Shown: positions 1 to 64,000 of the stretch, piece by piece | Layout: every line of letters begins with the position of its first letter | Numbering within the stretch: the stretch's first letter is position 1 | Virus record (IMG/VR): IMGVR_UViG_3300028558_000022 | Span: 1 to 64,000 of that record | Length of the DNA: 64,000 nucleotides | Direction: 5' to 3' (one strand) | Source: a virus | Notes under the pieces: model-generated | What the model was told of the DNA's origin: nothing | Database searches by the model: none | The model's input: the letters and a program-made list of their open reading frames with translations, nothing else | Made by a program: the position numbers and the translations under genes

Positions 1-239
1 ATGATTAGTTTCCCGCGCTCCTCCGCCTTTCGCGCTACGCGGTCAAACTCAGTTTTGTACCACGCTACCTCAATCTCAGTCTGGGTACCGTACTCCCTCG
101 TGTATTCAAAGGAATCGATCACTGTCAGATGAGGGTTAACAACTTCTCCAATGAGATAGGCTTGAATTTCCAGCTTAGATTCGCGGGCCAGCCTCTTGAA
201 GTAATCCAATTGGCTCTTTTTGAGCCTTACCTTGTGCAT
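1..239 (-). CDS. JAB/MPN (Mov34)-like protein, N-terminal part (runs off the window edge)
   Basis: Manual translation from ATG at 239: MHKVRLKKSQLDYFKRLARESKLEIQAYLIGEVV...ARKAEERGKLII. The E-x3-L-x-G strand and the helix leading toward the expected G-x2-HSH motif are typical of JAB domains. The HxH motif itself is outside the window. Confidence 0.55.
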   Translation of the reverse strand, partial: MHKVRLKKSQLDYFKRLARESKLEIQAYLIGEVVNPHLTVIDSFEYTREYGTQTEIEVAWYKTEFDRVARKAEERGKLI

Positions 240-349
240 AGTCCGGCCCGCCTAATATCTACCCGGCTTTACGGGTAGGACCGCGCGATTAAGCGTCAAA
301 GTGTCCCTCGAAAGAGATGGATCGACGACGGCGGCCTTCGTTGAAAAGT

Positions 350-423
350 GCAAGTGGGTTGGATTCGAACCAACGACGCCCGACTCCTAATGTCGGTGCT
401 CTGCCGGGCTGAGCTACCACCTA
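350..423 (-). tRNA. tRNA-like gene, anticodon TAG (nominally Leu) with a short variable arm; atypical
   Basis: Cloverleaf TAGGTGG TA GCTC..GAGC A CCGAC ATTAGGA GTCGG GCGTC GTTGG TTCGAAT CCAAC CCACTTG C. No encoded CCA. Confidence 0.7.
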
Positions 424-434
424 CGTGTTGAAAA

Positions 435-509
435 TGGCTCCCCCGATAGGACTCGGACCTATAACCGCTCGGTTAACAGCCGAGTGCTCTGCCGTTGAGC
501 TACAGAGGA
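435..509 (-). tRNA. tRNA-Asn(GTT)
   Basis: Cloverleaf TCCTCTG..CTCGG CTGTTAA CCGAG..ATAGG TCCGAGT CCTAT CGGGGGA G CCA. CCA is encoded; the T-loop reads TCC instead of TTC. Confidence 0.92.
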
Positions 510-513
510 GTGA

Positions 514-810
514 TTAAATCTTGTGCGAGGCGCCTTTGTTGTACTTCTCGACTCGTGCCAGCAAACGCAGGAAAGCATCGCGCAGTTCATTGAACTCAGC
601 GCGGTTCACGTCGAACGTGTTCTCTTCGTCCAACGGATCGGCGTCAGGGTCGAGCATATCGAGTACGGGAACGCTTCCCTGTTCGACTGCGGCGTCAAGA
701 TCGGCGGCGGACGGTTGCCCGGCTGCCTCATCGCGATCCGTACCGGCGAGATTCGCATTTGTGTTCCCAGCGGTTAAAGCCGGGTTCTGATTTTCATTGA
801 CTTCGCTCAT
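514..810 (-). CDS. acidic hypothetical protein
   Basis: ORF track. GGAGG RBS supports a start at ATG 810 (MSEVNENQ). Confidence 0.7.
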   Translation of the reverse strand: MSEVNENQNPALTAGNTNANLAGTDRDEAAGQPSAADLDAAVEQGSVPVLDMLDPDADPLDEENTFDVNRAEFNELRDAFLRLLARVEKYNKGASHKI

Positions 811-955
811 TTTCCTCCAGACGTACAAAAGCGCCACTGGTAAATTCACAGTGGCGCCATTCTTCGGAGCGGGTACGGCGCTCGCGCGTCGTAGGAGGAG
901 GCCCGCCCCGGATTTTCAATGACTTAAATGCCTTCCCCCATCTTGTAAATCCATT

Positions 956-1004
956 ATAATATACGTGTCAATAGCATTTAGGGCCATTTTATCACGTATA
1001 TTAT
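956..1004. repeat. perfect 12-bp inverted repeat in an AT-rich intergenic tract
   Basis: ATAATATACGTG (956-967) and CACGTATATTAT (993-1004) with a 25-nt spacer; overlaps a minus-strand TTGACA. Confidence 0.8.
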
Positions 1005-1517
1005 TGCATTTATTGGAGTTAAAAAAACTTTTGCTATTTTCGTTTTTCTTCAAGGCACACGAGGGCTTTCCTCCCGTCGAACTAACCCTTACCCCATTAG
1101 GGGATAACTGGTATCAAGGTAGTGTAGGTATACCCTTGATAGTTAAGGCTTTAAGGGTATAAACCCTATAGCTTAACCTAGTATTGACGTTGCCTATTGG
1201 CTGGCAGTAGCAGGAGTGCCCGTCTGAGTGGGTAATGACTTCCCCACGCGCTTTTTCACTCCCCGTTGGATGGGTGTTTTTGTTGTTCGACTTTGATTGA
1301 CCGGGACGTTTCGCCCTCGAAGTAATCTCCATTGCTGGAGCTGGGGATCGTTACCCCACCGTTGCCCGGAAAAACTGCGTTTACACCGCAGAACATCCCT
1401 TACGTTGCTTCTACCGCACTGCTGTCCACTTCAAAGGCCCCGCACTTGAAGGCACGGGGCATACCCTTCTTCGTACATCCCAACAGGTGAGGGTCGAAAT
1501 GCACAAGAATCCCCTTC

Positions 1518-1546
1518 AGCATACCAAATCATTTACGATTTGTCAA
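1518..1546 (-). promoter_or_regulatory. sigma70-type leftward promoter
   Basis: TTGACA-17 nt-TATGCT on the minus strand. Confidence 0.75.
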
Positions 1547-1552
1547 GGGGTT

Positions 1553-1569
1553 TTTGCCAATTTGTCAAA
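1553..1569. promoter_or_regulatory. 17-bp palindromic operator copy (consensus TTTGACAAWTTGTCAAA)
   Basis: TTTGCCAATTTGTCAAA, 6 nt upstream of the -35 at 1546. Confidence 0.75.
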
Positions 1570-2008
1570 CTTTTTTCTGATGTGCTTTTGATAGGTCGTC
1601 ACAGATAGTGTTCTTCTCGCGGGGAACACAGTCGAATGTGACGAATGCGCCTGTCCGCCTGATCTCTCGCAACAGTCCATCGCACATCTCGAACGTACTG
1701 TAGTACGCTTTGTCCTTTCGCGGCTTCCAATGCTTGTTCATCACTTGGATGACAAGGTTTGAATCTCCAAACACTTGTAGCGTCGTTGGCGATCCGTCCC
1801 TGTGCTTGCAGAAGCACGCCATTCCTTCGTACAGCCCGGCGAACTCCGCGCGGTTGTTAGTCATTCCTTCCCCGGTACCGATAACGCCGTGCCCGGTCTC
1901 GATTGGTTTCTCTTCTCCGTTCTTCAGAAGGACAAAGCCATAGGCCGCCGTCCCACCCGGATTCTTCGGCCCGCAAGAGCCATCAAAGTACAGTGTGTAT
2001 GTGTCCAT
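1565..2008 (-). CDS. rnhA: ribonuclease HI
   Basis: YFDGSC, NPG, TNNRAEF, GDSNLV and N..CDDLS RNase H acidic motifs. Confidence 0.93.
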   Translation of the reverse strand: MDTYTLYFDGSCGPKNPGGTAAYGFVLLKNGEEKPIETGHGVIGTGEGMTNNRAEFAGLYEGMACFCKHRDGSPTTLQVFGDSNLVIQVMNKHWKPRKDKAYYSTFEMCDGLLREIRRTGAFVTFDCVPREKNTICDDLSKAHQKKV

Positions 2009-2056
2009 TGTCAGATAATCGTATCACATTTTCTGACATCTTACAAGCGAAATCAC

Positions 2057-2085
2057 TTGACATTTATTCGCAATTCATGTACAGT
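2057..2085 (+). promoter_or_regulatory. sigma70-type promoter for the DNA polymerase
   Basis: TTGACA-17 nt-TACAGT. Confidence 0.7.
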
Positions 2086-2171
2086 AGGGGAATCTACAGA
2101 GAGGGTCAGCTGCCATGATGTTCCGCGCGGGCGACCGGAGTAGTTAGCGTCACCGTTTCAGAAACCTACAT

Positions 2172-4910
2172 TTGTCAGAACAAGCTCCTGTCAAGCTGAG
2201 CGACCTAAAGCCGCCGCTCAATGTGACTCGCATTGAGTCTCCCGATCAATTCCCCATTCTCAAAGATTACTTCGACCGCAGTAAAGGCGTCGTCGGTTGG
2301 GATATCGAAACCAACCCGATCAAGGACTACTTTTACCGCCGCGTCCGTACCGTCCAGTTCGGCAATCAAGCTGAACAGTACGTCGTTGACATCCTGTCAC
2401 TCTGCGACGGCGATCCCGATCTCCTGTTCAGCTCACAAGGTTATTACGGGGCGAACGCGCACAAGGCGCCAAAGCTCGCGGAGTTCCTGTCAACTATTCG
2501 GCCAATCCTTACGACCAAAGACTTTCTGAAAGTCGGCGTCAATCTCTCGTTCGAGTACATGAGCTTCTACTGGCTGTTCGGCCAGCGCACGTTCAATTTC
2601 TTCGATTGCTCAATGGTCGAAAAGTGCATCTGGGCCGGGGCGCACTCGATGAAGGACTACGGCTACTACTCGATGGAAGAGATGATGCAGCGGTATTTCA
2701 ACATCTCCATCGACAAAAGTCTTCAGGAGTCATTCACGCTCGATCAGCCGCTCAGCGACGATCAAGTTGCATACGCCGCACTCGATACCCGCTTTCCGAT
2801 GGCACTGATGGCGGCCCAGAAGCTCATCCTTCAGGGATGGACAGCGAAGAAGCTCATCGCGTCCGGCTCACAGGCTGCCAACATCCTGAAGAACATCGAT
2901 CCCATCGTCACCGGGGACAACCTTACCGAGATCGCACAGATTGAGAACGACGCAATCGGATCGTTCCAAGACATGCACGTTCACGGCGAGCGTGTTGACT
3001 CCCCGCGCTGGCTTGAGCGCATCGCGAAAAAGAAAGAGGAGTTCAAAGCTCTCATCAAGGATGAGCTGGACCCAATCTTCCTGCCAATTGTCGGAAGCAA
3101 GCTCAACATGCCGACTGAAGAGCAGATCGAGAAGGCGAAAGAGGCGTGGAAAGTTTACAACATCATCCTCGATGCGGAGCTGAAGCTCAAGGCAGAAGCC
3201 CGTGCCGCTACAAAGGCCGGAGATGAGATAGCCGCCGCAGAAGCGAACATTAAGCTGTCGCAACACGAACAAGCACGCAAGGCGAAGAAGGAAGAGCTGA
3301 AGGCCATCGCCTCTGAAATGGGCAAGCGCCGGACGAAGATCAAGAACCTTGCCGAGAAGTGCGAAGGCGACGCCCTTATCAACTACGGCTCAGACACTCA
3401 GCTCTTGGCTGTGCTCAGTGAGATGAAGGGCCTCAAGCACGTCAAGAACCTCGAAGACGAGACTCTCGAAAAGTACGAACACTTCCTTGTCATGAAAGCG
3501 ATCCGCAAGTATCACGGCCTCGCGAAGGAAATCGGCACGTATGGCGACCAGTGGGCAATGCAATGGGTCACCAAGCCGTGCAAGGAAGAGGGATGGCTAC
3601 ACCCCGGCGACGGTCGCCTTCACTGCGTATTCAATCAGTACGACGCCGAAACGGGCCGGTCGAGTTCCGAGAAACCAAACGGGCAGAACCTTCCGCAGGA
3701 CAAAGAGGTCCGCTCGTGCTTCATTGCTGATCCGCCGAACGAGAACATCCGTATTAGTAAGTGCTGCCATGCGGACACGATCACGGTCCCCGATATCGAC
3801 GGGCCGGACTACTACCGTTGTACCGCGTGCGATGGCAACCGCTCTTTTGCTGAGACATACGCCGAAGAGTACGTCATCATCACCGCCGATATGTCCGGCG
3901 CCGAGCTTCGCATCATCGCAGAGCTGGCACACGATCCGGTCTGGATCAGTGCCTTCGGTCGTGGCGAAGACGTTCACTCGGTAGGTACCGAACTCTTGTA
4001 CGGCGAGCGATGGGCAAAGCTCGCATACAACGGACAAGAGATCAAGGACAAAAAAACTGGCGAGATGAAGCCGTACTGGTGCGAATACTACAAGCTCCAT
4101 ACGGAAGAGACCATCAAAAAGAACCCCAAGGCCAAGCTCGGCGATCCGATGCGCCAAAAGTGCGAGTGTCCCGAGCATAAAGAGATGAGGGACGCCAACA
4201 AGTCAACGAACTTCCTGCTGGCATACGGCGGCGGTCCTTACACACTGGCAGCTCGCATCAAGAAATCCCGTGAAGAGGCTACGAAGCTCATGGCCTTGCA
4301 CGAGATCAAGTTCCCGAAGATTTGGGCCTATCTCGACGAGTCCGGGCGCCGGGCGAAGATGTTCAAGAAATCGTTCGATATGTTCGGGCGTCGTCGTCTG
4401 TTCCCTGAGCCAACATGGGACCGCGCCAAAGAAAAGGCGATGGAGGATCGAGAGGAGAAGCTCCGTCTCGAAGAGGATGAGGCGAAGCGCAACGTTGAGA
4501 CGTTCATGACGCTCAACAAGCGCAAGCCGGACAAGGACGAGCTTTGGCTCCTAACTCACAGGCTGCCGACAAAGAACGAAGTCAGCAACGCGTTCCAAGC
4601 CCTTCACGGGACCATCGAACGCCAAGGTAAGAATCACGCGATTCAAGGAACGAACGCATCCATCGCCAAGCTCGCAATGGGCGCCGGGTTCGACAAGGAC
4701 GGCAAGCCGTATCTCTGGCACACACTTCCCCAGTATCGCGCGAAGCTCGTCAAGTTCGTACATGACGAGTTGGTCGTACAGGCTCCGAAGCACTTCGCAA
4801 AGATCGTTGTTGACCTCATCGGCGACGCGTTCAAGCGAGCGGCGGCCACAAAGATGACCAAAGTAGTAATGGAGTTCGATGCCAATGTCGCAACCTACTG
4901 GAAAAAGTAA
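2172..4910 (+). CDS. polA: family A DNA polymerase with 3'-5' exonuclease
   Basis: Exo I DIET and Exo III YAALD; TGRSSS..PNGQN; motif A DMSGAELR; motif B K..NF..AYG; motif C VHDE. Confidence 0.95.
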   Translation: MSEQAPVKLSDLKPPLNVTRIESPDQFPILKDYFDRSKGVVGWDIETNPIKDYFYRRVRTVQFGNQAEQYVVDILSLCDGDPDLLFSSQGYYGANAHKAPKLAEFLSTIRPILTTKDFLKVGVNLSFEYMSFYWLFGQRTFNFFDCSMVEKCIWAGAHSMKDYGYYSMEEMMQRYFNISIDKSLQESFTLDQPLSDDQVAYAALDTRFPMALMAAQKLILQGWTAKKLIASGSQAANILKNIDPIVTGDNLTEIAQIENDAIGSFQDMHVHGERVDSPRWLERIAKKKEEFKALIKDELDPIFLPIVGSKLNMPTEEQIEKAKEAWKVYNIILDAELKLKAEARAATKAGDEIAAAEANIKLSQHEQARKAKKEELKAIASEMGKRRTKIKNLAEKCEGDALINYGSDTQLLAVLSEMKGLKHVKNLEDETLEKYEHFLVMKAIRKYHGLAKEIGTYGDQWAMQWVTKPCKEEGWLHPGDGRLHCVFNQYDAETGRSSSEKPNGQNLPQDKEVRSCFIADPPNENIRISKCCHADTITVPDIDGPDYYRCTACDGNRSFAETYAEEYVIITADMSGAELRIIAELAHDPVWISAFGRGEDVHSVGTELLYGERWAKLAYNGQEIKDKKTGEMKPYWCEYYKLHTEETIKKNPKAKLGDPMRQKCECPEHKEMRDANKSTNFLLAYGGGPYTLAARIKKSREEATKLMALHEIKFPKIWAYLDESGRRAKMFKKSFDMFGRRRLFPEPTWDRAKEKAMEDREEKLRLEEDEAKRNVETFMTLNKRKPDKDELWLLTHRLPTKNEVSNAFQALHGTIERQGKNHAIQGTNASIAKLAMGAGFDKDGKPYLWHTLPQYRAKLVKFVHDELVVQAPKHFAKIVVDLIGDAFKRAAATKMTKVVMEFDANVATYWKK

Positions 4911-5322
4911 GATCACAACGTTCACGGACCGTGAGAAGGTCTTCGCCATCGACCCGTTCGGCTACAGGCTGCACGTAGTAGTTTCAGAAAACACTCGCCA
5001 GTCTTTTGAGTTGCGCCGGGACGTTCTGAAAACTCACTTGAATCCCAAGTCGAACATGGTCGCTCTGACCTTTACGATGTCGGGATCAATGGACATCTGG
5101 GTCTTCTACCCAGAACAAGCCAATGTCGGCACGACAGCGCACGAGATCGTTCACGTCGTATCGTTCCTGATGCGCGAGATTGGCGCCGAGTTCGAGGAAG
5201 AGATTTGGGCCTACTACATCGACGGCCTGACGCAATCGGTGTCGGAGTTCATTCACGAACCGTGGGAATGGTTACGAGTCAAGAAACGGAGGAAAACGAA
5301 TGGCATACAATCTGGAAGGTGA
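4879..5322 (+). CDS. HEXXH-motif protein (zincin-like)
   Basis: AHEIVH followed by EEIWAY. Start uncertain because it overlaps the end of polA. Confidence 0.55.
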   Translation: MPMSQPTGKSKITTFTDREKVFAIDPFGYRLHVVVSENTRQSFELRRDVLKTHLNPKSNMVALTFTMSGSMDIWVFYPEQANVGTTAHEIVHVVSFLMREIGAEFEEEIWAYYIDGLTQSVSEFIHEPWEWLRVKKRRKTNGIQSGR

Positions 5323-5611
5323 GTTCTACCTCATCGTCAAACGCAGTAGGACATGGAATCAACTAGCGGCCCGCTTGACTGGGAAGTCCCCTTCCCTTGA
5401 GGTCGGAGAGGTCGCGATCAAGCTGAAGGTGTCCGTCCCTGAGACGCTCTTCACAAAGCCTCAGCTCAAGGCGACGGTCATTATCCCGGAAAGCGCAGTC
5501 AGCGCCCCGGTGATCGACGCTACTGTGATCGACAACGTTCAGGAAATCCTTAGTCAACAGACAGGGATGCAAGTGACCGTTGCGGTCGTCGAGCCAACCA
5601 AGGCCGAGTAA
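5300..5611 (+). CDS. hypothetical protein
   Basis: ORF with GGAGG RBS. Confidence 0.75.
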   Translation: MAYNLEGEFYLIVKRSRTWNQLAARLTGKSPSLEVGEVAIKLKVSVPETLFTKPQLKATVIIPESAVSAPVIDATVIDNVQEILSQQTGMQVTVAVVEPTKAE

Positions 5612-5613
5612 TG

Positions 5614-5668
5614 TTTGACAAATTGTCAAGGATTACCCCTTGACAAATCGCGAATAATTAGGTAAACT
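5614..5668 (+). promoter_or_regulatory. operator palindrome plus sigma70 promoter upstream of the RNA-gene cluster
   Basis: TTTGACAAATTGTCAAG (5614-5630), then TTGACA(5640)-17 nt-TAAACT. Confidence 0.8.
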
Positions 5669-5688
5669 GGTTTCACAGTTGAGGACGA

Positions 5689-6009
5689 ATGGCACTAAAG
5701 CGAGTAGATGAAAAGTTTGTTGTGGGCGAATGGCTCAGCTATGAAGACAAAGGTTACATTTCGGTCACTGCCACAACCCGCAAATATCTTGTCAAAAGTC
5801 GCAAGGATCAATCTGTTCTCGGATACGTCAAGTTCTTTGCCCAATGGCGGCAATATGTGTTTCACCCTCTCAACTGCATTCTTAACAAAGACTGTTTGAG
5901 AGAAATCGCTGAGTTCTGTATCGAGGTTACGACCGCGAACAGGATGAAGCGGCTACCGTTTCCGGCTTCGGAACAAAAGCCGGTGGTGGAGGCGGTCACT
6001 TCCGAGTGA
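5689..6009 (+). CDS. hypothetical phage protein
   Basis: ORF with GAGG RBS; LGYVKFFAQWRQYVF..CLREIAEF. Confidence 0.75.
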   Translation: MALKRVDEKFVVGEWLSYEDKGYISVTATTRKYLVKSRKDQSVLGYVKFFAQWRQYVFHPLNCILNKDCLREIAEFCIEVTTANRMKRLPFPASEQKPVVEAVTSE

Positions 6010-6022
6010 CGCCCTATTGTGC

Positions 6023-6096
6023 CGGGGAGTACCTCAGTTGGATAGAGGACCGGGCTATCTGCCCGGAAGTCGGTGGTTCGAGTCCACTCTGCCCGG
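6023..6096 (+). tRNA. tRNA-like gene, anticodon ATC (nominally Asp); atypical
   Basis: CGGGGAG TA CCTC..GAGG A CCGGG CTATCTG CCCGG AAGTC GGTGG TTCGAGT CCACT CTGCCCG. A34, T37, a G:G mismatch, an extended acceptor stem and no CCA. Confidence 0.65.
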
Positions 6097-6122
6097 CATC
6101 AAGTTGAGAGGAGAAAAAGTCA

Positions 6123-6377
6123 ATGAACATTCCGTTCTTTAGCAAGTTGTTTGCAAAGGTCAAGGCCAGCATTACGGCTGCCGAAGGCTCCGCGTTCGTC
6201 AAGATCGCAGAGGCCGAAGCGAAGGGTCTCGAAGCCAAGGGCCGTATTGTGGCAATCGACGCCGCGAACAAGGCCAAGACCGAGCTGGTCGCCTTCTACG
6301 AGAAGGAAGCCTCACGCGTTCACGCCGAGGCCGACAAGATCAAGGCAGACTTCGACGCGATTCTCGCGAAGCTGTAA
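6123..6377 (+). CDS. Ala/Lys-rich helical hypothetical protein
   Basis: ORF with GAGGAG RBS. Confidence 0.75.
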   Translation: MNIPFFSKLFAKVKASITAAEGSAFVKIAEAEAKGLEAKGRIVAIDAANKAKTELVAFYEKEASRVHAEADKIKADFDAILAKL

Positions 6378-6386
6378 TCGCATTAC

Positions 6387-6478
6387 GCCCCACGCGCAAC
6401 TTACCAATTACGCTGCACTGCCACTCGTGAAACGCGTGTAACGGTGGGAGGGCCGGTTTGATACCGGGGTGAGGCACC
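6387..6478 (+). ncRNA. possible tRNA-like structured RNA
   Basis: GCCCCAC/GTGAGGC-ACC terminal stem and a CCGG-TTTGATA-CCGG T-arm-like hairpin; no canonical D or anticodon arm. Confidence 0.3.
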
Positions 6479-6503
6479 TTAACATTTCTCGGAGATCACT
6501 CAA

Positions 6504-6614
6504 ATGATCGTAGTCCTTCTCGTCATGTGGTTACTGGGATACGGCGCTGCAATTGACGCCGCGTTCCATGCACACACTTTGCTCTTCATCCTTGGATTGA
6601 TCTTTCTCGGATAG
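6504..6614 (+). CDS. small membrane protein (36 aa)
   Basis: Manual translation MIVVLLVMWLLGYGAAIDAAFHAHTLLFILGLIFLG, with GGAG RBS. Confidence 0.6.
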   Translation: MIVVLLVMWLLGYGAAIDAAFHAHTLLFILGLIFLG

Positions 6615-6980
6615 AGCGCCAAGAACGCACGTAAACTCGCATTTCGGACATGGGTTCGATTCCCATCCGGTCCACCAGAGAGGGTAGTAGACTCGGGCTG
6701 GGTAATGTCACAACATTGGTCCTAGAGCAATACGACTGAGCTTGTGTACTACCTTCTCTTGTGGGCCGGTCACGGTTTCGACGGAATAAGGGCGTGCAAG
6801 TAGCCGACTACTTTAACAGCGGAAAACAACAACTGCCGAAACTCTCGTCAGTAAGCGTAGCGCAAAGGTGATCCCGTTCGTGAGCCGCAAGGTTCGCGCG
6901 TTGGTTCCACAGACCGCGATGCTGTTGGCAGCTTAGGCTGCCGGGGGTTCGTCCCGAATCCTAGCAACAGAAGTTCTCAC
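6615..6980 (+). ncRNA. ssrA: tmRNA, circularly permuted two-piece form
   Basis: The acceptor 3' half (TTTCGGAC ATGGG TTCGATT CCCAT CCGGTCC ACCA, ends 6677) precedes the 5' half (GGGCCGG TCACGGTTTCGACGG, starts 6763). G3:U70 pair; hairpin intervening segment; tag ORF 6835-6936 ends LLAA. Outer ends are approximate. Confidence 0.92.
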
Positions 6981-7016
6981 CGCGAAAGCACTGAGGACGG
7001 CGGGACTTTTTATGTT

Positions 7017-7135
7017 TCACCGAAAGCAGGGAGCACCTTGCGGGGCTTAATGGACCTGCCTGAAAGGTTGTCCTCTCCGGTGTCGTCCGCGCGGGCCGGA
7101 GATGAGTCAATAGACGGTAAAAATCCGTCCGGTGA
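7017..7135 (+). ncRNA. candidate multi-stem structured RNA
   Basis: TCACCG/CGGTGA closing stem enclosing four hairpins; non-coding; lies between the tmRNA and a tRNA-like gene. Confidence 0.4.
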
Positions 7136-7143
7136 GTAGCTCA

Positions 7144-7215
7144 AGATCGGTAGTTTAATGGCAAAACAACAGGCCCTTGCTGCCTGTGTTCCGGGTTCGA
7201 GTCCCGTCCGATCTT
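7144..7215 (+). tRNA. tRNA-like gene, anticodon TTG (nominally Gln); atypical
   Basis: AGATCGG TA GTTT..AAAC A ACAGGC CCTTGCT GCCTGT GTT CCGGG TTCGAGT CCCGT CCGATCT. C33 and C37; acceptor stem extends to 11 bp; no CCA. Confidence 0.65.
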
Positions 7216-7256
7216 GAGAATAGCTGTTCTTCCCGAAAATTTTTTCCTGAGGTCAA

Positions 7257-7616
7257 ATGAGTGTTCTTAGCTTTGAGAAACCGAAGAAGGTCCGTCCAAC
7301 GTCTGAGCACAACGATTACTACTCGTCTGATTCTGGCGTCGCCGGTACCTACGTTCCCAATATGTCCAACGCCGACCGGCGCAAGTGGAAGGCCAAGCTC
7401 ATCGCAGGTAAAGACCCTCGTGTCGAGATTCGCAAGTCGATAGGACGCTCTCAGGTTCAGATCGTGATGGTCGTCCGCCCGGACTTCTCAACGTCGATAT
7501 CTGCAAACGGTCGCATGGACTTCACTTCTCAGGATTGGATCGAATTACTGCAAGCACGTAACGAAGCGTTGAGTCATGGGCAACTTACCTTGGGAGCTGA
7601 ATGGCAGACATCATAA
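7257..7616 (+). CDS. hypothetical phage protein
   Basis: ORF with GAGG RBS; GTYVPNMS..DRRKWKAK. Confidence 0.75.
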   Translation: MSVLSFEKPKKVRPTSEHNDYYSSDSGVAGTYVPNMSNADRRKWKAKLIAGKDPRVEIRKSIGRSQVQIVMVVRPDFSTSISANGRMDFTSQDWIELLQARNEALSHGQLTLGAEWQTS

Positions 7617-7864
7617 TCGCTTCGGCAAAGGTCGTCGGTATTAAAGAGATGACCCTAACGCCGACAGTCGAAGCACCCGATCCCAAGACGGTCGCGGCGT
7701 CTGAGTTACGAATTGAACCAAAGAATCACCCGGACCCAAGGATCAAACCGCACGGGACAATATGGGTTGCCCAGCTACTCCCTTACGGCGTGACGTTCGA
7801 TCTCGTACTTCGCGATCAGAACATGGTTCAGGAGCCAGCCGGGAGAAAGCTCCAAGATGAGTGA
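7601..7864 (+). CDS. hypothetical protein, paralog 1 of 3; C-terminus AGRKLQDE
   Basis: Shares the LPYG-x-TF-x-L-x-LR pattern with the next two ORFs. Confidence 0.75.
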   Translation: MADIIIASAKVVGIKEMTLTPTVEAPDPKTVAASELRIEPKNHPDPRIKPHGTIWVAQLLPYGVTFDLVLRDQNMVQEPAGRKLQDE

Positions 7865-8132
7865 AGAGATCAAAGTAGGCGAGTGCCGGATCATCAAGGT
7901 CGAAGAGGTCACTGCAAAAGGCGTGACGTTCACTCTGTCGTCCCTCGACTTCAGCGAAGTTGGCGCCTTATATCCTGCCGATGCCTTTCAGGGCGGTTAT
8001 GACAGCTCTCCTCTACGCAAATTGAAGATGAAGGCCGAGATTCCTTATGGGAAGACATTCGAGATCATTCTTCGCGAAAAGGAAAAGACGGTAGGCGGTA
8101 GTGGCGCTCGAAGGATACGTACCGATGAGTGA
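7857..8132 (+). CDS. hypothetical protein, paralog 2 of 3; C-terminus GARRIRTDE
   Basis: IPYGKTFEIILRE; translationally coupled. Confidence 0.75.
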   Translation: MSEEIKVGECRIIKVEEVTAKGVTFTLSSLDFSEVGALYPADAFQGGYDSSPLRKLKMKAEIPYGKTFEIILREKEKTVGGSGARRIRTDE

Positions 8133-8424
8133 TGAGGTTGTGATTGGGAAAGGTGTCGTAGCCTCTATAGCCGGTTCATACGGCCAAGACATGACGCTGG
8201 ATGTAAATAGAGTGACGAGTTACATACAGTTTGGCGGGAACCTCAACGATAAGATCGCGTTCACAAAGAGTTACGACGGTCAGGATCGGCTTTTGGGAAT
8301 GACCTTTCCCGGAAAGCTGGAGTTCGGTGAGGAATACGAGATCATCGCGCGTCGAGTGAAGAAGAACGTCCCGGAAGTCGGACAGCCATCCGGCCCGCGC
8401 ATGTTCAAAGAGGAATCGGAATGA
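8125..8424 (+). CDS. hypothetical protein, paralog 3 of 3; C-terminus GPRMFKEESE
   Basis: LEFGEEYEIIARR; start taken at ATG 8125. Confidence 0.75.
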   Translation: MSDEVVIGKGVVASIAGSYGQDMTLDVNRVTSYIQFGGNLNDKIAFTKSYDGQDRLLGMTFPGKLEFGEEYEIIARRVKKNVPEVGQPSGPRMFKEESE

Positions 8425-8993
8425 TTTGGTTTACGAGTGACGAACACTTTGGGCACAGGAACATCATCAAGTTCTGCAAGCGCCCTTTTACTGACCTTCG
8501 CGACATGCGGGATCAGATGATCGGTCGTTTCAACTTTTCTGTAGGCAAGGACGACACGACGTATCATCTCGGTGATATGTTTTGGCGGACGCTGGACGCG
8601 GAGTCGGCTATCTCCATTCTCAGGGAGTTGAATGGGAAGCACTACTACATTCGCGGTAATCACGAAGAGGTTTTGGACAACCATGATTCGGTGCGCTTCG
8701 CGTTCCACGGCGTTTATGATCGACTCCTGATCGAACCGCCGAACGGTCCGAGATACGGGATAGTTCTCGATCACTTCGCTGGTCGCGTGTGGCATCACAG
8801 CGACAAGGGTTCGTGGCAACTGTACGGGCACTCGCACGGAGAGCTGCCGGACGATCACAGCCTGTTGTCAATGGATGTCGGCGTAGACGCGCACAACTGG
8901 TACCCTCAGTCGCTCGACACGATTCGCGAACTGATGGGACGAAAGATCAAGTGGATGCAGAGGAGAATCGACTCCTTTCAGCCAAAGGCTTAG
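8421..8993 (+). CDS. calcineurin-like metallophosphoesterase
   Basis: DEHFGH, LGD, GNHE, GHSH and DVGVD motifs. Confidence 0.9.
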   Translation: MIWFTSDEHFGHRNIIKFCKRPFTDLRDMRDQMIGRFNFSVGKDDTTYHLGDMFWRTLDAESAISILRELNGKHYYIRGNHEEVLDNHDSVRFAFHGVYDRLLIEPPNGPRYGIVLDHFAGRVWHHSDKGSWQLYGHSHGELPDDHSLLSMDVGVDAHNWYPQSLDTIRELMGRKIKWMQRRIDSFQPKA

Positions 8994-9014
8994 TCACGGG
9001 GAGGCGGCGGACAA

Positions 9015-9956
9015 ATGGGGGAAATCTTAGTCGCCTCCCCTGAGGCGGTTGACGCTTACAAGACCTACCTGTACCGGCAAGGCCATACGGCGCTGGCGAA
9101 CAGCATTCATCCGGGCGAGCTGATTCCGACATATCAAATTGAGCAGCATATCAACGTAACTATCGCGTCGATCACGATTCTCAAAGAATTTGGGATGTCG
9201 CGCGGGGCTGAAGAGGCGAAGCTCGCCGGTCTGAAGAAGTTGCTGGAAGGTGTTGCCGGAAAGCGAACGCCGAGTAAGGAAGAAGAGGCACTCAAGGCTA
9301 AAGAGGCTGCGCTTCTGAAAAAGCTCAATGCCGACGCTCTCGCCGCGATGAAGGCGGTCAACAATAGCAAGACGGTAAAGGCAATCGAGTTAGCCAAGGC
9401 TCAGGCAGCCGCTCTATGGGAGAAGTACAACCCGGACCCTGACGCCAAGGCCGACGCGAAAGCTAAGGCAGCGGCATCAGATTTGATGGACAAGTTCGGG
9501 AACACTATAGCTGATCCTCAGAAGATCATTGGTAGCTACTTCAATAAACAGTTCGTACAAAACCTTAAAGCTCAAACGCCGCTTGGCAACAAGAACCCGA
9601 TCTTAATGGTGAAGCCGGGCACAATGGTCCCGGTCGAAAAGAAGGGCGGTCTCGCTTCGATTGCTGCCCTTCAAGTCGGGCGCTCAAAGATCGAGCAAGA
9701 GTTCATCATGCGGATCGGCATGGTATCAGACATGAACGTCGTGATCGAGCAGTACCGCTCTACGGGATGGGACACTGTTCGGCTTCTCTGTAAGAGATGC
9801 AGCGCGGTCCACGTATTTAGCGACGCCGCTTTTCTGGCCGGGGCCACTCAACTGACAGACGAAGCGGAGAAGTTTTGTAAGGCACATCGACACGAAGCAC
9901 CAAAGCCGGTCGTTGAGGCGCCGGTCGGCGGGCGCAAGTTCCGGGAGGATGATTGA
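9015..9956 (+). CDS. hypothetical protein with CxxC; C-terminus GGRKFREDD
   Basis: 313-aa ORF with GGAGG RBS. Confidence 0.75.
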   Translation: MGEILVASPEAVDAYKTYLYRQGHTALANSIHPGELIPTYQIEQHINVTIASITILKEFGMSRGAEEAKLAGLKKLLEGVAGKRTPSKEEEALKAKEAALLKKLNADALAAMKAVNNSKTVKAIELAKAQAAALWEKYNPDPDAKADAKAKAAASDLMDKFGNTIADPQKIIGSYFNKQFVQNLKAQTPLGNKNPILMVKPGTMVPVEKKGGLASIAALQVGRSKIEQEFIMRIGMVSDMNVVIEQYRSTGWDTVRLLCKRCSAVHVFSDAAFLAGATQLTDEAEKFCKAHRHEAPKPVVEAPVGGRKFREDD

Positions 9957-10321
9957 GAAAAGTATGGACACTAATTTTGATCGCGATCTTGTCCTGTCCG
10001 GGATATGCGAAGCCGAAACCGGCGACGAACTCACAAAGAGTTCGTGCTTCGTTTTATGCGGAGAAGTTTGAAGGGCGCCGGATGGCGAACGGCGAGCGGT
10101 TCCATGAAGACGTGATGACCGCCGCGAGCCGGGCGTTCCCGCTGGGGACGATCCTGCATGTGACGAACGTCGCGACCGGCGATTCGGTCGATGTTGAAGT
10201 CACGGATCGCGGCCCGTGGGACAAGCGGTACGGTCTCGATCTCAGCCGGTCCGCATTCTTGGCGCTCGGGTTCAAATCCCGTCAGGGGTGGGGATGGGTG
10301 ACGGTTAAAAAGGTGAGCTGA
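9953..10321 (+). CDS. rlpA: RlpA-like double-psi beta-barrel lytic transglycosylase
   Basis: Signal peptide; ASFY..GRRMANGE..MTAA..PLGT..V.VTDRGP..DLSRSAF. Confidence 0.9.
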   Translation: MRKVWTLILIAILSCPGYAKPKPATNSQRVRASFYAEKFEGRRMANGERFHEDVMTAASRAFPLGTILHVTNVATGDSVDVEVTDRGPWDKRYGLDLSRSAFLALGFKSRQGWGWVTVKKVS

Positions 10322-10510
10322 TGCCGAAGTACGGACTAAGCTCTTGCGAGAATCACGGTGAGGCCGTCGTTGCGTACCCTGTGTAACAAAGTCTTGATAC
10401 ATCACACGGACCTCGGTACACCGCTGCCCGCGCCCGTGAAGCTAGTTAAGACCCCCTCTCCCAAGGTCTCCGTGACTCCCAAGGGCCGTTTGTTCCGGGA
10501 AAACGAGTAG
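10321..10510 (+). pseudogene. small, probably frameshifted gene; downstream frame ends PKGRLFRENE
   Basis: The coupled ATG at 10321 gives only 21 aa. The +1 frame (GTG 10358 to TAG 10510) carries the C-terminal motif. Confidence 0.45.
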
Positions 10511-10856
10511 ACAACCCCTTCGCTGCGCTCAGATTTCCCTTTTCCAGAGACCCCACCCGCAAATACCCCACCAACTCATCTACAAAGTCCTACCTACAAA
10601 CTCTTTTCTATAAGTCCCCCGTATCTGTACGGACAAGGGACTGACCCCCTATTCACAAATGATTGATTCTAAAAAGGGCCGGGACTCCTAAGGGACTCCT
10701 AGCTCTTTTTTATTTGTACGGCTAACTACTGACCGGCTGCGGGCGTGTGCTGGCCGCGTCAGCCTCAGCTCGCGAGCGCACCCACCGGGGACTCCCCGGC
10801 CCCCGTCCGGGGCAGGGTTGGTTAGGGACGTTACGCTGAATCTAAAGGGGTTATAC

Positions 10857-10923
10857 TCGCGAAGCGAATACATCGGCGGAGCTGTACACCCCGGACCGGA
10901 TCGCATCGCGAAGCGAATACAAC
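10857..10923 (+). repeat. 16-bp direct repeat TCGCGAAGCGAATACA
   Basis: Copies start at 10857 and 10906; an inverted copy lies at 18989-19006. Confidence 0.85.
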
Positions 10924-11139
10924 GGCGCTCGCCGTATGTTATTGATTTTAAGCCGGATGGTCACCATGTCCGCAATATCATGTAATGCGGACAATGTTAC
11001 GACGCGTAACACTACACGCTGTAACGGCTGCACAGCTCACGGCCTAGCCGGGCGGTTATTCAACCCGGCCCGTTTGTTATCCGTTGCGCTTCGCTATTCG
11101 CTATGCTCCCCGTACTTAGTACGGCCCAGCGGTTACCGG

Positions 11140-11302
11140 CTTACGGTCTCACGGTCTCCGGCGTATGCTCTCAGCTCTTCCAGCTCTTACGGTCTCCGGC
11201 ATCCGGGGACGGATCGCCGGGCGTCTATACAGCGGGCGTACAGCGAACGCGGGCATCCGGCTTTATGGTCTCTTCTATTCCCCTTCTATGGTCTCAGCTC
11301 TT
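11140..11302 (+). repeat. cluster of short repeats (AYGGTCTC and CAGCTCTT)
   Basis: Five AYGGTCTC copies and three CAGCTCTT copies in ~160 non-coding nt. Confidence 0.7.
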
Positions 11303-11334
11303 ACACGGTCCGATAGAAAACGAACTGCAAAGAG

Positions 11335-11351
11335 TTTGACAAATTGTCAAA
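11335..11351. promoter_or_regulatory. perfect operator palindrome
   Basis: TTTGACAAATTGTCAAA; a TTGACA follows at 11369. Confidence 0.85.
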
Positions 11352-11433
11352 GATTCTCACAAAAGCTATTGACAACGGTTTTATTATTTGCGATTCTCTT
11401 GTCTGTAAGCAAATCCACACACGGGCGGACACA

Positions 11434-11601
11434 ATGACACGGTTTGAAAAGCTCAAGATATCGGCAAGTGTAGCGGGCGTCATTATCGGCACAATTGGCT
11501 GTATTCTCTTCCCTTGCGGTTTGCTCTCAGATAACGGCCCGGCAGCTCTAGCGGGCGGCCTAATGCTTTTAACCGGGTTCGTGTCCGCGTTTATCGACTA
11601 A
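11434..11601 (+). CDS. small two-TM membrane protein
   Basis: Start at ATG 11434; two hydrophobic segments. Confidence 0.65.
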   Translation: MTRFEKLKISASVAGVIIGTIGCILFPCGLLSDNGPAALAGGLMLLTGFVSAFID

Positions 11602-11654
11602 CACAAGCGGGCCGGGTTTACTCCGGCCCCATTCCCTTTTTGGAGGTTTTCTAA

Positions 11655-11867
11655 ATGTTCCGTATCAATTGGACAAATCACGGTTATAGCTCGCCGGATA
11701 CGTTCCACACTTTGCACGAAGCTATACAGCATGGGAAAAAACAAGCCTTTGACTTTTCCGTGTCCGATGGGTTCGGGCGCATAGCAGCGGCGGGCGGAGT
11801 TCTGAACGGCGTTCGGCTTTTCGGCGAGTACGATACGCGGGTAAACTGGCAGACCATACGGTATTAA
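11655..11867 (+). CDS. hypothetical early protein
   Basis: GGAGG RBS. Confidence 0.75.
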   Translation: MFRINWTNHGYSSPDTFHTLHEAIQHGKKQAFDFSVSDGFGRIAAAGGVLNGVRLFGEYDTRVNWQTIRY

Positions 11868-11915
11868 ACCCCGGCCCGGATCGCGGGCCGCATTCCACAA
11901 ACGGAGCTGATACAA

Positions 11916-12143
11916 ATGGCAACTTTGACAGTAAACACAATGCGGCCCAGCATAGGGCAAACCGTACTAGTACGTTTTGAATCAATCGCGGTTAAATGCA
12001 CAGTCACGGACGCTAAAAGCGCATACGGGCGCATACGTCTGGAAGTTCGGCCCGTATCGGGTACGGGGTCACAATGGGTCGAACTGGACCGGATCGCCGG
12101 GCCGGTAGAAGATGAACGGCCCGCGCGTATGTTCCGGGACTAA
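11916..12143 (+). CDS. hypothetical SH3-like beta protein; C-terminus PARMFRD
   Basis: GGAG RBS; D.K.AYGR.R..V.PV.G.G..WV. Confidence 0.75.
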   Translation: MATLTVNTMRPSIGQTVLVRFESIAVKCTVTDAKSAYGRIRLEVRPVSGTGSQWVELDRIAGPVEDERPARMFRD

Positions 12144-12181
12144 TCCGGGCGGCCCAGCTCGCCGGGCGGAGCTGAAAAAAG

Positions 12182-12235
12182 TTTGACAATTTGTCACGAA
12201 TTTTCTTGACTCGTTTTTATTATTCGCGATATTCT
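12182..12235 (+). promoter_or_regulatory. operator palindrome plus promoter
   Basis: TTTGACAATTTGTCACG, then TTGACT(12206)-18 nt-TATTCT. Confidence 0.7.
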
Positions 12236-12274
12236 CGGGTTGTAAGCAAATCCCAACTATTTGAGGTTCCCACA

Positions 12275-12610
12275 ATGGCAAACTGGACTAAGGAAACTCT
12301 CCGGCAATGGTTTCTGGACGCGGACCACGAAAACGTCAAGCATAGACTCGCGATGTCAAAAGCTCTTATGTTCCTATACGCCCGGCAAACGGCGGACGAG
12401 CAAGCGAGCGGAACCACGGCGCATGATAACGGGGCCGGGTTTTCTGGTATCGATGCGGAGTTTATGTCTAGTGTCGCGCGGGGCGTTCAGAAGTTCGGAA
12501 ACATGACGCCCGGTCAAGCCAAACACATCAAGGTCAAGCTCGCGAAGTACGCCGGGCAATTAGTAGAGTTTGCGAACCCAGCGGCCCCGGAACAAACGGC
12601 GGCGGCCTAA
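12275..12610 (+). CDS. hypothetical phage protein
   Basis: LYARQTADEQ...NGAGFSGIDAEF...KYAGQL; GAGG RBS. Confidence 0.8.
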   Translation: MANWTKETLRQWFLDADHENVKHRLAMSKALMFLYARQTADEQASGTTAHDNGAGFSGIDAEFMSSVARGVQKFGNMTPGQAKHIKVKLAKYAGQLVEFANPAAPEQTAAA

Positions 12611-12617
12611 CCCAGAT

Positions 12618-13003
12618 AGCGGGCCGGGCGCTATATCCCGGCAAATCTAAAAACGTACACAAACGGAGGTTTGTATAGTGGCATACACACGGAAAACTTT
12701 TCCCGGTCATATCATCGAAACCCGGTTTGACGAACTGGGATACTTTCACAGTACCGGCGTCCAAATCGGCGGAGCTGGACACGGGCGGCGGGTTGACAAT
12801 TGGCGGTTTGTAGATTTGTCGGACTCTTCCAGCGTTGCACAAATCGGGCCGGAGTACAAAAGCCGGGCGGAACTTCTAGCCGATTTGGACCGGTACGCGG
12901 CGGAGTACGGATGCAAGCTCGCAACCCGGCCCCGGATCGCTTCCCCGGAACCCGTCCCGGCGTACTAGTACGGCATACAGCGGGCCGGGCGCTATATCCC
13001 GGC
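12618..13003 (+). repeat. 25-bp intergenic direct repeat AGCGGGCCGGGCGCTATATCCCGGC
   Basis: Identical copies at 12618-12642 and 12979-13003, each just after a stop codon. Confidence 0.9.
12678..12968 (+). CDS. hypothetical early protein
   Basis: GGAGG RBS, GTG start. Confidence 0.7.
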   Translation: MAYTRKTFPGHIIETRFDELGYFHSTGVQIGGAGHGRRVDNWRFVDLSDSSSVAQIGPEYKSRAELLADLDRYAAEYGCKLATRPRIASPEPVPAY

Positions 13004-13175
13004 GTCAATCCCCTTCTAACGGAGTTGGACGCGTGCAAACTGAATTTAAGCCGGAATGCGAATATCAGCATAAGCAACGTAAAGCCGGAAACGAAAACCC
13101 GGATTATTGCGCGAACTGCGGGCACATCTACCGGGAACACCGGAACGGAAAATGCCCGCTTGACCTTGATTAAAC

Positions 13176-13204
13176 GCGGGCCGGATCGCAACCCGGCCCA
13201 GCTC
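13176..13204 (+). repeat. 29-bp intergenic hairpin repeat GCGGGCCGGATCGCAACCCGGCCCAGCTC, copy 1
   Basis: Identical copies at 16557-16585 and 18462-18490. Confidence 0.9.
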
Positions 13205-13223
13205 ACACACGGAGCTTGAGACA

Positions 13224-13685
13224 ATGGAACCCAATTACAAAATTGAGAGCGGAACCCATTACAAACCCAGTACGCCCGATGAGGTTATCAGGCTTTTGGA
13301 ACGGTCCCGGCATACCGGGGAACGAATCCGCATACACTACGGGGACGCCACAACGGGCCGTGATTGGCTTGAAGAATGGGATGTTACCGGGCATATTGGC
13401 CGGAGTATGGGGCCGGTAAAAATCCCCCTAATGATTGCAACGGCCCGCAGTACGGGCGGCCCCGGTATCCTTGACGATTGCATTGTAAAAATTCGTTCGA
13501 CGCGCGGCGGAGCTGTACTGTATCAGCATCCGGCATATAACGCGGGCCGGGTAACTCTTAGAGACGAACCCGGCGAGCTGTACGCGTTCAAAGTGGACCG
13601 GGACGGCGTAACCCATGCCGGATTTAGAACAGCTCGCGAGCGGGCCGCATGGGTCGCAAAAATGGGTTTGACGGTCACGGCGTAA
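13224..13685 (+). CDS. conserved hypothetical MGE protein
   Basis: YGD..TGRDWLEE.DV.G.IGRS.G..KIPL...S.GG..ILDDCIVKI. Confidence 0.8.
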   Translation: MEPNYKIESGTHYKPSTPDEVIRLLERSRHTGERIRIHYGDATTGRDWLEEWDVTGHIGRSMGPVKIPLMIATARSTGGPGILDDCIVKIRSTRGGAVLYQHPAYNAGRVTLRDEPGELYAFKVDRDGVTHAGFRTARERAAWVAKMGLTVTA

Positions 13686-13893
13686 CCCGTACCAGTACGG
13701 ACACACACACACACGGAGGTTAAAGACAATGGAACATCAGACGTTTATCCCCTATGTTCTCGCATTGGTTGACCGGGTTTTCCAAAAGTACATGACGGAA
13801 CCCGCGAACCCGGCCCAGCTCTAAAACTTTTTTCTAATTGTTTTCGGTTTTCGCTTGACTCTTGACTAAATCTCCGGCAATATCTTTTTCAGG

Positions 13894-13910
13894 TTTGACA
13901 ATTTGTCAAA
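13894..13910. promoter_or_regulatory. perfect operator palindrome
   Basis: TTTGACAATTTGTCAAA, downstream of two TTGACT hexamers. Confidence 0.85.
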
Positions 13911-13935
13911 CATTTTCAGACAAGAGGCGGACACA

Positions 13936-14115
13936 ATGCACAAATACATTGTCACCTTTGCAGGTTTTCGCGGAACCCGTGACCGGTCCGTAACAGTAAC
14001 GGCCCCGGACCCGGAAACCGCGAAATTTGACGCTATCGCAACTAACCCCGGATGGTTCGCCGTCCGGTCCGTAGAACTGGCGGCCCATGTCAATCGTTCA
14101 CAGCTTGCCGCCTAA
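13936..14115 (+). CDS. hypothetical protein ending QLAA
   Basis: GAGG RBS, ATG 13936. Confidence 0.7.
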   Translation: MHKYIVTFAGFRGTRDRSVTVTAPDPETAKFDAIATNPGWFAVRSVELAAHVNRSQLAA

Positions 14116-14269
14116 CATAGCGGCGGAGCTGGACGCGGCCCGCAAGCGTACCGGGGACACGGACGCGTTACGGATCGCGGCCCAGCGTTTACCGGCACTG
14201 TTAGCACTAACCCCGGCCCAGTTTGAACGGATCGCGGCGGAACTTCTGAAAAACAAATCTAACCTTTGA
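14087..14269 (+). CDS. hypothetical protein
   Basis: ORF track; fills the gap before the AAA gene. Confidence 0.55.
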   Translation: MSIVHSLPPNIAAELDAARKRTGDTDALRIAAQRLPALLALTPAQFERIAAELLKNKSNL

Positions 14270-14279
14270 GGTTTTGAAC

Positions 14280-15818
14280 ATGGAATTTATCGCACAATTC
14301 AAGGCGGCCCGGCGAGTAAGTACGCCTCTCGTATCTATCCGAACCTTTGACGCGAAGTCCACAACGGACGCAATACGCGCGGCACTCGGGGAAAAGCTGA
14401 AAGATAATGCTTTGATTCTCTGGGACACAATGAACGGTATGCGGGCGCTAACGGAACGCGGCGGCGAAGAGCTTGCACACATCTTACAGGGTGCGGACCC
14501 AGCGGCGAGTATGGACCTTGCGTCAACTCTGAAAATGGCGGAAAACGCCCGGACTAACGTTACTCTGTTTTTGTCCAATGCACATTTATTCGTCAAGAGT
14601 GACGAACCCGCGATAATTCAAGGCGTCTGGAACTTGCGCGATAACTTCAAGGCAAACGGAAACATGCTCGTACTGCTCTCACATCCGGGCGCATCTTTAC
14701 CGGTCGAGTTGGTTTCCGATGTTCTGGTATTGGATGAACCCCTTCCGACACGGGCGGAGCTGGGCGCAATCATCGGTAACACTTTTAAGTTTGCCAAACT
14801 CGAAACCCCGGACGCCGGAACGCTGGAAAAAGCAACTGATGCCCTCATCGGTTTACCCGCGTTCCCGGCTGAACAGTCTACCGCGATGTGTTTGGACACG
14901 AAGTCTAAGGCGCTAGACGTGGCGGAACTTTGGGCGCAAAAAAGAGAGATCATAAGCCAAACCCCCGGCCTGTCAATGTGGACGGGTTCCGAAAAGCTGG
15001 ACGATATCGGCGGCCTAGAGTCCGTCAAGGATTTTTGCTCCGCCGTTATGACCGGCAAAGACGCGCCAAAAGTCATTATCTTTTTGGACGAGGTAGAAAA
15101 GCTCTTCGCCGGTACCGGTACGGACCTATCCGGCGTCAAAACGGAACTAACCGGCGAAATGCTCAAATGGATGCAGGATCGCGAAATAGACGGAACTATT
15201 TTTATCGGGGTTCCGGGCGCATCTAAAAGCCAACTTGCAAAGTCTTTGGGCGGTTCGTTCGGCGTTCCGGTAATTCATTTTAATCTGGCAGCTATGCAAA
15301 GCTCACTAGTTGGAAGCTCGGGCGCAAATCTGCGGGCCGCCATGAAAACGGTTGACGCAATCAGTGACGGGCGTATCTTTGCGATTGCAACGTCTAACGG
15401 TATTGATTCTCTACCGGCTGAGCTTCAATCTAGATTCCAGCTCGGGACGTTTTTCTTTGATGCACCGGACGCGGAAGAGCGGGCCGCAATCTGGGATATT
15501 TACCGGAACAAATACAGCATACCGGCTGAACAAAAGACGCCGGAGTCTAACGGTTGGACCGGTCGCGAAATAAAGGAATGCACCAAAAAGGCGTACCGGC
15601 TGAACTGGACGCTAGAAAAGGCGGCCCAGTACGTTGTCCCGGTCACGAAGTCTAACGCGGAACGGATAAACGGTCTCCGGGCGGCGTGCTCGGGTAAGTA
15701 TCTATCCGCATCGAAGCCGGGCGTCTACCAGTACACGGGCGCAACGGCGGCCCCGGTCCCGTCACACACGGTCGCGCATAACACGGGCGGACGGGTTGTC
15801 CGGTTTGACGAAGAATAA
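14280..15818 (+). CDS. Ycf46-like AAA+ ATPase with swapped Walker B and Walker A segments
   Basis: Degenerate N-terminal AAA (LPVEL..LP); DIGGL; FLDEVEK precedes GVPGASKS; ATSN..LPAEL..RF; WTGREI. C-terminus GGRVVRFDEE. Confidence 0.85.
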   Translation: MEFIAQFKAARRVSTPLVSIRTFDAKSTTDAIRAALGEKLKDNALILWDTMNGMRALTERGGEELAHILQGADPAASMDLASTLKMAENARTNVTLFLSNAHLFVKSDEPAIIQGVWNLRDNFKANGNMLVLLSHPGASLPVELVSDVLVLDEPLPTRAELGAIIGNTFKFAKLETPDAGTLEKATDALIGLPAFPAEQSTAMCLDTKSKALDVAELWAQKREIISQTPGLSMWTGSEKLDDIGGLESVKDFCSAVMTGKDAPKVIIFLDEVEKLFAGTGTDLSGVKTELTGEMLKWMQDREIDGTIFIGVPGASKSQLAKSLGGSFGVPVIHFNLAAMQSSLVGSSGANLRAAMKTVDAISDGRIFAIATSNGIDSLPAELQSRFQLGTFFFDAPDAEERAAIWDIYRNKYSIPAEQKTPESNGWTGREIKECTKKAYRLNWTLEKAAQYVVPVTKSNAERINGLRAACSGKYLSASKPGVYQYTGATAAPVPSHTVAHNTGGRVVRFDEE

Positions 15819-15864
15819 TACAAAGTAATTGCATCGAATCCACAAACGGAGAATCGAAAAAAAC

Positions 15865-16305
15865 ATGAGCGCATACAGCGAAGTACAAACACAATTCACG
15901 GACGGGGAACTTCTGATAGAAGCTCTAAAAGAGCTGGGATACAACCCCGTCAACTGTATCGGCAAACCCGAACCCCTGATAGGTTATCAGGGGGATTACA
16001 GAACGGCGGACGGCGAAGGGCATACGCGCGACGCGTCAAAGGCTATGCGGGCGGACGTGATTATACCCCGGTCACAAGTGGGCGGATCTTCAAATGATGT
16101 GGGATTTGTCCGGGGTTCCGATGGGAAGTTTTCGGCGATAATCTCCGATTATGACTCGCGACGGCATAACGCGGAATGGCTTAAAAAGCTCCGCACGGCA
16201 TACGCGGAAAAAGGAATCTTGAAGCAAGCGAAGCGGGCCGGGTTGACTCTGACAGGGAAAAAGACCGTAAACGGAAAAGTTCAATTTCAATTCCTGAAAC
16301 ACTAA
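15865..16305 (+). CDS. DUF1257 (Ycf35-like) protein
   Basis: MSAYSEVQT.F.D...LIEALKELGY; L.GYQG; NDVGF; follows the Ycf46-like AAA gene. Confidence 0.8.
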   Translation: MSAYSEVQTQFTDGELLIEALKELGYNPVNCIGKPEPLIGYQGDYRTADGEGHTRDASKAMRADVIIPRSQVGGSSNDVGFVRGSDGKFSAIISDYDSRRHNAEWLKKLRTAYAEKGILKQAKRAGLTLTGKKTVNGKVQFQFLKH

Positions 16306-16356
16306 CCCGGCCCGGATCGCCGGAACCAAACACACATCCTAACGGAAGGGGGATAC

Positions 16357-16545
16357 ATGGCGGGCGCTAAAACTATCACTGTAGAGCTGGACCCGGACAC
16401 GGCGTCAATATCGGTTGACACTAACGGGTTTCAGGGTCAAGGGTGTGACGCGATTCACAAGATGTTCGCGAACATCGGGACCGTTACGGCATCGAAGAAA
16501 AAGCCGGAATACAAACAGCAAACACTAAGCCGGGTTAAACAGTAA
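16357..16545 (+). CDS. DUF2997-like protein
   Basis: I.V..D..GF.G..C...KPEY pattern in the usual AAA/DUF1257/DUF2997 order. Confidence 0.75.
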   Translation: MAGAKTITVELDPDTASISVDTNGFQGQGCDAIHKMFANIGTVTASKKKPEYKQQTLSRVKQ

Positions 16546-16556
16546 CCCGGACGCGG

Positions 16557-16585
16557 GCGGGCCGGATCGCAACCCGGCCCAGCTC
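16557..16585 (+). repeat. 29-bp intergenic hairpin repeat, copy 2
   Basis: Identical to 13176-13204. Confidence 0.9.
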
Positions 16586-16592
16586 GACAAAG

Positions 16593-16609
16593 TTTGACAA
16601 TTTGTCACA
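16593..16609. promoter_or_regulatory. operator palindrome
   Basis: TTTGACAATTTGTCACA, upstream of TTGCAT...TATTCT. Confidence 0.75.
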
Positions 16610-16682
16610 CTTTACCCTTGCATTTTTTATCGCTTTTGTTATTCTGAACGGGAACCAAATCACAAACCTTTGAGGTTAAATC

Positions 16683-17306
16683 ATGCTTATACACTCCAAA
16701 CTTGCAAGCTCTACAGTTAACGGCCCCGGAACCCGCGCGGTAATTTGGTTGCAGGGTTGCACGCTGAACTGTACCGGATGCTGGAACCCAAACACACACA
16801 AGTTCGACGCGTCTACTGATACGCCGGTATCGGAGCTTCAAACGTGGCTGCTAAACCTTGACGGCATCGAAGGGGTTACATTTAGCGGCGGCGAATCCTT
16901 ACAGCATGTTATAGAACTTTTACCACTTGCGAAGTTCATACGCGAAGTACGCCCGGAGCTGTCTATAGGCATCTTTACAGGGTACACGGCCCGCGAGCTG
17001 GAGACCGGGAACTGGCAGACGTTACACCCAGCCGGGGTTATGATTCCGGGTTCCGGCGAAGTTTGGGAAAAGTTCCGCGCGTATCTTGACTTTGCAGTTA
17101 TGGGGCGTTTTAACGCCTCAAAGCTCACAACGAAAAAACCGCTGTGCGGTTCGACTAATCAAGACATAATTTTGTTTACGGACCGTTACAACGCCGGGGA
17201 TTTTACGGCACAAGAAACCCAGATAACCATTGACGGGGACGGACTAGTCCAGATCACCGGGTTTCCCGGTCGCGAGTTTATCGAAGCTGTAAAGGGTATG
17301 AACTAA
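16683..17306 (+). CDS. NrdG-like radical SAM (4Fe-4S) protein
   Basis: NGPG.R.VIWLQGCTLNCTGCWNP, TFSGGE and GSTNQ. Confidence 0.9.
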   Translation: MLIHSKLASSTVNGPGTRAVIWLQGCTLNCTGCWNPNTHKFDASTDTPVSELQTWLLNLDGIEGVTFSGGESLQHVIELLPLAKFIREVRPELSIGIFTGYTARELETGNWQTLHPAGVMIPGSGEVWEKFRAYLDFAVMGRFNASKLTTKKPLCGSTNQDIILFTDRYNAGDFTAQETQITIDGDGLVQITGFPGREFIEAVKGMN

Positions 17307-17374
17307 CCCGGCCCAGCTCCGCACGCTTGAAGTTAACGCAATTACAACCCATCAGAAAACGGAGAACAAACACA

Positions 17375-18436
17375 ATGGCAACCCCGGAGATTATCCCTTT
17401 TGAAAACATTTTGATTCCATCAGACGCGGTAATCGCGGAACTTGCCGGAACCCCGGCCCCGGTTTCCGATATCCCAGCGGCCCCGGCCCCGGCTTTTGTG
17501 CCGGAGATCGCGGCCCCGTTCGATGCGGCCCCGGCCCCAAAAGATTTGACAGTCACGGACGCGTCAAGCCTAACGGCGGCAACTGTCTTTTTAAAAACCC
17601 GTTTTGGTATCATCGGGAACTCTCGCAAAGTGTCGGGCGCTGAAGTTCTGGACACGGACGCGGATAAAGCTCTATTGCGAGTGTCAAAACAGCTCTTAGA
17701 CTCGCCGGAGCTGGAAGCGATAAAGCAAGCCGATACAAAAATGCGGACGTGGTTGTATAACGCTTGCTTGCCTTACGATTTGGGCGTCCAACTCTTACCG
17801 AAAAAGTCAATCGAATCCGCACGCGCGAAAATGGCGGAGTTCCGGGCGGAACGCGCGGAACTGGTAGAGAACTTTGTCGCGGCCTATCCGGGGTTACTCG
17901 AAAAGGCGGCGGCCCAGCTCGGATCGCTTTTCAATGCGGCGGACTATCCGACAATTGAGCAAGTCCGGGCAAAGTTCTTTTTCGGTTGGAATATCGTTAC
18001 TTTCGAGGTTCCCGATTCTCTCAAAGAGATCAGCGAGCAAGTTTTTCAAGAGGAAAAGGCGAAGCAAGAGGCGAACTTCAAGGCGGCGGCGGACGAGATT
18101 ACCGCGCTAATGCGTCAAACCATGTTTGACCTAGTGTCACACTTGGAAACCCGGCTAACGCCCGGCGATGATGGGAAACAGAAAATTTTGAAGGAATCCG
18201 CCGTAGCGAATCTCCAAAAGTTTTTAGAATCGTTCGATATCAAAAACGTAACGAATGACGCGGAACTGGCGGCGGTTGTGTCAAAAGCTCGGGAATTAGT
18301 TGACGGTACGTCCGCCGCAACTCTCCGCAGTTCGGACGCGTTCCGCGAAAAGATACGCGCGGGAATGGCAAGCGTAAAGGATCAACTCTCTGGAATGGTC
18401 GAAGAAAAAGCCGGGCGCAAGTTCCGGGACGAATAA
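17375..18436 (+). CDS. DUF3150-like helical protein; C-terminus AGRKFRDE
   Basis: SKQLL; F...YP...LG.LFN..DYP....R.KF; N.TND.EL. GGAG RBS. Confidence 0.7.
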   Translation: MATPEIIPFENILIPSDAVIAELAGTPAPVSDIPAAPAPAFVPEIAAPFDAAPAPKDLTVTDASSLTAATVFLKTRFGIIGNSRKVSGAEVLDTDADKALLRVSKQLLDSPELEAIKQADTKMRTWLYNACLPYDLGVQLLPKKSIESARAKMAEFRAERAELVENFVAAYPGLLEKAAAQLGSLFNAADYPTIEQVRAKFFFGWNIVTFEVPDSLKEISEQVFQEEKAKQEANFKAAADEITALMRQTMFDLVSHLETRLTPGDDGKQKILKESAVANLQKFLESFDIKNVTNDAELAAVVSKARELVDGTSAATLRSSDAFREKIRAGMASVKDQLSGMVEEKAGRKFRDE

Positions 18437-18461
18437 CCCCGGCAAGCTCGCCGGATAGCAC

Positions 18462-18490
18462 GCGGGCCGGATCGCAACCCGGCCCAGCTC
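18462..18490 (+). repeat. 29-bp intergenic hairpin repeat, copy 3
   Basis: Identical to 13176-13204. Confidence 0.9.
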
Positions 18491-18542
18491 CACACTCTAA
18501 CCCGTACCAGTACGCCCGCACGCCGGGCGCTATGGGGGAACT

Positions 18543-18794
18543 ATGCCACAACCTAAGGGGTTTTTGATTGACGTACCCGTAACGCTCACGGTAGCGGTAC
18601 GCGGTGGAACTGAAAAAGACGCGCTAAAAGCGGCCCGCGCGTTTTTCGCTGAACACTTGGAAAAGTTCGCCGATGATAACCGGCACAAAGGTTACAGCAT
18701 AGCGCCGGGCGTAACGGTCACAGAATTTTCTATGGAATCCCCTTCAGACGAGGTTTGCGAAGTTCTGGAAGAGCTTGACGCCGAAACCGATTAA
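18543..18794 (+). CDS. hypothetical protein
   Basis: ORF with GGGGG RBS-like tract. Confidence 0.7.
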   Translation: MPQPKGFLIDVPVTLTVAVRGGTEKDALKAARAFFAEHLEKFADDNRHKGYSIAPGVTVTEFSMESPSDEVCEVLEELDAETD

Positions 18795-19208
18795 ACGCCC
18801 GTATACAGGGCCGGAACGGTCCCGAACGGGGAAACAATCCACACGGGCGGCCCGGATCGCACGGCGGCCCAAACCCGGCCCAGCTCGGGCCGGAATAAGC
18901 GAAGAGTACAGCGGGCCGGAGCTGGAAGAGTTTAACCGGTCCGGGGTTAGTTGCAAACACTTTGACAGTACGCCCGGACGCCGGGCGGGTTGTAATCGCT
19001 TCGCGACAATGGCGGCCCAGCTCGGGCCGGGGTTACCGCGAAGCGGCGGAGCAACGGCCCGAACGGGGCCGGAGACGCCCGGCGAAGCCGGACGCGGCCC
19101 GCGCGAGCGGGCGTACCGGTACGAGCGCCGGGGCGCCGGAAGTAATAAAACCATACGCGCTAATGGCTGGTACTTTGGCGCTTAATCGGCTGGTACTTTG
19201 GGGGACTT

Positions 19209-19436
19209 ATGCGGAATCCAGATTCTAGTCTGCAATGCGATATGCGAAAAGATTGCACGAACCGAGTTACTCACATTGGTTACAAAGGGTTCATCTACTG
19301 CGCGGAACATGCAAAGGGCCGCCGCTACTACGCGGGGGAAAATTGCCGCAAGATGCGCGTTTGGGAATTAAACCTGATTCGAGCTGGGAAACCATTGCCA
19401 TGTTATCAGCCGATACGAAAGCCGCAAGCGGCCTAG
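19209..19436 (+). CDS. small Cys/His (Zn-binding) protein
   Basis: CDM..DC...VTHI..KGFIYCAEH. Confidence 0.75.
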   Translation: MRNPDSSLQCDMRKDCTNRVTHIGYKGFIYCAEHAKGRRYYAGENCRKMRVWELNLIRAGKPLPCYQPIRKPQAA

Positions 19437-19495
19437 TGAGCTGGTACTCCGAACCGTCAACGAACGAACAACCAAACATTTTAGGAGAACTTACC

Positions 19496-20707
19496 ATGAA
19501 CTCAGTCATTGTTACGACCGTCGAGTCATTTTTGAAAGCACTCAAAGACACACACATCGAGCGCAAGTCAACTATCCCGATCCTTCAGTACGCGAAAGTC
19601 ACCCCGGACCGGATTGTCGGAACTGATTTGGACTTGTCCACAAATGTTTTCTACGACGGCGAAGGGTCCGGCGAGTTCCTGATTCCGTACCGTCAAACTC
19701 TTGACGCATTGAGCGGGGAAAAGGGGAAACTGGTAATCGAGTACACGCCCGGCCCGGTCACGTACCCGAAGAAAAAGGACGAGAACGGATTCGAGACAGA
19801 CGAAGACGATACGGAAAAGGTTCCGTATGAGGCGGCGGGGTTCGTGTCCTTCACTTTCGGCGAATTGGTATTCCGATTCAATTCTATGACTCTCAAGAAC
19901 TTCCCAGTTCAGCCGGAAGTGTCTGGTACTACGGTCACCATTGACCGGGCAGAGTTCGCGACAATGCTTGAACGCACACGGTTTGCAATCTCTCGCGAAG
20001 AGTCACGGTACACACTGAACGGGGCGCTTTTCGAGATCGCGAGCGGTAAAGCTCGCATGGTTGCGACGGACGGTCACCGGTTGTCGCTGTACGAGTCCGA
20101 ACATCGTGCAGTGGATCAGGTGAAAGCTCTTTTCCCATCGTCTGCTATCGCATGGCTTGACGCGCGGGCCGGTAAGAGTGATGCCATTATAACCATCGGC
20201 ACCGGGGACAGTGAGTCATACATTACCGTGACACTCGGAGACAGGCAGCTTACCGCGCGTAAGCTCTCCGGGCAGTTCCCGAACTGGGAAGCGATTATGC
20301 CGACGAAGTTCCAAACGTTTGTCAATATCCCATCCCCAGACAAGACGGCCAAAACACTTGCACGCGTGGCGAAGTGTTCCGACGAACGGAGTAACGCGGT
20401 TCGCTGGGCGTTCGATCCGGTCGGGGGAATGATTCATGCCAAGTCAACCGAACGCGGCGAAGCATCAGCCAAGCTCGATTGCAGCGTAACGTTTGCACCG
20501 GAAGAACCAAAGACGAACGAAGAGACCGGCGAGACCGAAGAACCTGTAAAAGAGTTGTGCATTGGACTAAATGCCAACTACATACAAGAGTTTCTGAAGT
20601 TGGCAAAGGATACGCCCGCAATCATGTCACTGAGAGACGGCAACTCCTTCGCGATGTTCAGCGCCGGGGATAACTGGAAGTACGTTGTCATGCCGATGCG
20701 AATGTAA
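19496..20707 (+). CDS. dnaN: DNA polymerase III beta sliding clamp homolog
   Basis: STIPIL, GTDLD, FAIS.EESRYTLNG, VATDGHRL, G.FPNW and C-terminal YVVMPMR; AGGAG RBS before ATG 19496. Confidence 0.92.
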   Translation: MNSVIVTTVESFLKALKDTHIERKSTIPILQYAKVTPDRIVGTDLDLSTNVFYDGEGSGEFLIPYRQTLDALSGEKGKLVIEYTPGPVTYPKKKDENGFETDEDDTEKVPYEAAGFVSFTFGELVFRFNSMTLKNFPVQPEVSGTTVTIDRAEFATMLERTRFAISREESRYTLNGALFEIASGKARMVATDGHRLSLYESEHRAVDQVKALFPSSAIAWLDARAGKSDAIITIGTGDSESYITVTLGDRQLTARKLSGQFPNWEAIMPTKFQTFVNIPSPDKTAKTLARVAKCSDERSNAVRWAFDPVGGMIHAKSTERGEASAKLDCSVTFAPEEPKTNEETGETEEPVKELCIGLNANYIQEFLKLAKDTPAIMSLRDGNSFAMFSAGDNWKYVVMPMRM

Positions 20708-20786
20708 GACGGCATCGGCTAAAGAGCTGGTACTTTGGCGGGCCGGTCTAGGCCCGCTCAACCCAACCAAACAACGGAGAACAGTT

Positions 20787-21398
20787 ATGCCAAAAGGTAG
20801 AGGGTTCGGAACACTGCAAAAAGGTGAGCGGATCACAGATTTGTCCGCTCTTCAATTGGGCCACATTTTATTGGAATACTCCACACAGTTCGACGCGGAG
20901 AACACAGTCAAGGTTGTCGCGATACTCGACGGTCGTGTCTATGTTCGATTCGTGAACCCGGAGAACACAGACGAGTTTGTCGGGCCGGAGTTCTGTATAT
21001 GGCACTGGGAGCTGGAATCAACACAGCTCTGGTTTGCTGAGACGGCGAAGCAGGAACGGGACGTTACGGAATGGCTCGCGATACCGGCTTACGGTCACTT
21101 CTATCGGCTGAATGACGGCGAGTTGGAATACCGGCCAATGATGGACGATGGCACGATGGACCCAGACGAAGACGCGGGCGGGTTTGCCGATCCGTTCGAG
21201 GGTGCGCCGGATGCAGTTCACAGGCTGAGTAAGATACTGGAAAACTTTTTAGAGAATCCGCAAACCGGCGAGAACGTAATGATTGGCGTTTATCTCAGGA
21301 TGCCACAACTCTTTCAGACACCGGAGGCAAAGTCTGTATTGCCTATTGTGTGCGAAGAGCACGGTACCCGGTTCGGCGATCACTGCAACTGTCTTTAA
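20787..21398 (+). CDS. hypothetical protein
   Basis: GGAG RBS, ATG 20787. Confidence 0.7.
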   Translation: MPKGRGFGTLQKGERITDLSALQLGHILLEYSTQFDAENTVKVVAILDGRVYVRFVNPENTDEFVGPEFCIWHWELESTQLWFAETAKQERDVTEWLAIPAYGHFYRLNDGELEYRPMMDDGTMDPDEDAGGFADPFEGAPDAVHRLSKILENFLENPQTGENVMIGVYLRMPQLFQTPEAKSVLPIVCEEHGTRFGDHCNCL

Positions 21399-21436
21399 CC
21401 AACCGGCTTATTGAGCTGGTACTCAGGAGACCTTTT

Positions 21437-23263
21437 ATGTTCACAGATAATCCAGACTTTTATCCTACCCCTCGCTGGCTTGCCCGTAAGATGCTCGCGA
21501 AGATCACGAACACGGATGCGAAGTATTTTCTGGAACCCGAAGCCGGGAAAGCCGACATCGCCGACGTTATCAAAAACCCTTGTACATACGAAGAATGGTG
21601 CGCGGAGAACCCAGACGAACAGGTTCAAGAGAATCGCCGGACGGGACGCGGTTACGGCGCTTGGAGTGACCGGGACCGGTACCGTCGAGTGAACATCGAC
21701 GTGATAGAGAGTCACCCGGCACTGCTTCAGGTACTCAAGGGAAAAGGCTACGACGTTGTAGGCTATGACTGGCTTACCTACGAAGGCGTCAGCTACTATG
21801 ACGCGATCATAATGAATCCGCCATTTAGTGAAGGGGCAAAGCATTTACTAAAGGCTTGGGATTTCCTTCACCACGGCGAGATTGTTTGCCAGCTCAATGA
21901 AGAGACTCTGAAGAATCCTTATACCGACGAGCGTAAACGGCTGGTACATCTGATCGAGCAGTTCGGAAACGTCGAATACTTGGGAGATTGCTACACGACG
22001 GCGGAGCGTAAGACGAACGTCAATGTGGCTCTGGTCTACCTGAAAAAGGTTGCGGAAGATGACGCCCCGGACCTTTGGGCAAAGGCGCCGACGCAAGAGA
22101 AGAGCTACGGCGTCGAGTTTGACGGCGATCCTAATATGCTCGCGATCCGGGACAATCTCGGGAACATGGAACATTGGTTCAACATGGCGAACGAGCACTG
22201 GGTTAAAGGGATCGAGCACATTCGCAAGGCAGCCGTGTACATGAACCAAAACAAGGTCAAGGACTACAGCTCCGACGACCGGGACGACTTCAAAAAGATT
22301 CTGACAATGGCTTTGGAGAACGTCCACACAAGCCGGGCTGAGTTCCTGAGGCGTCACCGTAAGCTCGCATGGACAAGCGTCTTTCAACAAATGGAGTTCG
22401 GGCGCTGGCTGGACTCAAAGCAGCAAGCTCGTTTTCTCCGGGACGTGGAACGCGACAGCACGATTCCGTTCACTGCGGAGAATATCCGCATGACTCTTGA
22501 GAACGTCTTTCTATCTCGTAACAAGTTGTTCGACGAGAGTGTGGCAAATGTTTTTGACGAGCTTTGCAGCCATTCTGTAGAAAATGGCTCCGGGCCGGTC
22601 ATGCCGTCCACGATCCGCGAGCACCGTAGCGAAGGTTGGAAGACGAACGACAGTTACAAGGTGAATCAGCGTCTCGTGTTCCCTTGGGCCGTCGAAGTGG
22701 ACTACGGCGGCAAACTCCGCCAAAAGGGTTACGGCTCAAGCGACAGCGCAAGGGTATGCAGCGACCTAGACCGTATCTTGTGCGTTCTGGACGGACGTTC
22801 GTTCGAGAGCTGCTACACGGTCGGACAGGCTATCGATAAGGCACGGCCCGGCGAGCTGGTTGAATCGCAATACTTCGAGATTCGCGGCTACAAAAAGGGA
22901 ACGCTTCACTTGAAGTGGAAGCGCGAGGACTTGTGGCAACGATTCAATGAGACGGCGGCGGCTGGTAAAAAGTGGCTCGGAGAAGACACCCAGCAGTACA
23001 GACCGAAGACGAAGCGCAAAGACCCAGACCTTTACTGCAAGAATCACGGCCACAAGTTTGTCAATGGGGAGTGCGAACGCTGCGAAGACCCGGAGATTGA
23101 CGAGACCTTATCGGTCGAGTGTGAGCTTTGCCGGGCAGTGTTTGAGTACACCGGAGTCAAGGAATGTCCAATACATTCGCAGCTCCCTTCCCTTCCCCAG
23201 ATGCCCGGCGCCGTGCTTGCACTCACGGACGGCAACCAACATACAACCGTATCGGCCTATTGA
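21437..23263 (+). CDS. class I SAM-dependent DNA methyltransferase with DUF4942-like domain
   Basis: FYPTP, LEPEAGK, IIMNPPF, GWKTND and FEIRGYKKGTLH. Confidence 0.85.
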   Translation: MFTDNPDFYPTPRWLARKMLAKITNTDAKYFLEPEAGKADIADVIKNPCTYEEWCAENPDEQVQENRRTGRGYGAWSDRDRYRRVNIDVIESHPALLQVLKGKGYDVVGYDWLTYEGVSYYDAIIMNPPFSEGAKHLLKAWDFLHHGEIVCQLNEETLKNPYTDERKRLVHLIEQFGNVEYLGDCYTTAERKTNVNVALVYLKKVAEDDAPDLWAKAPTQEKSYGVEFDGDPNMLAIRDNLGNMEHWFNMANEHWVKGIEHIRKAAVYMNQNKVKDYSSDDRDDFKKILTMALENVHTSRAEFLRRHRKLAWTSVFQQMEFGRWLDSKQQARFLRDVERDSTIPFTAENIRMTLENVFLSRNKLFDESVANVFDELCSHSVENGSGPVMPSTIREHRSEGWKTNDSYKVNQRLVFPWAVEVDYGGKLRQKGYGSSDSARVCSDLDRILCVLDGRSFESCYTVGQAIDKARPGELVESQYFEIRGYKKGTLHLKWKREDLWQRFNETAAAGKKWLGEDTQQYRPKTKRKDPDLYCKNHGHKFVNGECERCEDPEIDETLSVECELCRAVFEYTGVKECPIHSQLPSLPQMPGAVLALTDGNQHTTVSAY

Positions 23264-23289
23264 GCTGGTACTTCAGGAGGAACAAAGTC

Positions 23290-23628
23290 ATGTCACGTTG
23301 GAAGACAGGACAAGTTGTATCGGCAATCTCAGTAGTGCCCGGCGTACTAGTAGGGGCACTGAGCGCGGGCGAGGACTACACAACGCAACAGATAACGCTC
23401 ATAGTTGACGGATCGGAAAACAATCTCTTCGTTCGTGGATTCGTCACGGATCATAAGCCGCTCAATGGCGACGACGACGTAGACGTAGAGATGGTCGAAG
23501 TCACGACCGGCTACTCAGACGGCGATATGCCGAACGATCCCATTCTCGTCGTGGCTCACGGGCAAGTGTCGGCGGCCCTGATGCAACTCGGTCACAAAGT
23601 AGTTCGCAGCATGGACCCGTACTTTTGA
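23290..23628 (+). CDS. hypothetical protein
   Basis: AGGAGG RBS, ATG 23290. Confidence 0.75.
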   Translation: MSRWKTGQVVSAISVVPGVLVGALSAGEDYTTQQITLIVDGSENNLFVRGFVTDHKPLNGDDDVDVEMVEVTTGYSDGDMPNDPILVVAHGQVSAALMQLGHKVVRSMDPYF

Positions 23629-23945
23629 TGAACTGTTTCGGCGAAGGCGCTCAGCACGTACCGGGCTGTAATTGTCGGACGGTTTTCCTATCAACCGGGG
23701 CCAAACTAGCGGCCCCTAAACCTAAAGCGGAGAAACCCGAAATGAAGCGATTTAAAGGATTCATGAGACTGATACTCGGTCACGATCAACCGGAGTTCAT
23801 CGAGTTTGATGCAACTCACTACCGCGCGGCGGGCGTACCGGCGTCAACGTTCGCCGGGATGCCGATTCTCGAAGCTCACGAGCTGGTCAACAAGTGGAAC
23901 AGTCAACAGATCGCCGGGCAGCGATTCATTTACTGGCTGGCTTAG
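23625..23945 (+). CDS. hypothetical protein
   Basis: Coupled ORF; has an internal RBS/ATG. Confidence 0.65.
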   Translation: MMNCFGEGAQHVPGCNCRTVFLSTGAKLAAPKPKAEKPEMKRFKGFMRLILGHDQPEFIEFDATHYRAAGVPASTFAGMPILEAHELVNKWNSQQIAGQRFIYWLA

Positions 23946-23954
23946 GGAGGTCAG

Positions 23955-24239
23955 ATGCGGGGACAGTTCAAACGCATGGTACAGAACACAGTACCAACCC
24001 CGAACCTAGCGTTCCGTCGATTTAGAACATGCGACCGGAAAAAGGTTTACGAGAATATGGCGGCGGACTGGCAAGCCGTTGCACATATCAAGGCGAACGG
24101 CAAAGACTTTTACCCAGACTTCGAGCTTAGACCATACGAGTGTACCTACTGTGGCAGTATTCACGTCGGACACTCCAACACACCCAAGAGCACCGAGGCC
24201 CGGATGCGGGCACAAGAACAAAGCGTATCCGCTCAATGA
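23955..24239 (+). CDS. small Zn-finger-like phage protein
   Basis: C..K..Y and Y.C.YCG..HVGH; GGAGG RBS. Confidence 0.75.
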   Translation: MRGQFKRMVQNTVPTPNLAFRRFRTCDRKKVYENMAADWQAVAHIKANGKDFYPDFELRPYECTYCGSIHVGHSNTPKSTEARMRAQEQSVSAQ

Positions 24240-24288
24240 GCTGGTACTTTCCTTCAACCTCTAACCAAGATTTCAGGAGATCACGACA

Positions 24289-24732
24289 ATGAGCGTACAG
24301 ACAAGAACCAAGACTCTCTCACAGAAGACCATTGATGGCTTGCTCGCAATCGCGGCGGCAGTTCTCGCAAACCCGAAGGACTATAACCAAGAGCAATTTG
24401 TCAACGTCATGTTCGATACGGATACGCGCGAGATCGGATGCTTAGCCCTGTTCCATTCGCAGATTTCGTCAACCGAACGGGCGCACAAACTCCGAGTGAA
24501 GAAGACCCGGCGTGCCTCACTGACATCACCTATCGAGAGTCCGTTCTTCAGCAAGGTGAAGAAGGATTTCAAACTTGACGACGAGCAGACACGAAGGCTC
24601 TTTGGCTCGACTATCGACTGGCCGGAGAAGTTCCGCACAGCTTACAACAATGCGAACGCGTACACCAAGGCCCGCGCCCGCGTCGCCGAGCGTCGCATCA
24701 AGCACTTCATCAAGACCAACGGCGCCGAGTAA
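24289..24732 (+). CDS. hypothetical protein, tandem paralog A
   Basis: AVLA.PK.YNQ, GCLA and WPEKFR shared with the next gene. Confidence 0.8.
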   Translation: MSVQTRTKTLSQKTIDGLLAIAAAVLANPKDYNQEQFVNVMFDTDTREIGCLALFHSQISSTERAHKLRVKKTRRASLTSPIESPFFSKVKKDFKLDDEQTRRLFGSTIDWPEKFRTAYNNANAYTKARARVAERRIKHFIKTNGAE

Positions 24733-24790
24733 TCGGCGCCCCGCCAACCCCTCCCTAAACCATTCACCAAGATTTCAGGAGATCAAAGTC

Positions 24791-25210
24791 ATGAGCACAA
24801 CGAAAAGCAAAAAGAATCTTTCCCGTAAGGCCATCAACTTCCTCACCCGACTAGCCGAGGCCGTTCTCGCCGACCCGAAGCACTACAACCAAGGTTCGTA
24901 TCTTCGTACGAACGACAAGGGCGAACAGTTTGGCTGCCTTGCGTTCTTTGCCGCGAGGCTCCGCGCAAAGACAGCGAAGGCACTCACAGAACTCACATGG
25001 GGCGACGTGGCAAACACTCGCTGGGATGTCTGGGACGAGCTAGGGTTGCCGGGCGCCGAAAACGGCGGTAGCGACGTGATGTTCTCAACAGAATATCAGT
25101 GGCCCGAGAAGTTCCGCAGACAGTTCGAACAAGCCAAGGGTCCGAAGGGTCAAGCACGCGCGGCCTACAACCGGATCATGCACTTTATCGCAACTGACGG
25201 CGCCGAGTAA
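24791..25210 (+). CDS. hypothetical protein, tandem paralog B
   Basis: Same motifs; identical 20-bp upstream leader. Confidence 0.8.
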   Translation: MSTTKSKKNLSRKAINFLTRLAEAVLADPKHYNQGSYLRTNDKGEQFGCLAFFAARLRAKTAKALTELTWGDVANTRWDVWDELGLPGAENGGSDVMFSTEYQWPEKFRRQFEQAKGPKGQARAAYNRIMHFIATDGAE

Positions 25211-25241
25211 CCAGCGCCCGGCAACCCCAAGGGAGACAGGT

Positions 25242-25619
25242 ATGCACACTTCAGGATTCATGACGTGGTGGACTCTGACAATGGTTATCGCTCTGGGACA
25301 CATGGCGATACACGAGCTGGGTCACGTCTTCGTGGCCCTTGGGGTCGGATCAAAGGTCAAGGGGATCGGGTTCAACCGGCTGGGACCGTATGTAGTACGG
25401 CAAGCCTCTCCCGATCCATTCTTGAACGTTCTAGTCGCACTGGGCGGCCCGGCAGCGAACCTCTTGACGTGGTACGTGCTACTCGCCTTGGGATGTGACG
25501 CACATAACCCGCGCGTCTACTGCGCTTTGTTTTTTGCTGTGTTCAACCTTTTGCCTCTTCCCCACTCGGACATGACAAAAGCGTTGTGCTACGCATCGGA
25601 GGATATCACCAAGTGTTGA
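25242..25619 (+). CDS. minimal M50/site-2 protease family membrane peptidase
   Basis: IHELGH, GGPAAN and FNLLPLPHSD. Confidence 0.8.
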   Translation: MHTSGFMTWWTLTMVIALGHMAIHELGHVFVALGVGSKVKGIGFNRLGPYVVRQASPDPFLNVLVALGGPAANLLTWYVLLALGCDAHNPRVYCALFFAVFNLLPLPHSDMTKALCYASEDITKC

Positions 25620-25882
25620 GATATCAGTATGAAATTGACGAAGAGCTGGAGGCTCTTCGCACGCTCAAGGACGAGGCCGAAGGTAACGAGGAACGCGTCG
25701 ATTGCATCGAGGCCCAGATAACCACAATCAAGGACGGACTCAAGCGCCAAGCCGTCGAAGAGTTGTACGAAGACGACCCGGCAGCAATGGAAGCGGCGGT
25801 CGTAGCGCATCGCTGGTACTGGGAAGACGACGAAGCGTCATCCCGTGTGTGGCAGTCCGAAGAGTACGCACAGGCCGCCTAA
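25613..25882 (+). CDS. acidic hypothetical protein
   Basis: GGAGG RBS, GTG start. Confidence 0.7.
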   Translation: MLRYQYEIDEELEALRTLKDEAEGNEERVDCIEAQITTIKDGLKRQAVEELYEDDPAAMEAAVVAHRWYWEDDEASSRVWQSEEYAQAA

Positions 25883-25958
25883 TCGAGCTGGTACTTTATC
25901 AGCTATAATTTGCATCCAACACCGGACCTAACACGTCTGGTACATAGGAGACAATCCC

Positions 25959-26753
25959 ATGAAAGAACCTGAGATCAAACTTCCGCCGACCGAGCAATGG
26001 ATTGAACGAAAGCAGTCCGGGTCTCGTGGCTACGATCCGATTACCGAGACTCATCCGTCCTATGGCATCATCGGCATTCATCACTCGTTCTGGAGTCGCA
26101 CACTGTTTGACAGCGACGTTGTACATCAACACTTCATCTCGATCTCGATCAAGAATGCCCAGCGTGTGATCGACGGAACACATGAGCACATCATGGGCAC
26201 GGGTCAAGAACTGATTGAAATCCACATGACCGAGGCACAGTTCGCCCAACTGATCGCGCGGCCCAACGTCGGCGACGGCGTACCGTGTACGATCAACCAC
26301 TGCAAGAGCGATTTTGCAAAGGCTGAAACCGAGCCGTGGGTTCACCCGCGACACGGCGGGCGCCCCGATCCACCGGAGCCGGAGAAGTTCGACCTCAAGT
26401 TCAAAAAGGAAACCGGCGAGCGGGCGCAAATCATCGTTGACGCACTGAACAGTCTGCAAAGTATGATTGACAAGTTCTTGTCAGGTGAGGAGAAGCCGAA
26501 CAAGACCACCCTGAAAACGCTCAAGGGACAAGTCAGCTCAGCTCTGCTGCAAATTCAGAGTAATCTACCGTGGGTTCAAGAGGTCGCCGCCGAGCAGTTG
26601 GAAAAGAAGATCGCTTCTGCCATCGTCGAGTTCGAGAGCTTCGTCAACATGAGTTTACAGCGTCGTGGACTCGCCGCGATGCAGAACGAGGCGCCAAGAT
26701 TATCCGTGCCATTAGTGACCAACGAGCCAGTAATCCCACTTTTAGGTGACTGA
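25959..26753 (+). CDS. conserved hypothetical phage protein
   Basis: HPSYG, LFDSDV.H, EI.MTEAQFA.LI and G.GVPCTI. Confidence 0.8.
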   Translation: MKEPEIKLPPTEQWIERKQSGSRGYDPITETHPSYGIIGIHHSFWSRTLFDSDVVHQHFISISIKNAQRVIDGTHEHIMGTGQELIEIHMTEAQFAQLIARPNVGDGVPCTINHCKSDFAKAETEPWVHPRHGGRPDPPEPEKFDLKFKKETGERAQIIVDALNSLQSMIDKFLSGEEKPNKTTLKTLKGQVSSALLQIQSNLPWVQEVAAEQLEKKIASAIVEFESFVNMSLQRRGLAAMQNEAPRLSVPLVTNEPVIPLLGD

Positions 26754-26809
26754 CAAGTAATCATTAACGGTGCGAAATTTAACACATCGGTTTTGTGAGG
26801 GGATCAAAC

Positions 26810-27337
26810 ATGCAACACCTTACCCGCGATGAATTTAAAGCCCTCGTTGGGGCAATCCGCGACCCTAAGCATCGCCTGATGCTGAAAGTGGGGTTCAATC
26901 ACGGTCTACGTGTAAGCGAGTTGACCGGGTTGACCGGAGCAAGTATCCGGGACGGTTACGTGACTGTGCAACGGCTCAAAGGTTCGATGAAAACAATCCA
27001 GCCGTACCAGTCCCACGAAGACCCTTTGCTCGATGAGGCAAGAGAGCTGGCAGACTTGGCCGCCAAGCTCAAGCCGAGCGAGCGTCTCTTCAACATCACC
27101 CGGTCGGGTGTGTTGAAGCTAATCAAGCGTGCTGGCAAACGTGCCGGGATTCCCGAGCACAAGCTGTTCGCTCACGTCTTGAAGCACTCCATCGCCATGC
27201 AAACAATCCATACAGCCGGGATCGAGAATGTCCGGCAATGGCTGGGCCACAAGAACATTTCCAGTACGGGCGCCTACCTCCGGGTATCAGACGAGGCCGC
27301 CGCGCTCGCTATCGGAAGGGCGATGACAATTGAATAG
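26810..27337 (+). CDS. small FimB/FimE-like tyrosine recombinase (catalytic domain only)
   Basis: GLRVSE, RLKGS, HVLKHS (K in place of R in HxxR), LGH and STGAY; 175 aa. Confidence 0.88.
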   Translation: MQHLTRDEFKALVGAIRDPKHRLMLKVGFNHGLRVSELTGLTGASIRDGYVTVQRLKGSMKTIQPYQSHEDPLLDEARELADLAAKLKPSERLFNITRSGVLKLIKRAGKRAGIPEHKLFAHVLKHSIAMQTIHTAGIENVRQWLGHKNISSTGAYLRVSDEAAALAIGRAMTIE

Positions 27338-27441
27338 CTCCAGTTGCCTTCTACTGGCAAGCACAGGGAAAGTTGCAAGCCTGAACACTGCCGTTGGTTC
27401 TCCACGACTCGCTTTCACTGAAGATAGGAGAGATTTCCCCA

Positions 27442-27684
27442 ATGCCATCAATCGAAGTCACACCGGAGGCATACAGCCGGGCTTCGCGCTACGCAGCCGT
27501 TTTAGGCATCACTACTGATGAGGCGGTTAGTAAAATGGTTATCGCTTGGATGAACGACACGGGAGACATGGTTCTCTCGTTCCTAGACAGGAAAGACAAG
27601 GCCCGCAAAGAGACTGGCACTTCCGCTCAGGTTATAAAAATGCCCGAGCGGGCAACTTCAACGAAAAGAACCACATCGAAGTAA
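27442..27684 (+). CDS. possible ribbon-helix-helix regulator
   Basis: N-terminal strand-helix-G-helix pattern; AGGAG RBS. Confidence 0.5.
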   Translation: MPSIEVTPEAYSRASRYAAVLGITTDEAVSKMVIAWMNDTGDMVLSFLDRKDKARKETGTSAQVIKMPERATSTKRTTSK

Positions 27685-27695
27685 ACTGTAAAAAG

Positions 27696-27772
27696 TTTGA
27701 CAAATTGACGAATTAGGTTTTTTGAAAATTCACATTTAATCGCTTGACTTTTCCCCAGATTTTAAGTACGTT
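27696..27772 (+). promoter_or_regulatory. degenerate operator plus promoter
   Basis: TTTGACAAATTGACGAA; TTGACT(27744)-17 nt-TACGTT. Confidence 0.6.
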
Positions 27773-27834
27773 TAATCAGTACCAAAGTAACACACCCGAT
27801 AAGTCAAAAAACCATCCACCAGTGAGGTATCAAC

Positions 27835-28656
27835 ATGGGTCCGAAAAAAGACTATCTGTCCAACGTCACGATCATTCCGCATAACGCGACAGTTGAAGCG
27901 GGTCGCTTCATGCCGAAGCAAGAGATTCAACAGATGTCGTTTCTGAAGAACGTGAAGGAACGGGATCAGGAGTTTCTCATCGCTGAGATCAGACAAGCGG
28001 CGGCTGCGAAGCTGATGCACGAGCGGGCCGGTCTTGCGTTGGGAAGGCACATCCAGAACATCTACAATCGGTGCGAATCCTACTCGGGCACTTTTCGCCG
28101 CACTATGGCGTATCTCGGGATCAAGGAACGCAACGCGTATCGGTACATGAAGGCGTTCGCTGGAGCCTCAAGTCAATGGCATGAAAACGTCCTGAACGCT
28201 GCGATTGTAAAGGGCCTCGACTTCCGGTCGGCTGACGAGAATAAGCCACTCGGAAAGTACACGGAAGTCGCTCGCTTACTTCCAGCTCCGAGCCGTAACC
28301 CTGACCCAGTTGAGGCGGTTCGTTACATCGAACAGCTTGAGCAGACATACAAGGATCGCAAGCGGGCCATTAAGGAAGGAAGGGTCAAGCCGAAGGACCG
28401 TAGCCAAGAGGCCGACGATATTCAGCGCGACCCTGAGTTCCTTCTCCGTCAGAACTACCGGGGCATCAAGAACGCCCTTCAGCACGTCCCGCCGCGTCAG
28501 CGTAAGCGGTGGTTCGAGAAGCTCGTAGGCATGAGCCTGACCAATCAGGGAGTAGCAAGCGCGGTCATGTTCTCGCCGGAAGCTATCCCCGAAGACTTCA
28601 ACCAAGGGCCGGGACGACCTTCCCTCCCTCAGATGGTTCATGAGAACGTTGCCTGA
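27835..28656 (+). CDS. DUF3102-like DNA-binding protein
   Basis: LG..I......GTF.....LGI.ERNAYRYM pattern. Confidence 0.55.
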   Translation: MGPKKDYLSNVTIIPHNATVEAGRFMPKQEIQQMSFLKNVKERDQEFLIAEIRQAAAAKLMHERAGLALGRHIQNIYNRCESYSGTFRRTMAYLGIKERNAYRYMKAFAGASSQWHENVLNAAIVKGLDFRSADENKPLGKYTEVARLLPAPSRNPDPVEAVRYIEQLEQTYKDRKRAIKEGRVKPKDRSQEADDIQRDPEFLLRQNYRGIKNALQHVPPRQRKRWFEKLVGMSLTNQGVASAVMFSPEAIPEDFNQGPGRPSLPQMVHENVA

Positions 28657-28690
28657 TCTCATGTACCGGTAGCGGCTAAGGCTATGCTTG

Positions 28691-28720
28691 AAGGGCCGGA
28701 GCGATTCGGCCCTTACTTTT
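28691..28720 (+). terminator. intrinsic terminator
   Basis: AAGGGCCGG-AGCGA-TTCGGCCCTT followed by ACTTTT. Confidence 0.7.
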
Positions 28721-28759
28721 GTGGCGCTAGATTAAAACCCTTGGGAGCTTCACCGGGCT

Positions 28760-28879
28760 ATGAAACGAAGGTTGACTCTTGGTGATGTAGTTGCTTTTGT
28801 GATTGGAGTCTCTTTACTGCTGTATGTTCTGGGCTTCACCGATCCGTACCTTGGATCGTTGCTCGGAGTGTTTAGGTGA
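28760..28879 (+). CDS. small membrane protein (39 aa)
   Basis: Manual translation MKRRLTLGDVVAFVIGVSLLLYVLGFTDPYLGSLLGVFR. Confidence 0.5.
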   Translation: MKRRLTLGDVVAFVIGVSLLLYVLGFTDPYLGSLLGVFR

Positions 28880-29102
28880 TACGAAGTGATACGAAAAAAC
28901 TTGTCCCTACAGGCCCCAAGGTATCCTCTGTATCGCGTATATCGTAAATAATAAACAGCTATCTTCCTCTCGATCAGTGGTTTGCAAGTTAAGCGCCTAT
29001 CTGTCTGGTACTTAGGCGACGGCGACAAGTCGAATCCCACTCTCTCCGCCAGAGCCTTTAAAATCAATAACTTAGCAAATGTGATACGAAGTGTGATACG
29101 AT
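28876..29102 (+). mobile_element. attP: tRNA-Ser-like core with arm repeats and an IHF site
   Basis: Core TCGAATCCCACTCTCTCCGCCA (29030-29051) resembles a tRNA-Ser 3' end. Paired GTGATACGA(A/T) repeats at 28876/28886 and 29081/29093. IHF consensus AATCAATAACTTA at 29062-29074. Confidence 0.85.
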
Positions 29103-29109
29103 CTTCGCT

Positions 29110-30252
29110 ATGAATGTGAAGGTCAATCTCACGAAGCGTATCAATATAGACGGACAGAAGCGGTTCGTCCCAGTCGTTCAGGCGGCCAACGGTCGGATCA
29201 AAGCCGACTGGGTAGTGATCGACGGCGCCGAGCAACGGTATCCCGGTGGGAGCTTCTACATAGACTGGACCGAAGGCGGCAAGCGTCGGCGGGAATCGGT
29301 CGGCGTGAGCGCGGCGACGGCGGTTGCCCGGCAGCTCCGCAAGGAAGCTGAACTCAAGGCTAAGGGTCAAGGACTTACCGTAACCTCTCAAGACGACCGC
29401 GACCGGCGCCTGACGGTCGAGACAGCCGTATCCGCCTATCTGGAAGAGATCGCACTCACAAAGAAGCCTAAGACCGTTTCGGCCTACACGACGAGCCTGT
29501 CCTATTTTCAAGAATCTTGTACAAAGACCTACATCGATGAGATCGAGCGGCTGGACATGATCCGGTTCCATGCGTACCTGAGGGACAAGAAGGCACAGTC
29601 CCCGCGTAGCTGCTGGAACAAATTCTCGAACGTGATGGGATTCCTGAAGGCTCAAGGTGTTCGCAAGATCGTGAAGCCGGGCGATTGGCCGAGGTACGTC
29701 GAAGAGGAGCCAGAGGCATACGAGCGGGAAGAGCTTGACAAGTTCTTCGACGCTTGTAACGACAATGAGCGTACTCTGTACGAGTTCTTCCTCATGACCG
29801 GGATGCGTGAGCAAGAGGTCATGCACGCCATGTGGCAAGACGTGAACCTCAAGCAAGGGACGATTGCGATGAAGTGGAAGCCCGAGCTTGACTGGACTCC
29901 CAAGGCGTACAAGGAACGCGAGATTCCCGTTCCTACAAAACTTTTGAAGAAGCTCGAAGATCGCCGACCGGCGAACGGACGCGGCTTGATCTTCCCTACC
30001 TCTGGCGGCCTACCAAACGGTCACTTCCTTTTGTTCTGCAAGAACATTGCGAAGCGTGCCGGTCTCGATCCCGAGAGCTGGTGGCTTCACAAGTTCCGCG
30101 CGACGTTCGCAACGTGGCACCTTCAGGCCGGGGTCGATCTGCGGACCGTACAGAAGTGGCTCGGTCACACAGACCTTGAGTCAACTATGCGGTACCTGAA
30201 GGCCGCCCGTGGCGCCGAGGTTCAGGCGAAGGTCAACCAGACGTTCGCCTAG
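29110..30252 (+). CDS. int: tyrosine integrase
   Basis: TGMREQE, K, HKFRATF, LGH and TMRY; N-terminal arm-binding and core-binding domains. Confidence 0.95.
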   Translation: MNVKVNLTKRINIDGQKRFVPVVQAANGRIKADWVVIDGAEQRYPGGSFYIDWTEGGKRRRESVGVSAATAVARQLRKEAELKAKGQGLTVTSQDDRDRRLTVETAVSAYLEEIALTKKPKTVSAYTTSLSYFQESCTKTYIDEIERLDMIRFHAYLRDKKAQSPRSCWNKFSNVMGFLKAQGVRKIVKPGDWPRYVEEEPEAYEREELDKFFDACNDNERTLYEFFLMTGMREQEVMHAMWQDVNLKQGTIAMKWKPELDWTPKAYKEREIPVPTKLLKKLEDRRPANGRGLIFPTSGGLPNGHFLLFCKNIAKRAGLDPESWWLHKFRATFATWHLQAGVDLRTVQKWLGHTDLESTMRYLKAARGAEVQAKVNQTFA

Positions 30253-30366
30253 CTTCTCGCGCCTCTTCCCTCTCGATCTCGCGCTCAAGTTTGCAAGCGT
30301 CACATATACGCTTCCGGGAGAGTTGATCTTCAATCGGCTCTCCGCAGTCCTTACAGAGCTTTTCCC

Positions 30367-30576
30367 TCATTGTCTCTCCAGCCATTTAGACAGCTCTTGT
30401 GGGTCGAACCTCACCGCCGTACTGATACGGAACGATGGGATGTTCCCCCGTCTCGCCTCCCGGCGAATCATCTGAGCTGACATTCCCAGCACTCCTGCAA
30501 CCTCTTCAGCCGTTAGCGCCCGTTCATAAGCTGCGATCCTTTCTCGCACACTGGGGACGTGTGTCTGTGTCGTCAT
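30367..30576 (-). CDS. xis: excisionase-family HTH protein
   Basis: LTAEEVA..LG.S...I...AR.G.IP..RI...VRF; convergent with int. Confidence 0.8.
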   Translation of the reverse strand: MTTQTHVPSVRERIAAYERALTAEEVAGVLGMSAQMIRREARRGNIPSFRISTAVRFDPQELSKWLERQ

Positions 30577-30622
30577 AGGAACACCCTACCACAAACTATT
30601 TTCGATTGCAAGAGAAATAATG

Positions 30623-30639
30623 TTTGACAATTTGGCAAA
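30623..30639. promoter_or_regulatory. operator palindrome between divergent genes
   Basis: TTTGACAATTTGGCAAA. Confidence 0.8.
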
Positions 30640-30658
30640 CTTATATTACAGTTGATTT

Positions 30659-31102
30659 GTGTTCGAGACAACCCAAACATCCCAGCACATCGCCAGCGGT
30701 CACATGACTCACCTTCTACGCCCTAAGGAACTGAGAACGAGGATCGACCTTGCGGTCAGGGCATTGCAGACACACACCTTCGATACGATAGCGTTTCGTG
30801 GGATGTCTGGGGCGTTCCTTGGTCCGCAAATCGCAGCGTTTCTTGACAAGGAAATGATCCTTGTTCGGAAGCCCCACGACGATACTCATTCGTTCTATAA
30901 CGTTGAGGGATTCAAAGGCGCAAGGCGATACATCATCGTTGACGACTTTATATCACTGGGCGGCACAAAGCGAGCGATCATTGAGGCTGTGTCTAAGTTC
31001 GCCCCTGATGCGAATTTCGTCGGACTGCTGCCAGTTTTAAGGATCAGGGACTATATGCTTGAACATTCTGAACGTCACAACACGCCCTACCCTTTGGAAT
31101 AA
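30659..31102 (+). CDS. type I phosphoribosyltransferase-like protein
   Basis: RGMSG, VRK and the PRPP-binding loop IIVDDFISLGGT. Confidence 0.8.
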   Translation: MFETTQTSQHIASGHMTHLLRPKELRTRIDLAVRALQTHTFDTIAFRGMSGAFLGPQIAAFLDKEMILVRKPHDDTHSFYNVEGFKGARRYIIVDDFISLGGTKRAIIEAVSKFAPDANFVGLLPVLRIRDYMLEHSERHNTPYPLE

Positions 31103-31162
31103 ACCGAGACCATCAGGAACCCCCTGCCGGATCGGTAGTAGTGAACACTAGGAAACAACACG

Positions 31163-31516
31163 TTGCCATTCGATCAGTACAAACAACCCCACCGTGTCTT
31201 CGTCGATACAGGACGCAAATCCTACCGCATGGGAGTTCCGATAAACGGAAACCCTCACAAGATGGAACCTTTCAGAGACCTATGGGAGAAAGGCTGGAGA
31301 CTTGAGCGTCGTAAAGAAGAAGGTCAACGCTCGCAGTTCAAGCGCCCCGCAGCCCAACAAGGGCAGCAAGGCCAAGCCGAGCAAAGGGCGCCAAAGAAAG
31401 TCGGACACACCCCTTGGCGGGAACTCCGACATAAACGGAAAGAAGAGCCGAAAGGCCCAGTCCTCACCGATGGACTTGTCGCCCGCTTCAACAGACAGCA
31501 TAGAACGGCCATCTAA
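31163..31516 (+). CDS. Rmf/CrpP-like protein
   Basis: G.K.Y..G....NP......W..GW pattern; basic tail. Confidence 0.5.
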   Translation: MPFDQYKQPHRVFVDTGRKSYRMGVPINGNPHKMEPFRDLWEKGWRLERRKEEGQRSQFKRPAAQQGQQGQAEQRAPKKVGHTPWRELRHKRKEEPKGPVLTDGLVARFNRQHRTAI

Positions 31517-31710
31517 TCAGCTCCCTTCGGGCGGTACCGTTTCTGTCGGCGATGTGGTTATGTGTTACGACCAAGGCTGGCGAACGGGCCGCGTCGAAGA
31601 GATCATCAAAACTGCGGCGTGGATCAGGGTTACCCCTGCAATCGGTAAGGTAACTCGATCAGCCGTGATGTTTGGATTTGAAGACATTCGACAGATTGGA
31701 GGAGATTGAA

Positions 31711-32010
31711 ATGGAAACTGACATCTGTGCAGTGAATCATGGTGGTAATCCCCAAAGCGTCGCCGCGTTCCAAGGAATCGTCCCGACCCTTCCAGCTCTT
31801 CGTAAGAAGGTGCTGTTCGCGGTAAGCGAGCTGAAGTTTGCGACCGTAAAAGAGGTCGTAGACAAGACGGGCCTTGAACGTCTGACGGTAGGCGCCCGTC
31901 TCACCGAGTTGAAAAAGTCAGGGTTACTCACGGCAACCAATACGATCCGTGAAGGATGCCGCGTACTGACACTCTCGGAGCTGGGGAAGCAAGCAACACA
32001 GGCAGTTTAA
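31711..32010 (+). CDS. winged-helix DNA-binding protein
   Basis: T..EV....GL...TV.ARLTELKK.G; GGAGG RBS. Confidence 0.75.
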   Translation: METDICAVNHGGNPQSVAAFQGIVPTLPALRKKVLFAVSELKFATVKEVVDKTGLERLTVGARLTELKKSGLLTATNTIREGCRVLTLSELGKQATQAV

Positions 32011-32017
32011 GGGGTAA

Positions 32018-33379
32018 ATGCTTCTCGACAACTTCATTGACCGCTTCGGCGGTATGACCGAATCCTACTACTTCTACAACGGAGAGGTTGAGCTTCGGTA
32101 CGATCCTAAGGATCACGTCTACCTGTTAGTGAACGGTGACGCTCTCGAACCACAAGACGGCGTTACAACCGTTTGTCACATCATCGACAAATCTGAGGCC
32201 CTGATTCCTTGGGCCTGTAAGCAGATGGCAACCAAGCTCCTCACGGACTTGACCATTGTGTTGCCGGACGGTCAGAAACAGCTCCGTCAAGTCACTTACC
32301 AAGACTTTGAGAATCTCGTCATCGCAGCGAAGACGGCCCATCGCGACCGGCTTGAAGAGGCCGGAGAAGTCGGGCACATCGCGCACGCGTGGATCGAGAT
32401 GTACATCAAGGCGATCCTTGCGAACGATCAGTCTCGACAAGAGGAATTGCTTGCCAAGTTCCCAGATGACGAACGGGCACGTAACTGTTGCTTCGCCGCT
32501 CTCGGGTGGATGAAGAATCACAACGTCCGGTGGATCGGTACCGAACGTAAAATCTACAGCCGCAAATGGAAGTACGCCGGTACACTCGACGGTCTGTGCG
32601 TTGTGGACTCGTGTAGCGATCCGAAATGCTGTCCGCGTCCGTTCAAGGATCGGCTAACGGTCTCGGACTGGAAGACGAGCAACTATCTGTACAAAGAGTA
32701 CAGACTACAGACCGCAGCGTATCAATACGCCTACGAGGAAGAAACCGGCGAGAAGATTCAGGATCGCTGGATCATCCGGCTCGGTAAGGAAGACGCCGAG
32801 TTCGATCCGTGGCACGTCGAAGCTGACCAATACTATCGGGACTTCCAAGCATTCCGGCTCGCGCTCGAACTGAGGCGCACGGTCGGCGAGATCGACGAAA
32901 ACATTCAAGCTCGCGACAAGGCCCGCAGAGAAGCTGAGAAGGCGGAGAGACAAGCGGCCAAGGCTGAGGCGGAACGACTGAAGCGCGAAGAGCGTGAGAA
33001 GCGCAAGGCCGAAGAGAAGGCAGCCCGAGAAGCGGCTCTCAAAGTCGCGTGCCCGAACTCGAAGAAATACAAGGGCCTCAAGAAACCGCGCTGCAATGGA
33101 GGAGAACCATGCGAGACGTGCCTGAAGAAGTATGCGGAAGTACAGGCAGCCAAGCCGAAGAAAGAACCGAAGAAAAAGAAGGTCAAGGGTGGCGTCCAGA
33201 ACCTATTATCCGTACTGGACCCCGCTTCATCCTCACTATCGACGGAGACCTCAACACTCCCAATTTCGGAATCAAGTTCCGACACGAACACTGGAGCTTG
33301 TATCTCGGATACATCGGATTCAATCTCATCTGGGGAAAGTTCCGGGACAGCTTCATCGACACTTTCGACGCCGGACTAG
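32018..33379 (+). CDS. PD-(D/E)XK exonuclease
   Basis: VTT, L.PWA, G...H, ERKI..YAGTLD, DWKTS and Q..AY. Confidence 0.88.
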   Translation: MLLDNFIDRFGGMTESYYFYNGEVELRYDPKDHVYLLVNGDALEPQDGVTTVCHIIDKSEALIPWACKQMATKLLTDLTIVLPDGQKQLRQVTYQDFENLVIAAKTAHRDRLEEAGEVGHIAHAWIEMYIKAILANDQSRQEELLAKFPDDERARNCCFAALGWMKNHNVRWIGTERKIYSRKWKYAGTLDGLCVVDSCSDPKCCPRPFKDRLTVSDWKTSNYLYKEYRLQTAAYQYAYEEETGEKIQDRWIIRLGKEDAEFDPWHVEADQYYRDFQAFRLALELRRTVGEIDENIQARDKARREAEKAERQAAKAEAERLKREEREKRKAEEKAAREAALKVACPNSKKYKGLKKPRCNGGEPCETCLKKYAEVQAAKPKKEPKKKKVKGGVQNLLSVLDPASSSLSTETSTLPISESSSDTNTGACISDTSDSISSGESSGTASSTLSTPD

Positions 33380-33417
33380 AGGCGCGTCGAACATCTAAGA
33401 CCTAACGAAAGGACAAC

Positions 33418-33552
33418 ATGACCACACTTTCACGTCAGCTCCGTCGTATCGACAAACAACCGGAAGATCGCCGCATCTCTGAGGATGCCATCCGTGCTGC
33501 TCATAAAATGCGTCGCAAAGCGCGGAAGGCTCGCGCTAAGGCCAAAGTTTGA
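33418..33552 (+). CDS. small basic protein
   Basis: Manual translation MTTLSRQLRRIDKQ...KARAKAKV, with AAGGA RBS. Confidence 0.55.
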   Translation: MTTLSRQLRRIDKQPEDRRISEDAIRAAHKMRRKARKARAKAKV

Positions 33553-33610
33553 CAATTTGTCAAGAACCGTATCGAATACGCTTGACAAATCGAAAATAAT
33601 ATAGTACGAT
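33548..33610 (+). promoter_or_regulatory. operator palindrome plus sigma70 promoter
   Basis: TTTGACAATTTGTCAAG; TTGACA(33582)-17 nt-TACGAT. Confidence 0.8.
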
Positions 33611-33664
33611 GGAGAAGTAAATCAGACGTTCGTCTGATCGGTGTCAAATTCACACAGGAGATAA

Positions 33665-34537
33665 ATGAGCAGTGAACTCGTTCAGGTAAATGCTGCCGAA
33701 TCAGCATTAGTCCAAGCGCCCGTAGGCGGACTTGGCGTAGACTTCAACAATCCCCTCATGCGGGTAAAGCCCGCAACTCTGGTTATTAACCAGCCCACCA
33801 CACAGGCGGAAGACGCCATCAAGGGCAAGCTCCGCATCCTTGAGACCGGCGATCAGTATGACGAACTCTACGTCACGCTTCTGGACATGCCTGTCGAAAA
33901 GCGCACATGGTACGCCGGTAAACCCGGTGAACTCAACCGCACGGCTGAGAACCTGATGTGCTTCTCCAACAACGTCATTCGCGACGCCAATAAGCGCGAG
34001 CTGCAAGGCCCTGACCCGAAGGCCAAGGTTCCCGGTGCGCTCAAGTGCAATGGCTGTCCCAAAGCATCGTGGGAAAAGTGGCGTCAGACCAAGTTACAGG
34101 AAGACATTCCGCCTTGTGAATCGTTCTTCTACGTGACGCTGATCGACACGAACTACAAGATGCCGCTTCGTTGGTATGTTCGCTCCGGCGCCAAAGACCC
34201 ATTCGAGTCTGCGCTTCAGAACGTAGCCCGTAAGCTCTTCATGATGCGTGCAAAGGGCGGCAACCCGAACATCTTCGACATCGGCTTCAAGATCAAAACG
34301 GACAAGCGGACCAAGAACAATAAGACGACTTATGTTCCGGTGTTCTCTGGATTCGATGAGATCACACCCGAGCAAAAGGCAGACTTCGGTGACATCTTCG
34401 CTCAGTACGTTGCGTTCAAGACCGCTCCGGCGCCTGAACAGACCGTAGAGGATGCGGTTGTCGAGTCCCAGTCAAGCATCAACGGCGAAGTCGTTGAGCC
34501 TTCCGGTCCCGCTCCTACTGGCGAGATCACGATCTAA
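33665..34537 (+). CDS. putative ssDNA-binding/annealing protein
   Basis: Follows the exonuclease; C.S..C..CP..W..PPC motif; acidic tail. Confidence 0.55.
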   Translation: MSSELVQVNAAESALVQAPVGGLGVDFNNPLMRVKPATLVINQPTTQAEDAIKGKLRILETGDQYDELYVTLLDMPVEKRTWYAGKPGELNRTAENLMCFSNNVIRDANKRELQGPDPKAKVPGALKCNGCPKASWEKWRQTKLQEDIPPCESFFYVTLIDTNYKMPLRWYVRSGAKDPFESALQNVARKLFMMRAKGGNPNIFDIGFKIKTDKRTKNNKTTYVPVFSGFDEITPEQKADFGDIFAQYVAFKTAPAPEQTVEDAVVESQSSINGEVVEPSGPAPTGEITI

Positions 34538-34539
34538 CA

Positions 34540-34800
34540 AAAGCTCTCCGGCCCGCCTGTAAGAGGGTAATCGGTCGGTGAGGGGTGCGGGTGGCACCCA
34601 GCCGTGAGGCAAAGCCACCAAGGATCAAGTCCTCCGGGGATGAAAACTGGTACGCGAGTCCGAGCTTGGATGCGTGCCCATTGGACTGCGGGACAAGCTA
34701 CCACAACACAAAAGCGAGAAGACGTGGGACGGAGAATCGTTCAGAACGCCTTAGGGCAGTGATGGGCATACATCAAGCCGTCGAATCAGGCTCGCTCCAA
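34540..34800 (+). ncRNA. candidate structured RNA upstream of the RNA ligase
   Basis: ~260-nt GC-rich tract with several hairpins. The ligase RBS and start lie downstream, at 34803 and 34813. Confidence 0.4.
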
Positions 34801-34812
34801 TTGGAGGCGGAA

Positions 34813-35943
34813 GTGTACCTAAAAGACTACATGGATGTGGACAAGCTCCGCATGTATGAAGACGAAGGAATCATAGATCGGCGAGGTCATCGTACCCTTC
34901 CGCTCAACATCTACACATTCTCGAAGAGGGCAGTTTACGAGAATCTCTGGGACGACATCACGACAAAGTGTCGCGGCCTAATCGTTCACCACAGTACCGA
35001 AGAGATCATCGCGCGGCCATTCGAGAAGTTCTTCAACATCGACACGGACTATCGCCCGGAGACTCACCGGGCCAATCTCCCAGACGCTCAACCAATCGTC
35101 TCAGAAAAGCTCGACGGTTCGTTGGGAATCCTCTGGCGCTGGGGCGGTCAACAGGGGATCGCTACAAAGGGATCGTTCCACTCAGAACAGGCGGAGTGGG
35201 CCACAAAGACGTACAACCGGTACTACCCGTTCTCGAAGTGGCCGGAAGGCTACACGCCCGTTTTCGAGATCATCAACGAATCCATTCAGCATCACGTTGT
35301 CCACTACCACGGATACAACGATCTTGTGCTCTTGGCGCTGATTGAGAACAAAACCGGTATGGAGCTTAACGAGCATTCGCTACAGCTCTGGGCACGGATG
35401 AACGGAATATCTGTGTCCAAGACCTATAACAAGTCTCTGGATGCAGTGCTGGCAGAAGATCGGAAGAACCATGAGGGATACGTTCTATCATGGCCGCGTC
35501 TTGGCCGCACGCCGCTCAAGATCAAGGTGAAGCACAAGAGCTTTCTCGATCTTCAGAAGGTCGTTCACGCTGCTACACCCGGCGCGATTCTCGAAGCTCT
35601 CAAGACTGGGAATGTCGATCTACTCAACACTTGGATCGGACAGACGAACGAACCTATCGGCCAATGGGTCAAGAGCTGGCTTGTCAGGCTGAATGGTAAG
35701 TACGGCGAGATTCTCATCAAGAGCAACAACGCTTACAAGCAAGCTCTCTTCGGCGCCAACCCTTCCGAATCCCGCAAAGCATTTGCGCTTTACGTGAAGG
35801 AACACGCACCGGAATACGCATCGATATGCTTTGCGATGCTCGACGGTAAGGATCACAAGACTCTCGTATGGAAGAAGGTTGAAGAAAACTTCGATGCGGA
35901 GCTGTCCAAGCCGTTCGCTATTGAGGAGGCCAAAGCAGCATGA
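34813..35943 (+). CDS. T4 Rnl1-like RNA ligase
   Basis: CRGLI, RPFEKFFN, EKLDGSL, FEII, EGYV and KIK; GGAGG RBS, GTG start. Confidence 0.92.
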   Translation: MYLKDYMDVDKLRMYEDEGIIDRRGHRTLPLNIYTFSKRAVYENLWDDITTKCRGLIVHHSTEEIIARPFEKFFNIDTDYRPETHRANLPDAQPIVSEKLDGSLGILWRWGGQQGIATKGSFHSEQAEWATKTYNRYYPFSKWPEGYTPVFEIINESIQHHVVHYHGYNDLVLLALIENKTGMELNEHSLQLWARMNGISVSKTYNKSLDAVLAEDRKNHEGYVLSWPRLGRTPLKIKVKHKSFLDLQKVVHAATPGAILEALKTGNVDLLNTWIGQTNEPIGQWVKSWLVRLNGKYGEILIKSNNAYKQALFGANPSESRKAFALYVKEHAPEYASICFAMLDGKDHKTLVWKKVEENFDAELSKPFAIEEAKAA

Positions 35944-36446
35944 ACGCACCCAAACGGATAGCCGTCGATTTTGACGGAACGCTTTGTGATATGGCGTTCC
36001 CTGAAATCGGGGCGCCAAAGGTCGGAGCTGTGGAGGCCATGAAGGTTCTCCGTGCTCTTGGATTCAAGATCATCATCTGGAGCTGCCGGTGTTGCCACTG
36101 GGACTACGACGTATACGGCGGAGACCCTAAGCAGCCGGTCATGGAGCGCGACAAGGTTCAAGACATGATCGCGTGGCTCGAAGCTCACGGGATCGAGTAC
36201 GACGAGATCGACGACGGCAGCCGGGGTAAGCCGAGCGCGGATTACTACATCGATGACAAAGGTATCCGCTTCGAGGATAACTGGATGAACATTGCAGCAT
36301 TCATCATGAGTCGTACAACGACAGAACGAGTGCTGGCCGAACGTCGGGCAGAGCAAGAAAAGGGTGCGGGCCGGGTAATTCCCTTCCCCGTTCCATCGGC
36401 GAAAGAGGAAGTTCCTTTCACTGACGGCAGCGGGACAACGGCCTAA
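35940..36446 (+). CDS. HAD-family phosphatase
   Basis: DFDGTL, WSCR and KP.ADYYIDDK. Confidence 0.88.
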   Translation: MNAPKRIAVDFDGTLCDMAFPEIGAPKVGAVEAMKVLRALGFKIIIWSCRCCHWDYDVYGGDPKQPVMERDKVQDMIAWLEAHGIEYDEIDDGSRGKPSADYYIDDKGIRFEDNWMNIAAFIMSRTTTERVLAERRAEQEKGAGRVIPFPVPSAKEEVPFTDGSGTTA

Positions 36447-36458
36447 CAACGGAGCGCA

Positions 36459-36665
36459 ATGGCGGAGAAATAAACCATATTCACGATCTTTGACGCTTCC
36501 GGGGATGAAGTGTCCAAAGTTCAGGCAGACGAGATCGTACAAAACGGTCCCCTCTTTAACCTGAGGAAGAAATACTCGTCCCCATTCGACATCGAGGCAG
36601 TCATCGCACTGACGCCGGGAATGATGATCGTAAAGGAATACAAGGAACCTCAGGAACCACAATAA
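36459..36665 (+). pseudogene. small gene with an in-frame TAA at codon 5 (or a non-canonical start)
   Basis: GGAG RBS, ATG GCG GAG AAA TAA, then 63 open codons ending flush with the next gene. Confidence 0.5.
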
Positions 36666-37370
36666 ATGTTCCCAGAACAAAGTGTCATCGTCGGCGAAGC
36701 TGTCGCTGGCGAGTCCGCTAAGACGCGGGCGATGCTCGAAAGCATTATCAAGAATATCGACAAACAGACGCTCGACGCGGCTGAGCTTTTGGAAAAGGTT
36801 CAGTCACAAGGTCTGTATAACCCGGACTTCAACACGTACAAGGAATACACCCGCTCTATCGGCCTGAAGGACTCAAAGGCCGAGTACCTTCCGAAGATCG
36901 TCAGGGTCATGAAATCGGTCGGGTTTGAGCGCAAGGACTACGACAAGCTCAGTATTTCCCGGCTGCGTCACATCTCGTCTCTCGATCCTGAGAAGACTTG
37001 GAAGAACCCGGAAACCGGTGAAGAGGTTCCGTTCAAGGACTTCATTGTCAACTTCGTTCAGAAGGGTGAAGAGATCGACATGGAGACCTTGCTCCAACAC
37101 ATCCGTACCCTCAAGGGTTTCGTGGGAGAGAACGACATCACTTGGCTGAACCTTCCCTTTGCCCGGATCACTATGGACAACACTGTGCGCCCGGCAATCG
37201 AGAAGATGAAAGCCCTGATCGGATCGGTCGCGAAGGACGAAGACGGAATGTCCAAGGATGCCAGTGACAGCCGTTGTGTCGAGATGATTACCGTTCACTT
37301 CCTCAATGACGAAACCGTAACCGCTGAGCAGCTCAGCGCACCGCAAGGGGAACCTCAACCGGAGGAATAG
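36666..37370 (+). CDS. hypothetical protein
   Basis: 234-aa ORF with phage-like codon usage. Confidence 0.8.
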   Translation: MFPEQSVIVGEAVAGESAKTRAMLESIIKNIDKQTLDAAELLEKVQSQGLYNPDFNTYKEYTRSIGLKDSKAEYLPKIVRVMKSVGFERKDYDKLSISRLRHISSLDPEKTWKNPETGEEVPFKDFIVNFVQKGEEIDMETLLQHIRTLKGFVGENDITWLNLPFARITMDNTVRPAIEKMKALIGSVAKDEDGMSKDASDSRCVEMITVHFLNDETVTAEQLSAPQGEPQPEE

Positions 37371-37372
37371 CC

Positions 37373-37564
37373 GTGACTGAAGCACAGCGGGAACCGATGC
37401 GTACTTATCTCCTCGACAAGCTCAAAGAAGCTCGGGAGGAGATAGGTACGGTCAACCCCCAGTATTCGTACTGGGACAGGCTTGTCGAAGTGGCGATGAC
37501 TGACGACGATCTCCTAGTCACGCTCGTTCGACGCGTAGAGCTGGACGGATTCAAAGGGGTCTAA
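37373..37564 (+). CDS. hypothetical protein
   Basis: GGAGG RBS, GTG start. Confidence 0.65.
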   Translation: MTEAQREPMRTYLLDKLKEAREEIGTVNPQYSYWDRLVEVAMTDDDLLVTLVRRVELDGFKGV

Positions 37565-37708
37565 ATGCCACTCGTAAAAGGAAAGTCCCGGAAGGCCATC
37601 GGTACGAACATCAAGCCCGAAGAGGCTGCGGGCCGCCCGCGTAAACAGGCGATTGCAATTGCACTCAGTAAGGCTGGCAAAGCAAAGCCGAAGCAAAAGA
37701 AAAGGTAG
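37565..37708 (+). CDS. small basic phage protein (MPL.KGKS...KQAIAIALSKA type)
   Basis: Manual translation, 47 aa. Confidence 0.7.
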   Translation: MPLVKGKSRKAIGTNIKPEEAAGRPRKQAIAIALSKAGKAKPKQKKR

Positions 37709-37713
37709 GCGCT

Positions 37714-38034
37714 ATGTCCGAAAACAAACGTCCAAAGCCTATCGTACACGTTGCTCATTCTGTGTACATCGACCCAATTCACTGTGACTCTACGGTGTCC
37801 TATAAGGTCGTCGAACAGGGCTTAGAAGATAAGCGGTATGCCTCAGGCGAAGTTAAACTGTCGGATTGCACCCGAACAATATCGTGGTATTTCGGGGACG
37901 GAGAGCATGAAGAATCGTTGGCAAAGATCAACCGGGCCATTGACGCCTTGAAAGCATTCAGAGTCGCCCTTCGTCACGCTCAGCTCAAGGTCAAGAGACA
38001 GCAACGTCTCGCGACAAAATCGGGAGAACAATGA
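37714..38034 (+). CDS. hypothetical protein
   Basis: LSDC.R.I.W motif. Confidence 0.75.
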   Translation: MSENKRPKPIVHVAHSVYIDPIHCDSTVSYKVVEQGLEDKRYASGEVKLSDCTRTISWYFGDGEHEESLAKINRAIDALKAFRVALRHAQLKVKRQQRLATKSGEQ

Positions 38035-38411
38035 GTCATTACGACGGATGGGTCGGCGTAGACCTTGACGGTACGCTCGCCGTATACGATCACTGGCGCG
38101 GGCCGACTCATATCGGCGCCCCGATTCCCAAGATGCTCGAACGCGTCAAGGGTTGGCTCGCTGAAGGTAAAGATGTTCGTATCTTCACGGCCCGTGTCTA
38201 CGCGCCAAAGGAACCGGTAACCGATCCGGCTGTACTACGGCGTCAGAACGAAGCGGTCGCCGCACTGATCGCGATTCGGGCATGGTGCGAAGAGCATATC
38301 GGTAAAGTGCTTCCCATTACCTGTACCAAGGATTACGGGATGGTTGTCCTCTACGACGACCGTTGCCGACAGGTAGAGCAGAACACCGGAAGAGTTATCG
38401 GAGAGGAATGA
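38031..38411 (+). CDS. HAD-family phosphatase-like protein
   Basis: GVDLDGTLA, IFTAR and K...LYDDR. Confidence 0.85.
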   Translation: MSHYDGWVGVDLDGTLAVYDHWRGPTHIGAPIPKMLERVKGWLAEGKDVRIFTARVYAPKEPVTDPAVLRRQNEAVAALIAIRAWCEEHIGKVLPITCTKDYGMVVLYDDRCRQVEQNTGRVIGEE

Positions 38412-38569
38412 AGACAGGTTTCGTTCACATCGGCATGACGCTACTGTGCGTACTTAGTACGTGCTACTTCGTACCTCAGCACTATTGGCCGCCAGTGATC
38501 GCCGGAGTTGTCATCTCGAACATTACCGGTTGGCTCTTTGAGCGCGTGGCAACGTATTACGGTCACTGA
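38408..38569 (+). CDS. small membrane protein
   Basis: Hydrophobic, coupled ORF. Confidence 0.6.
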   Translation: MKTGFVHIGMTLLCVLSTCYFVPQHYWPPVIAGVVISNITGWLFERVATYYGH

Positions 38570-38835
38570 TGCCGCTCACGCCTTTAATCTCTCGGGCGTG
38601 CTTCGCTCGTGACGGCTGGAAGTGCCGACACTGTAACAACCGCTCCGGGCTACATCCCCATCACGTCATCTACCAATCGCAACAAGGCCCGGATACGCTA
38701 GACAACCTCATCACCCTCTGCGCGAGCTGTCACTCGGGGCACCATGCGGGAAAGCTGGGCATAGAGATTACCGCGAAGCTGAAGGACAACGTGATTGTCA
38801 GATTCACTCGCGCGAAGGGATGGAAACCAACATGA
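38569..38835 (+). CDS. HNH endonuclease
   Basis: RD.WKC..C, HH and NLITLC..CH. Confidence 0.88.
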   Translation: MPLTPLISRACFARDGWKCRHCNNRSGLHPHHVIYQSQQGPDTLDNLITLCASCHSGHHAGKLGIEITAKLKDNVIVRFTRAKGWKPT

Positions 38836-39146
38836 TTAAGCTCGCCGCCGCTCTCTTGTTTGCCTTGCTACCGACGCCCGCACAGGCCCCGGTTCGCTCA
38901 GAGCCGATCAACCCAGCTCTCTACCTCACCGCAGAAGCCGCAATCATTACACAGATGGCAGAGTGGCACGTCCGCTACCCATACACGCCGAAGGTCTATT
39001 TCTACAACGTCATTAGCGACATGCAAAGGATGAACGTCGATCCAATCGGCAGCCCAGAGTTCAACACAGACGTGGAGAACCTTGAGGGCGATTTTACGTC
39101 ACTCGCGTTCTACATCGATCAGCACAAGGACAGCGAGACGATTTAG
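38832..39146 (+). CDS. secreted hypothetical protein
   Basis: N-terminal signal peptide. Confidence 0.65.
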   Translation: MIKLAAALLFALLPTPAQAPVRSEPINPALYLTAEAAIITQMAEWHVRYPYTPKVYFYNVISDMQRMNVDPIGSPEFNTDVENLEGDFTSLAFYIDQHKDSETI

Positions 39147-39259
39147 GAGAGTCATGGCAAAAGCGAGCGGTCATGAAGGTTGCGACTGGTGCTGCGATCT
39201 ATGCGGAGAGTGGGCGAACGAATGTACCTGCAATCCGAAGTGCATTGAAAAGGAATCTG

Positions 39260-39487
39260 ATGAAACGCAAATTCAAGAATTGGATCATCACGCTCATTGC
39301 TAAGCGAACGGGCTACACATACGGGGGATCGAGCAAGACTGTTGTGACAAAGGGATTCGGCCTGTTCTTCACAAAGTTTACAAGTCCTAGCGTTGCCGAC
39401 CCTGCCGGGATGATGGACAAGGGCGCCTCATTCCATATCAACAGTAAGACGTACCGTTTTTGGAAACCACGCAATAATGCAGAATAG
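39260..39487 (+). CDS. hypothetical protein
   Basis: AAGGA RBS, ATG 39260. Confidence 0.55.
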   Translation: MKRKFKNWIITLIAKRTGYTYGGSSKTVVTKGFGLFFTKFTSPSVADPAGMMDKGASFHINSKTYRFWKPRNNAE

Positions 39488-41210
39488 AGCATACCAAGAG
39501 AAGGCACACGAAGCGATTCATTCCGGCCTTCTCGCAAGTGTAAATCGACAACTCATCCAAATGGCAACCGGTACAGGCAAGACGGTTGTCTTCGCGCAAT
39601 TACCAGAGAAGTTGAAAGACGTTCTCCCCGGTAAGATGCTCGTACTCGCACACCGCGAAGAGTTAATCGATCAGGCTATCGCAAAACTGAAAGCGTCGAA
39701 TCCCCTTCTTCGTATCGATAAGGAAATGGCGGAGCACCGGGCGGACCCGAAGGAAGCAGACATCATTGTCGCGTCCGTGGCGACGCTGGGCCGCAAGGGA
39801 ACCAAGCGCATCGAAGGTTACGACTGGTCACTGTTTGACAAGTTCGTAGTGGACGAGGCGCACCATGCGACCGCATCGACATACGGCAACATCTTTGAGG
39901 CTGCCGGTCTCTTCAACGAAGGCAGCAACCGTTTGCTACTTGGCGTGACCGCGACGCCCCAGCGTGGGGATGGTCAGGCACTCGCGAAGGTGTTCGAGAA
40001 GATCACTTTCACGTACCCGATACGGCAAGCGATTGAGGATGGATGGCTCGTAGAACCGCGCGGGTTCAAGGTATCGACCAAAACGTCACTGGACGGGATC
40101 AAGGTCTCGAACGGCGATTACGATCAAGTGCAGCTCGCGAACACCGTCAACACTCCAGAGCGTAACGCCCAGATCGCGAAGGCATGGCTCGAACACGCGA
40201 AGGGCCGTCAGACCATCGGCTTCACTGTCGATATTCAACACGCTAAGGACTTGGCCGCAGTCTTCAAACACTACGGCATCAATGCTGAGGCGATATGGGG
40301 AGACGATCCCCAGCGCGAAGAGAAGCTCAAGAAGCATCGGGCCAAAGAGATCACGGTACTATTCAACGCTGCCCTTCTGACTGAGGGGTACGACGATTGG
40401 CAAATTGGTTGCGTGATCCTTGCCGGTCCCACAAAGTCCCCGGTGAAGTTCGCCCAGATGGTCGGACGCAGCACTCGCTTAGAGGACGGCATCGGCAACC
40501 TGATCGAAGCGAAGTCCGTTTATGAAGGAAAGACTCTCATCAAGGATGCTCTCATAGCCCTTGAGAAGGGCATTTACCCATTCAAGGTGGATTGCATCAT
40601 CATCGACGTTGTGGACAACAGCTCTCGCAACTCGCTTGTGACGCTGCCAACACTTCTAGGAATGAGCGCCAAGCTCGACCTCAGAGGTAAGGGCATCGTA
40701 GCAGCGGTCAAGGAACTGGAAGACGCCCAGAAGCAATACCCGCATATCGACTTCACAAAGCTCGATGACATCTCCCAACTTCAGGCACACATCGAGAATG
40801 TCAACCTGTTCGACATCAAGTTCCCGGCTGAAGTCGAGATGAACAGTAAGCTCTCATGGTATCCGTCACCTTCGGGTGGTTACGTCATGTTACTACCGGA
40901 CAAAGACCGTATCGAGATCAAACAGAATATCCTTGACAAATTCGATATATCTGCTACGATCAAAGGGAATCGATACAAAGGCGAGCGAGACACGATTGAA
41001 GCTGCTTTCGCGGCTGCCGATGACACGATCAACAAAGTAATTCCCGAAGCACTCAAAATCATCAGACGTGAAGAAACGTGGCATAAGCAACCGGCAACCC
41101 CGGCACAGCTTAAACTTCTCGCCAAGTTCTTCAAAGGTAAAGCCATTCCGCCTGACCTCGACAAAGGCAAGGCGAGCAAACTGATTTCCAGCTACCTTGC
41201 TGGGAAATAA
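39477..41210 (+). CDS. SF2 DEAH-box helicase
   Basis: ATGTGKT, DEAHH, TATP, LTEGYD and QMVGR. Confidence 0.93.
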   Translation: MQNRAYQEKAHEAIHSGLLASVNRQLIQMATGTGKTVVFAQLPEKLKDVLPGKMLVLAHREELIDQAIAKLKASNPLLRIDKEMAEHRADPKEADIIVASVATLGRKGTKRIEGYDWSLFDKFVVDEAHHATASTYGNIFEAAGLFNEGSNRLLLGVTATPQRGDGQALAKVFEKITFTYPIRQAIEDGWLVEPRGFKVSTKTSLDGIKVSNGDYDQVQLANTVNTPERNAQIAKAWLEHAKGRQTIGFTVDIQHAKDLAAVFKHYGINAEAIWGDDPQREEKLKKHRAKEITVLFNAALLTEGYDDWQIGCVILAGPTKSPVKFAQMVGRSTRLEDGIGNLIEAKSVYEGKTLIKDALIALEKGIYPFKVDCIIIDVVDNSSRNSLVTLPTLLGMSAKLDLRGKGIVAAVKELEDAQKQYPHIDFTKLDDISQLQAHIENVNLFDIKFPAEVEMNSKLSWYPSPSGGYVMLLPDKDRIEIKQNILDKFDISATIKGNRYKGERDTIEAAFAAADDTINKVIPEALKIIRREETWHKQPATPAQLKLLAKFFKGKAIPPDLDKGKASKLISSYLAGK

Positions 41211-41225
41211 GAGGAGATCATACTT

Positions 41226-41579
41226 ATGCGCATCGAAGCTACGCAACCATCCAAAACTCACGGCGGTTTCTACATGACGAACGGTGACAACTCAGCGCCT
41301 TCAAAACCGAAACGCCCCGTCGATATCACGGTTACAGAGGGCACGGCAAATGATCCGGTCGGTCCTCAAGTCGCTGACTTGAAGATCGGTCAGGCACTCA
41401 AGTACAAGCTCAGCGGTAATACTGTCGCACGGTTGGCCGGGAACGTATTCGTCAAGGTGTACAACAAGGGCACCTTACCCCCGGTGTTCTTCGATACGGA
41501 TCACGCCGCCTACTTTATCAAGTATGAGCCATCGGTCATGCTGCCTGAGGGTACAACGCTCACGATCAAGCTCCAGTAA
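41226..41579 (+). CDS. hypothetical protein
   Basis: GAGGAG RBS. Confidence 0.7.
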   Translation: MRIEATQPSKTHGGFYMTNGDNSAPSKPKRPVDITVTEGTANDPVGPQVADLKIGQALKYKLSGNTVARLAGNVFVKVYNKGTLPPVFFDTDHAAYFIKYEPSVMLPEGTTLTIKLQ

Positions 41580-41584
41580 CGGAG

Positions 41585-41601
41585 TTTGCCAAATTGACAA
41601 A
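41585..41601. promoter_or_regulatory. degenerate operator palindrome
   Basis: TTTGCCAAATTGACAAA, overlapping the next start codon. Confidence 0.6.
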
Positions 41602-41905
41602 CATTCCCGCTCTCAGCCGATACCAGTTCGGCTTACTCACACATACTGCGAAGGCAGACATTCCAGTGTTCCTCTTGGCAATGCCGAACCTGAAAGATAC
41701 GCCTTCGCAACGGTTCGGGCTAAAGGCCCGGCACAACGAGATCAAAAGCCTAATGGCGGCTGGTCTCATTGAAGAGGCGTCCGACGAGTTTCGCGAGCAC
41801 GTTCGCGAGCACGAGAAGCAGACCGGGCGCCGGTTCAAGGTATTCGGCCTCACCGAAATTGGTTTCAAGCTCTTTCAAGACACGTCAACAGAACACGTTA
41901 ACTAA
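41594..41905 (+). CDS. hypothetical protein
   Basis: GGAG RBS, TTG start. Confidence 0.7.
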   Translation: MTNIPALSRYQFGLLTHTAKADIPVFLLAMPNLKDTPSQRFGLKARHNEIKSLMAAGLIEEASDEFREHVREHEKQTGRRFKVFGLTEIGFKLFQDTSTEHVN

Positions 41906-41935
41906 ACACAGCACTTAACCACATCTGGAGGATTC

Positions 41936-42340
41936 ATGTCGCTACTCGCAGAGGAGACCCCTGTCTCTATCAAGAAATCCAACCATCAGGCGAACATCGT
42001 TCGCATCTCTGAGCTACTTCCCCACAACAACTCTGACAATCTCGCACTGGTCAAGATCGGCGGCTACCAAGTCGTTGTGAGAAAGGATCAGTTCAAGATC
42101 GGCGATTTGGCCGTATACATTCAACCGGACTCCGTTGTCCCGCAGACTGAGCCATTCCGTTTCATCTGGGAACAGTACGCCACATGCTCAGTGTGCGGCA
42201 ACGGGTGGGGCGCTCATAAAATGAGCTGCTACCCTGAATACCCCAGAAAGGCGTCTGAGGTTCCGGTAACCCGATGTACAGATTCAGTAATAGCTTTGAG
42301 CCGAATCAGGTACTTGAGATCGCGGTCCGAACTGCGTTGA
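41936..42340 (+). pseudogene. N-terminal fragment of a DRB0094-family RNA ligase fused to unrelated sequence
   Basis: H.NSD.L.L..IGGYQVVV.K..F..GDLAVYI.PDSVVP; no ligase catalytic domain follows. Confidence 0.65.
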
Positions 42341-42534
42341 AACTCTTCGAGCACATGGGCGAACAGCGAAACCGCACAATGCGCTATGTACATGAGAACT
42401 ACCTAGAAAGACTTTGGCGTGAACGGAATCATTTGCGAGTCCCGGCCCCGGTACAGACCGTACCCAGTACGCAAGGACGCTTGTTCAGAGAGGAAGACAA
42501 TGGTCAAGGCACTTCGTCGGTTACTGTCGCATAA
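42274..42534 (+). CDS. hypothetical protein with GRLFREED near the C-terminus
   Basis: ORF track. Confidence 0.55.
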   Translation: MYRFSNSFEPNQVLEIAVRTALKLFEHMGEQRNRTMRYVHENYLERLWRERNHLRVPAPVQTVPSTQGRLFREEDNGQGTSSVTVA

Positions 42535-42862
42535 GGACATCGGCTGGAAAGAGATCGGTGAAGAGTTCACGAGATACACGATCCTCAAGACGCGGTGGTT
42601 CAACGTATACCTTCACCAACTGAACGCCCCGAACTGGCATCCTGAGTGTCACGATCACCCTTGGTCGTTTGTGACGTTCATCCTGTGGCGCGGGTACCTC
42701 GAACAGGTTGGGGACAAGTTGTATCGGCGCCGGGCCGGTTCCGTACACTATCGACCGGCTGACTTCTCGCACAACGTCATCACGCCTTACGGTACCGCAT
42801 GGTCCGTGATCGTGACGACTCGGAAGACCCGCGACTGGGGGTTCAATAGCTGTCCGGTATAA
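42500..42862 (+). CDS. cupin-like phage protein
   Basis: YLHQ, HDHPW.F...IL.RGY.E, H.V and R.WGF. Confidence 0.8.
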   Translation: MVKALRRLLSHKDIGWKEIGEEFTRYTILKTRWFNVYLHQLNAPNWHPECHDHPWSFVTFILWRGYLEQVGDKLYRRRAGSVHYRPADFSHNVITPYGTAWSVIVTTRKTRDWGFNSCPV

Positions 42863-42894
42863 GGCTGTGGTTGCCTTATACTTGAAAGGGTCAC

Positions 42895-43116
42895 ATGAGC
42901 GAGGTATTCAAATTCGGCGGAACTGAGCTTGATCTGGAGCACAATGTCGGTGATCCTAAGTGCTCTTCGTGTATGAGCGATAACTACCCAAAACCATGCT
43001 CTCAGCCGGGATGTACCGGGTTGATTCACCTTGAGGGCGAAGAAATTTGGGACAATGAAATTCAAGGGTACGACTATTTCACGCGTACCAAGTGCGACGC
43101 TTGCGGTAATGTTTGA
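42895..43116 (+). CDS. small Cys-rich protein
   Basis: CxxC, C..PGC..H and CxxC. Confidence 0.7.
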   Translation: MSEVFKFGGTELDLEHNVGDPKCSSCMSDNYPKPCSQPGCTGLIHLEGEEIWDNEIQGYDYFTRTKCDACGNV

Positions 43117-43169
43117 CAATTTGGCAAACACGGAAATCATTTGACATTTTAAGCAAAACGTGAGATACT
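43112..43169 (+). promoter_or_regulatory. operator palindrome plus promoter for the primase-helicase
   Basis: TTTGACAATTTGGCAAA; TTGACA(43141)-17 nt-GATACT. Confidence 0.7.
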
Positions 43170-43225
43170 ACGAACACTTGAACAAGAGAGCCTTCGGGCG
43201 GAGTCAAATCTAGCAAAGGGAGTAA

Positions 43226-45253
43226 ATGCCTAACGTATCAGATAGTTTCGCCGGAAGCCCGGCGTTCCAATTTATACAGAGTCAAGGATGGAACTGGAAG
43301 CCTTCAACCCCACCGAACATTGAATTAGAAACCTGCCCATATTGCGGCAAGACCGGCTACGGTCACTGTTACATGGAGATACACGGGACTTCTGACGAAC
43401 AGAAGAACCGGGACTCTCTTCACATCTGCCACAAATGCGGTAAGGGCGGTCGCCTCTTCGACCTAAAGAAACATCTGAACATCTCGATCCCCGACGTTGA
43501 GTCTCGTAAGGACTGGTCAGGGGGAGCAAAGAAAACAGAAGACCTACCAGACATCGACGCCTGTCATCAGGCATTGCTAGAAGACGCTGAGGCGATGGAC
43601 TACCTCATGAACGGACGCGGCTTCTCGCGAGAGGTCATTGAAAAGCAGAAGGTCGGTCTCGTTCAGGAACGATACTTCCGCAACATTGGAAAAGCGCGTG
43701 CAATCGTTTATCCCTATCTCGTTAATGGCAATTGCGTGTTTGTACATTACCGCACGTTGCCTACTATGCCTCTGGCAGATAACAAGGTGCCTAAGGGGTT
43801 CAGCTCTCCGACCGGCTGGGATGCTCCGCTGTATAACGGCGAGATTCTTCGCGATGGCCTCAAAGAGGTCTTTATGGTTGAGGGCGAAGCGAATTGCATC
43901 GCGGCGATGGACAAGGGTGTCTCGAACATCTGCGGCGTCCCCGGCGCCAACTTCAAAAAGGCGGAGTGGATCGGGACGCTGGACAAGCTCGACGGACTTG
44001 AGAAGATTTACATCTGCTACGACAAGGATAAGGTCGGGCAGCAAGCGGCACAGAACTTAGCGGTTCGCATCGGTATTGAGCGTTGCTGGAAGATCACACT
44101 CCCAGACTTCGACGTTACGACTGACGAAGGCGAGAAGCGCAAGGGCAAGGACTTAAACGAGTGGTTCGCGGTCGGCGGCGGTACAGCCGAAGCGTTCGAG
44201 AAGCTCAAGGAAGATGCCATCCTGTTCGATGTGGAAGGTGTCGCCAGCTCGAAAGACGCGATACAAGAGTTTGAGGATGAGCTTAACGGTAAGGTTGGAC
44301 TCGAACCGTCGTACAAGACGCAATGGCCCGGCCTGAACAAGCTCGTGGGATTCGATCCCGGCGATGTAATTGACATCATCGCTCCTGAGAAGGTCGGCAA
44401 GACAACATTCGCACTCAACCTGATCGAACACATGGTTGATACATACGGGGAAGATGGCATCATCATCTGCCTCGAAATGACAAGGGCAAAGCTCGCGCGT
44501 AAGTGGATTTCACACAAGGCGGGAATTGCCGATGACATTCCAACAACGCCGGAAGAGGCGGTAACACTCAAGTCGAAGTTCTTAGCGGCAATCCCAGTAG
44601 TCCGGGACATGGCCGCAAACAGGCAAGGTGATCTCTACTTCTGCCTACCGAAGTACAAAACAACTGAAGACATCTACAACCTCATTCGGCAGTGTATCCG
44701 CCGCTATGGAGTCAAGTGGATTGTGCTCGACAACCTTCAACGACTTGCCGATACGACATCGGACAGCGGGAAGGGCCGGACAACGCACCTTTCGGAGATC
44801 AGCAAAGTAACTTCGCAGATCGCCAAGGAATACAACATCCAAATGGTTCGCATCTTGCAGCCTCACCGTGTAGCTCAGGGCAAGGTTGCGACGAGCGACA
44901 ACACAGACGGTTCGTCTCAGATCGCAAAAGACTGTGACTGCAACATTGCTCTTCACAGAGAGAAGATCGCCGAGACCGATTCGTCCAAGGTGGACATGAC
45001 GATGGGGACCGATCAGGCCCAGTCGTTCAAAAACGAAACGCTGGTACTGGTAGGACTCTCGCGATTCTCTGGCGGCGGTAGTACGTGGCTCATGTGTGAC
45101 GGCGCCCGGAGTACGTTTAGCAACTTCGGCCCGGAAAGCATCGCAGCGGTACAAGCCGAGCTGAACAAGGACAAAGGGATTATGGGAACGCTGCAATCAG
45201 CCGTTACCCCACCCAACGCAGAGGAACCACCGGTCGGGGAGATCAGCATCTAA
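43226..45253 (+). CDS. T7 gp4/Twinkle-like primase-helicase
   Basis: Zn finger CPYC..CHKC; TOPRIM VEGE and YDKD; KDLNE; Walker A GKTT; IVLDNL. Confidence 0.93.
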   Translation: MPNVSDSFAGSPAFQFIQSQGWNWKPSTPPNIELETCPYCGKTGYGHCYMEIHGTSDEQKNRDSLHICHKCGKGGRLFDLKKHLNISIPDVESRKDWSGGAKKTEDLPDIDACHQALLEDAEAMDYLMNGRGFSREVIEKQKVGLVQERYFRNIGKARAIVYPYLVNGNCVFVHYRTLPTMPLADNKVPKGFSSPTGWDAPLYNGEILRDGLKEVFMVEGEANCIAAMDKGVSNICGVPGANFKKAEWIGTLDKLDGLEKIYICYDKDKVGQQAAQNLAVRIGIERCWKITLPDFDVTTDEGEKRKGKDLNEWFAVGGGTAEAFEKLKEDAILFDVEGVASSKDAIQEFEDELNGKVGLEPSYKTQWPGLNKLVGFDPGDVIDIIAPEKVGKTTFALNLIEHMVDTYGEDGIIICLEMTRAKLARKWISHKAGIADDIPTTPEEAVTLKSKFLAAIPVVRDMAANRQGDLYFCLPKYKTTEDIYNLIRQCIRRYGVKWIVLDNLQRLADTTSDSGKGRTTHLSEISKVTSQIAKEYNIQMVRILQPHRVAQGKVATSDNTDGSSQIAKDCDCNIALHREKIAETDSSKVDMTMGTDQAQSFKNETLVLVGLSRFSGGGSTWLMCDGARSTFSNFGPESIAAVQAELNKDKGIMGTLQSAVTPPNAEEPPVGEISI

Positions 45254-45254
45254 A

Positions 45255-45746
45255 ATGCGGCGGTTGACATTGAGCAGGATCGTTTCCCGGATGAAGAACT
45301 ACAGACCGGGAACGGTAGAAGAGATTGTCCGGGACTGTGATCTTCCGGTGAAGTTTATAGGATCAGGCGTGTTCCGGGAAGTGTACAAGATCATCGGTGC
45401 GCCCTACGTTGTGAAGATTCCCTATGAGGGAAGCGAAGGGCACGCCGCAACCGAGTACAGGGCATGGAAGCGAATCAAGACGAAAGAACGCTTCAATGAT
45501 ATTCGGAAGTACCTACCGGAGATCATCCTGTATCAGCGTTCAACCGGGCTTGTGCTGATGCCGTACTACCGGCCAATCTCAGCACGGCGTTACAACCGGG
45601 AAATGGAAGACGTTGACGCGTTTCTCGAAAAGACGTTCGGGATGGGAAGCGCCGACGTGGGGTCTGACAAGTGGGATAACTGGGGACTGGACGAAACCGG
45701 TCAGCTCAAGCTCATCGACCTCGGATGTATTGAAAACGAAAGCTAG
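45255..45746 (+). CDS. minimal protein-kinase-like fold protein
   Basis: GSG.FR.VY, VVK, E, D...DNWG and LIDLG. Confidence 0.6.
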   Translation: MRRLTLSRIVSRMKNYRPGTVEEIVRDCDLPVKFIGSGVFREVYKIIGAPYVVKIPYEGSEGHAATEYRAWKRIKTKERFNDIRKYLPEIILYQRSTGLVLMPYYRPISARRYNREMEDVDAFLEKTFGMGSADVGSDKWDNWGLDETGQLKLIDLGCIENES

Positions 45747-46174
45747 TGATGCCGTCAAAGCCACTCAGCCCGAAGGATCGGGCGGCGGACAAGAGGCTGA
45801 AGTCAAACTATTCGGGATTCGGTCTTCAGCACTTCGCAACTGTATTGAAGTTCCAAAAGGGCGTCTGTGCGATATGCAGACAGGCGCCGGTCGCCGGTAA
45901 AGCTAGATTCTCCGTCGATCACAGGCACAGTGACGGATTGCTTCGCGGTCTCTTGTGCTGGAAGTGCAACAGGGCGATAGGCGCCTTTCAACGGTTTCAC
46001 CCTGACGCGGTTGAGCTATTCCGGGCCGCGTATGAGTACCTCAAGAACCCGCCAATTACAGCCGTATTCGGTACGGAGTGGCGAACAGCTCCCGGCAAGG
46101 TCGGGACAAAGAAGCGAGCGAAGCTCTTGAAACAGATGGAAGCAAATCCAAATAAGGGGATAAATGCAGCGTGA
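45746..46174 (+). CDS. endonuclease VII (Holliday junction resolvase-like)
   Basis: Q.G.CAIC and VDH.H..G..RGLLC..CN. Confidence 0.88.
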   Translation: MMPSKPLSPKDRAADKRLKSNYSGFGLQHFATVLKFQKGVCAICRQAPVAGKARFSVDHRHSDGLLRGLLCWKCNRAIGAFQRFHPDAVELFRAAYEYLKNPPITAVFGTEWRTAPGKVGTKKRAKLLKQMEANPNKGINAA

Positions 46175-46820
46175 GAGAAGCGTAAACAAGTCGGCGAAGC
46201 GCGGAAGCGTAGCAGCAAATAGGCGTGCGTTCGTCGATATCTTCGGCGACCCTACCGCCCTACCAGAGGCCATACCGGGCCATTACCAGAACTTCAAAGG
46301 TCGCGGCCCTGTCGCGGCAATGAAGAACAACTTTGGAGAGGGTAAGGCCACAAGGAACCCAGCAAGTCCAAACATCATCGACTTCTTTTGTGATGTGGAT
46401 CGCGTCGTCGGTAAAACCCTGACGCAAGATGAGCAAGACAAGCTCCTGTCCCGCTACATATACGAAGACGACGATCACGGACTTTCTCAGGCAGAGCAAA
46501 ACGATATCGAGCAGAGACTTGGCAAAGCGTTCCGGGAAGCCGGAATCAGTCCTGTGACTCGGTACTTCACTGCCATTCGAGGAGTCTTCGCAATGACCGA
46601 GAACCTAAGCACCATCGACCAAGTACAACCCGTAGCGGTTGATAACGACATCATCGTAGATGTTACCCGACAGATGAAAGAGGAGATCGGAACCGACACG
46701 CTCTCCAAAGACGACGAGTTCATGCTTCGTCAGAAGTACGGACTCTCGGCGCCCCAGCTCACGTTGTCGGAACAGAATCTCATTCGCAGGGAGGAACGCA
46801 ATGCAGCCCGCAACCGCTAA
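46164..46820 (+). CDS. hypothetical protein (possibly two fused genes)
   Basis: Internal GGAG plus ATG at 46593. Confidence 0.65.
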   Translation: MQRERSVNKSAKRGSVAANRRAFVDIFGDPTALPEAIPGHYQNFKGRGPVAAMKNNFGEGKATRNPASPNIIDFFCDVDRVVGKTLTQDEQDKLLSRYIYEDDDHGLSQAEQNDIEQRLGKAFREAGISPVTRYFTAIRGVFAMTENLSTIDQVQPVAVDNDIIVDVTRQMKEEIGTDTLSKDDEFMLRQKYGLSAPQLTLSEQNLIRREERNAARNR

Positions 46821-47325
46821 CGATACTCCCGTCACGCTGAGCACTACTGCCGAAGGTACGCCGAGCATTGCAGTAGAAATGCCGGTCGATCCCATGTCGC
46901 TGAACTACCGACGCGAGCAACGTATCCGTAAGGTTCCGTTCCGGTCGGCAGAAAAAGGCCCGATCCGGTACCAACGGTTGCCGGTCTGCCATCACAAGTT
47001 TGTGCCCGGCGCCGAGCCGCGTCACCGTAACTGCGAATCGTGTTGGTTCGCGTTCTTCCAGATTCACGGCGAGATCGTACAGGCCGCCGATGAGGTTCAC
47101 AGCAAGTACGGAATCTCTGGCCTTGCTCAGCTCAGAGGCCCGAAGTTCGCACAGAACTTTACGAAGTTCATGGCAACCGTAGCCGTCTGGAAGAAGGCAA
47201 TGGAAGAGGCAAAGGAAAAGAATGACACAACCCAAGAATCCGCTGGCGATGCTGGCGGAAGCGGCGGGGATGCCGCAGTCGAACCCCAAAGCGGAGAACT
47301 CTCCGGCCCCGAAGCCGTCCAGTAA
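46801..47325 (+). CDS. hypothetical Cys/His protein
   Basis: CHHK..NCESCW; GGAGG RBS. Confidence 0.7.
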   Translation: MQPATANDTPVTLSTTAEGTPSIAVEMPVDPMSLNYRREQRIRKVPFRSAEKGPIRYQRLPVCHHKFVPGAEPRHRNCESCWFAFFQIHGEIVQAADEVHSKYGISGLAQLRGPKFAQNFTKFMATVAVWKKAMEEAKEKNDTTQESAGDAGGSGGDAAVEPQSGELSGPEAVQ

Positions 47326-48346
47326 GGACGACAAGCTCAAGGCGCTTGAGGCTGTAGCCAAAAAGCTGAACGCACAGTTCAGCACTACGAACAGTCTCAT
47401 TCGCCTTGGGAGCAAGGCCGCAGCGGTCGTACCGCACATCTCTACCGATATCCCATCACTCGACAACGAAGTGCTGGGAGTTGGTGGAATCCCGAAGGGC
47501 CGAATCATTGAGATATACGGCCCGGAGTCAGCCGGTAAAACGACGGTCACACTTGAGATCATCGCGGCTGAACAACGACACGGCGAACTATGCGCGTTCG
47601 TTGACGCGGAACACGCTCTCGACCCCAGCTATGCAAAGAAGCTCGGGGTAAACACCGATGAGTTGCTTGTATCCCAGCCGGACTCCGGCGAACAGGCACT
47701 CGAAACCACGATTGCCCTTGTCGAGTCCAGAGCTGTGTCGATTGTCGTTGTGGACTCGGTAGCAGCTCTCGTACCTCAGGCCGAACTCGACGGCGAGATG
47801 GGCGATCAGCACATGGGCCTACAGGCTCGCTTGATGTCTCAGGCGATGCGAAAGCTCCGTGGCATTTGCTCGATCAACGGCGTGACGGTGATCTTCATTA
47901 ACCAGATACGCGAGAAGATCGGCGTCATGTTCGGCAGCCCGGAGACAACAACGGGCGGACGTGCTCTCAAGTTCTACTCAAGCGTTCGTTTGGACGTTCG
48001 TCGCATCGGCGGAGACGCCGGGAAGATCAAGAGCGGAGACGTGCTGGTCGGTCACAAGATGAAGATCAAGGCCGTCAAGAACAAGGTTGCTGCCCCATTC
48101 CGTGAGACGGAAGTTGACGTTATCTACGGTAAGGGCATTGACCGGTTCGCGGATATGATCCGGTACGCGGCTGACGTGGGAGCGATCCAGAAGAGCGGAT
48201 CATGGTTGAGCTTCAACGGGGAAAAGCTGGGACAGGGTGCGGACAACGCTATCGCTGTTCTGCGGTCATTGCCGGAGCTTGTCGAGAAGATCAGGGCCGA
48301 AGTTGCAAAGGCAGTACAGGCCCAGCGAGAGGCGGACGCTCAGTGA
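47222..48346 (+). CDS. recA: RecA recombinase
   Basis: GPESAGKTT, DAEHALD, DSVAAL, QARLMSQA, INQIR and GGRALKFY. Confidence 0.97.
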   Translation: MTQPKNPLAMLAEAAGMPQSNPKAENSPAPKPSSKDDKLKALEAVAKKLNAQFSTTNSLIRLGSKAAAVVPHISTDIPSLDNEVLGVGGIPKGRIIEIYGPESAGKTTVTLEIIAAEQRHGELCAFVDAEHALDPSYAKKLGVNTDELLVSQPDSGEQALETTIALVESRAVSIVVVDSVAALVPQAELDGEMGDQHMGLQARLMSQAMRKLRGICSINGVTVIFINQIREKIGVMFGSPETTTGGRALKFYSSVRLDVRRIGGDAGKIKSGDVLVGHKMKIKAVKNKVAAPFRETEVDVIYGKGIDRFADMIRYAADVGAIQKSGSWLSFNGEKLGQGADNAIAVLRSLPELVEKIRAEVAKAVQAQREADAQ

Positions 48347-48528
48347 GACATCGCGTGATCCGTAATCGCTGTAAATGCAAACAGTGTGGCGACGTAATCG
48401 AGTCAAAGGGTAGCCATGACTTCGTTCAATGCTCATGTGGAGCCATCTTCACGGACGGCGGAACCGATTACGTCCGCCGTGGCGGAGTCCTTGGAGCGAT
48501 TGAGGACATGAGTGAGTTTGAGGACTAA
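48343..48528 (+). CDS. small Zn-ribbon phage protein
   Basis: C..CGD.IES...HDF..CSCG....DGG. Confidence 0.8.
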   Translation: MRHRVIRNRCKCKQCGDVIESKGSHDFVQCSCGAIFTDGGTDYVRRGGVLGAIEDMSEFED

Positions 48529-48531
48529 GCT

Positions 48532-49473
48532 ATGCCCGGATTCAAAGCAAAGACCATCAAGTCCGTGATCTCGAAGAAGATCAACAAATGGCTTGACACA
48601 ATCGAAGACGCGGACCTTCGTAAACAGGTTGAGAAAAACGTGATCGTCACTGGAGGCTGCATCGTCTCGATGCTTCTCGGCGAACCGGTCAACGACTTCG
48701 ACGTTTACTTCCGCGATCATGACACAACCGTTGCCGTGGCGAAATACTACGTCAGCCGGTTCAAGCACAAGACCACTGTTGACTTCAAACTCGTCGTCAC
48801 GGACATTGACGGTCGCGTAAGGGTCCGGGCGCAGTCTGCCGGTGTTGCAAGCGAAGAGACGCCGACCGGAGAGTACAAATACTTCGAGAGCCAACCGGAA
48901 GAGGAGTCTGCGGACTACATCTCGAAGGTGATGGACAACCCTCAAGAGATCGAGGACACGCACGAAGACACTCAGATCGAGGTCGCGAAGAACCCAGAAG
49001 AGGGTAAGTACCGCCCGGTGTTCCTGAGTAGCAACGCGATCACGCTGAGCGACAAGATTCAAATCGTGCTCCGCTTCTACGGCGAGCCGGATGCGATCCA
49101 CGAAAACTACGACTTCGTACACTGTACGTCGTACTGGCAGAGTTGGGATGGCGGCAAGCTCGTACTTCGCCAAGAGGCGTTAGAGAGCTGCCTGTCAAAG
49201 GAACTGAAGTACGTCGGCAGCAAGTACCCGGTGTGCTCGATTGTCCGGCTTCGCAAGTTCATCAATCGCGGCTGGCGCATCAACGCCGGTCAGATTCTCA
49301 AGATGTGTATGCAGATCAGTGAACTCGATCTCACGAATGTGGAAGTTCTTGAGGATCAGCTAACAGGCGTTGACACAGCGTACTTCCTTGAGGTCATCGC
49401 CAAGCTGAAAGAAAAAGACCCGGAGAAGGTCAACACGGGTTATCTGGTCGAAATTATTGATCGAATGTTCTGA
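48532..49473 (+). CDS. nucleotidyltransferase-fold phage protein
   Basis: GG.I.S.LLGE.VNDFDVYF, YDFVH and R..KF..RGW. Confidence 0.65.
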   Translation: MPGFKAKTIKSVISKKINKWLDTIEDADLRKQVEKNVIVTGGCIVSMLLGEPVNDFDVYFRDHDTTVAVAKYYVSRFKHKTTVDFKLVVTDIDGRVRVRAQSAGVASEETPTGEYKYFESQPEEESADYISKVMDNPQEIEDTHEDTQIEVAKNPEEGKYRPVFLSSNAITLSDKIQIVLRFYGEPDAIHENYDFVHCTSYWQSWDGGKLVLRQEALESCLSKELKYVGSKYPVCSIVRLRKFINRGWRINAGQILKMCMQISELDLTNVEVLEDQLTGVDTAYFLEVIAKLKEKDPEKVNTGYLVEIIDRMF

Positions 49474-49480
49474 GGTAAAT

Positions 49481-50020
49481 ATGGGGATTATCGAACGTAT
49501 TCTGTGCAAGCTGTTTCCGTACACGGACATCATGCGGGACGACACGAACGACATTTATCTTCGTCGTTGGTTCATCTATCCGAGACACAAAGAGTTCAAG
49601 AAACTCGAACCTCGAATCTATCTCCACAAGTTCTACCGTGGCGATGAAGACCCGCACTTGCATGACCATCCTTGGCCGTTTACTAGTCTCATCCTCACTC
49701 AGGGCTACTGGGAAGAGACGTTCGACGAGGACGGCGAGAAGGGTACGGGCGAATTTCCCTGCTACGTGACCGGCCCGGATGGGTCTCACCGAATGCAGCA
49801 ATTCTACAAACGATTCAGTATTCTCAGGCGCCCGGCGACGTGGAAGCATCGCGTCATTCTCGACAACAACAAGCCGGTCTGGACAATCGTCCGTACTGGC
49901 GTCAAGGAACGGAGCTGGGGATTCTGGGTCAACAATGCACTGTGCCCGTGGCGCAACTACAGTAAAGGCGTCTGCTGGTGCGAAAACGAAGGAAAGTCTA
50001 ACCCGGATGTGGAGGAATAG
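49481..50020 (+). CDS. cupin-like phage protein (paralog of 42500..42862)
   Basis: YLH.F..D.D..LHDHPWPF.S.IL..GY.E and R.WGF. Confidence 0.8.
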   Translation: MGIIERILCKLFPYTDIMRDDTNDIYLRRWFIYPRHKEFKKLEPRIYLHKFYRGDEDPHLHDHPWPFTSLILTQGYWEETFDEDGEKGTGEFPCYVTGPDGSHRMQQFYKRFSILRRPATWKHRVILDNNKPVWTIVRTGVKERSWGFWVNNALCPWRNYSKGVCWCENEGKSNPDVEE

Positions 50021-50022
50021 CG

Positions 50023-50370
50023 ATGGCTGAGCTGGTGACAAAGCAAAAGAGGAAGTTCGACAACCGTAACAATAAGGCCAACCCGAAGGGTAACAAACCC
50101 TTCAAGAAAAAGAAGGGTAAGAAGAAAGCCCTGCCCCGTCGTAAGCGTGGCGAACCGGCGTTCCTCTACTACTGCACCTGTCACGAGGACACGCGTGCCG
50201 TCAAGCTCCCGTGTGAGCGGAAGCCTGAAGATATGGCTGAGAACAAGTTCAGCGAGTCCACGCTCGGCACATGGCGCTGTGCCATCACGAACCGGAAGTG
50301 CAAGGTTCGTCGCGTCAAGAACGTGATCGAACAGGCCCCGGCTGCGATTGAAGAACAGGTAGCAGCGTGA
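50023..50370 (+). CDS. basic Cys-containing hypothetical protein
   Basis: GGAGG RBS; K-rich N-terminus; ends QVAA. Confidence 0.75.
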   Translation: MAELVTKQKRKFDNRNNKANPKGNKPFKKKKGKKKALPRRKRGEPAFLYYCTCHEDTRAVKLPCERKPEDMAENKFSESTLGTWRCAITNRKCKVRRVKNVIEQAPAAIEEQVAA

Positions 50371-50510
50371 CGCTTAACCCAAAACTCTTGCCAGTCATCA
50401 TGATCGTCATTGATGTACTGGCAAGTCTGGTCTATTTGTACAACCGCGATTGGAGACACGGCTTGTATTGGCTCTTCGCGGCTGCTTTGACCGCCTGTGT
50501 CACTTACTAG
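50367..50510 (+). CDS. small membrane protein (47 aa)
   Basis: Manual translation ending DWRHGLYWLFAAALTACVTY. Confidence 0.6.
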   Translation: MTLNPKLLPVIMIVIDVLASLVYLYNRDWRHGLYWLFAAALTACVTY

Positions 50511-50517
50511 AGGAAAC

Positions 50518-50868
50518 GTGGAAGTATTCACATTAAACGACTATCAGCGGGCAGCAATAGCCACCGCTGAGTACCCGGATCGCGGAAAGAACATGATCTA
50601 CCCTTCTCTAAAGCTCAACGGAGAAGCCGGTGAGATCGCAGAGAAGATCGGAAAGCATTGGCGCAATGAAGGGATCACTGACCCTAACAAATTGAACGCC
50701 GAACAGAAGCTCGAACTGGTCAAAGAGATGGGCGATGTGCTTTGGTATCTCGCGGCACTTGCCGATGAACTGAACGTCGATCTCAGCTATGTTGCTCGGA
50801 AGAACATCGAGAAGCTCCGGGACCGTAAGGCTCGCGGCGTCATCAAGTCTGAAGGCGACAACCGATAA
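50518..50868 (+). CDS. MazG-like NTP pyrophosphohydrolase
   Basis: YQ..A, GEAGEIAEK, EMGDVLWY and N..KL.DR..G..GDNR. Confidence 0.92.
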   Translation: MEVFTLNDYQRAAIATAEYPDRGKNMIYPSLKLNGEAGEIAEKIGKHWRNEGITDPNKLNAEQKLELVKEMGDVLWYLAALADELNVDLSYVARKNIEKLRDRKARGVIKSEGDNR

Positions 50869-50926
50869 GCTCTTGTCAATCATAAACTGACCCTCTTATA
50901 CTTCTGGTATAGGAGGGTTTTTAGTT

Positions 50927-51148
50927 TTGCAGATAGAGAAATTCGTTCAAGAGCTTGACGCCGAAATCGAAAAGCTCACTCGCTTAAAGAGCCTTGCGCT
51001 GGAAGTCAACCCCACAAGTCCGAAAGTATCGCGTTCCCCTCGCGGTCCTTACAAAAAGAAAAAGCGCGTCATGTCCCCAGAAGCGCGAGCAAAAATCTCA
51101 AAAGCAGTTAAGGCAAGATGGGCCGGGTTGAAAAAAAAAGCCGCATAA
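50927..51148 (+). CDS. small basic protein (MS.EARAKI..A.KARWA type)
   Basis: LDAEI..L..K N-terminus and an R/K-rich tail; AGGAGG RBS. Confidence 0.7.
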   Translation: MQIEKFVQELDAEIEKLTRLKSLALEVNPTSPKVSRSPRGPYKKKKRVMSPEARAKISKAVKARWAGLKKKAA

Positions 51149-51155
51149 ACGAAGA

Positions 51156-51194
51156 AAGACGGCCCACCCTCGAATGAAGGTGGGCCGATTCGTT
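51156..51194. terminator. hairpin terminator at the convergence of the rightward and leftward arms
   Basis: CGGCCCACC...GGTGGGCCG between convergent genes. Confidence 0.75.
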
Positions 51195-52843
51195 TATGAG
51201 CCGCAAGTTCCGCCGCGCGTAATATCGCAGATGTCCATAGCCTCTACGAAAATCTTACCCTCGTGCTTGATCGCGGTTGTGTATTTGACCGGCGTGAGGG
51301 GTTGTCCGCCTCTGGCGCCGTCTGGGTAGCAAGTGATTCCCCGAAGTCGCGGGAGGTACTTGATGAGCATCTTCCCAAACTCTTTGACACCCTCTTCGTT
51401 GTTCAGCTCTGAACCCCACTCGGGAATGTTGAGCGTCGAGCTGATCGCATGATCCACGTACTGTTGTAGCCATGCTTGGAACGCTACACGACGTTCGGGT
51501 TCCTTCGCGAGAGAGTACGCGTCTTCTACGGCGTCCGGGTGAACGCCTGACTCGATCAGTCGCTTGGCGGCGGGATCGATCACGTACTGGTAACTCCAGA
51601 CCTTACCGTCAAGGTACCGGCGCTTGTAGGCGACGCAGAACACCGGCTCAATGCCGGTCGTAGTCTCTCCCACAATGCCAATCGTTCCGGTCGGAGCAAT
51701 CGCGCGAGTCTTGATGGGTCGGGAGATTCCCCACTCATCAGCCTTGGCCGCCGCGATCTCCGTACTGGTGGCGTAGACTTCCATGTACTTTGCCAGCTCG
51801 TCACTCGGTCCGTACTTCTGACCGCGTTTGAGCATCCACTCATGGAGCCCCATCAAGCCGAGACCAAGGCGCCGATTCTTCGTTCTGATCTCATCGACCT
51901 TCGCGAAAGGAATATCGCTGTAGATCGTCCCAGCCAACAGGAACCATGTGCCGTACTTGACGACATGGAGCATCTCGGATAGCGTTTCTATCCGGGCCAT
52001 GTTGACGCTGCCTAAATTGCAGATGTCAGAATCATCGCGGCTGGTGACTTCTGTACAAGCGTTGCGGAGATTCTCCCCGGCATTCTCCGCAACATCTACG
52101 GAGAAACCCGGCTCAGCGGATTCGAGCATGTGGCGTACTGTGTCCCAATAGACCTTGTACGCTTGTTTGTGAAGTGGGTGTTTGTCGTGATGGTACGCCT
52201 TGAAGAACTCATCATCGAGTTCTACGGAAATGTTTGTACCATCCATCGGCGCCGGGAAGTTGAAGTCTTTTTCCTTCAGCGCCCGAACCTCTGGGGTCCA
52301 GTCTTTGAGGGTGATGAATTTGAAGATGTCAGGATGTGCCCAGTTCAGCCCGGCCCAAATTGCGGATCGGCGGGAGCCGCCTTGCATGATTCCGCGCCCG
52401 CACTCATTCGTCATTTGCATGAGAGCGATGGGACCGGTTGCTTTGCCGCCTGTTCTGCGGATCGGGGCGCCTTCCGGTCGGACGAGACTGTAATCAATTC
52501 CAATCCCGGCGCCGGTCATGAGAGCCATTGCACATTTCTGTAGATGGTCTGCCCAGCCTTCGCGACTATCTTCGACGCGCATGAGTAGGCAGTTCTGAAC
52601 CTGATGGAAGGGTCTACCAGAGGCGTACAGGTATCGGCCACCGGGGATGAATTTGCGTTCTGCGATTAGTCTTGCTGTTTCTTTGATTTGATCTTCGGGT
52701 GCGCCCACTGCTGACAGGACTGCACGGGCTACACGATTGGCAACCTCTTCCCACGTTTCTTTTGTTCCATCTTGTTTTTCGTGGGAATACTTATTCTGCA
52801 TGATCGCCGATGCAAAGGCGCTCATGTCCGAGCCATGATTCAC
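51194..52843 (-). CDS. nrdJ: class II (B12-dependent) ribonucleotide reductase
   Basis: PGGR, NC, G.G.GID, GGSRRSA, NACTE, CNLGS, RRLGLG, APTGT and Q..VD.AIS; no beta subunit gene. Confidence 0.9.
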   Translation of the reverse strand: MNHGSDMSAFASAIMQNKYSHEKQDGTKETWEEVANRVARAVLSAVGAPEDQIKETARLIAERKFIPGGRYLYASGRPFHQVQNCLLMRVEDSREGWADHLQKCAMALMTGAGIGIDYSLVRPEGAPIRRTGGKATGPIALMQMTNECGRGIMQGGSRRSAIWAGLNWAHPDIFKFITLKDWTPEVRALKEKDFNFPAPMDGTNISVELDDEFFKAYHHDKHPLHKQAYKVYWDTVRHMLESAEPGFSVDVAENAGENLRNACTEVTSRDDSDICNLGSVNMARIETLSEMLHVVKYGTWFLLAGTIYSDIPFAKVDEIRTKNRRLGLGLMGLHEWMLKRGQKYGPSDELAKYMEVYATSTEIAAAKADEWGISRPIKTRAIAPTGTIGIVGETTTGIEPVFCVAYKRRYLDGKVWSYQYVIDPAAKRLIESGVHPDAVEDAYSLAKEPERRVAFQAWLQQYVDHAISSTLNIPEWGSELNNEEGVKEFGKMLIKYLPRLRGITCYPDGARGGQPLTPVKYTTAIKHEGKIFVEAMDICDITRGGTCGS

Positions 52844-52861
52844 TTAGATTGTCTCCTCAGA

Positions 52862-52890
52862 CAAAACGAGCGCCCCCGAAGGGGCGCGAG
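52862..52890 (-). terminator. intrinsic terminator/hairpin
   Basis: CGCCCC-TTCG-GGGGCG followed by CTCGTTTTGT on the minus strand. Confidence 0.6.
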
Positions 52891-52913
52891 GTACTACGTA
52901 AAGGTGGTAGGGG

Positions 52914-53678
52914 TTAGAAGTGGAGAAGTAGGTATACAGCTCCCCCGGCGCCCAGTGCTAGGCCACGGAGAAACCAATTGCGCTTGCTTTTGTTGTCTGC
53001 TGCCTTCTGAGCGGCGAGCTGGGTCTTGCATACTTTCTCGTCGTCAGTGACGGTGAGTTTGAGACCGGCGATTTGTTGCTTCTGCCCGTCGATCACATTG
53101 TTCGCACCGGTAAGCTCTTGTTGAGTGTTCGCGGCGACGGTCGTTTCGTCTTTAAGGTTCGCCTCAAGCACGGGAACCTGTTCGAGCTTCTGAACCGTAG
53201 CGCGGGCCGCCGTATCCGATACGGTGATGCCGTTTGATGTTGCTGTCAGCTCGGACTTGTCTACTCCGGCAAGCTCGGCCCAATGAGCACCGAGATCAGG
53301 GAGAGGCATCGTCTTATCGGCTGCCTGTTGCTGTTGAAGGACAATGGTTCGGTTCGCCATTGAAGCGGCAAGCCGGGCGTTCTCTGACGCCATCTCCGAA
53401 ACCAAAGCCTGATATTGAGAGCTGAGCTGGGCGACCTGTGCGGCCATTGCCGCATCCTTCGCCTGTTGCTCTTTGAGTTGCTGTACCGCTATCGCGGCGG
53501 ATTGGCTGGTGGCGGCGGCCCGTGTATCTAGCCAACGGTTGCCAAACCACGTCCCAGCTAAGAGCACGAGGAAGACGATAACAATTCGCTCATGCTTTTG
53601 GAGCCAGCTTAGCGACTTTGTTACGTCTGCCTTGGCTGCGCTTTCCAGCGCGGTTAGAGGGTTGTTGCTTGTTCCCAT
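52914..53678 (-). CDS. membrane-anchored coiled-coil protein (possible spanin)
   Basis: N-terminal TM, long coiled coil and C-terminal hydrophobic segment; downstream of the lysis genes. Confidence 0.5.
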   Translation of the reverse strand: MGTSNNPLTALESAAKADVTKSLSWLQKHERIVIVFLVLLAGTWFGNRWLDTRAAATSQSAAIAVQQLKEQQAKDAAMAAQVAQLSSQYQALVSEMASENARLAASMANRTIVLQQQQAADKTMPLPDLGAHWAELAGVDKSELTATSNGITVSDTAARATVQKLEQVPVLEANLKDETTVAANTQQELTGANNVIDGQKQQIAGLKLTVTDDEKVCKTQLAAQKAADNKSKRNWFLRGLALGAGGAVYLLLHF

Positions 53679-53719
53679 CTTTGCCTTTCCCGAAGACGTA
53701 CTCTTCGAGCAAGTTCTTG

Positions 53720-54223
53720 TCAGCTCCGGGGAGCTTCTTGATTACTGCTACCTTCGGTTGATTTCGCATTCTTGACCCTCTCAGCGACCCATGCGCTCAG
53801 CTCGTCGGCAACCTTGCCGTATACGCCCGGCGCCCGGTCGTCAATGAGATTCCCATTCGCTTGTGCGTCGAGAAGTATTCCGAGACAGGCCCGTGCATGG
53901 GCTAGGTGATGTACACCGGAGTCCTTTGCCTTCTCTTCCTTCTCTGACCATGCAGAGATGTGGCGAAGGGCCGCGTCGATATAAATTCGAGCGACAACGT
54001 GCTTTTCGCGCCAATTGCGGAAACCGTACTTGAGATCGCCGTCCAGCATTGCACAAGATTCGTGCGCCATTGCCACCGGGCAAACCTGCCCTAGTGGGAC
54101 TTTCTTGATTCCGAGCAAGTCCTTGGGATTCGTTCCCGTTGCCTTGGACGTTGCTCCCGTAGCGGTTCGGGAGAGATTTGAACCGTGCTCTTTCTCCCAA
54201 GCCGTTCCATCTGCTAAACTCAT
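53720..54223 (-). CDS. dATP/dGTP diphosphohydrolase (DUF5664-like)
   Basis: NPKD..G.KK, G..KYG..NWR, Y..A..RH, DSG.HHL.HA.AC and DDR. Confidence 0.85.
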   Translation of the reverse strand: MSLADGTAWEKEHGSNLSRTATGATSKATGTNPKDLLGIKKVPLGQVCPVAMAHESCAMLDGDLKYGFRNWREKHVVARIYIDAALRHISAWSEKEEKAKDSGVHHLAHARACLGILLDAQANGNLIDDRAPGVYGKVADELSAWVAERVKNAKSTEGSSNQEAPRS

Positions 54224-54241
54224 TCTCCTCCTGCTCTTGGA

Positions 54242-55606
54242 TTACGCCGCGATCTTCAGCTCTCGTGAAGTAGTGATCGCGGGTTGTGCTTCATCGTTGT
54301 AGAACGCCATGCCGACAAGACCTTCGTCTTTGTTCCAAACGTATGCCTCGGCTGCCCTGATGTTTCCAACGAAGCCATTCTCGCTGTGCCAATCGTCCGG
54401 GGGACAGAGGGCGGGGAGCACGCGGACGCGAACGCCGTGTTGCTCATCCATCTTTGTCATGTGTGTATGCCCGGTATGGCACTCGCGAAACTTTGTCGAT
54501 CCGAACATCTCCGGCTTTTCTGTAGCCATCAGCAACGGGTAATCTGTGCGCTTGCCCTTGTCACCGTGCGTGAACATGAGCATGACCTTGCCGTGCTGGA
54601 AATACTTGCGGAGTGTTGGTTCGTTGTCGATCTCAACGTCTGTGTACTTGTGGAAGTAACATTCGAGAGAATCGCCCAGATGCCAAACGGACTGCTGATC
54701 GTGGTTACCGCTCACCATCACAACCCGAACTGGGGCAATCTGGCGAAGACGTTCGATGCACGCCGTAATTGTCTTGCGGACCTTCCAGAAGGTTTTGTAG
54801 TAGCGACCGTCCGTCGTCACACGGGTACCGCGCGTCGTCTGATCTTCGAGGTTGTCCGAGTTGAACAAGTCGTTGCCGACAACGAAGACGACCTGATCGT
54901 ACTTGTAACCCTTTGAGCGTTCGATGAGAGTCTCAAGAGCACGAATGAACATGCCCTCAGCAATCTTGACATCGTAGTTCTCGTAGCCGGTCTCGACGCC
55001 CCATGCGAGCTTGCCGAAGTGAGTGTCGGGGATGTTGATTTCCAACACGTTGCCGGATCGCACAATCGACCGAACAACCGGAGACGGGATACGAGCGGCG
55101 GCCTTGGCGTCTGCCTTCAGGCGCTCGATCTCTTTGCGGATCGCAATGACTTCGGTACGGCGCCTGAAAGTGGCCTTGATTTGGAACAGCTCTTCAACGA
55201 CTATACCTTTGAGTTGTCCGTCTGCCTTATCAGCGGCACCCATCTCCCATTTGTTCGCGATGAAGCGTTCGACTTCCCACACGGAAGTGTCAATTTGAAA
55301 ACGCTCAATCAACTCTGGAAGGGTTTGAATCCGGCTCTTGAGAGTTAAATCCCACTTGTCGCCGTGGAAGACACTCGTCTCTTCCGGCTCTTGTGGCTTT
55401 TGGGATTTGGCCGGTCCGAGTCCCGCAGCGTTGCGAAACTGGGTGAAGTCTGAAAAGTATTTAGACCACTGAGAATCTTTATTGAACTTCCCGTGGTGTC
55501 TATAGAAATCGCGATTGATCGTCGCGTTAGGGAACTTCTGTCCAAGGCGTTTTAGATCATCGATCAGTTCCCTCTTGGATGGGAACCCCTTCGTCCTACT
55601 ACTCAT
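54242..55606 (-). CDS. phage metallophosphoesterase-domain protein
   Basis: PDTHFG, GND, GNHD, THGD and GHTH; GGAGG RBS before ATG 55606. Confidence 0.82.
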   Translation of the reverse strand: MSSRTKGFPSKRELIDDLKRLGQKFPNATINRDFYRHHGKFNKDSQWSKYFSDFTQFRNAAGLGPAKSQKPQEPEETSVFHGDKWDLTLKSRIQTLPELIERFQIDTSVWEVERFIANKWEMGAADKADGQLKGIVVEELFQIKATFRRRTEVIAIRKEIERLKADAKAAARIPSPVVRSIVRSGNVLEINIPDTHFGKLAWGVETGYENYDVKIAEGMFIRALETLIERSKGYKYDQVVFVVGNDLFNSDNLEDQTTRGTRVTTDGRYYKTFWKVRKTITACIERLRQIAPVRVVMVSGNHDQQSVWHLGDSLECYFHKYTDVEIDNEPTLRKYFQHGKVMLMFTHGDKGKRTDYPLLMATEKPEMFGSTKFRECHTGHTHMTKMDEQHGVRVRVLPALCPPDDWHSENGFVGNIRAAEAYVWNKDEGLVGMAFYNDEAQPAITTSRELKIAA

Positions 55607-55677
55607 CTGCCTCCATACGTGGATTTGACACCGACTGCTCAATCATAATAGCAAAATCGGGACGAAATTGCAAGTGA

Positions 55678-56058
55678 TTATTTTGCCTTTTTCGCCTTGG
55701 GTTTCGGTTTGGCTGGAGCCTTCGGTTTGGTCTGACTCTTGCGAGCGCGGGCCGGGGCCATCACCGGATCGGGCGCCATGTAGAAAGTTCGGAAGTCGTC
55801 GCGGAGATCGCGAAAGCCGCGATCAGTTACGGCCTGTAATGTACTGAACCCGCTCGCGATTGTCTCTGTCTGCTTTGTAAGTTCGGTGTTCGCAATGGCT
55901 ACGTCGGACTTGAGACCCTTGAGGTCTTTCTCGCGAATGTCCTTAACCCAGTTCAAGCCGTTAAACACGGCCCATAGACCTCCGACTAAACCTGCCCAAA
56001 ATTTGATTTCAGGGTAGAGCTTAATGAGAAGTGAAGGGTCAATGTTCGATTGGATCAC
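55678..56058 (-). CDS. single-TM protein of the lysis region
   Basis: N-terminal TM; basic tail. Confidence 0.6.
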   Translation of the reverse strand: MIQSNIDPSLLIKLYPEIKFWAGLVGGLWAVFNGLNWVKDIREKDLKGLKSDVAIANTELTKQTETIASGFSTLQAVTDRGFRDLRDDFRTFYMAPDPVMAPARARKSQTKPKAPAKPKPKAKKAK

Positions 56059-56333
56059 TGCTGGTCTCCATCTTTGTCCGCATCCTTCCGGCCAAACTTA
56101 TTGCCAAGGTATGCGCTCGCTCCGGCAGCGAGTACAGCCGCGATGCCGTAAAACTGTCCTTCCGTTGGAAGAGACTTGTGTACGACAAAGTTCGCGATCA
56201 TCAGGCCCGATAGCGTACCGCCGACCATTAGGCCGAGAATACGACTTGAGCTTCCGTTACCGTTCGGCTCTGAGGGTATGGTTTTGATCCACTTACCGCA
56301 CGAACCGAGTAATGCAAAAATCTTTTGCCACAT
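56055..56333 (-). CDS. putative holin
   Basis: G.SS.R motif, two TM segments and a charged C-terminus; next to the hydrolase. Confidence 0.6.
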   Translation of the reverse strand: MWQKIFALLGSCGKWIKTIPSEPNGNGSSSRILGLMVGGTLSGLMIANFVVHKSLPTEGQFYGIAAVLAAGASAYLGNKFGRKDADKDGDQQ

Positions 56334-56339
56334 GATGCC

Positions 56340-56744
56340 TCACACGAACAAGGCCAAGGTGTTCATCTCCATTACGCGGCGATGCACTTCTGACTGGCCC
56401 AGAATCTTCTCTTTGAAGAACGGAGTCGAAACGTCCCGTGTGTCGCACCAGTAAAGGGCGCCGTTCGAGTGATCGTTCGTACCGTCGTAGATGCCCTCTA
56501 CTTCGTGAAGCAATCTCACGAATCCCGGCTCCCATATTGCGGGCGTGCCGGTCGGCATCTCGGTTGTTGCTGCGAAGTTTGGAATTTTGTCGAGAACCTC
56601 AAGGACCGTTCCCCATCCAAGGCGAACCCGGTTCATTAGGCACGACATAATCATGCAAGCGGCCAAATGACCACCGTACTGTTTTCCCCAGCGCCATCCC
56701 GTAAGGACTAGCTGAGACTTTTGAAAATCGTCTTGACGAAGCAC
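56340..56744 (-). CDS. SleB/Hydrolase_2-like cell wall hydrolase homolog
   Basis: NRV..GWG and D.SNGALYW; the usual catalytic Glu is not apparent. Confidence 0.55.
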   Translation of the reverse strand: MLRQDDFQKSQLVLTGWRWGKQYGGHLAACMIMSCLMNRVRLGWGTVLEVLDKIPNFAATTEMPTGTPAIWEPGFVRLLHEVEGIYDGTNDHSNGALYWCDTRDVSTPFFKEKILGQSEVHRRVMEMNTLALFV

Positions 56745-56757
56745 GTTACCTCAGTTC

Positions 56758-56806
56758 TTTGACAAAATGACAAACAATTGACAAGGCCCCAGCACTGTGA
56801 TAAACC
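56758..56806 (+). promoter_or_regulatory. degenerate operator plus rightward promoter inside the late region
   Basis: TTTGACAAAATGACAAA; TTGACA(56778)-17 nt-TAAACC. Confidence 0.55.
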
Positions 56807-56823
56807 TCTCTGATGGAGGTTCT

Positions 56824-56961
56824 ATGTTGTCAGTGATTACGGGCCTTGTACTGATTGTCGGTGCGATTTGCTACTTGGGGTTGATTATTCTTCGAGTCAT
56901 GTTTCCTACTGACCCAGCGCCCCCGCTACGCTCTGGTAGACGTTCTTCAGACCACTTCTGA
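56824..56961 (+). CDS. small antisense membrane protein (45 aa, moron-like)
   Basis: GGAGG RBS; MLSVITGLVLIVGAICYLGLIILRVMFP... Confidence 0.6.
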   Translation: MLSVITGLVLIVGAICYLGLIILRVMFPTDPAPPLRSGRRSSDHF

Positions 56962-58978
56962 TCGACTCTGAGTTCTGGGCTAACGTGCCCCGAGCTACAT
57001 TCGCAGCCGTCTTAGCGGTCCCGCTGTTGGCGGCCTTCCCAGCCGCCCGGAACGTTGCCCAGACTGCCGGGTGATTCGCGACGTAGTTGAGCATTTCCCT
57101 GCCCTTGGCGATCCCGCCGCCTTCAGCGACAGTCAAGCCGAGCAAGGTACCAAGCCCGACGCCTAACGGCCCGGACACCGGTCCCAACGCTCCTGCCGCC
57201 GCGCCAACTCCGCCGAGTACGCCGAGTCGCGTAAGATGCTGAAGCTCTGCGGCTGACTGAGCGTCGCGAACGAGTTTATTCAACCCGTTCTTGGCATTGT
57301 TCATGTCGAACAGGTTGCCCTTCGTCTCTTCATTCACCCGCTTCCAAGTCTCAATGAACTTCGCCGGGTTGAACCGGTCGTTTTCAACTGAGTCTTGCAG
57401 CATCGTTCCGAATACCTGCCGTCCGAATTGCTTCAAACCGTCGTATCCGACAATGCCCTCAAGGGCGTCCGTGTTGAACCGAATCTTACCGGCTGTAGGA
57501 AGTGCCGTACCGTTACGCACGACGCCGACAAAATCCTTGGCAGCATCGTCAACCTTACCGTCTCTCAACTTCTGAATGACAGGGTTGTCGAACAGGTTGA
57601 TCTTGTCACGATAGTTCGCCCGGAGCTGACGGTAATCCGAGAGTGCCGAAGCATCCCCGGACTGTTCGGCTAAGTGTTCGATGGTTTCATCCATCGGAGA
57701 CACCTTGTCACCAAAGCCGTTAATGAGCGAACGCAGTGCGCGTGAGTTCACATCACCGTACTCGTAAGAGTCGGCTAGTTTGCGGACTGTCTGACGTAGT
57801 GTTACAAGATCGTTGACCTTGTACGGAGGGGCGAGCTTTGTTGTAGCTTCGGCCTCATTAGCGGGTATGGTATTTCCGAACTGATCGAGTAGACCGGACG
57901 GTTCGGCTGCGGCTTCCCCTTCACCGGGCAGCTCACCTGAAGCGATGGATTCCAGAAGGGACTTTACTTTCTTATCGAGTCTGTCGCCCGCCGCTTGTTT
58001 CGCCTGTGAAACAGTTGGGTGTTCCTCAGGGTTCGGTTCAGAGAGAAGTTCCTTTGCTTTACCGGCAAGAGGATTGTCCTGTGCGCTGACCTCAGCACCT
58101 TGAAGCCTGTCGTTTAAGTCCTGAATACCGGACTCGTAGTTTGTATGGAGATCATCCTTTGCCTTATTGATCTTGTTAGAGATCGACTGGGCAACTTCTT
58201 CTTTCGTCGGGGCGTTACCAGCGACTCTCGCGAGATTCGCAGCGCCCTCGGCAGATGATCCGAAATGACTAAGGACTTTCCCGACAGCGCCGGTCCCCGT
58301 AGACAATGCACCGGCAGTCGCGCCAGTTGTTGCCGCATCCTTGGCAGCTTCTCCCGCATCACCAGTACGAGCGAGAGTCTGGGCGCCTTGTACGATGCCC
58401 GCCTCAGTTCCATGAAGTCCAGCTTCTTTCAGAACAGAAGCGCCAACCTTCAGAGCTTGTACGATTCGAGGAGAACCTTCAACAGTCCTCATTGTCTTGG
58501 CAGCGATTTCCAAACGCTTTGCCAGAGGCAGAGCTTTCAGAGCTTCATCACCTAGCATGAACTCCATCAGGGTTTCGCCACCATACCCAACTTCTTGAGC
58601 GGTTCCCTGAGGGGTTGCCATTTCCTTTACGTGCTGAAGATCGGCGGGCTTTCCAAATCCGAAATTGGAATTTGTAAGTACCGCTGGAAGATGCTTGCGT
58701 GCCCATTCATCCGTACCGGACAACGTACTGAGTAAGCCCTTACCGGCACCGACAATCGCGTTCCCCGCAGCCTCACCGGTCTTCTCAAGGAACCCTTCAT
58801 CTTGTCCGGGTTGTGAAGTGGATGTCGGCTGTGAAGGCTGACCCGGTGTATTCGGATTGTCTCCGATCACAGCGCCTTGCGGGATCGCAGCTCCCGTAGG
58901 TGCGTCGCCAATTGTGGCGCCTTGCGGGATAGCGGCACCCGGAGATGCCGCCTGAGTTGGATCGTTCAAACCTGCCAT
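56906..58978 (-). CDS. internal virion/DNA ejection protein
   Basis: Ala/Gly-rich helical 690-aa protein, third in an ejection-type gene trio. Confidence 0.65.
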   Translation of the reverse strand: MAGLNDPTQAASPGAAIPQGATIGDAPTGAAIPQGAVIGDNPNTPGQPSQPTSTSQPGQDEGFLEKTGEAAGNAIVGAGKGLLSTLSGTDEWARKHLPAVLTNSNFGFGKPADLQHVKEMATPQGTAQEVGYGGETLMEFMLGDEALKALPLAKRLEIAAKTMRTVEGSPRIVQALKVGASVLKEAGLHGTEAGIVQGAQTLARTGDAGEAAKDAATTGATAGALSTGTGAVGKVLSHFGSSAEGAANLARVAGNAPTKEEVAQSISNKINKAKDDLHTNYESGIQDLNDRLQGAEVSAQDNPLAGKAKELLSEPNPEEHPTVSQAKQAAGDRLDKKVKSLLESIASGELPGEGEAAAEPSGLLDQFGNTIPANEAEATTKLAPPYKVNDLVTLRQTVRKLADSYEYGDVNSRALRSLINGFGDKVSPMDETIEHLAEQSGDASALSDYRQLRANYRDKINLFDNPVIQKLRDGKVDDAAKDFVGVVRNGTALPTAGKIRFNTDALEGIVGYDGLKQFGRQVFGTMLQDSVENDRFNPAKFIETWKRVNEETKGNLFDMNNAKNGLNKLVRDAQSAAELQHLTRLGVLGGVGAAAGALGPVSGPLGVGLGTLLGLTVAEGGGIAKGREMLNYVANHPAVWATFRAAGKAANSGTAKTAANVARGTLAQNSESIRSGLKNVYQSVAGALGQ

Positions 58979-58987
58979 CTATTTCCT

Positions 58988-61756
58988 TTACTGACCTTGA
59001 TACTGGTAGGAGAAGGTCTTCCCGTCCGCAGAGTAACCAGCAAACTTACCGTTCACCCAGACAGGCTTTTCGTTCGGCTGAGCCTGACGTACACCTTGCG
59101 GAATCTGAGGAGCTGACTGCAATCCGATTGCCTGAGCGACCGTCTGTCCCGGCCTTCCGCGACCATCGGAAGAACCGAAGATCGTACCGCCTGTGTCCAT
59201 ATCGCCGATGATGTTGGTTAGTTCTGGCATCATCTTGATTGTCTTCAGAGCGTCCGGGCTTACGAGACCGGGGAAGTTACGACCAAACACACGCTTCCAG
59301 TCGTTGTTCGTTTCTTTCAACCGGTATGCAGAAGTCTCGGCAAATCTCTTGAGCTGCTCTTGGAGCTGTGCTGTTGAGAAGTGCATTGCGAGCAAATCGT
59401 CGCCAGCTTTCTTGTCGGATTCCGTCAGCGCATGGTTGTTGTTCAGAAACGTCATGAACTCGGACTTGACCGGCTGGATCGCCGCAAGTACGGACGTGAC
59501 GTTCGGATCGCCAAGCGCATCTTTACGAATCGCGTTTAGCGGTTTGTTGAGAAGAGGAGAACCGGTGTTCCGCAGATTGTTAACCGCCTCAGACGCCGCC
59601 CCGATATGATCGAACAGCGTGTTAAACGACTTGATCTGCTGAGACGCCTTGCCCGAATCCGTTGTGAAGTCCTTCCACTTGTCGAGCTTCAATTCAGCGT
59701 TCGCCGGGTTGAAGTTCGGGTTGATCTTCTTCGCAAGGTCGTAGACCTTCGGACGGTCGGCGGTACGCTGAGAAATCAACTTATCGAGAGCCATCATGTC
59801 CCCACTTGCGGGATCATTTGGGTCTCCGGCAATTGCCTTCGCATCGGCGTAATACGCAGCTTCGTTCTCTGCGTTCTTATCAGCCCGTTCCTGAGCTTGA
59901 CGCTTCAGAAGCTCATCGTTCTCAGCCTTCTTCTTTAGGGCATCGCCCTTCAAGAAAGCCTGTTGGTCGTAGTGATTGATTAGGCTTGAGCCGCCGTAGA
60001 GTGCCATGATCTTTCCGGCCTCTTGCGGGTTCTTGGCGCCAAGCTCACCAATCGCCTTCGAGTAGTTCGGGATGCCATTCTGAGAAGTGGCGTTCAGGTA
60101 CGGTTGAAAATCCATCAAGGCGTCAACGAGAGTTGGATCGTCTTGAACGGCCTTTGCAAGATCGACCGGCTCATACGCGTCCTTCTCGCCCGGCTGAGGG
60201 GTTTGAGGGTTGTCGAGTCCAACGGCCTTCGAGATCGCATCAACGTACTGCTTTGTCTCTCCGTTGTCCGGTACATGATCCGTAACGTTGCCCGGCCCAG
60301 CGTTATACGCCGCGAGCGCGAGCTTCGTGTCGCCCTTGTATTGATCGAGCAACTGTTTAAGGTAGCGAACTCCGCCGTCGATATTCTGCTGTGCGTTGGT
60401 CGGATCGCTTACGCCCAAAGTTTTTGCAGTATCAGGCATCAATTGCATGACGCCTACTGCGCCTTTCGGACTTTTCGCGTTCGGGTTGCCGCCTGATTCT
60501 TGCATGGCAACTGCCCGTACAAGAGCCTTCGGGACTCCATAACGATTCGCCGCGTCGTCAACAATTGTCTGAATTGACTGGTCGTGCATTGTCGGCAACT
60601 GTAATGGCACATTGCCATTTTCAACGCCATCGTTGAGCGAACCGTAGTAGTCCTTTATGTCGCCTTCCGCGAGACGAAGGGCGCCGATCTTTGCCTTGTA
60701 CCCGGCTGCCATGCTGAGGCGCATTGGCAAGCTATCCGGCAGTTTCGACGGCTTACCGTCGCTGTCAGCAAATCCGGGGAGACGATACTTCGCAGCCATA
60801 GCCTTATCTTCAGCCGAGAGGAAATCCCCTGACTTGAAGTGCGGATCAACTACGAGATACTGAACGTCCCACTGAGGTTCGCCGAACTGATTCGTGACTT
60901 GCTCACCGGTCTTTGGATCGACACGCTTAACGACTCCGATAGGGATGGCACTATCCTTCGTGACGTGATACTTCGACAAGTCACTCTCAGCTACCACGCC
61001 CTGAACCGCTTGCGGATACTGTTTCTGCAAAAGCTCGGCAAGTGGTTTGAATTGCTGAACGTAAGAGTCGTTCGCCTCGAAGCCAAGCCTACCCAACTGC
61101 ACCGCGTTCTGGTGAAGACGCATATTCGTGTCTAACACCTGATAGTGGCGAGCGAAGTCGGCCTGTGCCTGTGCGTCCTGCTGTTGTTGCTGTTGTTGCT
61201 TTTCCTGTAGTGCCTGTTGGTAACCCGCTTCACCGGCACGTCCGACAGCTCCCGGTCCCTTTTGGGAAAGGCCCGCAAGCGAGCCACTGATCGCTTCCAT
61301 AGCGATAGCCAAACCGATGTCAGTCTTCGACACCGGTACCGGAGTGCGAGTCATCTCTCCAGTGTTCGCGTCTATCTTCTCTGCGTAACGCGGGCCACCG
61401 GCAAGAGTTTGAGCGATTGTGTGAATGAGTCCGGCCTTCTGGACGGACGGGTGTTGTGAGACATCAGGCGCCGGAGCTTGTGGCGCCGGGGCGTTCGCAT
61501 CCGGCTTACCCGGAGCCGATGGTGACTGTTGCTGCGGACCCTGTTGTGGACCCTGTTGCTGCGGGCCTTGCTGCCCGACCGGAGGTTGAGGGGTACTCGC
61601 GCTCGCCGTCTCTGGGGCCGCGTCGTTCGTTGCAACCTGCCCACCATCGGGCGGATTTGACACACCCTCATACTGAGGTAATGTGCTTGTGTCCGTCGTA
61701 TCGACAGAATCCGTGTTGCTCACTGGAGCATTTGAAGTCGAGATATTATCGCTCAT
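58988..61756 (-). CDS. internal virion protein with SLT lytic transglycosylase domain
   Basis: AVAMQESG, GAVGVMQLMP, NIDGGVRYL, ALAAYNAG and ETKQYV. Confidence 0.88.
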   Translation of the reverse strand: MSDNISTSNAPVSNTDSVDTTDTSTLPQYEGVSNPPDGGQVATNDAAPETASASTPQPPVGQQGPQQQGPQQGPQQQSPSAPGKPDANAPAPQAPAPDVSQHPSVQKAGLIHTIAQTLAGGPRYAEKIDANTGEMTRTPVPVSKTDIGLAIAMEAISGSLAGLSQKGPGAVGRAGEAGYQQALQEKQQQQQQQDAQAQADFARHYQVLDTNMRLHQNAVQLGRLGFEANDSYVQQFKPLAELLQKQYPQAVQGVVAESDLSKYHVTKDSAIPIGVVKRVDPKTGEQVTNQFGEPQWDVQYLVVDPHFKSGDFLSAEDKAMAAKYRLPGFADSDGKPSKLPDSLPMRLSMAAGYKAKIGALRLAEGDIKDYYGSLNDGVENGNVPLQLPTMHDQSIQTIVDDAANRYGVPKALVRAVAMQESGGNPNAKSPKGAVGVMQLMPDTAKTLGVSDPTNAQQNIDGGVRYLKQLLDQYKGDTKLALAAYNAGPGNVTDHVPDNGETKQYVDAISKAVGLDNPQTPQPGEKDAYEPVDLAKAVQDDPTLVDALMDFQPYLNATSQNGIPNYSKAIGELGAKNPQEAGKIMALYGGSSLINHYDQQAFLKGDALKKKAENDELLKRQAQERADKNAENEAAYYADAKAIAGDPNDPASGDMMALDKLISQRTADRPKVYDLAKKINPNFNPANAELKLDKWKDFTTDSGKASQQIKSFNTLFDHIGAASEAVNNLRNTGSPLLNKPLNAIRKDALGDPNVTSVLAAIQPVKSEFMTFLNNNHALTESDKKAGDDLLAMHFSTAQLQEQLKRFAETSAYRLKETNNDWKRVFGRNFPGLVSPDALKTIKMMPELTNIIGDMDTGGTIFGSSDGRGRPGQTVAQAIGLQSAPQIPQGVRQAQPNEKPVWVNGKFAGYSADGKTFSYQYQGQ

Positions 61757-61815
61757 CTAGTTTCCTTAGGCGTTCGCAGTGCTCAATGGCCCGCTCGCTA
61801 CCGGCAGAAGGTTAC

Positions 61816-62568
61816 TCACACCGCCGCCGCCGCTTTATTACCGCTACCGAAGTTCCGCAACATACCGCCAGTAGCCGCGCCAGCCACGCCGCCAAGTGCG
61901 CCCGTCACAGCTTGTACCCAAGAGTTGTTCTCTTGTGCTATCTGGTTTGCCGTGTTCGCGGTTCCCTCTTGCGAGCTTGTCGCAGCATTACCCGCCGATG
62001 TAGCCGGGTTGAATACATTCGGAGCATCTGACAACCGCTCGGCGGCGAACTGATAGTTCTGGCGCCCTTGGTTGTAATTGGCCTGATCGATTTGACTAAG
62101 CTCACTTGAGGTCTGGTTAGCCGCGCTCTCCGCAAGGTTGAGATCGGTCCCCACCTTCGCACCGCTTGTGATGCCGGGTGTATTTCCGCCGCCCTGTGCG
62201 GCCTGTGCTTGGCCGACCGCCTGACGCGCGTTTCTGTACGCCTGACCGGTTGATGTGATCGCGTTCGATTGAAGGTTCGCCTTCTCCGCCGCTGAGAACC
62301 CTTCCTGATTCGGTCCGGCCTGAACGGTCGGTAGGAAAGTGTTGACAAGATCGTTGAACACCTTTGACGAGTTGCCAAAGATTTGCGAAGCCTGTTGAAC
62401 CAACTGCTGAGAGAATTGGGATTGCTGTTGCTGGATTTGATTCTGTGCCGATGTCGCACCGCAGAGCTGTGCAACCGGACCATCGTAATCGAAGGACTCT
62501 TCGTACTCTCGAACGTATTGTCCGCTGGCTTCATCCCAGCTCATGACCAGCGTTGTGTAAATCTTCAT
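61816..62568 (-). CDS. ejection (pilot) protein, P22 gp7/T7 gp14-like position
   Basis: Q/A/G-rich; Y.GPVA.C N-terminal motif; Gly-rich hydrophobic C-terminus. Confidence 0.6.
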   Translation of the reverse strand: MKIYTTLVMSWDEASGQYVREYEESFDYDGPVAQLCGATSAQNQIQQQQSQFSQQLVQQASQIFGNSSKVFNDLVNTFLPTVQAGPNQEGFSAAEKANLQSNAITSTGQAYRNARQAVGQAQAAQGGGNTPGITSGAKVGTDLNLAESAANQTSSELSQIDQANYNQGRQNYQFAAERLSDAPNVFNPATSAGNAATSSQEGTANTANQIAQENNSWVQAVTGALGGVAGAATGGMLRNFGSGNKAAAAV

Positions 62569-62951
62569 GCTAGAAACTTCCTCAATTCGCCTTGGCTCTC
62601 CTCAAAGCCGAATCGCTTGGTACAAAAGGCCCGTAACAAGTCGTTGTTCGTGTTGAACACTATCTCGGTAAAGCCGTTCTCTTTTGCTTTGGCAGCCAGT
62701 TTGTCGAACCCTTCCAGCATTGCCTTCATGTTACGCTTCTTGTCCAAGTTCGAGACGTACTGGATGTCGAGTCGAAGGGCCTTCGTGCCCCGGACGAAAC
62801 AGATGGGACCAAGTTCGTCTTCGTAGACCTTGCAAATGCTTCCGGGATTAGTGAAGAACTTGACCTCAGTCCCTTGGTGATGTTCGTCTTTGGCAAGACT
62901 TAACTCCAGCAACTCTAAGTCGCCCGGTTCAAGAAATCTGTCTGTTACCAT
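62565..62951 (-). CDS. GNAT-like virion assembly protein
   Basis: AK.NGF..I.F......F..RFGF pattern; precedes the ejection genes; start at ATG 62951. Confidence 0.5.
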   Translation of the reverse strand: MVTDRFLEPGDLELLELSLAKDEHHQGTEVKFFTNPGSICKVYEDELGPICFVRGTKALRLDIQYVSNLDKKRNMKAMLEGFDKLAAKAKENGFTEIVFNTNNDLLRAFCTKRFGFEESQGELRKFLA

Positions 62952-62961
62952 TTCACTCCGT

Positions 62962-63993
62962 TTAGTAGATGACGCACGTATTCCCCCCACTTGAAGGGGG
63001 CGCGATAATTATCTGGAAGGTATGGGTACCTAATGATCCATTCGCATCAGTGACTCCGATACTAAAGGTGTACGTACCTACTACACTCGGCGTACCTGAT
63101 ATCACACCGGTAGTGCTGTTCAAATTGGTCCCTGTTGGTAATGATCCAGACGACACGGCGAATGTAAACGGCGGCGTACCGTTTACAACCGATATGGTTA
63201 CTGAATACGCTGTGCCTAAGGAACCCCCAATTAGGTTTTGGACAATAGGGCTAGGGTTGTTCCCGATGACAAGATAACTTGGTTTCCCTTTCTGAGCGTA
63301 AGCCGGACCTTTAGGAACAACTTCAGACCCTAACTTATTGCCTTTCACAACAAGAGCAGCAACTCCGGTACGAAGCTCCAGAGCTGCGGCTGCGTACTGG
63401 TTAATAGCACTACTGCCCATCTGTGTGCCGACTGTGAAGGCTGTGTTGGGGTATTGAATCGGTCCTACATCGACCAGTGCGATAGACGCAGTAGTAAGTG
63501 CAGGAATCACACTCTGTCTGAGAGTTCCTAGTAACGCCCCAGTAAATGTTTGACCTGACGTTGTGGCTACAGCTATAGCCCCAACACCCCAACTTCCGTT
63601 GTCCTGTGTGTTTATAGCGCAATCTGGGATGTTAGTGTTTCCCGTAGCAGACGGACCTATGTTCCCTAAGCCAGTCATTCCGGCATACTCTTCGTATGCT
63701 GCACTTGCCAACGTCGAGCCACTGAAGTTTATGGTGATCGTCCTGCTACCCGTCGCAGCAGTTACCGGACCAGACCACAGCTCAACTCGTACATTCGAGC
63801 TGTTGTTGGCTGCGGTGATTAAAGTGTAGGTATTAACGCCATCAGTGATACTTGACACGCTCACCGAGGTATTAGCGATAGCGATCCCTATGACGACTCG
63901 TTGGCCGTTAGTCAGTGTGTTTGCGGCAAACGCAAGTGATGTTGCCGCAGATGAGAGACTGGCCGTTGCTCCAGTTGTTGCACTGATAGCCAT
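62962..63993 (-). CDS. virion/tail protein with C-terminal He_PIG Ig-like domain
   Basis: GTPPFTFAVSSGSLPTG..LN..TGVISGTP...GTYTF.I.VTDANG. Confidence 0.8.
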   Translation of the reverse strand: MAISATTGATASLSSAATSLAFAANTLTNGQRVVIGIAIANTSVSVSSITDGVNTYTLITAANNSSNVRVELWSGPVTAATGSRTITINFSGSTLASAAYEEYAGMTGLGNIGPSATGNTNIPDCAINTQDNGSWGVGAIAVATTSGQTFTGALLGTLRQSVIPALTTASIALVDVGPIQYPNTAFTVGTQMGSSAINQYAAAALELRTGVAALVVKGNKLGSEVVPKGPAYAQKGKPSYLVIGNNPSPIVQNLIGGSLGTAYSVTISVVNGTPPFTFAVSSGSLPTGTNLNSTTGVISGTPSVVGTYTFSIGVTDANGSLGTHTFQIIIAPPSSGGNTCVIY

Positions 63994-64000
63994 CAGTCAT

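Follow-up and report, generated by a model that had tools for sequence, protein, structure and literature searches.

A short C-terminal peptide shared by early proteins of a soil phage and its possible role as a docking tag in a conserved AAA+ ATPase module

Nine predicted proteins of a 91-kb soil phage carry a short tail of the form Arg-x-Phe-Arg-acid at or near the C-terminus, and comparison with related loci identifies this tail as a family-wide feature of a conserved gene module, rather than a novelty of one phage genome. The module consists of a tandem Cdc48/p97-like AAA+ ATPase, DUF1257, DUF2997 and a DUF3150-like protein, and from the homologues collected the ATPase and the DUF3150-like protein are its two constant tail carriers. 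On balance, we think it probable that the tail is a docking peptide through which a varying set of phage proteins attaches to one site of the module, perhaps on the ATPase, with the first domain (D1) near residue 93 as the best guess for the reader. As part of this same explanation, and with the same confidence, we regard the motif as a lineage-specific spelling of a small residue, Arg, any residue, a hydrophobic residue, any residue and acidic residues, placed at the C-terminus or close to it and preceded by a disordered linker rich in Gly and Pro.

Results

The window, which is the whole stretch of DNA analysed, comprises 64,000 nucleotides (positions 1 to 64,000 of IMG/VR record IMGVR_UViG_3300028558_000022) of a genome of 90,978 bp. 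The ORF translations contain all nine tails reported in an earlier sequence-only reading, six of them on well-supported genes and three on weakly scoring short ORFs (Table 1). Coding scores are 15–65 for the six, versus 1.6–3.0 for the ORFs ending at 10,510, 12,143 and 42,534. The ORF ending at 10,510, for which a homologue search found no relatives, is probably a real gene despite its weak coding potential. A GC-rich hairpin lies 3' of the ORF ending at 12,143, and that ending at 42,534 overlaps the neighbouring ORFs on both sides. No family was found in a Pfam search with the first carrier, which ends at 7,864. The first three carriers had been called paralogs; they are indeed weakly similar, but only 19–24% identical when aligned. 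The description of the tag as phage-wide was overstated, as the carriers are located in an early region of 7.6–18.4 kb, with one more at 42.3 kb.

Table 1. Tail-bearing ORFs, module genes and clamp gene of the phage, in window positions.
Feature	Position	Strand	Tail	Support and remarks
Small early protein, 87 aa	7601..7864	+	AGRKLQDE	Coding score 15.4
Small early protein, 91 aa	7857..8132	+	GARRIRTDE	Coding score 16.0; weakly similar to both neighbours
Small early protein, 99 aa	8125..8424	+	GPRMFKEESE	Coding score 20.0; alternative start 8101
313-aa protein	9015..9956	+	GGRKFREDD	Orthologues with tail; Cys/His cluster directly before linker
Short ORF, 46–50 aa	10358..10510	+	KGRLFRENE	Coding score 1.6; start 10358 or 10370
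Short ORF, 75 aa	11916..12143	+	PARMFRD	Coding score 2.1 (weak coding potential)
Tandem (D1-D2) Cdc48/p97-like AAA+ ATPase, Ycf46-like kind	14280..15818	+	GGRVVRFDEE	Pfam AAA; Foldseek
DUF1257 (Ycf35-like) module partner	15865..16305	+	none	PF06868, E 2.4e-9
DUF2997-like small module partner	16357..16545	+	none	PF11211, E 2.3e-4, just below cut-off
NrdG-like radical SAM activase, inserted in module	16683..17306	+		Pfam Fer4_12; NCBIfam NrdG below cut-off
DUF3150-like protein, 353 aa	17375..18436	+	AGRKFRDE	PF11348; upstream TTG start 17327 possible
DnaN-like clamp	19496..20707			Follows the last tagged gene of the 7.6–18.4 kb region by about 1 kb
Short ORF, 86 aa	42274..42534	+	QGRLFREED, 11 residues before the end	Coding score 3.0 (weak coding)

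A loose form of the pattern, sought within 25 residues of the end in 768 ORFs of at least 40 amino acids on both strands of the genome, matched ten ORFs, which are the nine carriers and one spurious antisense ORF. A strict form, [GAP]R[KLMRV][FLIV][RKQ]x0-2[DE], was scored within 12 residues of the C-terminus in 134 likely proteins. It gave nine C-terminal and no internal matches, compared with 0.075 terminal (maximum 2) and 0.87 anywhere expected from shuffled residues, although the exact enrichment ratio is optimistic because the pattern was derived from the same data. The C-terminal excess of the motif, which the earlier reading had proposed as a check, is far beyond chance. Its proposal of a peptide-level signal also holds. 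The Arg of the motif is encoded by AGA, CGA, CGC, CGT and CGG, with codon variation at other positions too, and because the codons differ among copies the conservation is at the level of the peptide. Similarly, the carriers are mostly unrelated, as had been noted: 58 carriers drawn from many phages form 43 clusters by BLAST.

Conservation in orthologues, on which the proposal had been made to depend, was found for three of the carriers at 31–60% identity, including orthologues in the cultured Acidobacteriota phage Tunturi 3, in which gp103, gp96 and gp131 all keep the tail. The 313-aa carrier has three orthologues (31–48% identity), all with the tail, and tailed relatives also occur in loci L048 and L056. 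Tunturi_3 gp131 ends in VRKIRLDNE and, like the 313-aa carrier, comes after a phosphoesterase gene. Both the ATPase and the DUF3150-like orthologues of locus L001 retain the tail. Most of 66 DUF3150-like homologues retain it as well, down to about 44% identity, and they end mostly in GRKFR plus an acidic residue or RKFxF plus an acidic residue. Related whole genomes have two to five tail carriers each.

Of 80 viral loci about 70 contain the module, as do about 64 of 80 loci from genomes that are nearly all Acidobacteriota, and it is present in several phyla. Across the viral loci, the ATPase is accompanied by DUF1257 in 73, by the DUF3150-like protein in 69 and by DUF2997 in 72, the last being a partly circular count made with a profile of positional homologues. 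In the 80 genome loci, DUF1257 and DUF2997 are found beside the ATPase in 70–72. The ATPase and the DUF3150-like protein are both tailed in most loci where both were found (55 of 80 viral loci). In the studied phage, the DUF1257 gene starts 47 bp after the stop of the ATPase gene and its product matches PF06868 with 37.8 bits (cut-off 22.2), while the DUF2997 match to PF11211 reaches 21.4 bits (cut-off 24.1) and covers profile positions 10–46 of 47. The match of the fourth partner to PF11348 is partial (profile positions 42–164 of 257; 25.9 bits, cut-off 24.9), and because it is marginal we use the label 'DUF3150-like'; several homologues bear a precomputed PF11348 label.

The NrdG-like activase occurs in 64 of 78 Acidobacteriota loci versus 2 of 78 viral loci, a distribution that marks it as a clade-specific accessory. 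We rejected the idea that the tail is a glycyl-radical motif (R-V-x-G-[FWY]) for this enzyme: the Gly stands before the Arg instead (G-R-x-F), loci with the activase do not have this Gly more often than loci without it, and the activase is absent from 76 of the 78 viral loci. The module belongs to phages and other mobile elements. In the literature searched there is no description of the shared tail or of the module, and to that extent the earlier remark that no described system matches stands; however, the tag is not unique to this genome but general to a widespread module.

The 512-residue ATPase matches PF00004 in its C-terminal half (E 6.9e-12, residues 307–358) and phrog_8638 in its N-terminal half. 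Its AF2 model (pLDDT 94.8) has tandem D1-D2 AAA folds in one chain, as in p97/Cdc48-type proteins. The best Foldseek matches are Cdc48, p97, Rix7 and NVL (about 570–600 alignment columns, E down to 5e-13, TM up to 0.56), and a profile search of PDB sequences places Cdc48/p97/VAT at the top. The model has no N domain and opens with the alpha/beta fold of D1 at about residue 3. D1 is without Walker motifs, there being no P-loop in the first 240 residues of the family consensus, and in the family alignment Walker A comes after the Walker B block. The tail, the Arg of which is R505, follows a disordered linker at about residues 491–504. The tails of both constant carriers are disordered in AF2 models, as expected of a short linear motif.

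To score the tail across the ATPase family we used the last 16 residues of 143 representatives, one per 50%-identity cluster. R-x-hydrophobic is present in 125 of these, versus 36 (maximum 47) in shuffled tails. In one group among the 18 without this core in the 16-residue window, the motif lies further upstream, after which the protein continues into a second C-terminal extension of another kind. An alignment of 121 sequences with a mean identity of 30% shows the tail Arg conserved at 90% or more.

The spelling of the tail varies between loci in a concerted manner. ATPase and DUF3150-like tails from the same locus resemble each other, with a score of 5.61 over 46 unique loci versus 0.33 +/- 0.73 (maximum 2.8) when loci are permuted. 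Unrelated extra proteins also carry the local spelling: among 2,224 ORFs there were 46 hits to the reference of the own locus versus 18 to that of another locus. Shared ancestry is retained in both of these permutation tests.

One surface residue of the first domain of the ATPase, residue 93, changes charge in the opposite sense to tail position +3. Among 455 body columns it shares the most information with the tail +3 charge (z 6.8, 7.4). When residue 93 is acidic the tail is basic 92 times and acidic twice; when it is basic the tail is basic three times and acidic 18 times. The DUF3150-like tail follows the same rule: its +3 position is basic in 17 of the 21 loci where residue 93 is acidic, versus 2 of the 19 where residue 93 is basic. 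Phylogenetically independent pairs gave 8.3:0.8 (median p 0.02) and, in further runs, 5.6:1.1 or 0:4.9 (p 0.06–0.125), values that would not survive correction, residue 93 having been chosen post hoc from 455 columns; the other top columns lost all signal in this test. In the studied phage residue 93 is a neutral Asn, and in the AF2 monomer the tail is undocked on the body (pLDDT about 50). Taken together, the charge complementarity at residue 93 is suggestive, but not proof, that the ATPase ring itself reads the tail.

Discussion

We infer that the tail is a binding peptide with a single reader. Under this docking model, six or seven further small early proteins of the phage would have gained the peptide, which would direct all carriers to a single shared binding site within the module. 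From that site the ATPase could hold, compete for or remodel them. The reader would be the nucleotide-free D1 of the ATPase ring, near residue 93, and the six tails of the ring itself might fill or control the very sites at which clients dock. A phage AAA module was among the hubs put forward in the sequence-only reading, and the comparative data point there, with ATPase and DUF3150-like tails that are family-wide and co-vary in spelling. Against the docking model, three of the nine carriers are weakly supported as genes, and DUF1257 and DUF2997 are equally constant neighbours that could be the reader.

This latter arrangement, in which the DUF1257/DUF2997 pair would be an adaptor bridging the tailed proteins, ATPase included, is in our estimation distinctly less likely but worth serious consideration. 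Both proteins are as regular in their association with the ATPase as described above, neither is tailed, and at least one locus (L124) has a single ORF matching both profiles, which fits a complex. A separate reader would also explain why the ATPase needs a tail and is consistent with its undocked state in the monomer model. However, the strongest charge-complementary column is in the ATPase (acidic in 0.93 versus 0.12 of loci), and in the same loci no column of DUF1257 or DUF2997 is as strong. An unlikely alternative is that the tail serves as a tag for engagement or degradation, which the central pore of the phage unfoldase, or a host AAA+ protease such as ClpXP or Lon, would grip in order to thread the carrier, so that early proteins are removed or remodelled at a set time. 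By its fold the ATPase is an unfoldase of the Cdc48 type, the tail is disordered, basic and hydrophobic and sits at or near the C-terminus of small early proteins, and position 340, which flanks pore loop 1, has high mutual information with the tail charge. That signal disappears with phylogenetically independent pairs, and a family-wide degron on the unfoldase itself is hard to explain. Moreover, extensions of 11 to 14 residues are tolerated after the motif, so that a free terminus is not needed, and we know of no resemblance to LAA-type or MuA-type ClpX signals.

Docking on a host hub (sliding clamp, RNA polymerase, chaperone or ribosome) or on a phage DnaN-like clamp seems to us improbable. 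The phage does encode such a clamp close to the tagged genes (Table 1), and the QGRLF copy fits the Q-x-x-L-F clamp-binding pattern. However, eight of the nine copies are without the Gln and Leu of the clamp motif: judged by Q-L-[SD]-L-F, they have G, A, P or K for Q and K, M, R or V for L. Nor is the phage's own clamp the conserved reader: of three complete genomes of related phages in which the ATPase and the DUF3150-like protein are tailed, only one has a DnaN-like gene, DnaN being among the partners suggested earlier. In addition, the module spans several phyla, and the spelling of the tail shifts between lineages together with a phage ATPase residue, which is unexpected for a conserved host hub. 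We give very little credence to a virion-packaging signal, or to a by-product of a nucleotide-level element at gene ends such as a promoter, terminator or ribosome binding site. C-terminal cargo peptides are known from encapsulins, and the nucleotides TTC CGG GA are common to four copies. Yet Arg and other codons vary among copies, the sequences downstream of the copies are unrelated to one another, and the peptide is retained in orthologues of 31–60% identity with diverged DNA. The carriers, an ATPase and proteins of the early region, have no link to head genes, and nothing supports the co-packaging into virions that had been offered as an option.

The docking model has parallels in several known systems. 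Cofactors of p97/Cdc48 dock by short linear motifs (VIM, VBM and the SHP box on the N domain), and its C-terminal tail is read by PUB/PUL domains. The phage ATPase shares the tandem D1-D2 AAA+ unfoldase fold and a disordered C-terminal tail, and here too many unrelated proteins would be addressed by short, partly Arg-rich peptides. Unlike p97, it lacks an N domain and Walker motifs in D1, the motif sequence is unrelated, and the same kind of peptide is found on the ATPase and its putative clients. The HbYX or GQYL tails of the proteasome activators PAN, Rpt, archaeal Cdc48, Mpa and Bpa likewise place one C-terminal peptide on unrelated proteins, including an AAA+ ring, and fit it into one receptor pocket, as the phage tails would. 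In contrast to HbYX, eight of the nine phage tails end in D or E and the ninth has its extra residues, extensions of 11–14 residues are tolerated, and there is no penultimate Tyr; the annotated parts of the phage genome revealed no peptidase partner, 20S-like or other.

The XB tail of SspB binds the ClpX N domain, and the MIT domain of Vps4 reads C-terminal MIM motifs of ESCRT-III proteins. These are short C-terminal peptides after a flexible linker that tether adaptors or substrates to a non-catalytic domain of an AAA+ unfoldase, where several different proteins share and compete for one site, as would be the case for the phage tails. The phage system differs in that it shows homology neither to the ClpX zinc-binding domain nor to MIT domains and in that the unfoldase itself is tailed. 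Several T4 and T7 proteins also have a common C-terminal peptide, namely the gp45 clamp-binding tails of T4 and the acidic tails of T7 gp2.5 and gp4, which a single phage-encoded hub reads, as the proposed reader would here. However, the T4 and T7 hubs are replication proteins, whereas the carriers described here are not recognisable replication proteins and the phage clamp is not conserved with the tails.

A likeness in gene content is seen in the cyanobacterial and plastid set of Ycf46, Ycf35 (DUF1257) and DUF2997, for which the literature searched describes no function. The same three families occur there in the same neighbourhood, although in the phage ATPase family Walker B comes before Walker A, and the DUF3150-like partner and the tail are undescribed in the cyanobacterial set. 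DUF1257 also matches in the Synechococcus control genome.

The C-terminal tail of the window phage

We found a short Arg-x-Phe-Arg-acid tail at or near the C-termini of nine window ORFs, here called carriers, and all nine peptides listed in a sequence-only reading of this DNA lie at the ORF ends where that reading had placed them. The virus record is a single contig of 90,978 bp, of which the window is the first 64 kb; early and replication genes occupy the + strand between about 2 and 51 kb, with the structural genes on the - strand. With simple in-house gene calls, ten of 768 ORFs of at least 40 aa on both strands match a loose form of the pattern in their last 25 residues, and nine of these are the carriers. 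The strict pattern occurs nine times terminally and never internally among 134 likely proteins, versus 0.075 terminal occurrences in shuffles, which bears out the C-terminal enrichment on which the earlier proposal of a tag depended. The motif codons vary among copies, as that reading had noted, and the regions 3' of the stop codons are unrelated; the signal therefore lies at the peptide level, and a DNA-level repeat as its source was rejected on the same two observations.

Six carriers have solid coding scores, and the three short ORFs in the table below score weakly. The motif is nearly absent from the roughly 640 non-coding ORFs, which speaks in favour of all three as genes. The three adjoining small proteins share pairwise identities of only 19–24%. 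Two further ORFs were rejected as carriers: 38031-38411 ends NTGRVIGEE, and its orthologue in the related viral genome G002 has GRLVG and then continues without acidic residues, and 26810-27337 is a chance pattern match whose orthologue in L002 is missing the motif.

Coordinates of carriers and neighbouring genes in the window
Feature	Coordinates	Tail	Annotation
Three adjoining small proteins	7601-8424	carriers	
313-aa protein	9015-9956	carrier	
Short ORF	10358/10370-10510	carrier	
Short ORF	11916-12143	carrier	
AAA+ ATPase	14280-15818	carrier	Pfam AAA
DUF1257	15865-16305		
DUF2997-like protein	16357-16545		
NrdG-like radical SAM protein	16683-17306		
DUF3150-like protein	17375-18436	carrier	
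DnaN-like clamp	19496-20707		
Short ORF	42274-42534	carrier, near-terminal	

Conservation in orthologues and in a cultured phage

The motif is kept in the orthologues of several carriers, so the finding stands against the prospect, raised by the earlier reading, that it might not be conserved there. In most of 66 DUF3150-like homologues, with identities as low as about 44%, the tail reads GRKFR or RKFxF plus acidic residues, and some have an additional extension past the motif. Three orthologues of the 313-aa carrier (31–48% identity) end GRRFREDD, GRKFREDE and GRLFRDED after differing linkers, and in a related viral contig the tail is kept on the ATPase, at 54% identity, as well as on the orthologue of the DUF3150-like protein. 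In the 313-aa family (the window protein, residues ~265-300, and relatives at module loci L048 and L056) a conserved Cys-x2-Cys ... Phe-Cys-x2-His-Arg-His cluster, probably a zinc finger, directly precedes the linker and tail. An ESM Atlas search with this carrier gave no usable match.

A single cultured relative was found, Tunturiibacter phage Tunturi_3 (PP885686.1). This podovirus, 97.6 kb in length, infects an Acidobacteriota host (PMC11924767) and has its gene order in common with the window. Its tails are on gp103 (the ATPase), gp96 (DUF3150-like) and gp131 (the positional counterpart of the 313-aa carrier); the genome paper mentions neither the ATPase nor the C-terminal motif (PMC11924767). 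The GenBank label of gp96 (L043 23696-24655) is 'HNH endonuclease', for which Pfam on the window orthologue, returning DUF3150 only, gives no support.

Distribution of the tail and the gene module

The ATPase, DUF1257, DUF2997 and DUF3150-like genes form a module. Among 143 full-length ATPases in a sample of 150 representatives, one per 50%-identity cluster, 125 have Arg-x-hydrophobic in the last 16 residues, versus 36 (maximum 47) in composition-matched shuffles. The tail Arg (R505 in the window ATPase) is conserved at 90% or more in a 121-sequence alignment of 30% mean identity. We gathered 80 viral loci with the ATPase alignment and detected partners by profiles: DUF1257 is present in 73/80, DUF2997 in 72/80 and the DUF3150-like gene in 69/80, almost always in the same order. 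In a set of 80 prokaryote-genome loci, nearly all from Acidobacteriota MAGs (Terriglobia, Bryobacteraceae, Solibacteraceae), the module is likewise kept, with several copies per genome. In one group of these loci the motif, GRRV[IM]R[DE]L, is followed by a 14-residue second extension, and thus it need not sit at the very C-terminus. On this sequence evidence, the tail belongs to the module rather than to the window phage in particular. By megablast, the module had no match among GenBank phages.

One Acidobacteriota MAG, CAWHRX01, carries at least five module copies on separate contigs (L125, L129, L130, L131, L191), some of several megabases, which suggests that the module rides on elements multiplying within the genome, either prophages or other mobile elements. 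Of 78 Acidobacteriota genome loci (L125-L204), 64 have the NrdG-like glycyl-radical activase within the module, compared with just 2 of 78 viral loci; a glycyl-radical enzyme was not seen adjoining it. Identity of the tail with a glycyl-radical motif was considered and rejected. Membership of a defence system was likewise set aside, since PADLOC gave only weak P-loop-level matches to IetA, and NCBIfam similarly for IteA.

Co-varying spelling and additional carriers

The spelling of the tail differs across lineages and includes GRK[IVM]R, RKFDLE, R-x-I-S-x-E-D, forms followed by basic residues, and R-x-Y-G. Within a locus, the ATPase and DUF3150-like tails resemble each other at positions +1 to +6 (similarity 5.61 versus 0.33 +/- 0.73 permuted, maximum 2.8; 46 unique loci, 2000 permutations), a result that still contains shared ancestry. 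When 2,224 ORFs were searched for the local spelling, the reference from their own locus gave 46 matches and that from another locus 18. Even so, no fewer than five or six different spellings each recur on the tails within one locus. Additional tails include four of GRKFRDE type at L048, three of GRKFKE-x-L at L056 and three of R-x-[VI]-R-[FL]-[DE]-D at the module locus L089. BLAST sorts the 58 extra carriers into 43 clusters, so their bodies are mostly unrelated. Among related whole genomes, G002 has five carriers, G001 (partial) three, and G003, G004 and G005 only the two constant ones, the ATPase and the DUF3150-like protein; the nine of the window phage are an expanded set by comparison.

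Structure of the ATPase and the DUF3150-like protein

An AF2 model of the ATPase, built from the family alignment, has a mean pLDDT of 94.8, with the linker and tail (residues 491-512) at about 50. Both halves have their best matches in Cdc48/p97, VAT, Rix7 and NVL by Foldseek and by a profile search of PDB sequences; the ATPase is thus a tandem D1–D2 protein that is without the p97 N domain. The first domain, D1, has no P-loop. At residues ~262-320, in the window protein and in the consensus of 121 relatives, a Walker B block (DEIEK, then D.SG....WMQD) precedes Walker A (G.PG.GKS), and the stretch from Walker A to sensor 1 (ATCN) contains no Walker B; the AF2 model of the domain nevertheless has pLDDT >95. 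As far as the alignment indicates, the swapped order is family-wide and not a local rearrangement. Two ATPase homologues, P0138 (896 aa) and P0194 (810 aa), contain inteins inside the AAA domain with homing endonuclease domains (LAGLIDADG, HNH).

The DUF3150-like model (pLDDT 75) has a mixed core and long helices, with a disordered N-terminus and tail. Foldseek returned nothing significant for this fold, and a VIA-wide search returned only generic helical bundles over residues 210-348 at Z ~9, below the informative range for helical proteins. Neither DUF1257 nor the DUF3150-like protein matched PDB sequences.

Candidate reader of the tail

The docking-tag interpretation offered in the sequence-only reading holds in part: the tag is retained, and of the hubs proposed there the AAA module is the supported one. 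The phage's own DnaN-like clamp, the first candidate reader considered here, is present in only one of three complete related genomes that keep the tails, and is thus not the conserved reader; eight of the nine tails also do not fit the clamp-binding consensus. Co-variation with the tail was then scored for 455 body columns of the ATPase, first in 162 sequences and later in 231. The residue-93 column, picked post hoc, ranks first of all 455 for mutual information with charge at tail position +3 (z 6.8, 7.4). This residue lies in the loop preceding strand 94-98 of D1. The two charges are complementary: where residue 93 is acidic, 92 tails are basic and two acidic, and where it is basic, three tails are basic and 18 acidic. 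In phylogenetically independent pairs the association is 8.3 versus 0.8 (median p 0.02) and about 5.7 versus 0.7–1.1 (p 0.07–0.125), and for basic residues 0–0.3 versus 4.9–5.7 (p ~0.06), p-values that are borderline. Columns 340 (beside pore loop 1), 437, 287 and 348 keep no signal under independent pairs and were discarded as clade effects.

The DUF3150-like tail follows the same charge rule with ATPase residue 93 (basic at +3 in 17/21 loci where 93 is acidic versus 2/19 where it is basic), and the best DUF1257 and DUF2997 columns at the same loci are weaker. The window ATPase itself has Asn at residue 93, and its AF2 monomer leaves the tail undocked. We regard the D1 ring of the ATPase as a possible reader of the tail, a tentative lead drawn from this co-variation. 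The alternating Arg-x-hydrophobic-x-hydrophobic pattern would suit a beta-strand placed against an edge strand.

Comparison with known docking systems and proposed mechanism

Short motifs that dock on AAA+ proteins include p97 cofactor motifs, the p97 tail read by PUB/PUL domains, HbYX and GQYL tails, the SspB XB tail on the ClpX N domain, and MIM motifs read by the Vps4 MIT domain. The phage tail would resemble these in principle and is a member of none of them. Unlike p97, the phage ATPase is without the N domain, and unlike proteasome-activator tails, the phage tails are without HbYX, with no peptidase partner recognised in the annotated parts of the genome. In contrast to the p97 cofactor, SspB and Vps4 systems, the phage unfoldase bears the same peptide as its putative clients.

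We propose, as a doubtful possibility, a programmable address code in phages and mobile elements of soil bacteria, where a co-evolving tail would plug effectors into the D1 ring of a phage p97-like unfoldase. A short, lineage-specific peptide would dock a changing set of small effector proteins on the nucleotide-free D1 ring, and the unfoldase's own six tails would gate the sites that the effectors use. Tagged early proteins could be adaptors that bring host targets to the unfoldase for host takeover or counter-defence. Such a system would be the viral equivalent of p97 and its cofactor network, and its reader site (residue 93 with tail +3) could be predicted from sequence.

To our knowledge, decades have passed without a mechanism for the Ycf46/DUF1257/DUF2997 gene set. 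In the literature searched on Ycf46, DUF1257, DUF2997, Ycf35, DUF3150, Cdc48-like phage ATPases and Tunturi phages, neither a mechanism nor any reference to the tail came up, and within this literature the phage version of the set is unstudied. A common co-evolving tail offers a handle by which likely ATPase partners can be named in any genome from sequence alone, flags small fast-evolving early proteins as likely working ends of the system, and predicts a specific contact, residue 93 with tail +3, that is open to a charge-swap experiment. Experimental tests are feasible because a cultured pair, Tunturi 3 and Tunturiibacter psychrotolerans, has the module and three tailed proteins. Acidobacteriota are an abundant and little-studied soil phylum, and if the tags do bring host-takeover proteins to the unfoldase, this would be a new layer of their phage–host biology.

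Extensions beyond the tail and adjacent sequences

In a subset of ATPase tails (database homologues P0081-P0086, P0103, P0128, P0176 and others) the Arg motif is followed by a second conserved ending, K/R-G-G-[QETN]-A or G-[QRE]-A, and an Acidobacteriota ATPase group has the second ending ..GPLTVMPPSKSEV. Such endings could serve as a further docking signal. Some carriers extend 8–20 residues beyond the motif and mostly end Ala-Ala (the DUF3150-like homologues P0004-P0012 and P0025, and L003 9956-10900), reminiscent of ssrA-type degradation ends; the near-terminal carrier of the window, also extended, ends Val-Ala. This ORF overlaps 42500-42862 and, in another frame, the low-scoring end of ORF 41936-42340, which has a PHA02142 OB-fold domain. 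The arrangement across 41936-42534 may come from a frameshift or a sequencing error, or the genes may overlap tightly. GC-rich hairpin-like sequences with the common core GCTCGCCGG lie directly 3' of the stop codons of two tagged genes (12144-12185 and 18437-18480) and look like terminators or a repeated intergenic element.

Follow-up and report, generated by a model that had tools for sequence, protein, structure and literature searches.

The gene and its neighbours

The window, a 64,000-nucleotide stretch of viral DNA (positions 1 to 64,000 of IMG/VR record IMGVR_UViG_3300028558_000022), carries on its plus strand a gene for a Ycf46-like AAA+ ATPase with a swapped catalytic core, followed by genes that recur beside its relatives. 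The parts of the gene and its downstream neighbours are as follows.

14280–15818 (+): whole gene, 512 aa, from ATG 14280; Ycf46-like AAA+ ATPase with swapped core
14280–14978 (+): alpha/beta domain at the N terminus, lacking Walker motifs; a homologue of the N-domain in normal-order Ycf46-like proteins
15000–15053 (+): DDIGGL motif (15000–15017) and helix alpha0, residues 243–260
15057–15185 (+): transposed B block, residues 262–304 (~43 residues; hhalign E 1.5e-13), with strand 267–271 and helix 288–302 in the model
15186–15371 (+): A block, residues 305–366 (Pfam AAA match of 309–360 to profile positions 2–53; hhalign E 8e-17)
15375–15398 (+): strand beta4 and sensor 1, IFAIATSN (N375), directly after alpha2, where normal-order proteins hold the Walker B block
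15420–15437 (+): Arg-finger segment ELQSRF (S386, R387)
15462–15713 (+): helical lid domain, with GWTGREI at 15552–15572 and R431 (15564–15566) at the sensor-2 position
15829–16305 (+): DUF1257 (Ycf35-like) protein (Pfam PF06868, 3.1e-09), present in 66/102 swapped-order loci
16357–16545 (+): DUF2997-like small protein (Pfam 21.4 bits, slightly below the 24.1-bit cutoff), in 63/102 swapped-order loci
16683–17306 (+): radical SAM / Fer4_12 protein, NrdG-like activase, in 46/102 swapped-order loci
17327–18436 (+): DUF3150-like protein, the most constant neighbour (78/102 swapped-order loci, 71 of them with the gene downstream and in the same orientation)

The reading frame (14274/14280–15818, +) is uninterrupted. 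The listed ORF starts at TTG 14274; we place the start at ATG 14280, which has GAGG 8 nt upstream and gives the MEF start found in a database copy (P0002) and in the family consensus. The N-terminal domain matches phrog_8638 over residues 10–255 (2.6e-37), and the same residues align with 12–250 of normal-order proteins inside the main profile alignment described below. The full model of the protein finds matches to the D1–D2 tandem of Cdc48/p97/NVL/Rix7, and there is a weak internal match between residues 112–178 and 344–418 (E 2e-4); the N-terminal domain is probably a degenerate AAA-like (D1-like) domain.

The gene lies within a conserved AAA/DUF1257/DUF2997 cassette, both partner genes of which recur in related loci. 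The three ORFs upstream (13224–14269) match no Pfam family and show no recurrence in related loci. The neighbourhood suggests that the DUF1257 and DUF2997 proteins are partners of the ATPase, often together with the radical SAM and DUF3150-like proteins, and that the setting is an early or DNA-metabolism region of the phage genome; the ATPase would likely work as a protein remodeller. Assignment to the IetA/IteA anti-phage ATPases was considered and rejected (NCBIfam 29.3 bits against a 510-bit cutoff, over residues 310–355 only), and the PADLOC match was likewise confined to the Walker A stretch.

Order of the Walker A and Walker B blocks

In AAA+ and other ASCE P-loop ATPases, the succession Walker A, Walker B, sensor 1 is regarded as fixed, and it is the linear order of the Pfam AAA profile, PF00004. 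The protein matches that profile well above its cutoff (46.4 bits vs 21.2), in two separate stretches, but has Walker B ahead of Walker A, with sensor 1 last. The translation of 15066–15399 runs from the Walker B block, PKVIIFLDEVEK...DLSGV...MLKWMQD, through the Walker A block, GTIFIGVPGASKS...VGSSGANLR...DAI, to sensor 1, IFAIATSN. Helix alpha0 runs into the Walker B strand in the swapped family, not into the P-loop strand. The B block comprises the strand VIIFLDE with the Walker B residues D272/E273 (15072–15092), an EK...SG loop and a helix with a WMQD end. The A block holds, in order, strand beta1, the P-loop GVPGASKS (15207–15230), alpha1, beta2, SLVG at the pore-loop-1 position (15303–15314) and alpha2.

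In a BLASTP comparison of this protein (P0001) with the normal-order protein of Streptococcus satellite Javan368 (P0122), the main diagonal omits the Walker B block of P0122, which is recovered by a second HSP pairing residues 256–302 with 320–368. A profile comparison of 261 swapped-order with 121 normal-order proteins (hhalign) gave a main alignment of 10–480 with 12–502 (E 2.9e-33) and a transposed second alignment of 259–304 with 323–370 (probability 96.5%, E 9e-10). When the two blocks were aligned separately to the normal-order profile, the B block scored E 1.5e-13 and the A block E 8e-17, far above chance level.

The N-terminal domain, DIGGL helix, sensor 1 and lid are all collinear with normal-order relatives. 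The permutation is non-circular because only the two internal blocks are exchanged and both domain ends stay in place. A circularly permuted P-loop NTPase was accordingly rejected as a description, the start of the domain (DIGGL, alpha0) and its end (sensor 1 to lid) being collinear with the normal order. An earlier note, made from the letters of this DNA, had read the motif order as DIGGL, Walker B block, Walker A block, sensor 1, and had described a non-circular exchange of two blocks in one open frame. The translation gives the same order, and the BLASTP and hhalign alignments bear out the exchange: two transposed diagonals appear, as the note had expected of a dot-plot, and the hhalign alignment lacks the canonical collinearity that it had named as evidence to the contrary.

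Predicted fold and active site

Structure prediction, another of the checks proposed in the earlier note, gave confident AlphaFold models (pLDDT 90.9, and 96.0 for the domain model) with the expected succession of strands and helices in an alpha/beta core and a helical lid. The best structural match of the domain model was spastin (6p07_A; Z 16.3, rmsd 2.2, 191/245 residues aligned), with further matches to Vps4 (6ap1_A, Z 15.5), NVL, Pex1/6, Rix7 and FtsH. At most 203 of the 245 residues align structurally, which, judged from first-to-last aligned ranges only, fits everything except the ~43-residue B block. A search of BFVD gave phage proteins under the name ycf46 (TMq 0.53–0.66) but no match with full coverage. 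Mean-field coupling analysis of a modest alignment (Meff 183) placed top couplings between beta3' and beta4 (270–373, 269–370, 271–370, 274–372), with others joining beta1 to beta5 (310–395), alpha3' to alpha2 (299–361, 303–361, 291–350, 295–354) and alpha0 to alpha1 (255–325, 251–321). A further coupling, 267–364, ties the start of beta3' to the end of alpha2, two points that are covalently linked in the normal order. Coevolution, secondary structure and sequential structure alignments point to strands and helices being arranged in space as is usual in AAA+ proteins. Of the rewired strand connectivity that the earlier note had foreseen, the new connections stand, but the spatial arrangement appears unchanged on coevolution and the predicted models.

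The catalytic residues are conserved: E273, K318, G347 and N375 are invariant among 150 diverse members, with D272 and R387 nearly so; in a set of 75 members neither D272 nor E273 varies, and in alignment A1 the residues D272, E273, E275 and K276 are all invariant. VIIFLDE fits the Walker B pattern hhhhDE, and N375 supplies the polar sensor-1 residue at the end of beta4. GVPGASKS was scored as a Walker A motif (GxxxxGK[ST]) with K318 and S/T319 conserved; the earlier note had correctly read it as GASKS in place of GxGKS. The sixth position is Ser here, A/G/S/C across the swapped-order clade and Gly in 54/54 normal-order relatives, and the change is a clade-wide relaxation of the P-loop at that position, not a defect. 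Pore loop 1 has Leu in place of an aromatic residue. Because of this residue and the P-loop lacking the sixth-position Gly, the mechanics may differ from those of textbook AAA unfoldases. In two homologues, inteins sit exactly in the P-loop (P0248) and exactly in sensor 1 (P0192), respectively.

We consider it very probable that the protein is an active, classical-clade Ycf46-like AAA+ ATPase, with an inactive N-terminal AAA-like domain and one catalytic module in which a beta3–alpha3 unit has moved while the packing has stayed normal; it is read as active because the catalytic residues are conserved and inteins occupy the P-loop and sensor 1. The unit, ~43 residues long, would have left its place between alpha2 and beta4 for a new one between alpha0 and beta1, giving the putative chain order alpha0, beta3' (Walker B), alpha3', beta1 (P-loop), alpha1, beta2, pore loop 1, alpha2, beta4 (sensor 1), alpha4 (Arg finger), beta5, lid. 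The AAA+ sheet has the strand order 5-1-4-3-2. On that order, the three new junctions would all be loop positions along a single edge of the parallel sheet, the beta-alpha-beta crossovers would all still be right-handed and the helices would lie on their usual faces, so that strands and catalytic residues could sit normally. This would leave ATP binding and hydrolysis the same as in other AAA proteins.

Members of the classical AAA clade characteristically have a pair of Arg fingers in the second region of homology and lack a sensor-2 Arg. This protein departs from that state, which 199/261 relatives show. At position 386 it has Ser where 199/261 relatives have Arg, R387 being invariant or nearly so, and the protein belongs to the minority sensor-2 form, with R387, S386 and R431. 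Among the 261 swapped-order sequences, 199 have only R386 and 62 only R431, with both or neither in 0; a sensor-2 Arg occurs in 0/54 normal-order relatives. All 18 of 18 phylogenetically independent pairs on supported branches are opposite at the two positions (p 7.6e-6), and 31 changes were observed, against 55.7 with shuffled labels. That exactly one of the two is Arg suggests that the gamma-phosphate of a single ATP at a subunit interface is within reach of both R386 and R431, and a shared gamma-phosphate site suggests in turn, from this exclusivity only, assembly into a normal AAA ring or spiral. A complex prediction with three copies of the AAA module and ATP scored 0.00 and carries no weight either way on oligomerisation.

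The same features could be read more boldly, with the swapped clade as a mechanistically distinct subclass of AAA motors, a view we hold to be rather doubtful. Here alpha3 and the pore-loop-2 region would directly precede the P-loop, the rewiring would have relaxed the active site, seen as the non-Gly P-loop and the Leu pore loop, and the gamma-phosphate-sensing Arg would come from trans (386) or from cis (431). If true, ATP firing in proteins of the present kind would depend on neighbouring subunits in a manner unlike any characterised AAA protein. A domain swap appears improbable: strand 267–271 and helix 288–302 would enter the sheet of the neighbouring protomer, so that the B block would work in trans and the assembly would change. 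Coevolution is blind to the difference between contacts within and between chains, and loops flank the block, but the monomer models place it confidently within one chain (pLDDT 87–98 over the block) and only ~3 residues separate helix 288–302 from strand 306–312 of beta1. Very improbable, finally, is an ATP-binding, non-hydrolysing pseudo-enzyme that has lost Walker B and gained an unrelated lookalike insert, with no true permutation. Pfam and PDB sequence searches are indeed collinear only over the Walker A half and the sensor-1 half, and the P-loop is non-canonical; yet the supposed insert aligns with the Walker B block of normal-order proteins along 43–46 columns including DEIEK, SG and WMQ, equals in length the block absent at 365/366, keeps D272 and E273 invariant or nearly so, and coevolves with beta4 and alpha2.

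Spread, relatives and meaning

The swapped order is real and common to a very large phage-borne family. Contigs from independent runs span the swapped region with zero differences (X3, 14959–15700; X5, 14965–15424), a supposed joint in run X5 having been disregarded as just two 21-base matches to a 65-kb contig. Protein gp103 of the cultured Tunturiibacter phage Tunturi_3 (XOB77284.1) has the same order at 47% identity. The query matches 5445 representative protein clusters at E <= 1e-3, of which 1108 reach <= 1e-30; the 150 best are without exception collinear with the query along the whole of its length, and the B block precedes the A block in 102/157 fetched loci. Order was assigned with block HMMs; plain motif regular expressions left 61/269 family members unclassified. 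The source is a metagenome-derived virus record, but with identical contigs from other runs, Tunturi_3 and hundreds of independent assemblies in agreement and the order clade-wide on the tree, a chimeric contig made by misjoined reads, the misassembly that the earlier note had named as its undoing, has next to no probability. On a tree of 93 swapped-order and 54 normal-order proteins, the order changes once (support 99), and once again when the tree is built from the unswapped parts only (residues 1–245 and 376–end; support 100); the swapped order appears to have arisen a single time.

The normal-order Ycf46-like ATPases compared were Javan368 QBX09687.1, IMG/VR loci L035, L036, L038 and L040, and Planctomycetota MAG loci L156–L163. 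They have in common with the swapped proteins the N-domain, DIGGL, AAA module and lid, and the motifs DEIEK, WMQ, FF.D.P and WTGAEI, and some also have DUF1257, DUF2997 and DUF3150-like neighbours; within the Ycf46-like family, the window's protein shares the N-domain and the cassette and lacks collinearity of the AAA module. The relatives differ in their order of Walker A, Walker B and sensor 1, in a P-loop with GK in 54/54, in two Arg in an R-x-x-R-F-D segment and in a mostly aromatic pore loop 1, and they lie on the opposite side of the single tree branch. The meiotic group of the classical AAA clade (spastin, Vps4, katanin), from which spastin and Vps4 are among the best structural matches, has the normal block order and another N-terminal domain and lacks a sensor-2 Arg. 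The swapped family's contiguous RRRF Arg-finger segment resembles its counterpart in Vps4 and spastin. For cyanobacterial and plastid Ycf46, which share the family name and cassette type with the phage gene, we take the block order of the cyanobacterial protein to be normal, from the earlier note and general knowledge. In Synechococcus PCC 7942, ycf46 lies in a three-gene operon (bioRxiv 10.1101/2025.07.21.665879), and DUF1257 corresponds to Ycf35 and, in cyanobacteria, clusters with DUF2997 (PMC4284462). The stress and circadian links reported for cyanobacterial Ycf46 do not transfer to a phage. Tunturi_3 gp103, from a cultured relative of this ~91-kb phage and annotated 'ATPase', shows no essential difference from the window's protein.

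Circularly permuted GTPases of the YlqF/YjeQ type are P-loop NTPases whose motif order is altered and whose fold is kept. They are circular permutations of a GTPase domain, whereas the present case is an AAA+ (ASCE) domain with fixed termini and a swap of two internal blocks. The capsid protein of Bordetella phage BPP-1, a non-circular permutation of the HK97 fold (PMC3863775), is likewise a phage protein whose conserved fold has been rewired by nature in a non-circular way. That protein is structural, has no catalytic site and is seen in one lineage, whereas the swapped order affects an enzyme core common to a very large family. The Tunturi_3 paper is silent on the ATPase (PMC11924767), and we found no published description of a swapped AAA order in the literature searched, which covered few subscription journals.

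As a natural, ancient and very widespread clade that keeps all its catalytic residues, the swapped proteins indicate that the AAA+ fold tolerates non-circular rewiring. Domain models and annotation pipelines rely on the normal order: Pfam sees fragments here, and the Tunturi_3 gene is just 'ATPase'. The clade is a ready test case for how chain connectivity relates to folding and to the coupling of ATP site and pore loop, and a natural experiment on the supply of the gamma-phosphate Arg in cis or in trans. It also marks a large group of phage proteins tied to DUF1257/DUF2997 partners.

Motif order and homology of the exchanged blocks

The AAA+ ATPase gene described here lies in a virus record of 90,978 bp that is rated complete. 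The ORF list places its start at TTG 14274, from which residue numbers are counted throughout; a GAGG lies 8 nt 5' of the ATG at 14280, and MEF is the start of both the database copy and the family consensus. The earlier note had described Walker B and Walker A segments exchanged within one open frame, and translation of the ORF confirms its motif order and coordinates. In the list below, the B block is the Walker B strand and helix, the A block runs from the Walker A strand to alpha2, and swapped order means B before A.

14280-15818, + strand: AAA+ ATPase gene, 512 aa counted from the ATG
15000-15017, + strand: DDIGGL, followed by helix alpha0
15057-15185, + strand: B block, KDAPKVIIFLDEVEK...DLSGV...MLKWMQDRE, after alpha0
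15186-15371, + strand: A block, IDGTIFIGVPGASKS...SLVGSSGANLR...DAISDG, after the B block
15375-15398, + strand: sensor 1, IFAIATSN, after the A block
15420-15437, + strand: Arg-finger segment, ELQSRF
15552-15572, + strand: GWTGREI, within the lid

In a pairwise alignment with P0122, a normal-order protein of Streptococcus satellite Javan368 (QBX09687.1), the P0122 Walker B block appears on the main diagonal as a gap at residues 365/366 of the window protein, while a second HSP matches residues 256-302 to P0122 320-368. Comparison of profiles from 261 swapped-order and 121 normal-order proteins likewise gave a main alignment (10-480 to 12-502, E 2.9e-33) and a second, transposed one (259-304 to 323-370, probability 96.5%, E 9e-10); the two transposed diagonals that the earlier note anticipated in a dot-plot against Ycf46 homologs are present. 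Excised and compared alone, each block matches its normal-order counterpart (B block to Walker B block, E 1.5e-13; A block to Walker A block, E 8e-17), and the block absent after alpha2 is equal in length to the block found before beta1. Judged from these alignments, the rearrangement is the transposition of one beta-alpha unit, which is the same as exchanging two adjacent blocks. Circular permutation is rejected, since the N-domain, DIGGL helix, sensor 1 and lid all stay collinear with normal-order proteins.

Spread and origin of the swapped order

An assembly artefact, which the earlier note had raised against its own claim, is ruled out by several sources. Contigs from two independent sequencing runs are identical over the swapped region (X3, 14959-15700; X5, 14965-15424), and gp103 of the cultured Tunturiibacter phage Tunturi_3 (97.6 kb), 47% identical, has the swapped order too. 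When 1.84 billion cluster representatives were searched exhaustively, 5445 matched at E <= 1e-3, among them 1108 at E <= 1e-30, and the top 150 all cover the whole query collinearly. Block HMMs were then used to sort 157 relatives from IMG/VR and GTDB genomes; the proposed search for proteins of the same order was thereby productive, with B before A in 102 and A before B in the other 55. Both viral contigs and MAG contigs, some of them megabase-sized, carry the swapped form; most of the MAGs are Acidobacteriota (Terriglobia, Bryobacteraceae), and others belong to Nitrospirota, Myxococcota, Armatimonadota and Planctomycetota. Two of the fetched loci, L140 (604-1653 and 3875-5047) and L153 (2-637 and 2938-4476), each hold two swapped-order gene copies or fragments a few kb apart, and the Acidobacteriota MAG CAWHRX01 has four separate swapped-order loci (L087, L088, L122, L135). 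A literature search found no description of AAA+ proteins in which Walker B precedes Walker A, and the Tunturi phage paper (PMC11924767) does not discuss the ATPase.

For phylogeny, the blocks of swapped proteins were restored to normal order and aligned with normal-order relatives. In the resulting tree (93 swapped proteins, 54 of normal order) the order state changes once (support 99). Because the junctions could bias this tree, a control lacking the swapped region was built from residues 1-245 and 376-end only, and again has a single change (support 100). The closest normal-order proteins, from phage contigs and Planctomycetota MAGs, are about 28-29% identical, and WTGAEI and LPPE are common to them and the swapped clade. 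To our knowledge every other AAA+ protein has the normal order, which would make the swapped one the derived state.

Predicted fold and active site

The structure prediction suggested in the earlier note yielded confident AlphaFold models of both the whole protein (pLDDT 90.9, pTM 0.80) and the module 236-480 (pLDDT 96.0, pTM 0.90). The modelled elements of the module run helix 249-260, strand 267-271, helix 288-302, strand 306-312, helix 318-329, strand 333-336, helix 346-364, strand 368-374, helix 382-387, strand 391-395 and lid. Structure comparison matches the module to spastin (Z 16.3, rmsd 2.2, 191 residues aligned) and to further classical AAA proteins (NVL, Pex1/6, Vps4, Rix7, FtsH). 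At most 203 of 245 module residues are aligned, in matches given by their first and last aligned residues; this is the outcome that a sequential aligner would give if all but the B block of about 43 residues fits. The whole-protein model matches D1-D2 of Cdc48/p97, NVL and Rix7, so that the N-domain (14280-14978), devoid of Walker motifs, is probably an AAA-like domain that has degenerated. In agreement with this, residues 112-178 show a weak internal profile match (E 2e-4) to the stretch of the active module from beta4 to the lid.

Mean-field coupling analysis of a small alignment (261 sequences, Meff 183), not benchmarked against a solved contact map, gave strong couplings between the strand 267-271 region and the sensor-1 strand (270-373, 269-370, 271-370, 274-372), beta1 and beta5 (310-395), helices 288-302 and 346-364 (299-361, 303-361, 291-350, 295-354), helix 288-302 and alpha4 (293-381, 297-383), and alpha0 and alpha1 (255-325, 251-321, 259-329). 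Another, 267-364, links the end of alpha2 to the point where the Walker B strand starts; in the normal chain these two sites are covalently joined. These couplings are the contacts expected of the usual sheet order 5-1-4-3-2. Under textbook topology, with its rule of right-handed crossovers, the three new connections should all leave each helix on its usual face.

Across 150 diverse members, no variation is seen at E273, K318, G347 or N375 and almost none at D272 or R387. Two relatives carry inteins with C...HN ends, one inside the P-loop (P0248, 810 aa; GPPG/intein/CAKS) and one inside sensor 1 (P0192, 896 aa; IAT/intein/CNS). Inteins usually sit in indispensable active-site motifs, and their siting thus lends indirect support to function. 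The sixth P-loop position is A, G, S or C in the swapped clade but G in 54/54 normal-order relatives, and the Ser of the window protein is, from this comparison, part of a clade-wide relaxation. In pore loop 1, Leu replaces the usual aromatic residue.

Two arginine positions, column 386 (middle Arg of ELRRRF) and column 431 (sensor-2 position of GWTG-x-EI), exclude one another: Arg is found at 386 alone in 199 of 261 sequences and at 431 alone in 62, and in no sequence at both or at neither. The window protein is in the minority state, S386/R431. On a tree built without these two columns the state changes 31 times (shuffled-label mean 55.7, minimum 49), the two positions change oppositely in 18/18 phylogenetically independent pairs on well-supported branches (p 7.6e-6), and proteins 78% identical can differ in state. 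All normal-order relatives retain both finger arginines, and 0/54 have the sensor-2 Arg. In AAA+ proteins generally, a single gamma-phosphate is acted on by both elements, in trans by the finger and in cis by sensor 2, so the strict exchangeability of 386 and 431 argues for a normal inter-subunit active site.

Genomic neighbourhood and possible role

Downstream of the ATPase gene lie DUF1257 (Ycf35-like), DUF2997-like, NrdG-like radical SAM and DUF3150-like genes, the last two as follows.

16683-18436: NrdG-like radical SAM and DUF3150-like genes

Across the 102 swapped-order loci, of which many are incomplete, the neighbour that recurs most often is the DUF3150-like gene (78), followed by DUF1257 (66), DUF2997-like (63) and radical SAM (46) genes, the last being found in 0/55 normal-order loci. 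The next large ORFs encode a protein with a DNA polymerase processivity factor family match and a RusA-like stretch (19235-20707) and one with a DNA-methyltransferase-like segment (21350-23263), matches that place the cassette in a DNA-metabolism part of the genome. Elsewhere in the window (348-509 and 6023-7216) four tRNA genes are predicted by ARAGORN, namely Leu(tag), Asn(gtt), Asp(atc) and Gln(ttg), the Asp(atc) anticodon being unusual; two overlapping 'tmRNA' calls of the same program at 6239-7027 look doubtful.

Cyanobacterial ycf46 is a member of a three-gene operon (bioRxiv 10.1101/2025.07.21.665879), and DUF1257 (ycf35) clusters with DUF2997 in cyanobacteria (PMC4284462). Our best guess, held with low confidence, is that the ATPase of the phage cassette is a putative remodelling ATPase that may act on or with the cassette's two small proteins.

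Follow-up and report, generated by a model that had tools for sequence, protein, structure and literature searches.

A repeated junction motif in the accessory gene block of a soil Acidobacteria phage looks like a gene-control site rather than an integron-like recombination site

The window, that is, the whole 64,000-nucleotide stretch of DNA analysed here, belongs to the 90,978-bp (91-kb) contig of a soil Acidobacteria phage. The region of interest and its surroundings contain the following features:

17327–18436, + strand: conserved 369-aa gene that borders the variable block on the left in each of the three phages compared
19209–26753, + strand: accessory (hyperplastic) gene block of ~17 co-oriented genes
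24250–25228, + strand: tandem gene duplication of ~500 bp (5′UTR, gene and terminal hairpin), with the junction motif 5′ of the first copy only
26810–27337, + strand: catalytic-domain-only tyrosine-recombinase-like protein of 175 aa, active-site pattern R..K..HxxK..H..Y
29110–30252, + strand: full-length tyrosine integrase of 380 aa, adjoining a tRNA-like piece

The block includes a 75-aa Cys-rich ORF, a beta clamp gene (PF02767/PF02768 matches), a 203-aa ORF, a DUF4942/DNA methyltransferase gene (21437–23263), small ORFs, one of which (23742–23945) encodes a conserved 67-aa ‘LEAHELVNKWN’ protein, two paralogues, an M50-like ORF with a short Peptidase_M50 match (30.4 bits, cut-off 27.2) and a phrog_6452 ORF. 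This cargo, the duplication included, was as described in an earlier sequence-only reading of the locus. Three related phages carry almost wholly different genes between the 369-aa gene, whose Tunturi_3 homologue is annotated as an HNH endonuclease, and the mini-recombinase gene. The only match of the 175-aa protein was the catalytic domain of Phage_integrase (residues 8–166 versus positions 2–170 of the 172-position profile), and it has HVLKHS where XerD has HVLRHA (Arg-II to Lys), in agreement with the previous description of a recombinase having HxxK and no N-terminal domains. The family is conserved in ~100 Acidobacteriota phage or prophage loci with 44–66% identity, and since all catalytic residues except Arg-II are invariant, enzymatic activity has probably been retained. 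A structural model gave weak Foldseek matches to SroF and YopR. The 380-aa integrase is likely the true integration module, separate from the motif system.

Gene junctions from 19.16 to 25.9 kb of the window are marked by the motif GCYTAWT(n)GRGC-TGGTACT(T), and the eight co-oriented copies proposed earlier were all recovered. A pattern search allowing up to 3 mismatches detected seven of them, all on the + strand, while 0.07 were expected by chance and none of 100 shuffles reached this number; the eighth opens the block and is paired with its neighbour in a 23-bp tandem. The copies, all on the + strand, are as follows:

19157–19175, + strand: copy 1, GCGCTAATGGC-TGGTACT-T (TGGTACT from 19168), first half of the tandem pair
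19178–19198, + strand: copy 2 (TGGTACT from 19191), holds the TAA stop at 19183–19185, 11 nt 5′ of the ATG at 19209
19431–19448, + strand: copy 3 (from 19442), holds the TAG that ends the 75-aa Cys-rich ORF; the clamp gene starts 47 nt further on, at 19496
20717–20735, + strand: copy 4 (from 20728), 3′ of the clamp gene, between an 8-bp hairpin on its 5′ side and a GC hairpin on its 3′ side (fold z = −3.7)
21406–21423, + strand: copy 5 (from 21417), directly followed by the Shine-Dalgarno sequence of the DUF4942/methyltransferase gene
23255–23273, + strand: copy 6 (from 23266), holds the TGA stop of the methyltransferase gene, Shine-Dalgarno sequence directly 3′
24231–24249, + strand: copy 7 (from 24242), holds a TGA stop and the palindrome GCTCAATGAGC; the tandem duplication follows
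25877–25896, + strand: copy 8 (from 25889), holds a TAA stop

Throughout the 90,978-bp genome, the extended motif core was found only in this 19.16–25.9 kb stretch, and TGGTACT was the top-enriched heptamer of any 15-kb segment. The left part of the motif is a 4+3+4 palindrome that is perfect at 24231–24241 and imperfect in the remaining copies, as previously noted. Overlap with the upstream stop codon was also seen, although the stop lies inside five of the eight copies (19191, 19442, 23266, 24242, and 25889) and not four; in two others it is 18–20 nt 5′ of the motif. The next start codon is 11–63 nt downstream in every case. Conservation stops after GGTACT(T), and in three copies (19191, 21417, and 23266) a Shine-Dalgarno sequence begins 1–3 nt further on, which bears out the claim that a ribosome-binding site often comes next. 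The units bounded by the motif contain one to four genes each. A variant, TGGTACA, abuts the Shine-Dalgarno sequence of the gene at 25959–26753 (position 25938). A ninth look-alike, at 29006, has no GAGC and falls within the tRNA-like piece that adjoins the full-length integrase; it was not counted.

This phage has a canonical operator-plus-promoter class, with 12 copies of TTTGACAAnTTGTCAAA, that is missing from exactly the 19–27 kb region, where no sigma-70-type promoter was detectable either, and none of the eight motif copies overlaps a recognisable −35/−10 promoter. The core TGGTACT recurs in two related phages and is conserved in three phages overall. In the 99-kb relative (G001, locus L035) the gene strand carries 28 copies and the opposite strand a single one, all within 72.7–89.8 kb, the remainder of that genome being at chance level. 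The cluster coincides with the syntenic variable block and adjoins the same 175-aa recombinase gene. Only the exact seven bases are conserved there; the flanks are random and one-mismatch variants are not enriched. About ten heptamers lie inside genes, in all three frames, the recombinase gene included, and one of them falls at a conserved Gly-Thr of an exonuclease gene, where our phage uses other codons. These two observations indicate that selection acts on the nucleotide word and not on the protein. The in-gene heptamers occupy non-homologous places in L035 and in another locus, L060. In Tunturi_3 the HNH-like gene is present and the word is absent. TGGTACT is about two-fold under-represented in five Acidobacteriota genomes, therefore a factor reading it would find few sites in the host chromosome.

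The L035 block begins past a strong intrinsic terminator, with a cluster of seven heptamers around a consensus promoter, beside an A-rich tract in a 700-bp noncoding region: five are at about −96 to −50, the sixth is the −10 of the promoter and the seventh is at about +55. The upstream heptamers cannot be in the RNA of that promoter and thus point to a DNA-level site. More generally, the consensus promoters of this phage group (G001, Tunturi_3) have TGGTA as their extended −10. In G001, the form TGGTACTnT was found in three of the seven such promoters within the block and in none of the eight outside. The mini-recombinase gene is served by one of these three, a leaderless promoter with the ATG 6 nt past the hexamer. 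The alternative offered by the sequence-only reading, an extended −10 element, was consequently nearer the mark, but not as a plain sigma-70 promoter: the C and T are invariant, the last hexamer position (T−7) is variable (T in five of eight copies here and 10 of 28 in L035) and the −35 is missing, which together argue for recognition by a dedicated factor.

Considering these results, the motif looks like a phage-specific gene-control site. Our preferred, if still tentative, interpretation is that it is the DNA site of a sequence-strict phage-encoded transcription factor, operator- or stoperator-like, serving the hyperplastic accessory block. Binding of a protein, its effect (repression or roadblock) and the identity of the factor are what we infer from this pattern. 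The accessory genes would form one transcription unit under the control of this factor, which would recognise the exact heptamer on the coding strand, a word that may imitate the extended −10 of the group's promoters. At a promoter −10, the bound factor could occlude RNA polymerase; this arrangement is seen only in the relative, since no copy in our phage overlaps a recognisable promoter. At cistron junctions or inside genes, it could act on the elongating polymerase in an orientation-dependent manner, for which the operators/stoperators of Cluster A mycobacteriophages provide a precedent (PMC9283540). In the present phage, the site may have grown to ~20 bp (the AT-rich, stop-codon-bearing GCYTAAT box, GAGC, and the heptamer) and come to occupy the narrow spaces that separate a stop codon from the following ribosome-binding site. 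The repeats would also supply 18–29 bp of homology, by which units could be exchanged through ordinary homologous recombination, and this fits the complete turnover of cargo between relatives. On the other side, 7 bp is short for a specific repressor site, and stoperators are distributed genome-wide whereas our motif is regional. Pfam, PHROG and NCBIfam searches gave no binding-protein candidate among the small ORFs of the block. The location of all eight copies just upstream of genes suits promoters as well as roadblocks.

A close rival, which we regard as possible but less so, is that TGGTACT is itself a short, strict −10-type element used by the host RNA polymerase together with a phage sigma-like or sigma-remodelling factor, without need of a −35. 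Each copy would then start the transcript of the next one to four genes, as a PeSL-like regulatory cassette of a hyperplastic region. The late promoter of T4, TATAAATA, has only 8 bp and offers a parallel. The coincidence with the extended −10 of the G001 and Tunturi_3 promoters speaks for this explanation, as do the lack of detectable sigma-70-type promoters in the 19–27 kb region, the start codons downstream of all eight copies, the leaderless initiation evidently used in the group, and the strictness of the motif and its rarity in the host, both of which a phage-specific promoter should show. Furthermore, two paralogous promoter-plus-5′UTR copies in L035 have TGCTATTCT and TGGTACTCT, respectively, at the same position, and the succession of a stop in an AT-rich box, a G-T-paired stem-loop over the −10, a Shine-Dalgarno sequence and a start is the layout of PeSLs (PMC2839356). 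However, neither a sigma region-2 homologue nor a T7-type RNA polymerase was found, in a polymerase family search that was run without a positive control, and T−7 is inconstant. The start site would fall past the Shine-Dalgarno sequence in three copies, the five abutting L035 copies lie upstream of a −35, and gene starts in L035 show no enrichment of copies on their upstream side (9 of 21 are within ~100 nt, about the expected number with such small genes).

It is unlikely that the motif acts at the RNA level, as a processing or stability site between cistrons of a polycistronic sense transcript, where a hairpin with GAGCUGGUAC as its 3′ arm would remain at the 3′ end of the upstream mRNA, with a 5′-end left at the ribosome-binding site that follows. 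The position between stop codon and Shine-Dalgarno sequence, the abrupt end of conservation before the latter and the sense-strand specificity are consistent with this, and G-U pairs allow the conserved 3′ half to pair with upstream partners that vary, giving a mean duplex energy of −9.26 kcal/mol as compared with −7.68 ± 0.76 kcal/mol in random windows (p ~0.02), while the antisense strand is at the control level. Nevertheless, the signal of a hairpin is weak, only the fold at 20728 is significant among those of single copies, and such pairing arises easily, GTAC being self-complementary. In L035, the flanks show no conservation, and the five copies upstream of the promoter, past the strong terminator, are probably not transcribed.

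Similarly doubtful is another polar signal of DNA transactions, such as a preferred primase site, a place of site-specific nicking, or a sequence guiding a translocase or nuclease that runs from an origin-like control region where the block begins. The word is similar to TGGTC, the template site of T7 gp4; it is exact, strand-specific, regionally dense and tolerated in coding sequences, the seven-copy L035 cluster lies by an A-rich tract, and genes for a T7-type primase-helicase and several nucleases are present in the phage. Against this, primase sites are normally trinucleotides spread over the genome, nothing links the region to an origin, the depletion of the word in host-type genomes disagrees with a host Chi-like sequence, and Tunturi_3, which does not have the word, has the neighbouring HNH-like gene as well.

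The mechanism put forward originally, an integron-like or other site-specific cassette system in which the 175-aa recombinase cuts and rejoins at the motif to excise or insert units, is very improbable. A single gene separates the end of the motif array from the recombinase and the G001 cluster adjoins the latter as well, the cargo between the conserved borders is completely different among relatives, the catalytic residues are conserved save Arg-II, and the motif-bearing lineages are all in the basal part of the recombinase tree, compatible with one origin; yet only three lineages among the ~100 recombinase loci carry the motif, there are no paired inverted binding arms around a 6–8-bp spacer, the L035 site is a bare heptamer found even within genes and at places not homologous to those of L060, units hold up to four genes, and a full-length integrase with an attachment site of its own is encoded separately in the phage. 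The recombinase deviates from every integron criterion tested: it has no DNA-binding N-terminal domain, it has Lys for Arg-II, its gene is co-oriented with the array at the downstream end, and it scored 34.6 bits with the integron-integrase model TIGR02249 (cut-off 265). The array is cassette-like in a loose sense, as its cargo differs in three phages and the motif marks unit boundaries.

Among known systems, integrons share with our locus the co-oriented cargo units, a repeated site after each that may overlap the stop codon, and a tyrosine recombinase nearby. However, attC sites are imperfect palindromes of 57–141 nt that are read as folded single strands, and IntI, a recombinase that is full-length and has a specific extra domain, is encoded divergently at the head of the array by attI and the promoter Pc; all these features are absent here. 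Precedents exist for recombinase-related proteins acting on such sites: MrpR/YopR of SPbeta is a recombinase-fold repressor bound to the repeated intergenic SPBRE sites (PMC10516654), and the integrase-derived FliZ binds words similar to an extended −10, whether or not they are promoters (PMC3367168). MrpR has kept both domains and lost most catalytic residues, and FliZ derives from the core-binding domain, whereas the mini-recombinase, a candidate only as regards its link to the motif, comprises the catalytic domain alone with its catalytic residues unchanged save Arg-II.

The start-associated sequences (SAS/ESAS) of Cluster K mycobacteriophages, whose function is not known, are likewise one-orientation repeats limited to the non-structural half of the genome, which adjoin gene starts, sometimes hold the upstream stop and are linked with genes of different families (PMC3203893). 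In contrast to our motif, which ends before the Shine-Dalgarno sequence and is 11–63 nt from the start, SAS holds the Shine-Dalgarno core and lies 3–7 bp from the start codon. The PeSLs (promoter-early stem-loop cassettes) of T4-type phages (PMC2839356, PMC4122927) have a full sigma-70 −35/−10 promoter and a strong GC stem-loop, whereas our motif has no −35, a weak stem-loop and an exact heptamer that also occurs in genes of a relative; alike are the repeated composite motifs placed before orphan genes in hyperplastic regions, the order of elements from upstream stop to start codon, and the role of the repeats as homology for modular shuffling. Finally, the Cluster A stoperators are 13 bp long, cover the whole genome and have a cognate repressor of the L5 gp71 type, in comparison with 7 bp (~20 bp in this phage) in one 7–17-kb block and a hypothetical repressor here, and one motif-bearing relative has no full-length integrase and may be lytic. 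Nevertheless, both are asymmetric sites co-oriented with transcription that occupy short intergenic gaps, often touch stop or start codons, in some copies cover an early promoter, and are present in many copies per phage with a sequence of their own in each phage group (PMC9283540).

Searching the window for GCYTAWTGAGCTGGTACT with at most three mismatches gave seven matches, all on the + strand, while 100 dinucleotide-preserving shuffles averaged 0.07 matches and never reached seven. An eighth copy (19157–19175), found by reading the sequence, forms a 23-bp tandem pair with the copy at 19178–19198, and the co-oriented repeat array described in the sequence-only reading was thus confirmed. The invariant heptamers of the copies lie as follows:

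19168, 19191, 19442, 20728, 21417, 23266, 24242 and 25889, + strand, first base of TGGTACT in the eight motif copies

The alignment yielded the consensus GC-Y-T-A-W-T-(n)-G-R-G-C-TGGTACT-(T), a conserved block of 18–21 nt, in which TGGTACT is invariant and the 4+3+4 palindrome is perfect in one copy only. Conservation ends abruptly after the heptamer, as had been claimed, and the GCYTAWT box by itself showed no enrichment. Each copy sits in the gap between a stop codon and the ribosome-binding site that comes next. Five copies contain the stop codon of the upstream ORF (the earlier count was four), and two have it 18–20 nt upstream. From the heptamer end, 11–63 nt separate each copy from the following start codon, and in three copies the Shine–Dalgarno sequence begins within 1–3 nt of the motif. 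The extended core was not found elsewhere in such a context in the whole contig, and TGGTACT was the most enriched heptamer among all of its 15-kb segments. A look-alike at 29006 was excluded because it lacks GAGC and lies within a tRNA-like piece beside the full-length integrase gene. The 33 single matches of an IMG/VR-wide motif search were discarded as chance hits or parts of an unrelated coding region.

The virus contig, 90,978 bp long with overlapping ends (1–133 and 90846–90978), is represented in the window by its first 64 kb. Although it is classed as linear, the recurrence of its last 60 bases at positions 74–133 makes a closed circle or terminal redundancy probable. Its DNA polymerase shares 56% identity with the enzyme of Tunturi_3, a Tunturiibacter phage from tundra soil (97.6-kb podovirus of Acidobacteriota; PMC11924767), and its core genes are 50–70% identical to those of Tunturi_3 and of G001, a 99-kb IMG/VR contig with terminal repeats. 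The early and replication genes occupy the + strand from 2 to 50 kb and the structural genes the − strand. The canonical promoter class of the window phage consists of the palindrome TTTGACAAnTTGTCAAA followed, usually 3–30 nt on, by TTGACA-N17-TAnnnT. Its 12 members lie at 1.5–18.1 kb, at 27.7–43.1 kb and at 56758, and none in 19–27 kb, thus the motif fills exactly the stretch that this class leaves empty. No sigma-70-type promoter or intrinsic terminator was detectable by promoter scan within 19–27 kb, and the TTTGACAAnTTGTCAAA operator is absent from G001 and Tunturi_3. Another signal is a family of hairpins, GGGCCGGATCGCAACCCGGCCC-AGCTC, which mark unit ends at 13–19 kb in the 11–19 kb block; the GAGCTGG within the motif is the reverse complement of their AGCTC..CC. 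These and further features of the genome are:

1553, 5614, 11335, 12182, 13894, 16593, 27696, 30623, 33548, 41585 and 43112 (span 1547–43131), also 56758, copies of the palindromic operator TTTGACAAnTTGTCAAA
13170–13200, 16551–16581, 18456–18486 and 18841–18871, hairpin GGGCCGGATCGCAACCCGGCCC-AGCTC, with partial copies at 17305 and 18872
29110–30252, full-length integrase, separate from the small recombinase
348–509 and 6023–7216, stretches holding four tRNA genes (Leu, Asn, Asp, Gln) predicted by ARAGORN
6239–7027, two overlapping tmRNA-like ARAGORN calls, one of them permuted

The motif copies belong to an accessory block bracketed by a conserved 369-aa gene and the small recombinase gene. 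Between these brackets the gene content is almost wholly different in the window phage, G001 and Tunturi_3, while the exonuclease, Cas4-like and RNA-ligase genes downstream of the block are conserved again. The cargo comprises a beta clamp, a DUF4942/methyltransferase gene, an M50-like fragment, two tandem paralogues and several orphan ORFs:

17327–18436, conserved 369-aa gene, left bracket
18795–19208, GC-rich noncoding stretch of approximately 400 nt, ended by the tandem motif pair 19157–19198 at a place equivalent to the heptamer cluster of G001
19209–19436, 75-aa Cys/His-rich protein (C-x5-C ... C-x2-H), first gene past the tandem motif
23742–23945, approximately 67-aa protein ‘MPxLEAHELVNKWN’, with homologues in other recombinase-bearing loci (L035 1515–1724, L060 4–174, L034 22893–23129)
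24250–25228, tandem duplication of approximately 500 bp, each unit consisting of a 5′-UTR, an approximately 140-aa gene and the stop-codon-in-loop hairpin GGCGCCGAGTAATCGGCGCC
26810–27337, + strand, small recombinase gene, right bracket

Homology in the tandem duplication starts precisely where a motif copy has its 3′ edge. On any reading of the motif, the unit-border repeats (18–29 bp) could offer homology at which the UvsX-type recombinase of the phage might shuffle the units, as was shown for PeSL repeats (PMC2839356). Queries with the clamp and the ATPase, meant to trace gain or loss of units at the motif, found no close relatives in viral contigs; the nearest relatives stand at about 50–60% protein identity, and the identical-protein cluster of the clamp lists four contigs. 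The 67-aa protein is the sole gene common to the variable block and adjoins motif copies in all three motif-bearing phages. It was rejected as the motif binder because Tunturi_3, which lacks the motif, also encodes it. The Cys-rich product of the first gene could be a small zinc-binding protein; family searches gave no match for it, and it was likewise dropped as a binder. These searches identified no candidate for a cognate repressor.

Screening of the recombinase-encoding set (17 viral, 72 metagenome and 9 genome contigs) showed that TGGTACT is carried by only three lineages. G001, whose recombinase locus is L035 (near-identical copy L061), has 28 heptamers on the gene strand and one on the other within 20.5 kb. 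Over its whole 99 kb all 28 lie between 72.7 and 89.8 kb, the word being at chance level elsewhere. The 1.9-kb contig L060 has three heptamers, all on the gene strand, and directly 3′ of its 67-aa protein homologue it carries a long-form copy, TAG-CGCCTATTGGTT-TGGTACTT-GGGAGGA..ATG, in which stop codon, motif and ribosome-binding site follow each other. Only the seven bases are conserved among the G001 copies, the information content of the flanks being near zero, and one-mismatch variants showed no enrichment there. Approximately ten G001 heptamers are truly intragenic, in all three frames, one of them at the conserved Gly-Thr of the exonuclease, where the window phage has other codons; enrichment near gene starts was not seen in G001. 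The strictness of the heptamer, its presence within genes in three frames and the lack of gene-start bias indicate selection on the nucleotide word itself, limited to one strand and one region. The word is not enriched in Tunturi_3, and in five MAGs of Acidobacteriota with related (pro)phage loci (G002–G006) it is approximately two-fold rarer than its reversed control (e.g., 286 vs. 646 in 5.4 Mb), a depletion by which a host Chi-like word was rejected. Strict heptamers were also sought in approximately 25 other recombinase-bearing loci, where only codon-like biases or different repeats appeared. A prophage-like locus of an Acidobacteriaceae MAG (L130, 10894–15951) carries, downstream of its small recombinase gene, five copies of a junction repeat of its own, TGAGYGTAATSGMGATTTWTC, which differs from the motif but is comparably placed.

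The consensus promoters of G001 and Tunturi_3 read TTGACA-N14/15-TGn-TAnnnT, often with TGG-TA, and three G001 promoters, all within the heptamer-rich block, read TTGACA-N14-TGGTACTnT, which locates the word where sigma reads the extended −10. One of the three drives the G001 small recombinase gene as a leaderless mRNA, in the perfect arrangement TTGACA-N14-TGGTACTCT-N6-ATG without a Shine–Dalgarno sequence (L035 9960–10010), and two paralogous promoter-plus-leader copies of G001 differ solely by TGCTATTCT vs. TGGTACTCT at the −10. Part of this overlap could be opportunism, because an existing TGGTA is two changes away from the word. At the start of the G001 block a strong intrinsic terminator and an A-rich tract precede a heptamer cluster (L035 780–1530), whose first five members fall about −96 to −50 relative to a consensus promoter; the sixth serves as that promoter's −10, and the seventh lies at about +55. 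The promoter alternative of the sequence-only reading, based on likeness to an extended −10, comes nearer to the data than its integron-like hypothesis. None of the eight window copies has a −35 (best match 1–3 of 6) or overlaps a recognizable promoter, and plain sigma-70 recognition is disfavored on further grounds: the last hexamer base is T in only five of the eight window copies and 10 of the 28 in G001, variants nearer to TATAAT are not enriched, and a start approximately 7 nt downstream would land past the Shine–Dalgarno sequence in three copies. Moreover, the invariant C and T of the word occupy the hexamer positions that matter least in sigma-70 promoters. A promoter for a T7-type or other phage RNA polymerase was also set aside, as the six-frame genome gave no match to PF00940 (a search run without positive control) or to sigma-70 region 2 and no early ORF is big enough; a sigma-54 promoter (TGGCAC-N5-TTGC) was discarded since nothing is conserved downstream of the heptamer.

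We tentatively favor, at somewhat less than an even chance, the reading that a phage-encoded, sequence-strict factor recognizes the motif at the DNA level and controls the block by promoter occlusion and orientation-dependent hindrance of elongation. This reading draws on the exact word confined to one strand and one region, the presence of copies on either side of a promoter as well as in it, the intragenic copies and the rarity in hosts. The candidate factor, bound at the −10 heptamer, would occlude the promoter, while at other heptamers it would hinder elongation depending on orientation. The stoperators of Cluster A phages offer an analogy for such action (PMC9283540), and FliZ is known to bind words resembling an extended −10, whether or not they are promoters (PMC3367168). 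A close rival, which we regard as somewhat less likely, is a promoter class similar to T4-late promoters or PeSLs that depends on a factor and needs no −35: the extended −10-like word without a −35 would suit it, and the lack of gene-start bias in G001 would not.

It is rather improbable that the motif serves as an RNA processing or stability site. Upstream partners of variable sequence can form duplexes, by way of G-U pairs, with its invariant 3′ half, GAGCUGGUAC. The mean energy of these duplexes is −9.26 vs. −7.68 ± 0.76 kcal/mol in random windows (p ~0.02), with the antisense strand at control level; this duplex test lends weak support to an RNA pairing role. The folds of single copies are mostly nonsignificant (z from −0.4 to −3.7), and the upstream copies in G001, which are probably untranscribed, disfavor a purely RNA-level role. 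Some other polar DNA signal has a similarly slim chance; the one-strand bias and the intragenic copies would suit it.

The claim that a recombinase without N-terminal binding domains and with HxxK in place of HxxR lies one gene past the last copy was borne out by profile search and alignment. The protein (175 aa from the ATG at 26810) consists of the Phage_integrase catalytic domain only, starting at residue 8 of the GTG-started ORF 26795–27337, that is, residue 3 of the 175-aa protein. It matches PF00589 with 64.5 bits over profile positions 2–170 of 172, which places it in the catalytic-domain fold, and the profile search found no N-terminal core-binding domain. All 19 aligned members share GLRxSE, RLKGS, HxxLKHS and LGHxS..STxxY. 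The active site reads R, K, H, K, H, Y, with Arg-II replaced by Lys in all of them (HVLKHS vs. HVLRHA of XerD); the other five catalytic positions are conserved, so the set departs from the full R-K-H-R-H/W-Y. The AlphaFold model (pLDDT 76) found its best Foldseek matches in the catalytic domains of Xer, lambda Int and P2 Int, with weaker ones to the recombinase-fold phage repressors SroF and YopR. FimB/FimE invertases resemble it only in size and coverage (NF007371, residues 9–162 vs. profile 7–172 of 198, 40 bits with a cut-off of 222), and a FimB-like invertible segment was rejected, as nothing near the gene is bounded by convincing inverted repeats. Proteins of approximately 175–182 aa with Lys at Arg-II, all other catalytic residues invariant and 44–66% identity are encoded at about 100 Acidobacteriota loci from soil phages, prophages and MAGs (window 26810–27337, L034–L051 and L058–L138); the relatives in bacterial genomes are all in Acidobacteriota MAGs. 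This uncharacterized enzyme family is worth biochemical study.

In a quick, preliminary tree the motif-bearing lineages fell in the basal part, the window phage grouping with L035 and with L058/L059, and L060 lying at the base of a 55-member clade; their basal position makes a single origin possible. The large recombinase clade has no comparable word. That the motif is a site-specific recombination site of the small recombinase is very doubtful, even with the gene next to the array. As a long shot, the enzyme may target TGGTACT as a nicking-closing or recombining enzyme or as an MrpR-like regulator, in a hitherto undescribed system that would mark, control and reshuffle the block in this Acidobacteria phage clade. 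The heptamer as the −10 of the recombinase's own leaderless promoter in G001 would fit autoregulation.

Little work has been done on the phages of Acidobacteriota, a phylum abundant in soil, and to our knowledge nothing is known of gene control in them. The exact 7-base word offers a testable cis-element; at least three related phages show it 25- to 30-fold enriched on one strand of a single variable gene block. The factor reading the word, once found, would open the regulatory logic of the group and could explain the turnover of its accessory genes.

Our results correct the attractive but unsupported analogy with integrons, since the integron-like cassette system proposed earlier failed on integrase, attC and layout alike. 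IntI has an additional domain, attC sites are imperfect inverted repeats of 57–141 nt with R″/L″ and L′/R′ boxes, and the integrase gene heads the array divergently, beside attI and the promoter Pc. In contrast, the small recombinase scored only 34.6 bits with TIGR02249 (cut-off 265, residues 102–169 only) and 22 bits with NF011946 (cut-off 435), the 18–21-nt motif lacks the attC architecture and is reduced to the heptamer in a relative, and the recombinase gene is co-oriented, one gene past the last copy. The SAS/ESAS elements of Cluster K phages include the Shine–Dalgarno core and lie 3–7 bp from the start codon, whereas our motif ends before the Shine–Dalgarno sequence, 11–63 nt from the start. 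PeSL-type cassettes differ by their consensus sigma-70 −35/−10, found neither in the motif copies nor by scan in 19–27 kb, but are alike in occupying a hyperplastic region and the place between the stop codon and the Shine–Dalgarno sequence of noncore genes. Promoter overlap of the stoperator type was seen at the three G001 consensus promoters with the heptamer as −10 and at none of the window copies, and stoperators share with the motif the asymmetric site kept in one orientation (8 of 8 in the window, 28 vs. 1 in L035 and 3 vs. 0 in L060).
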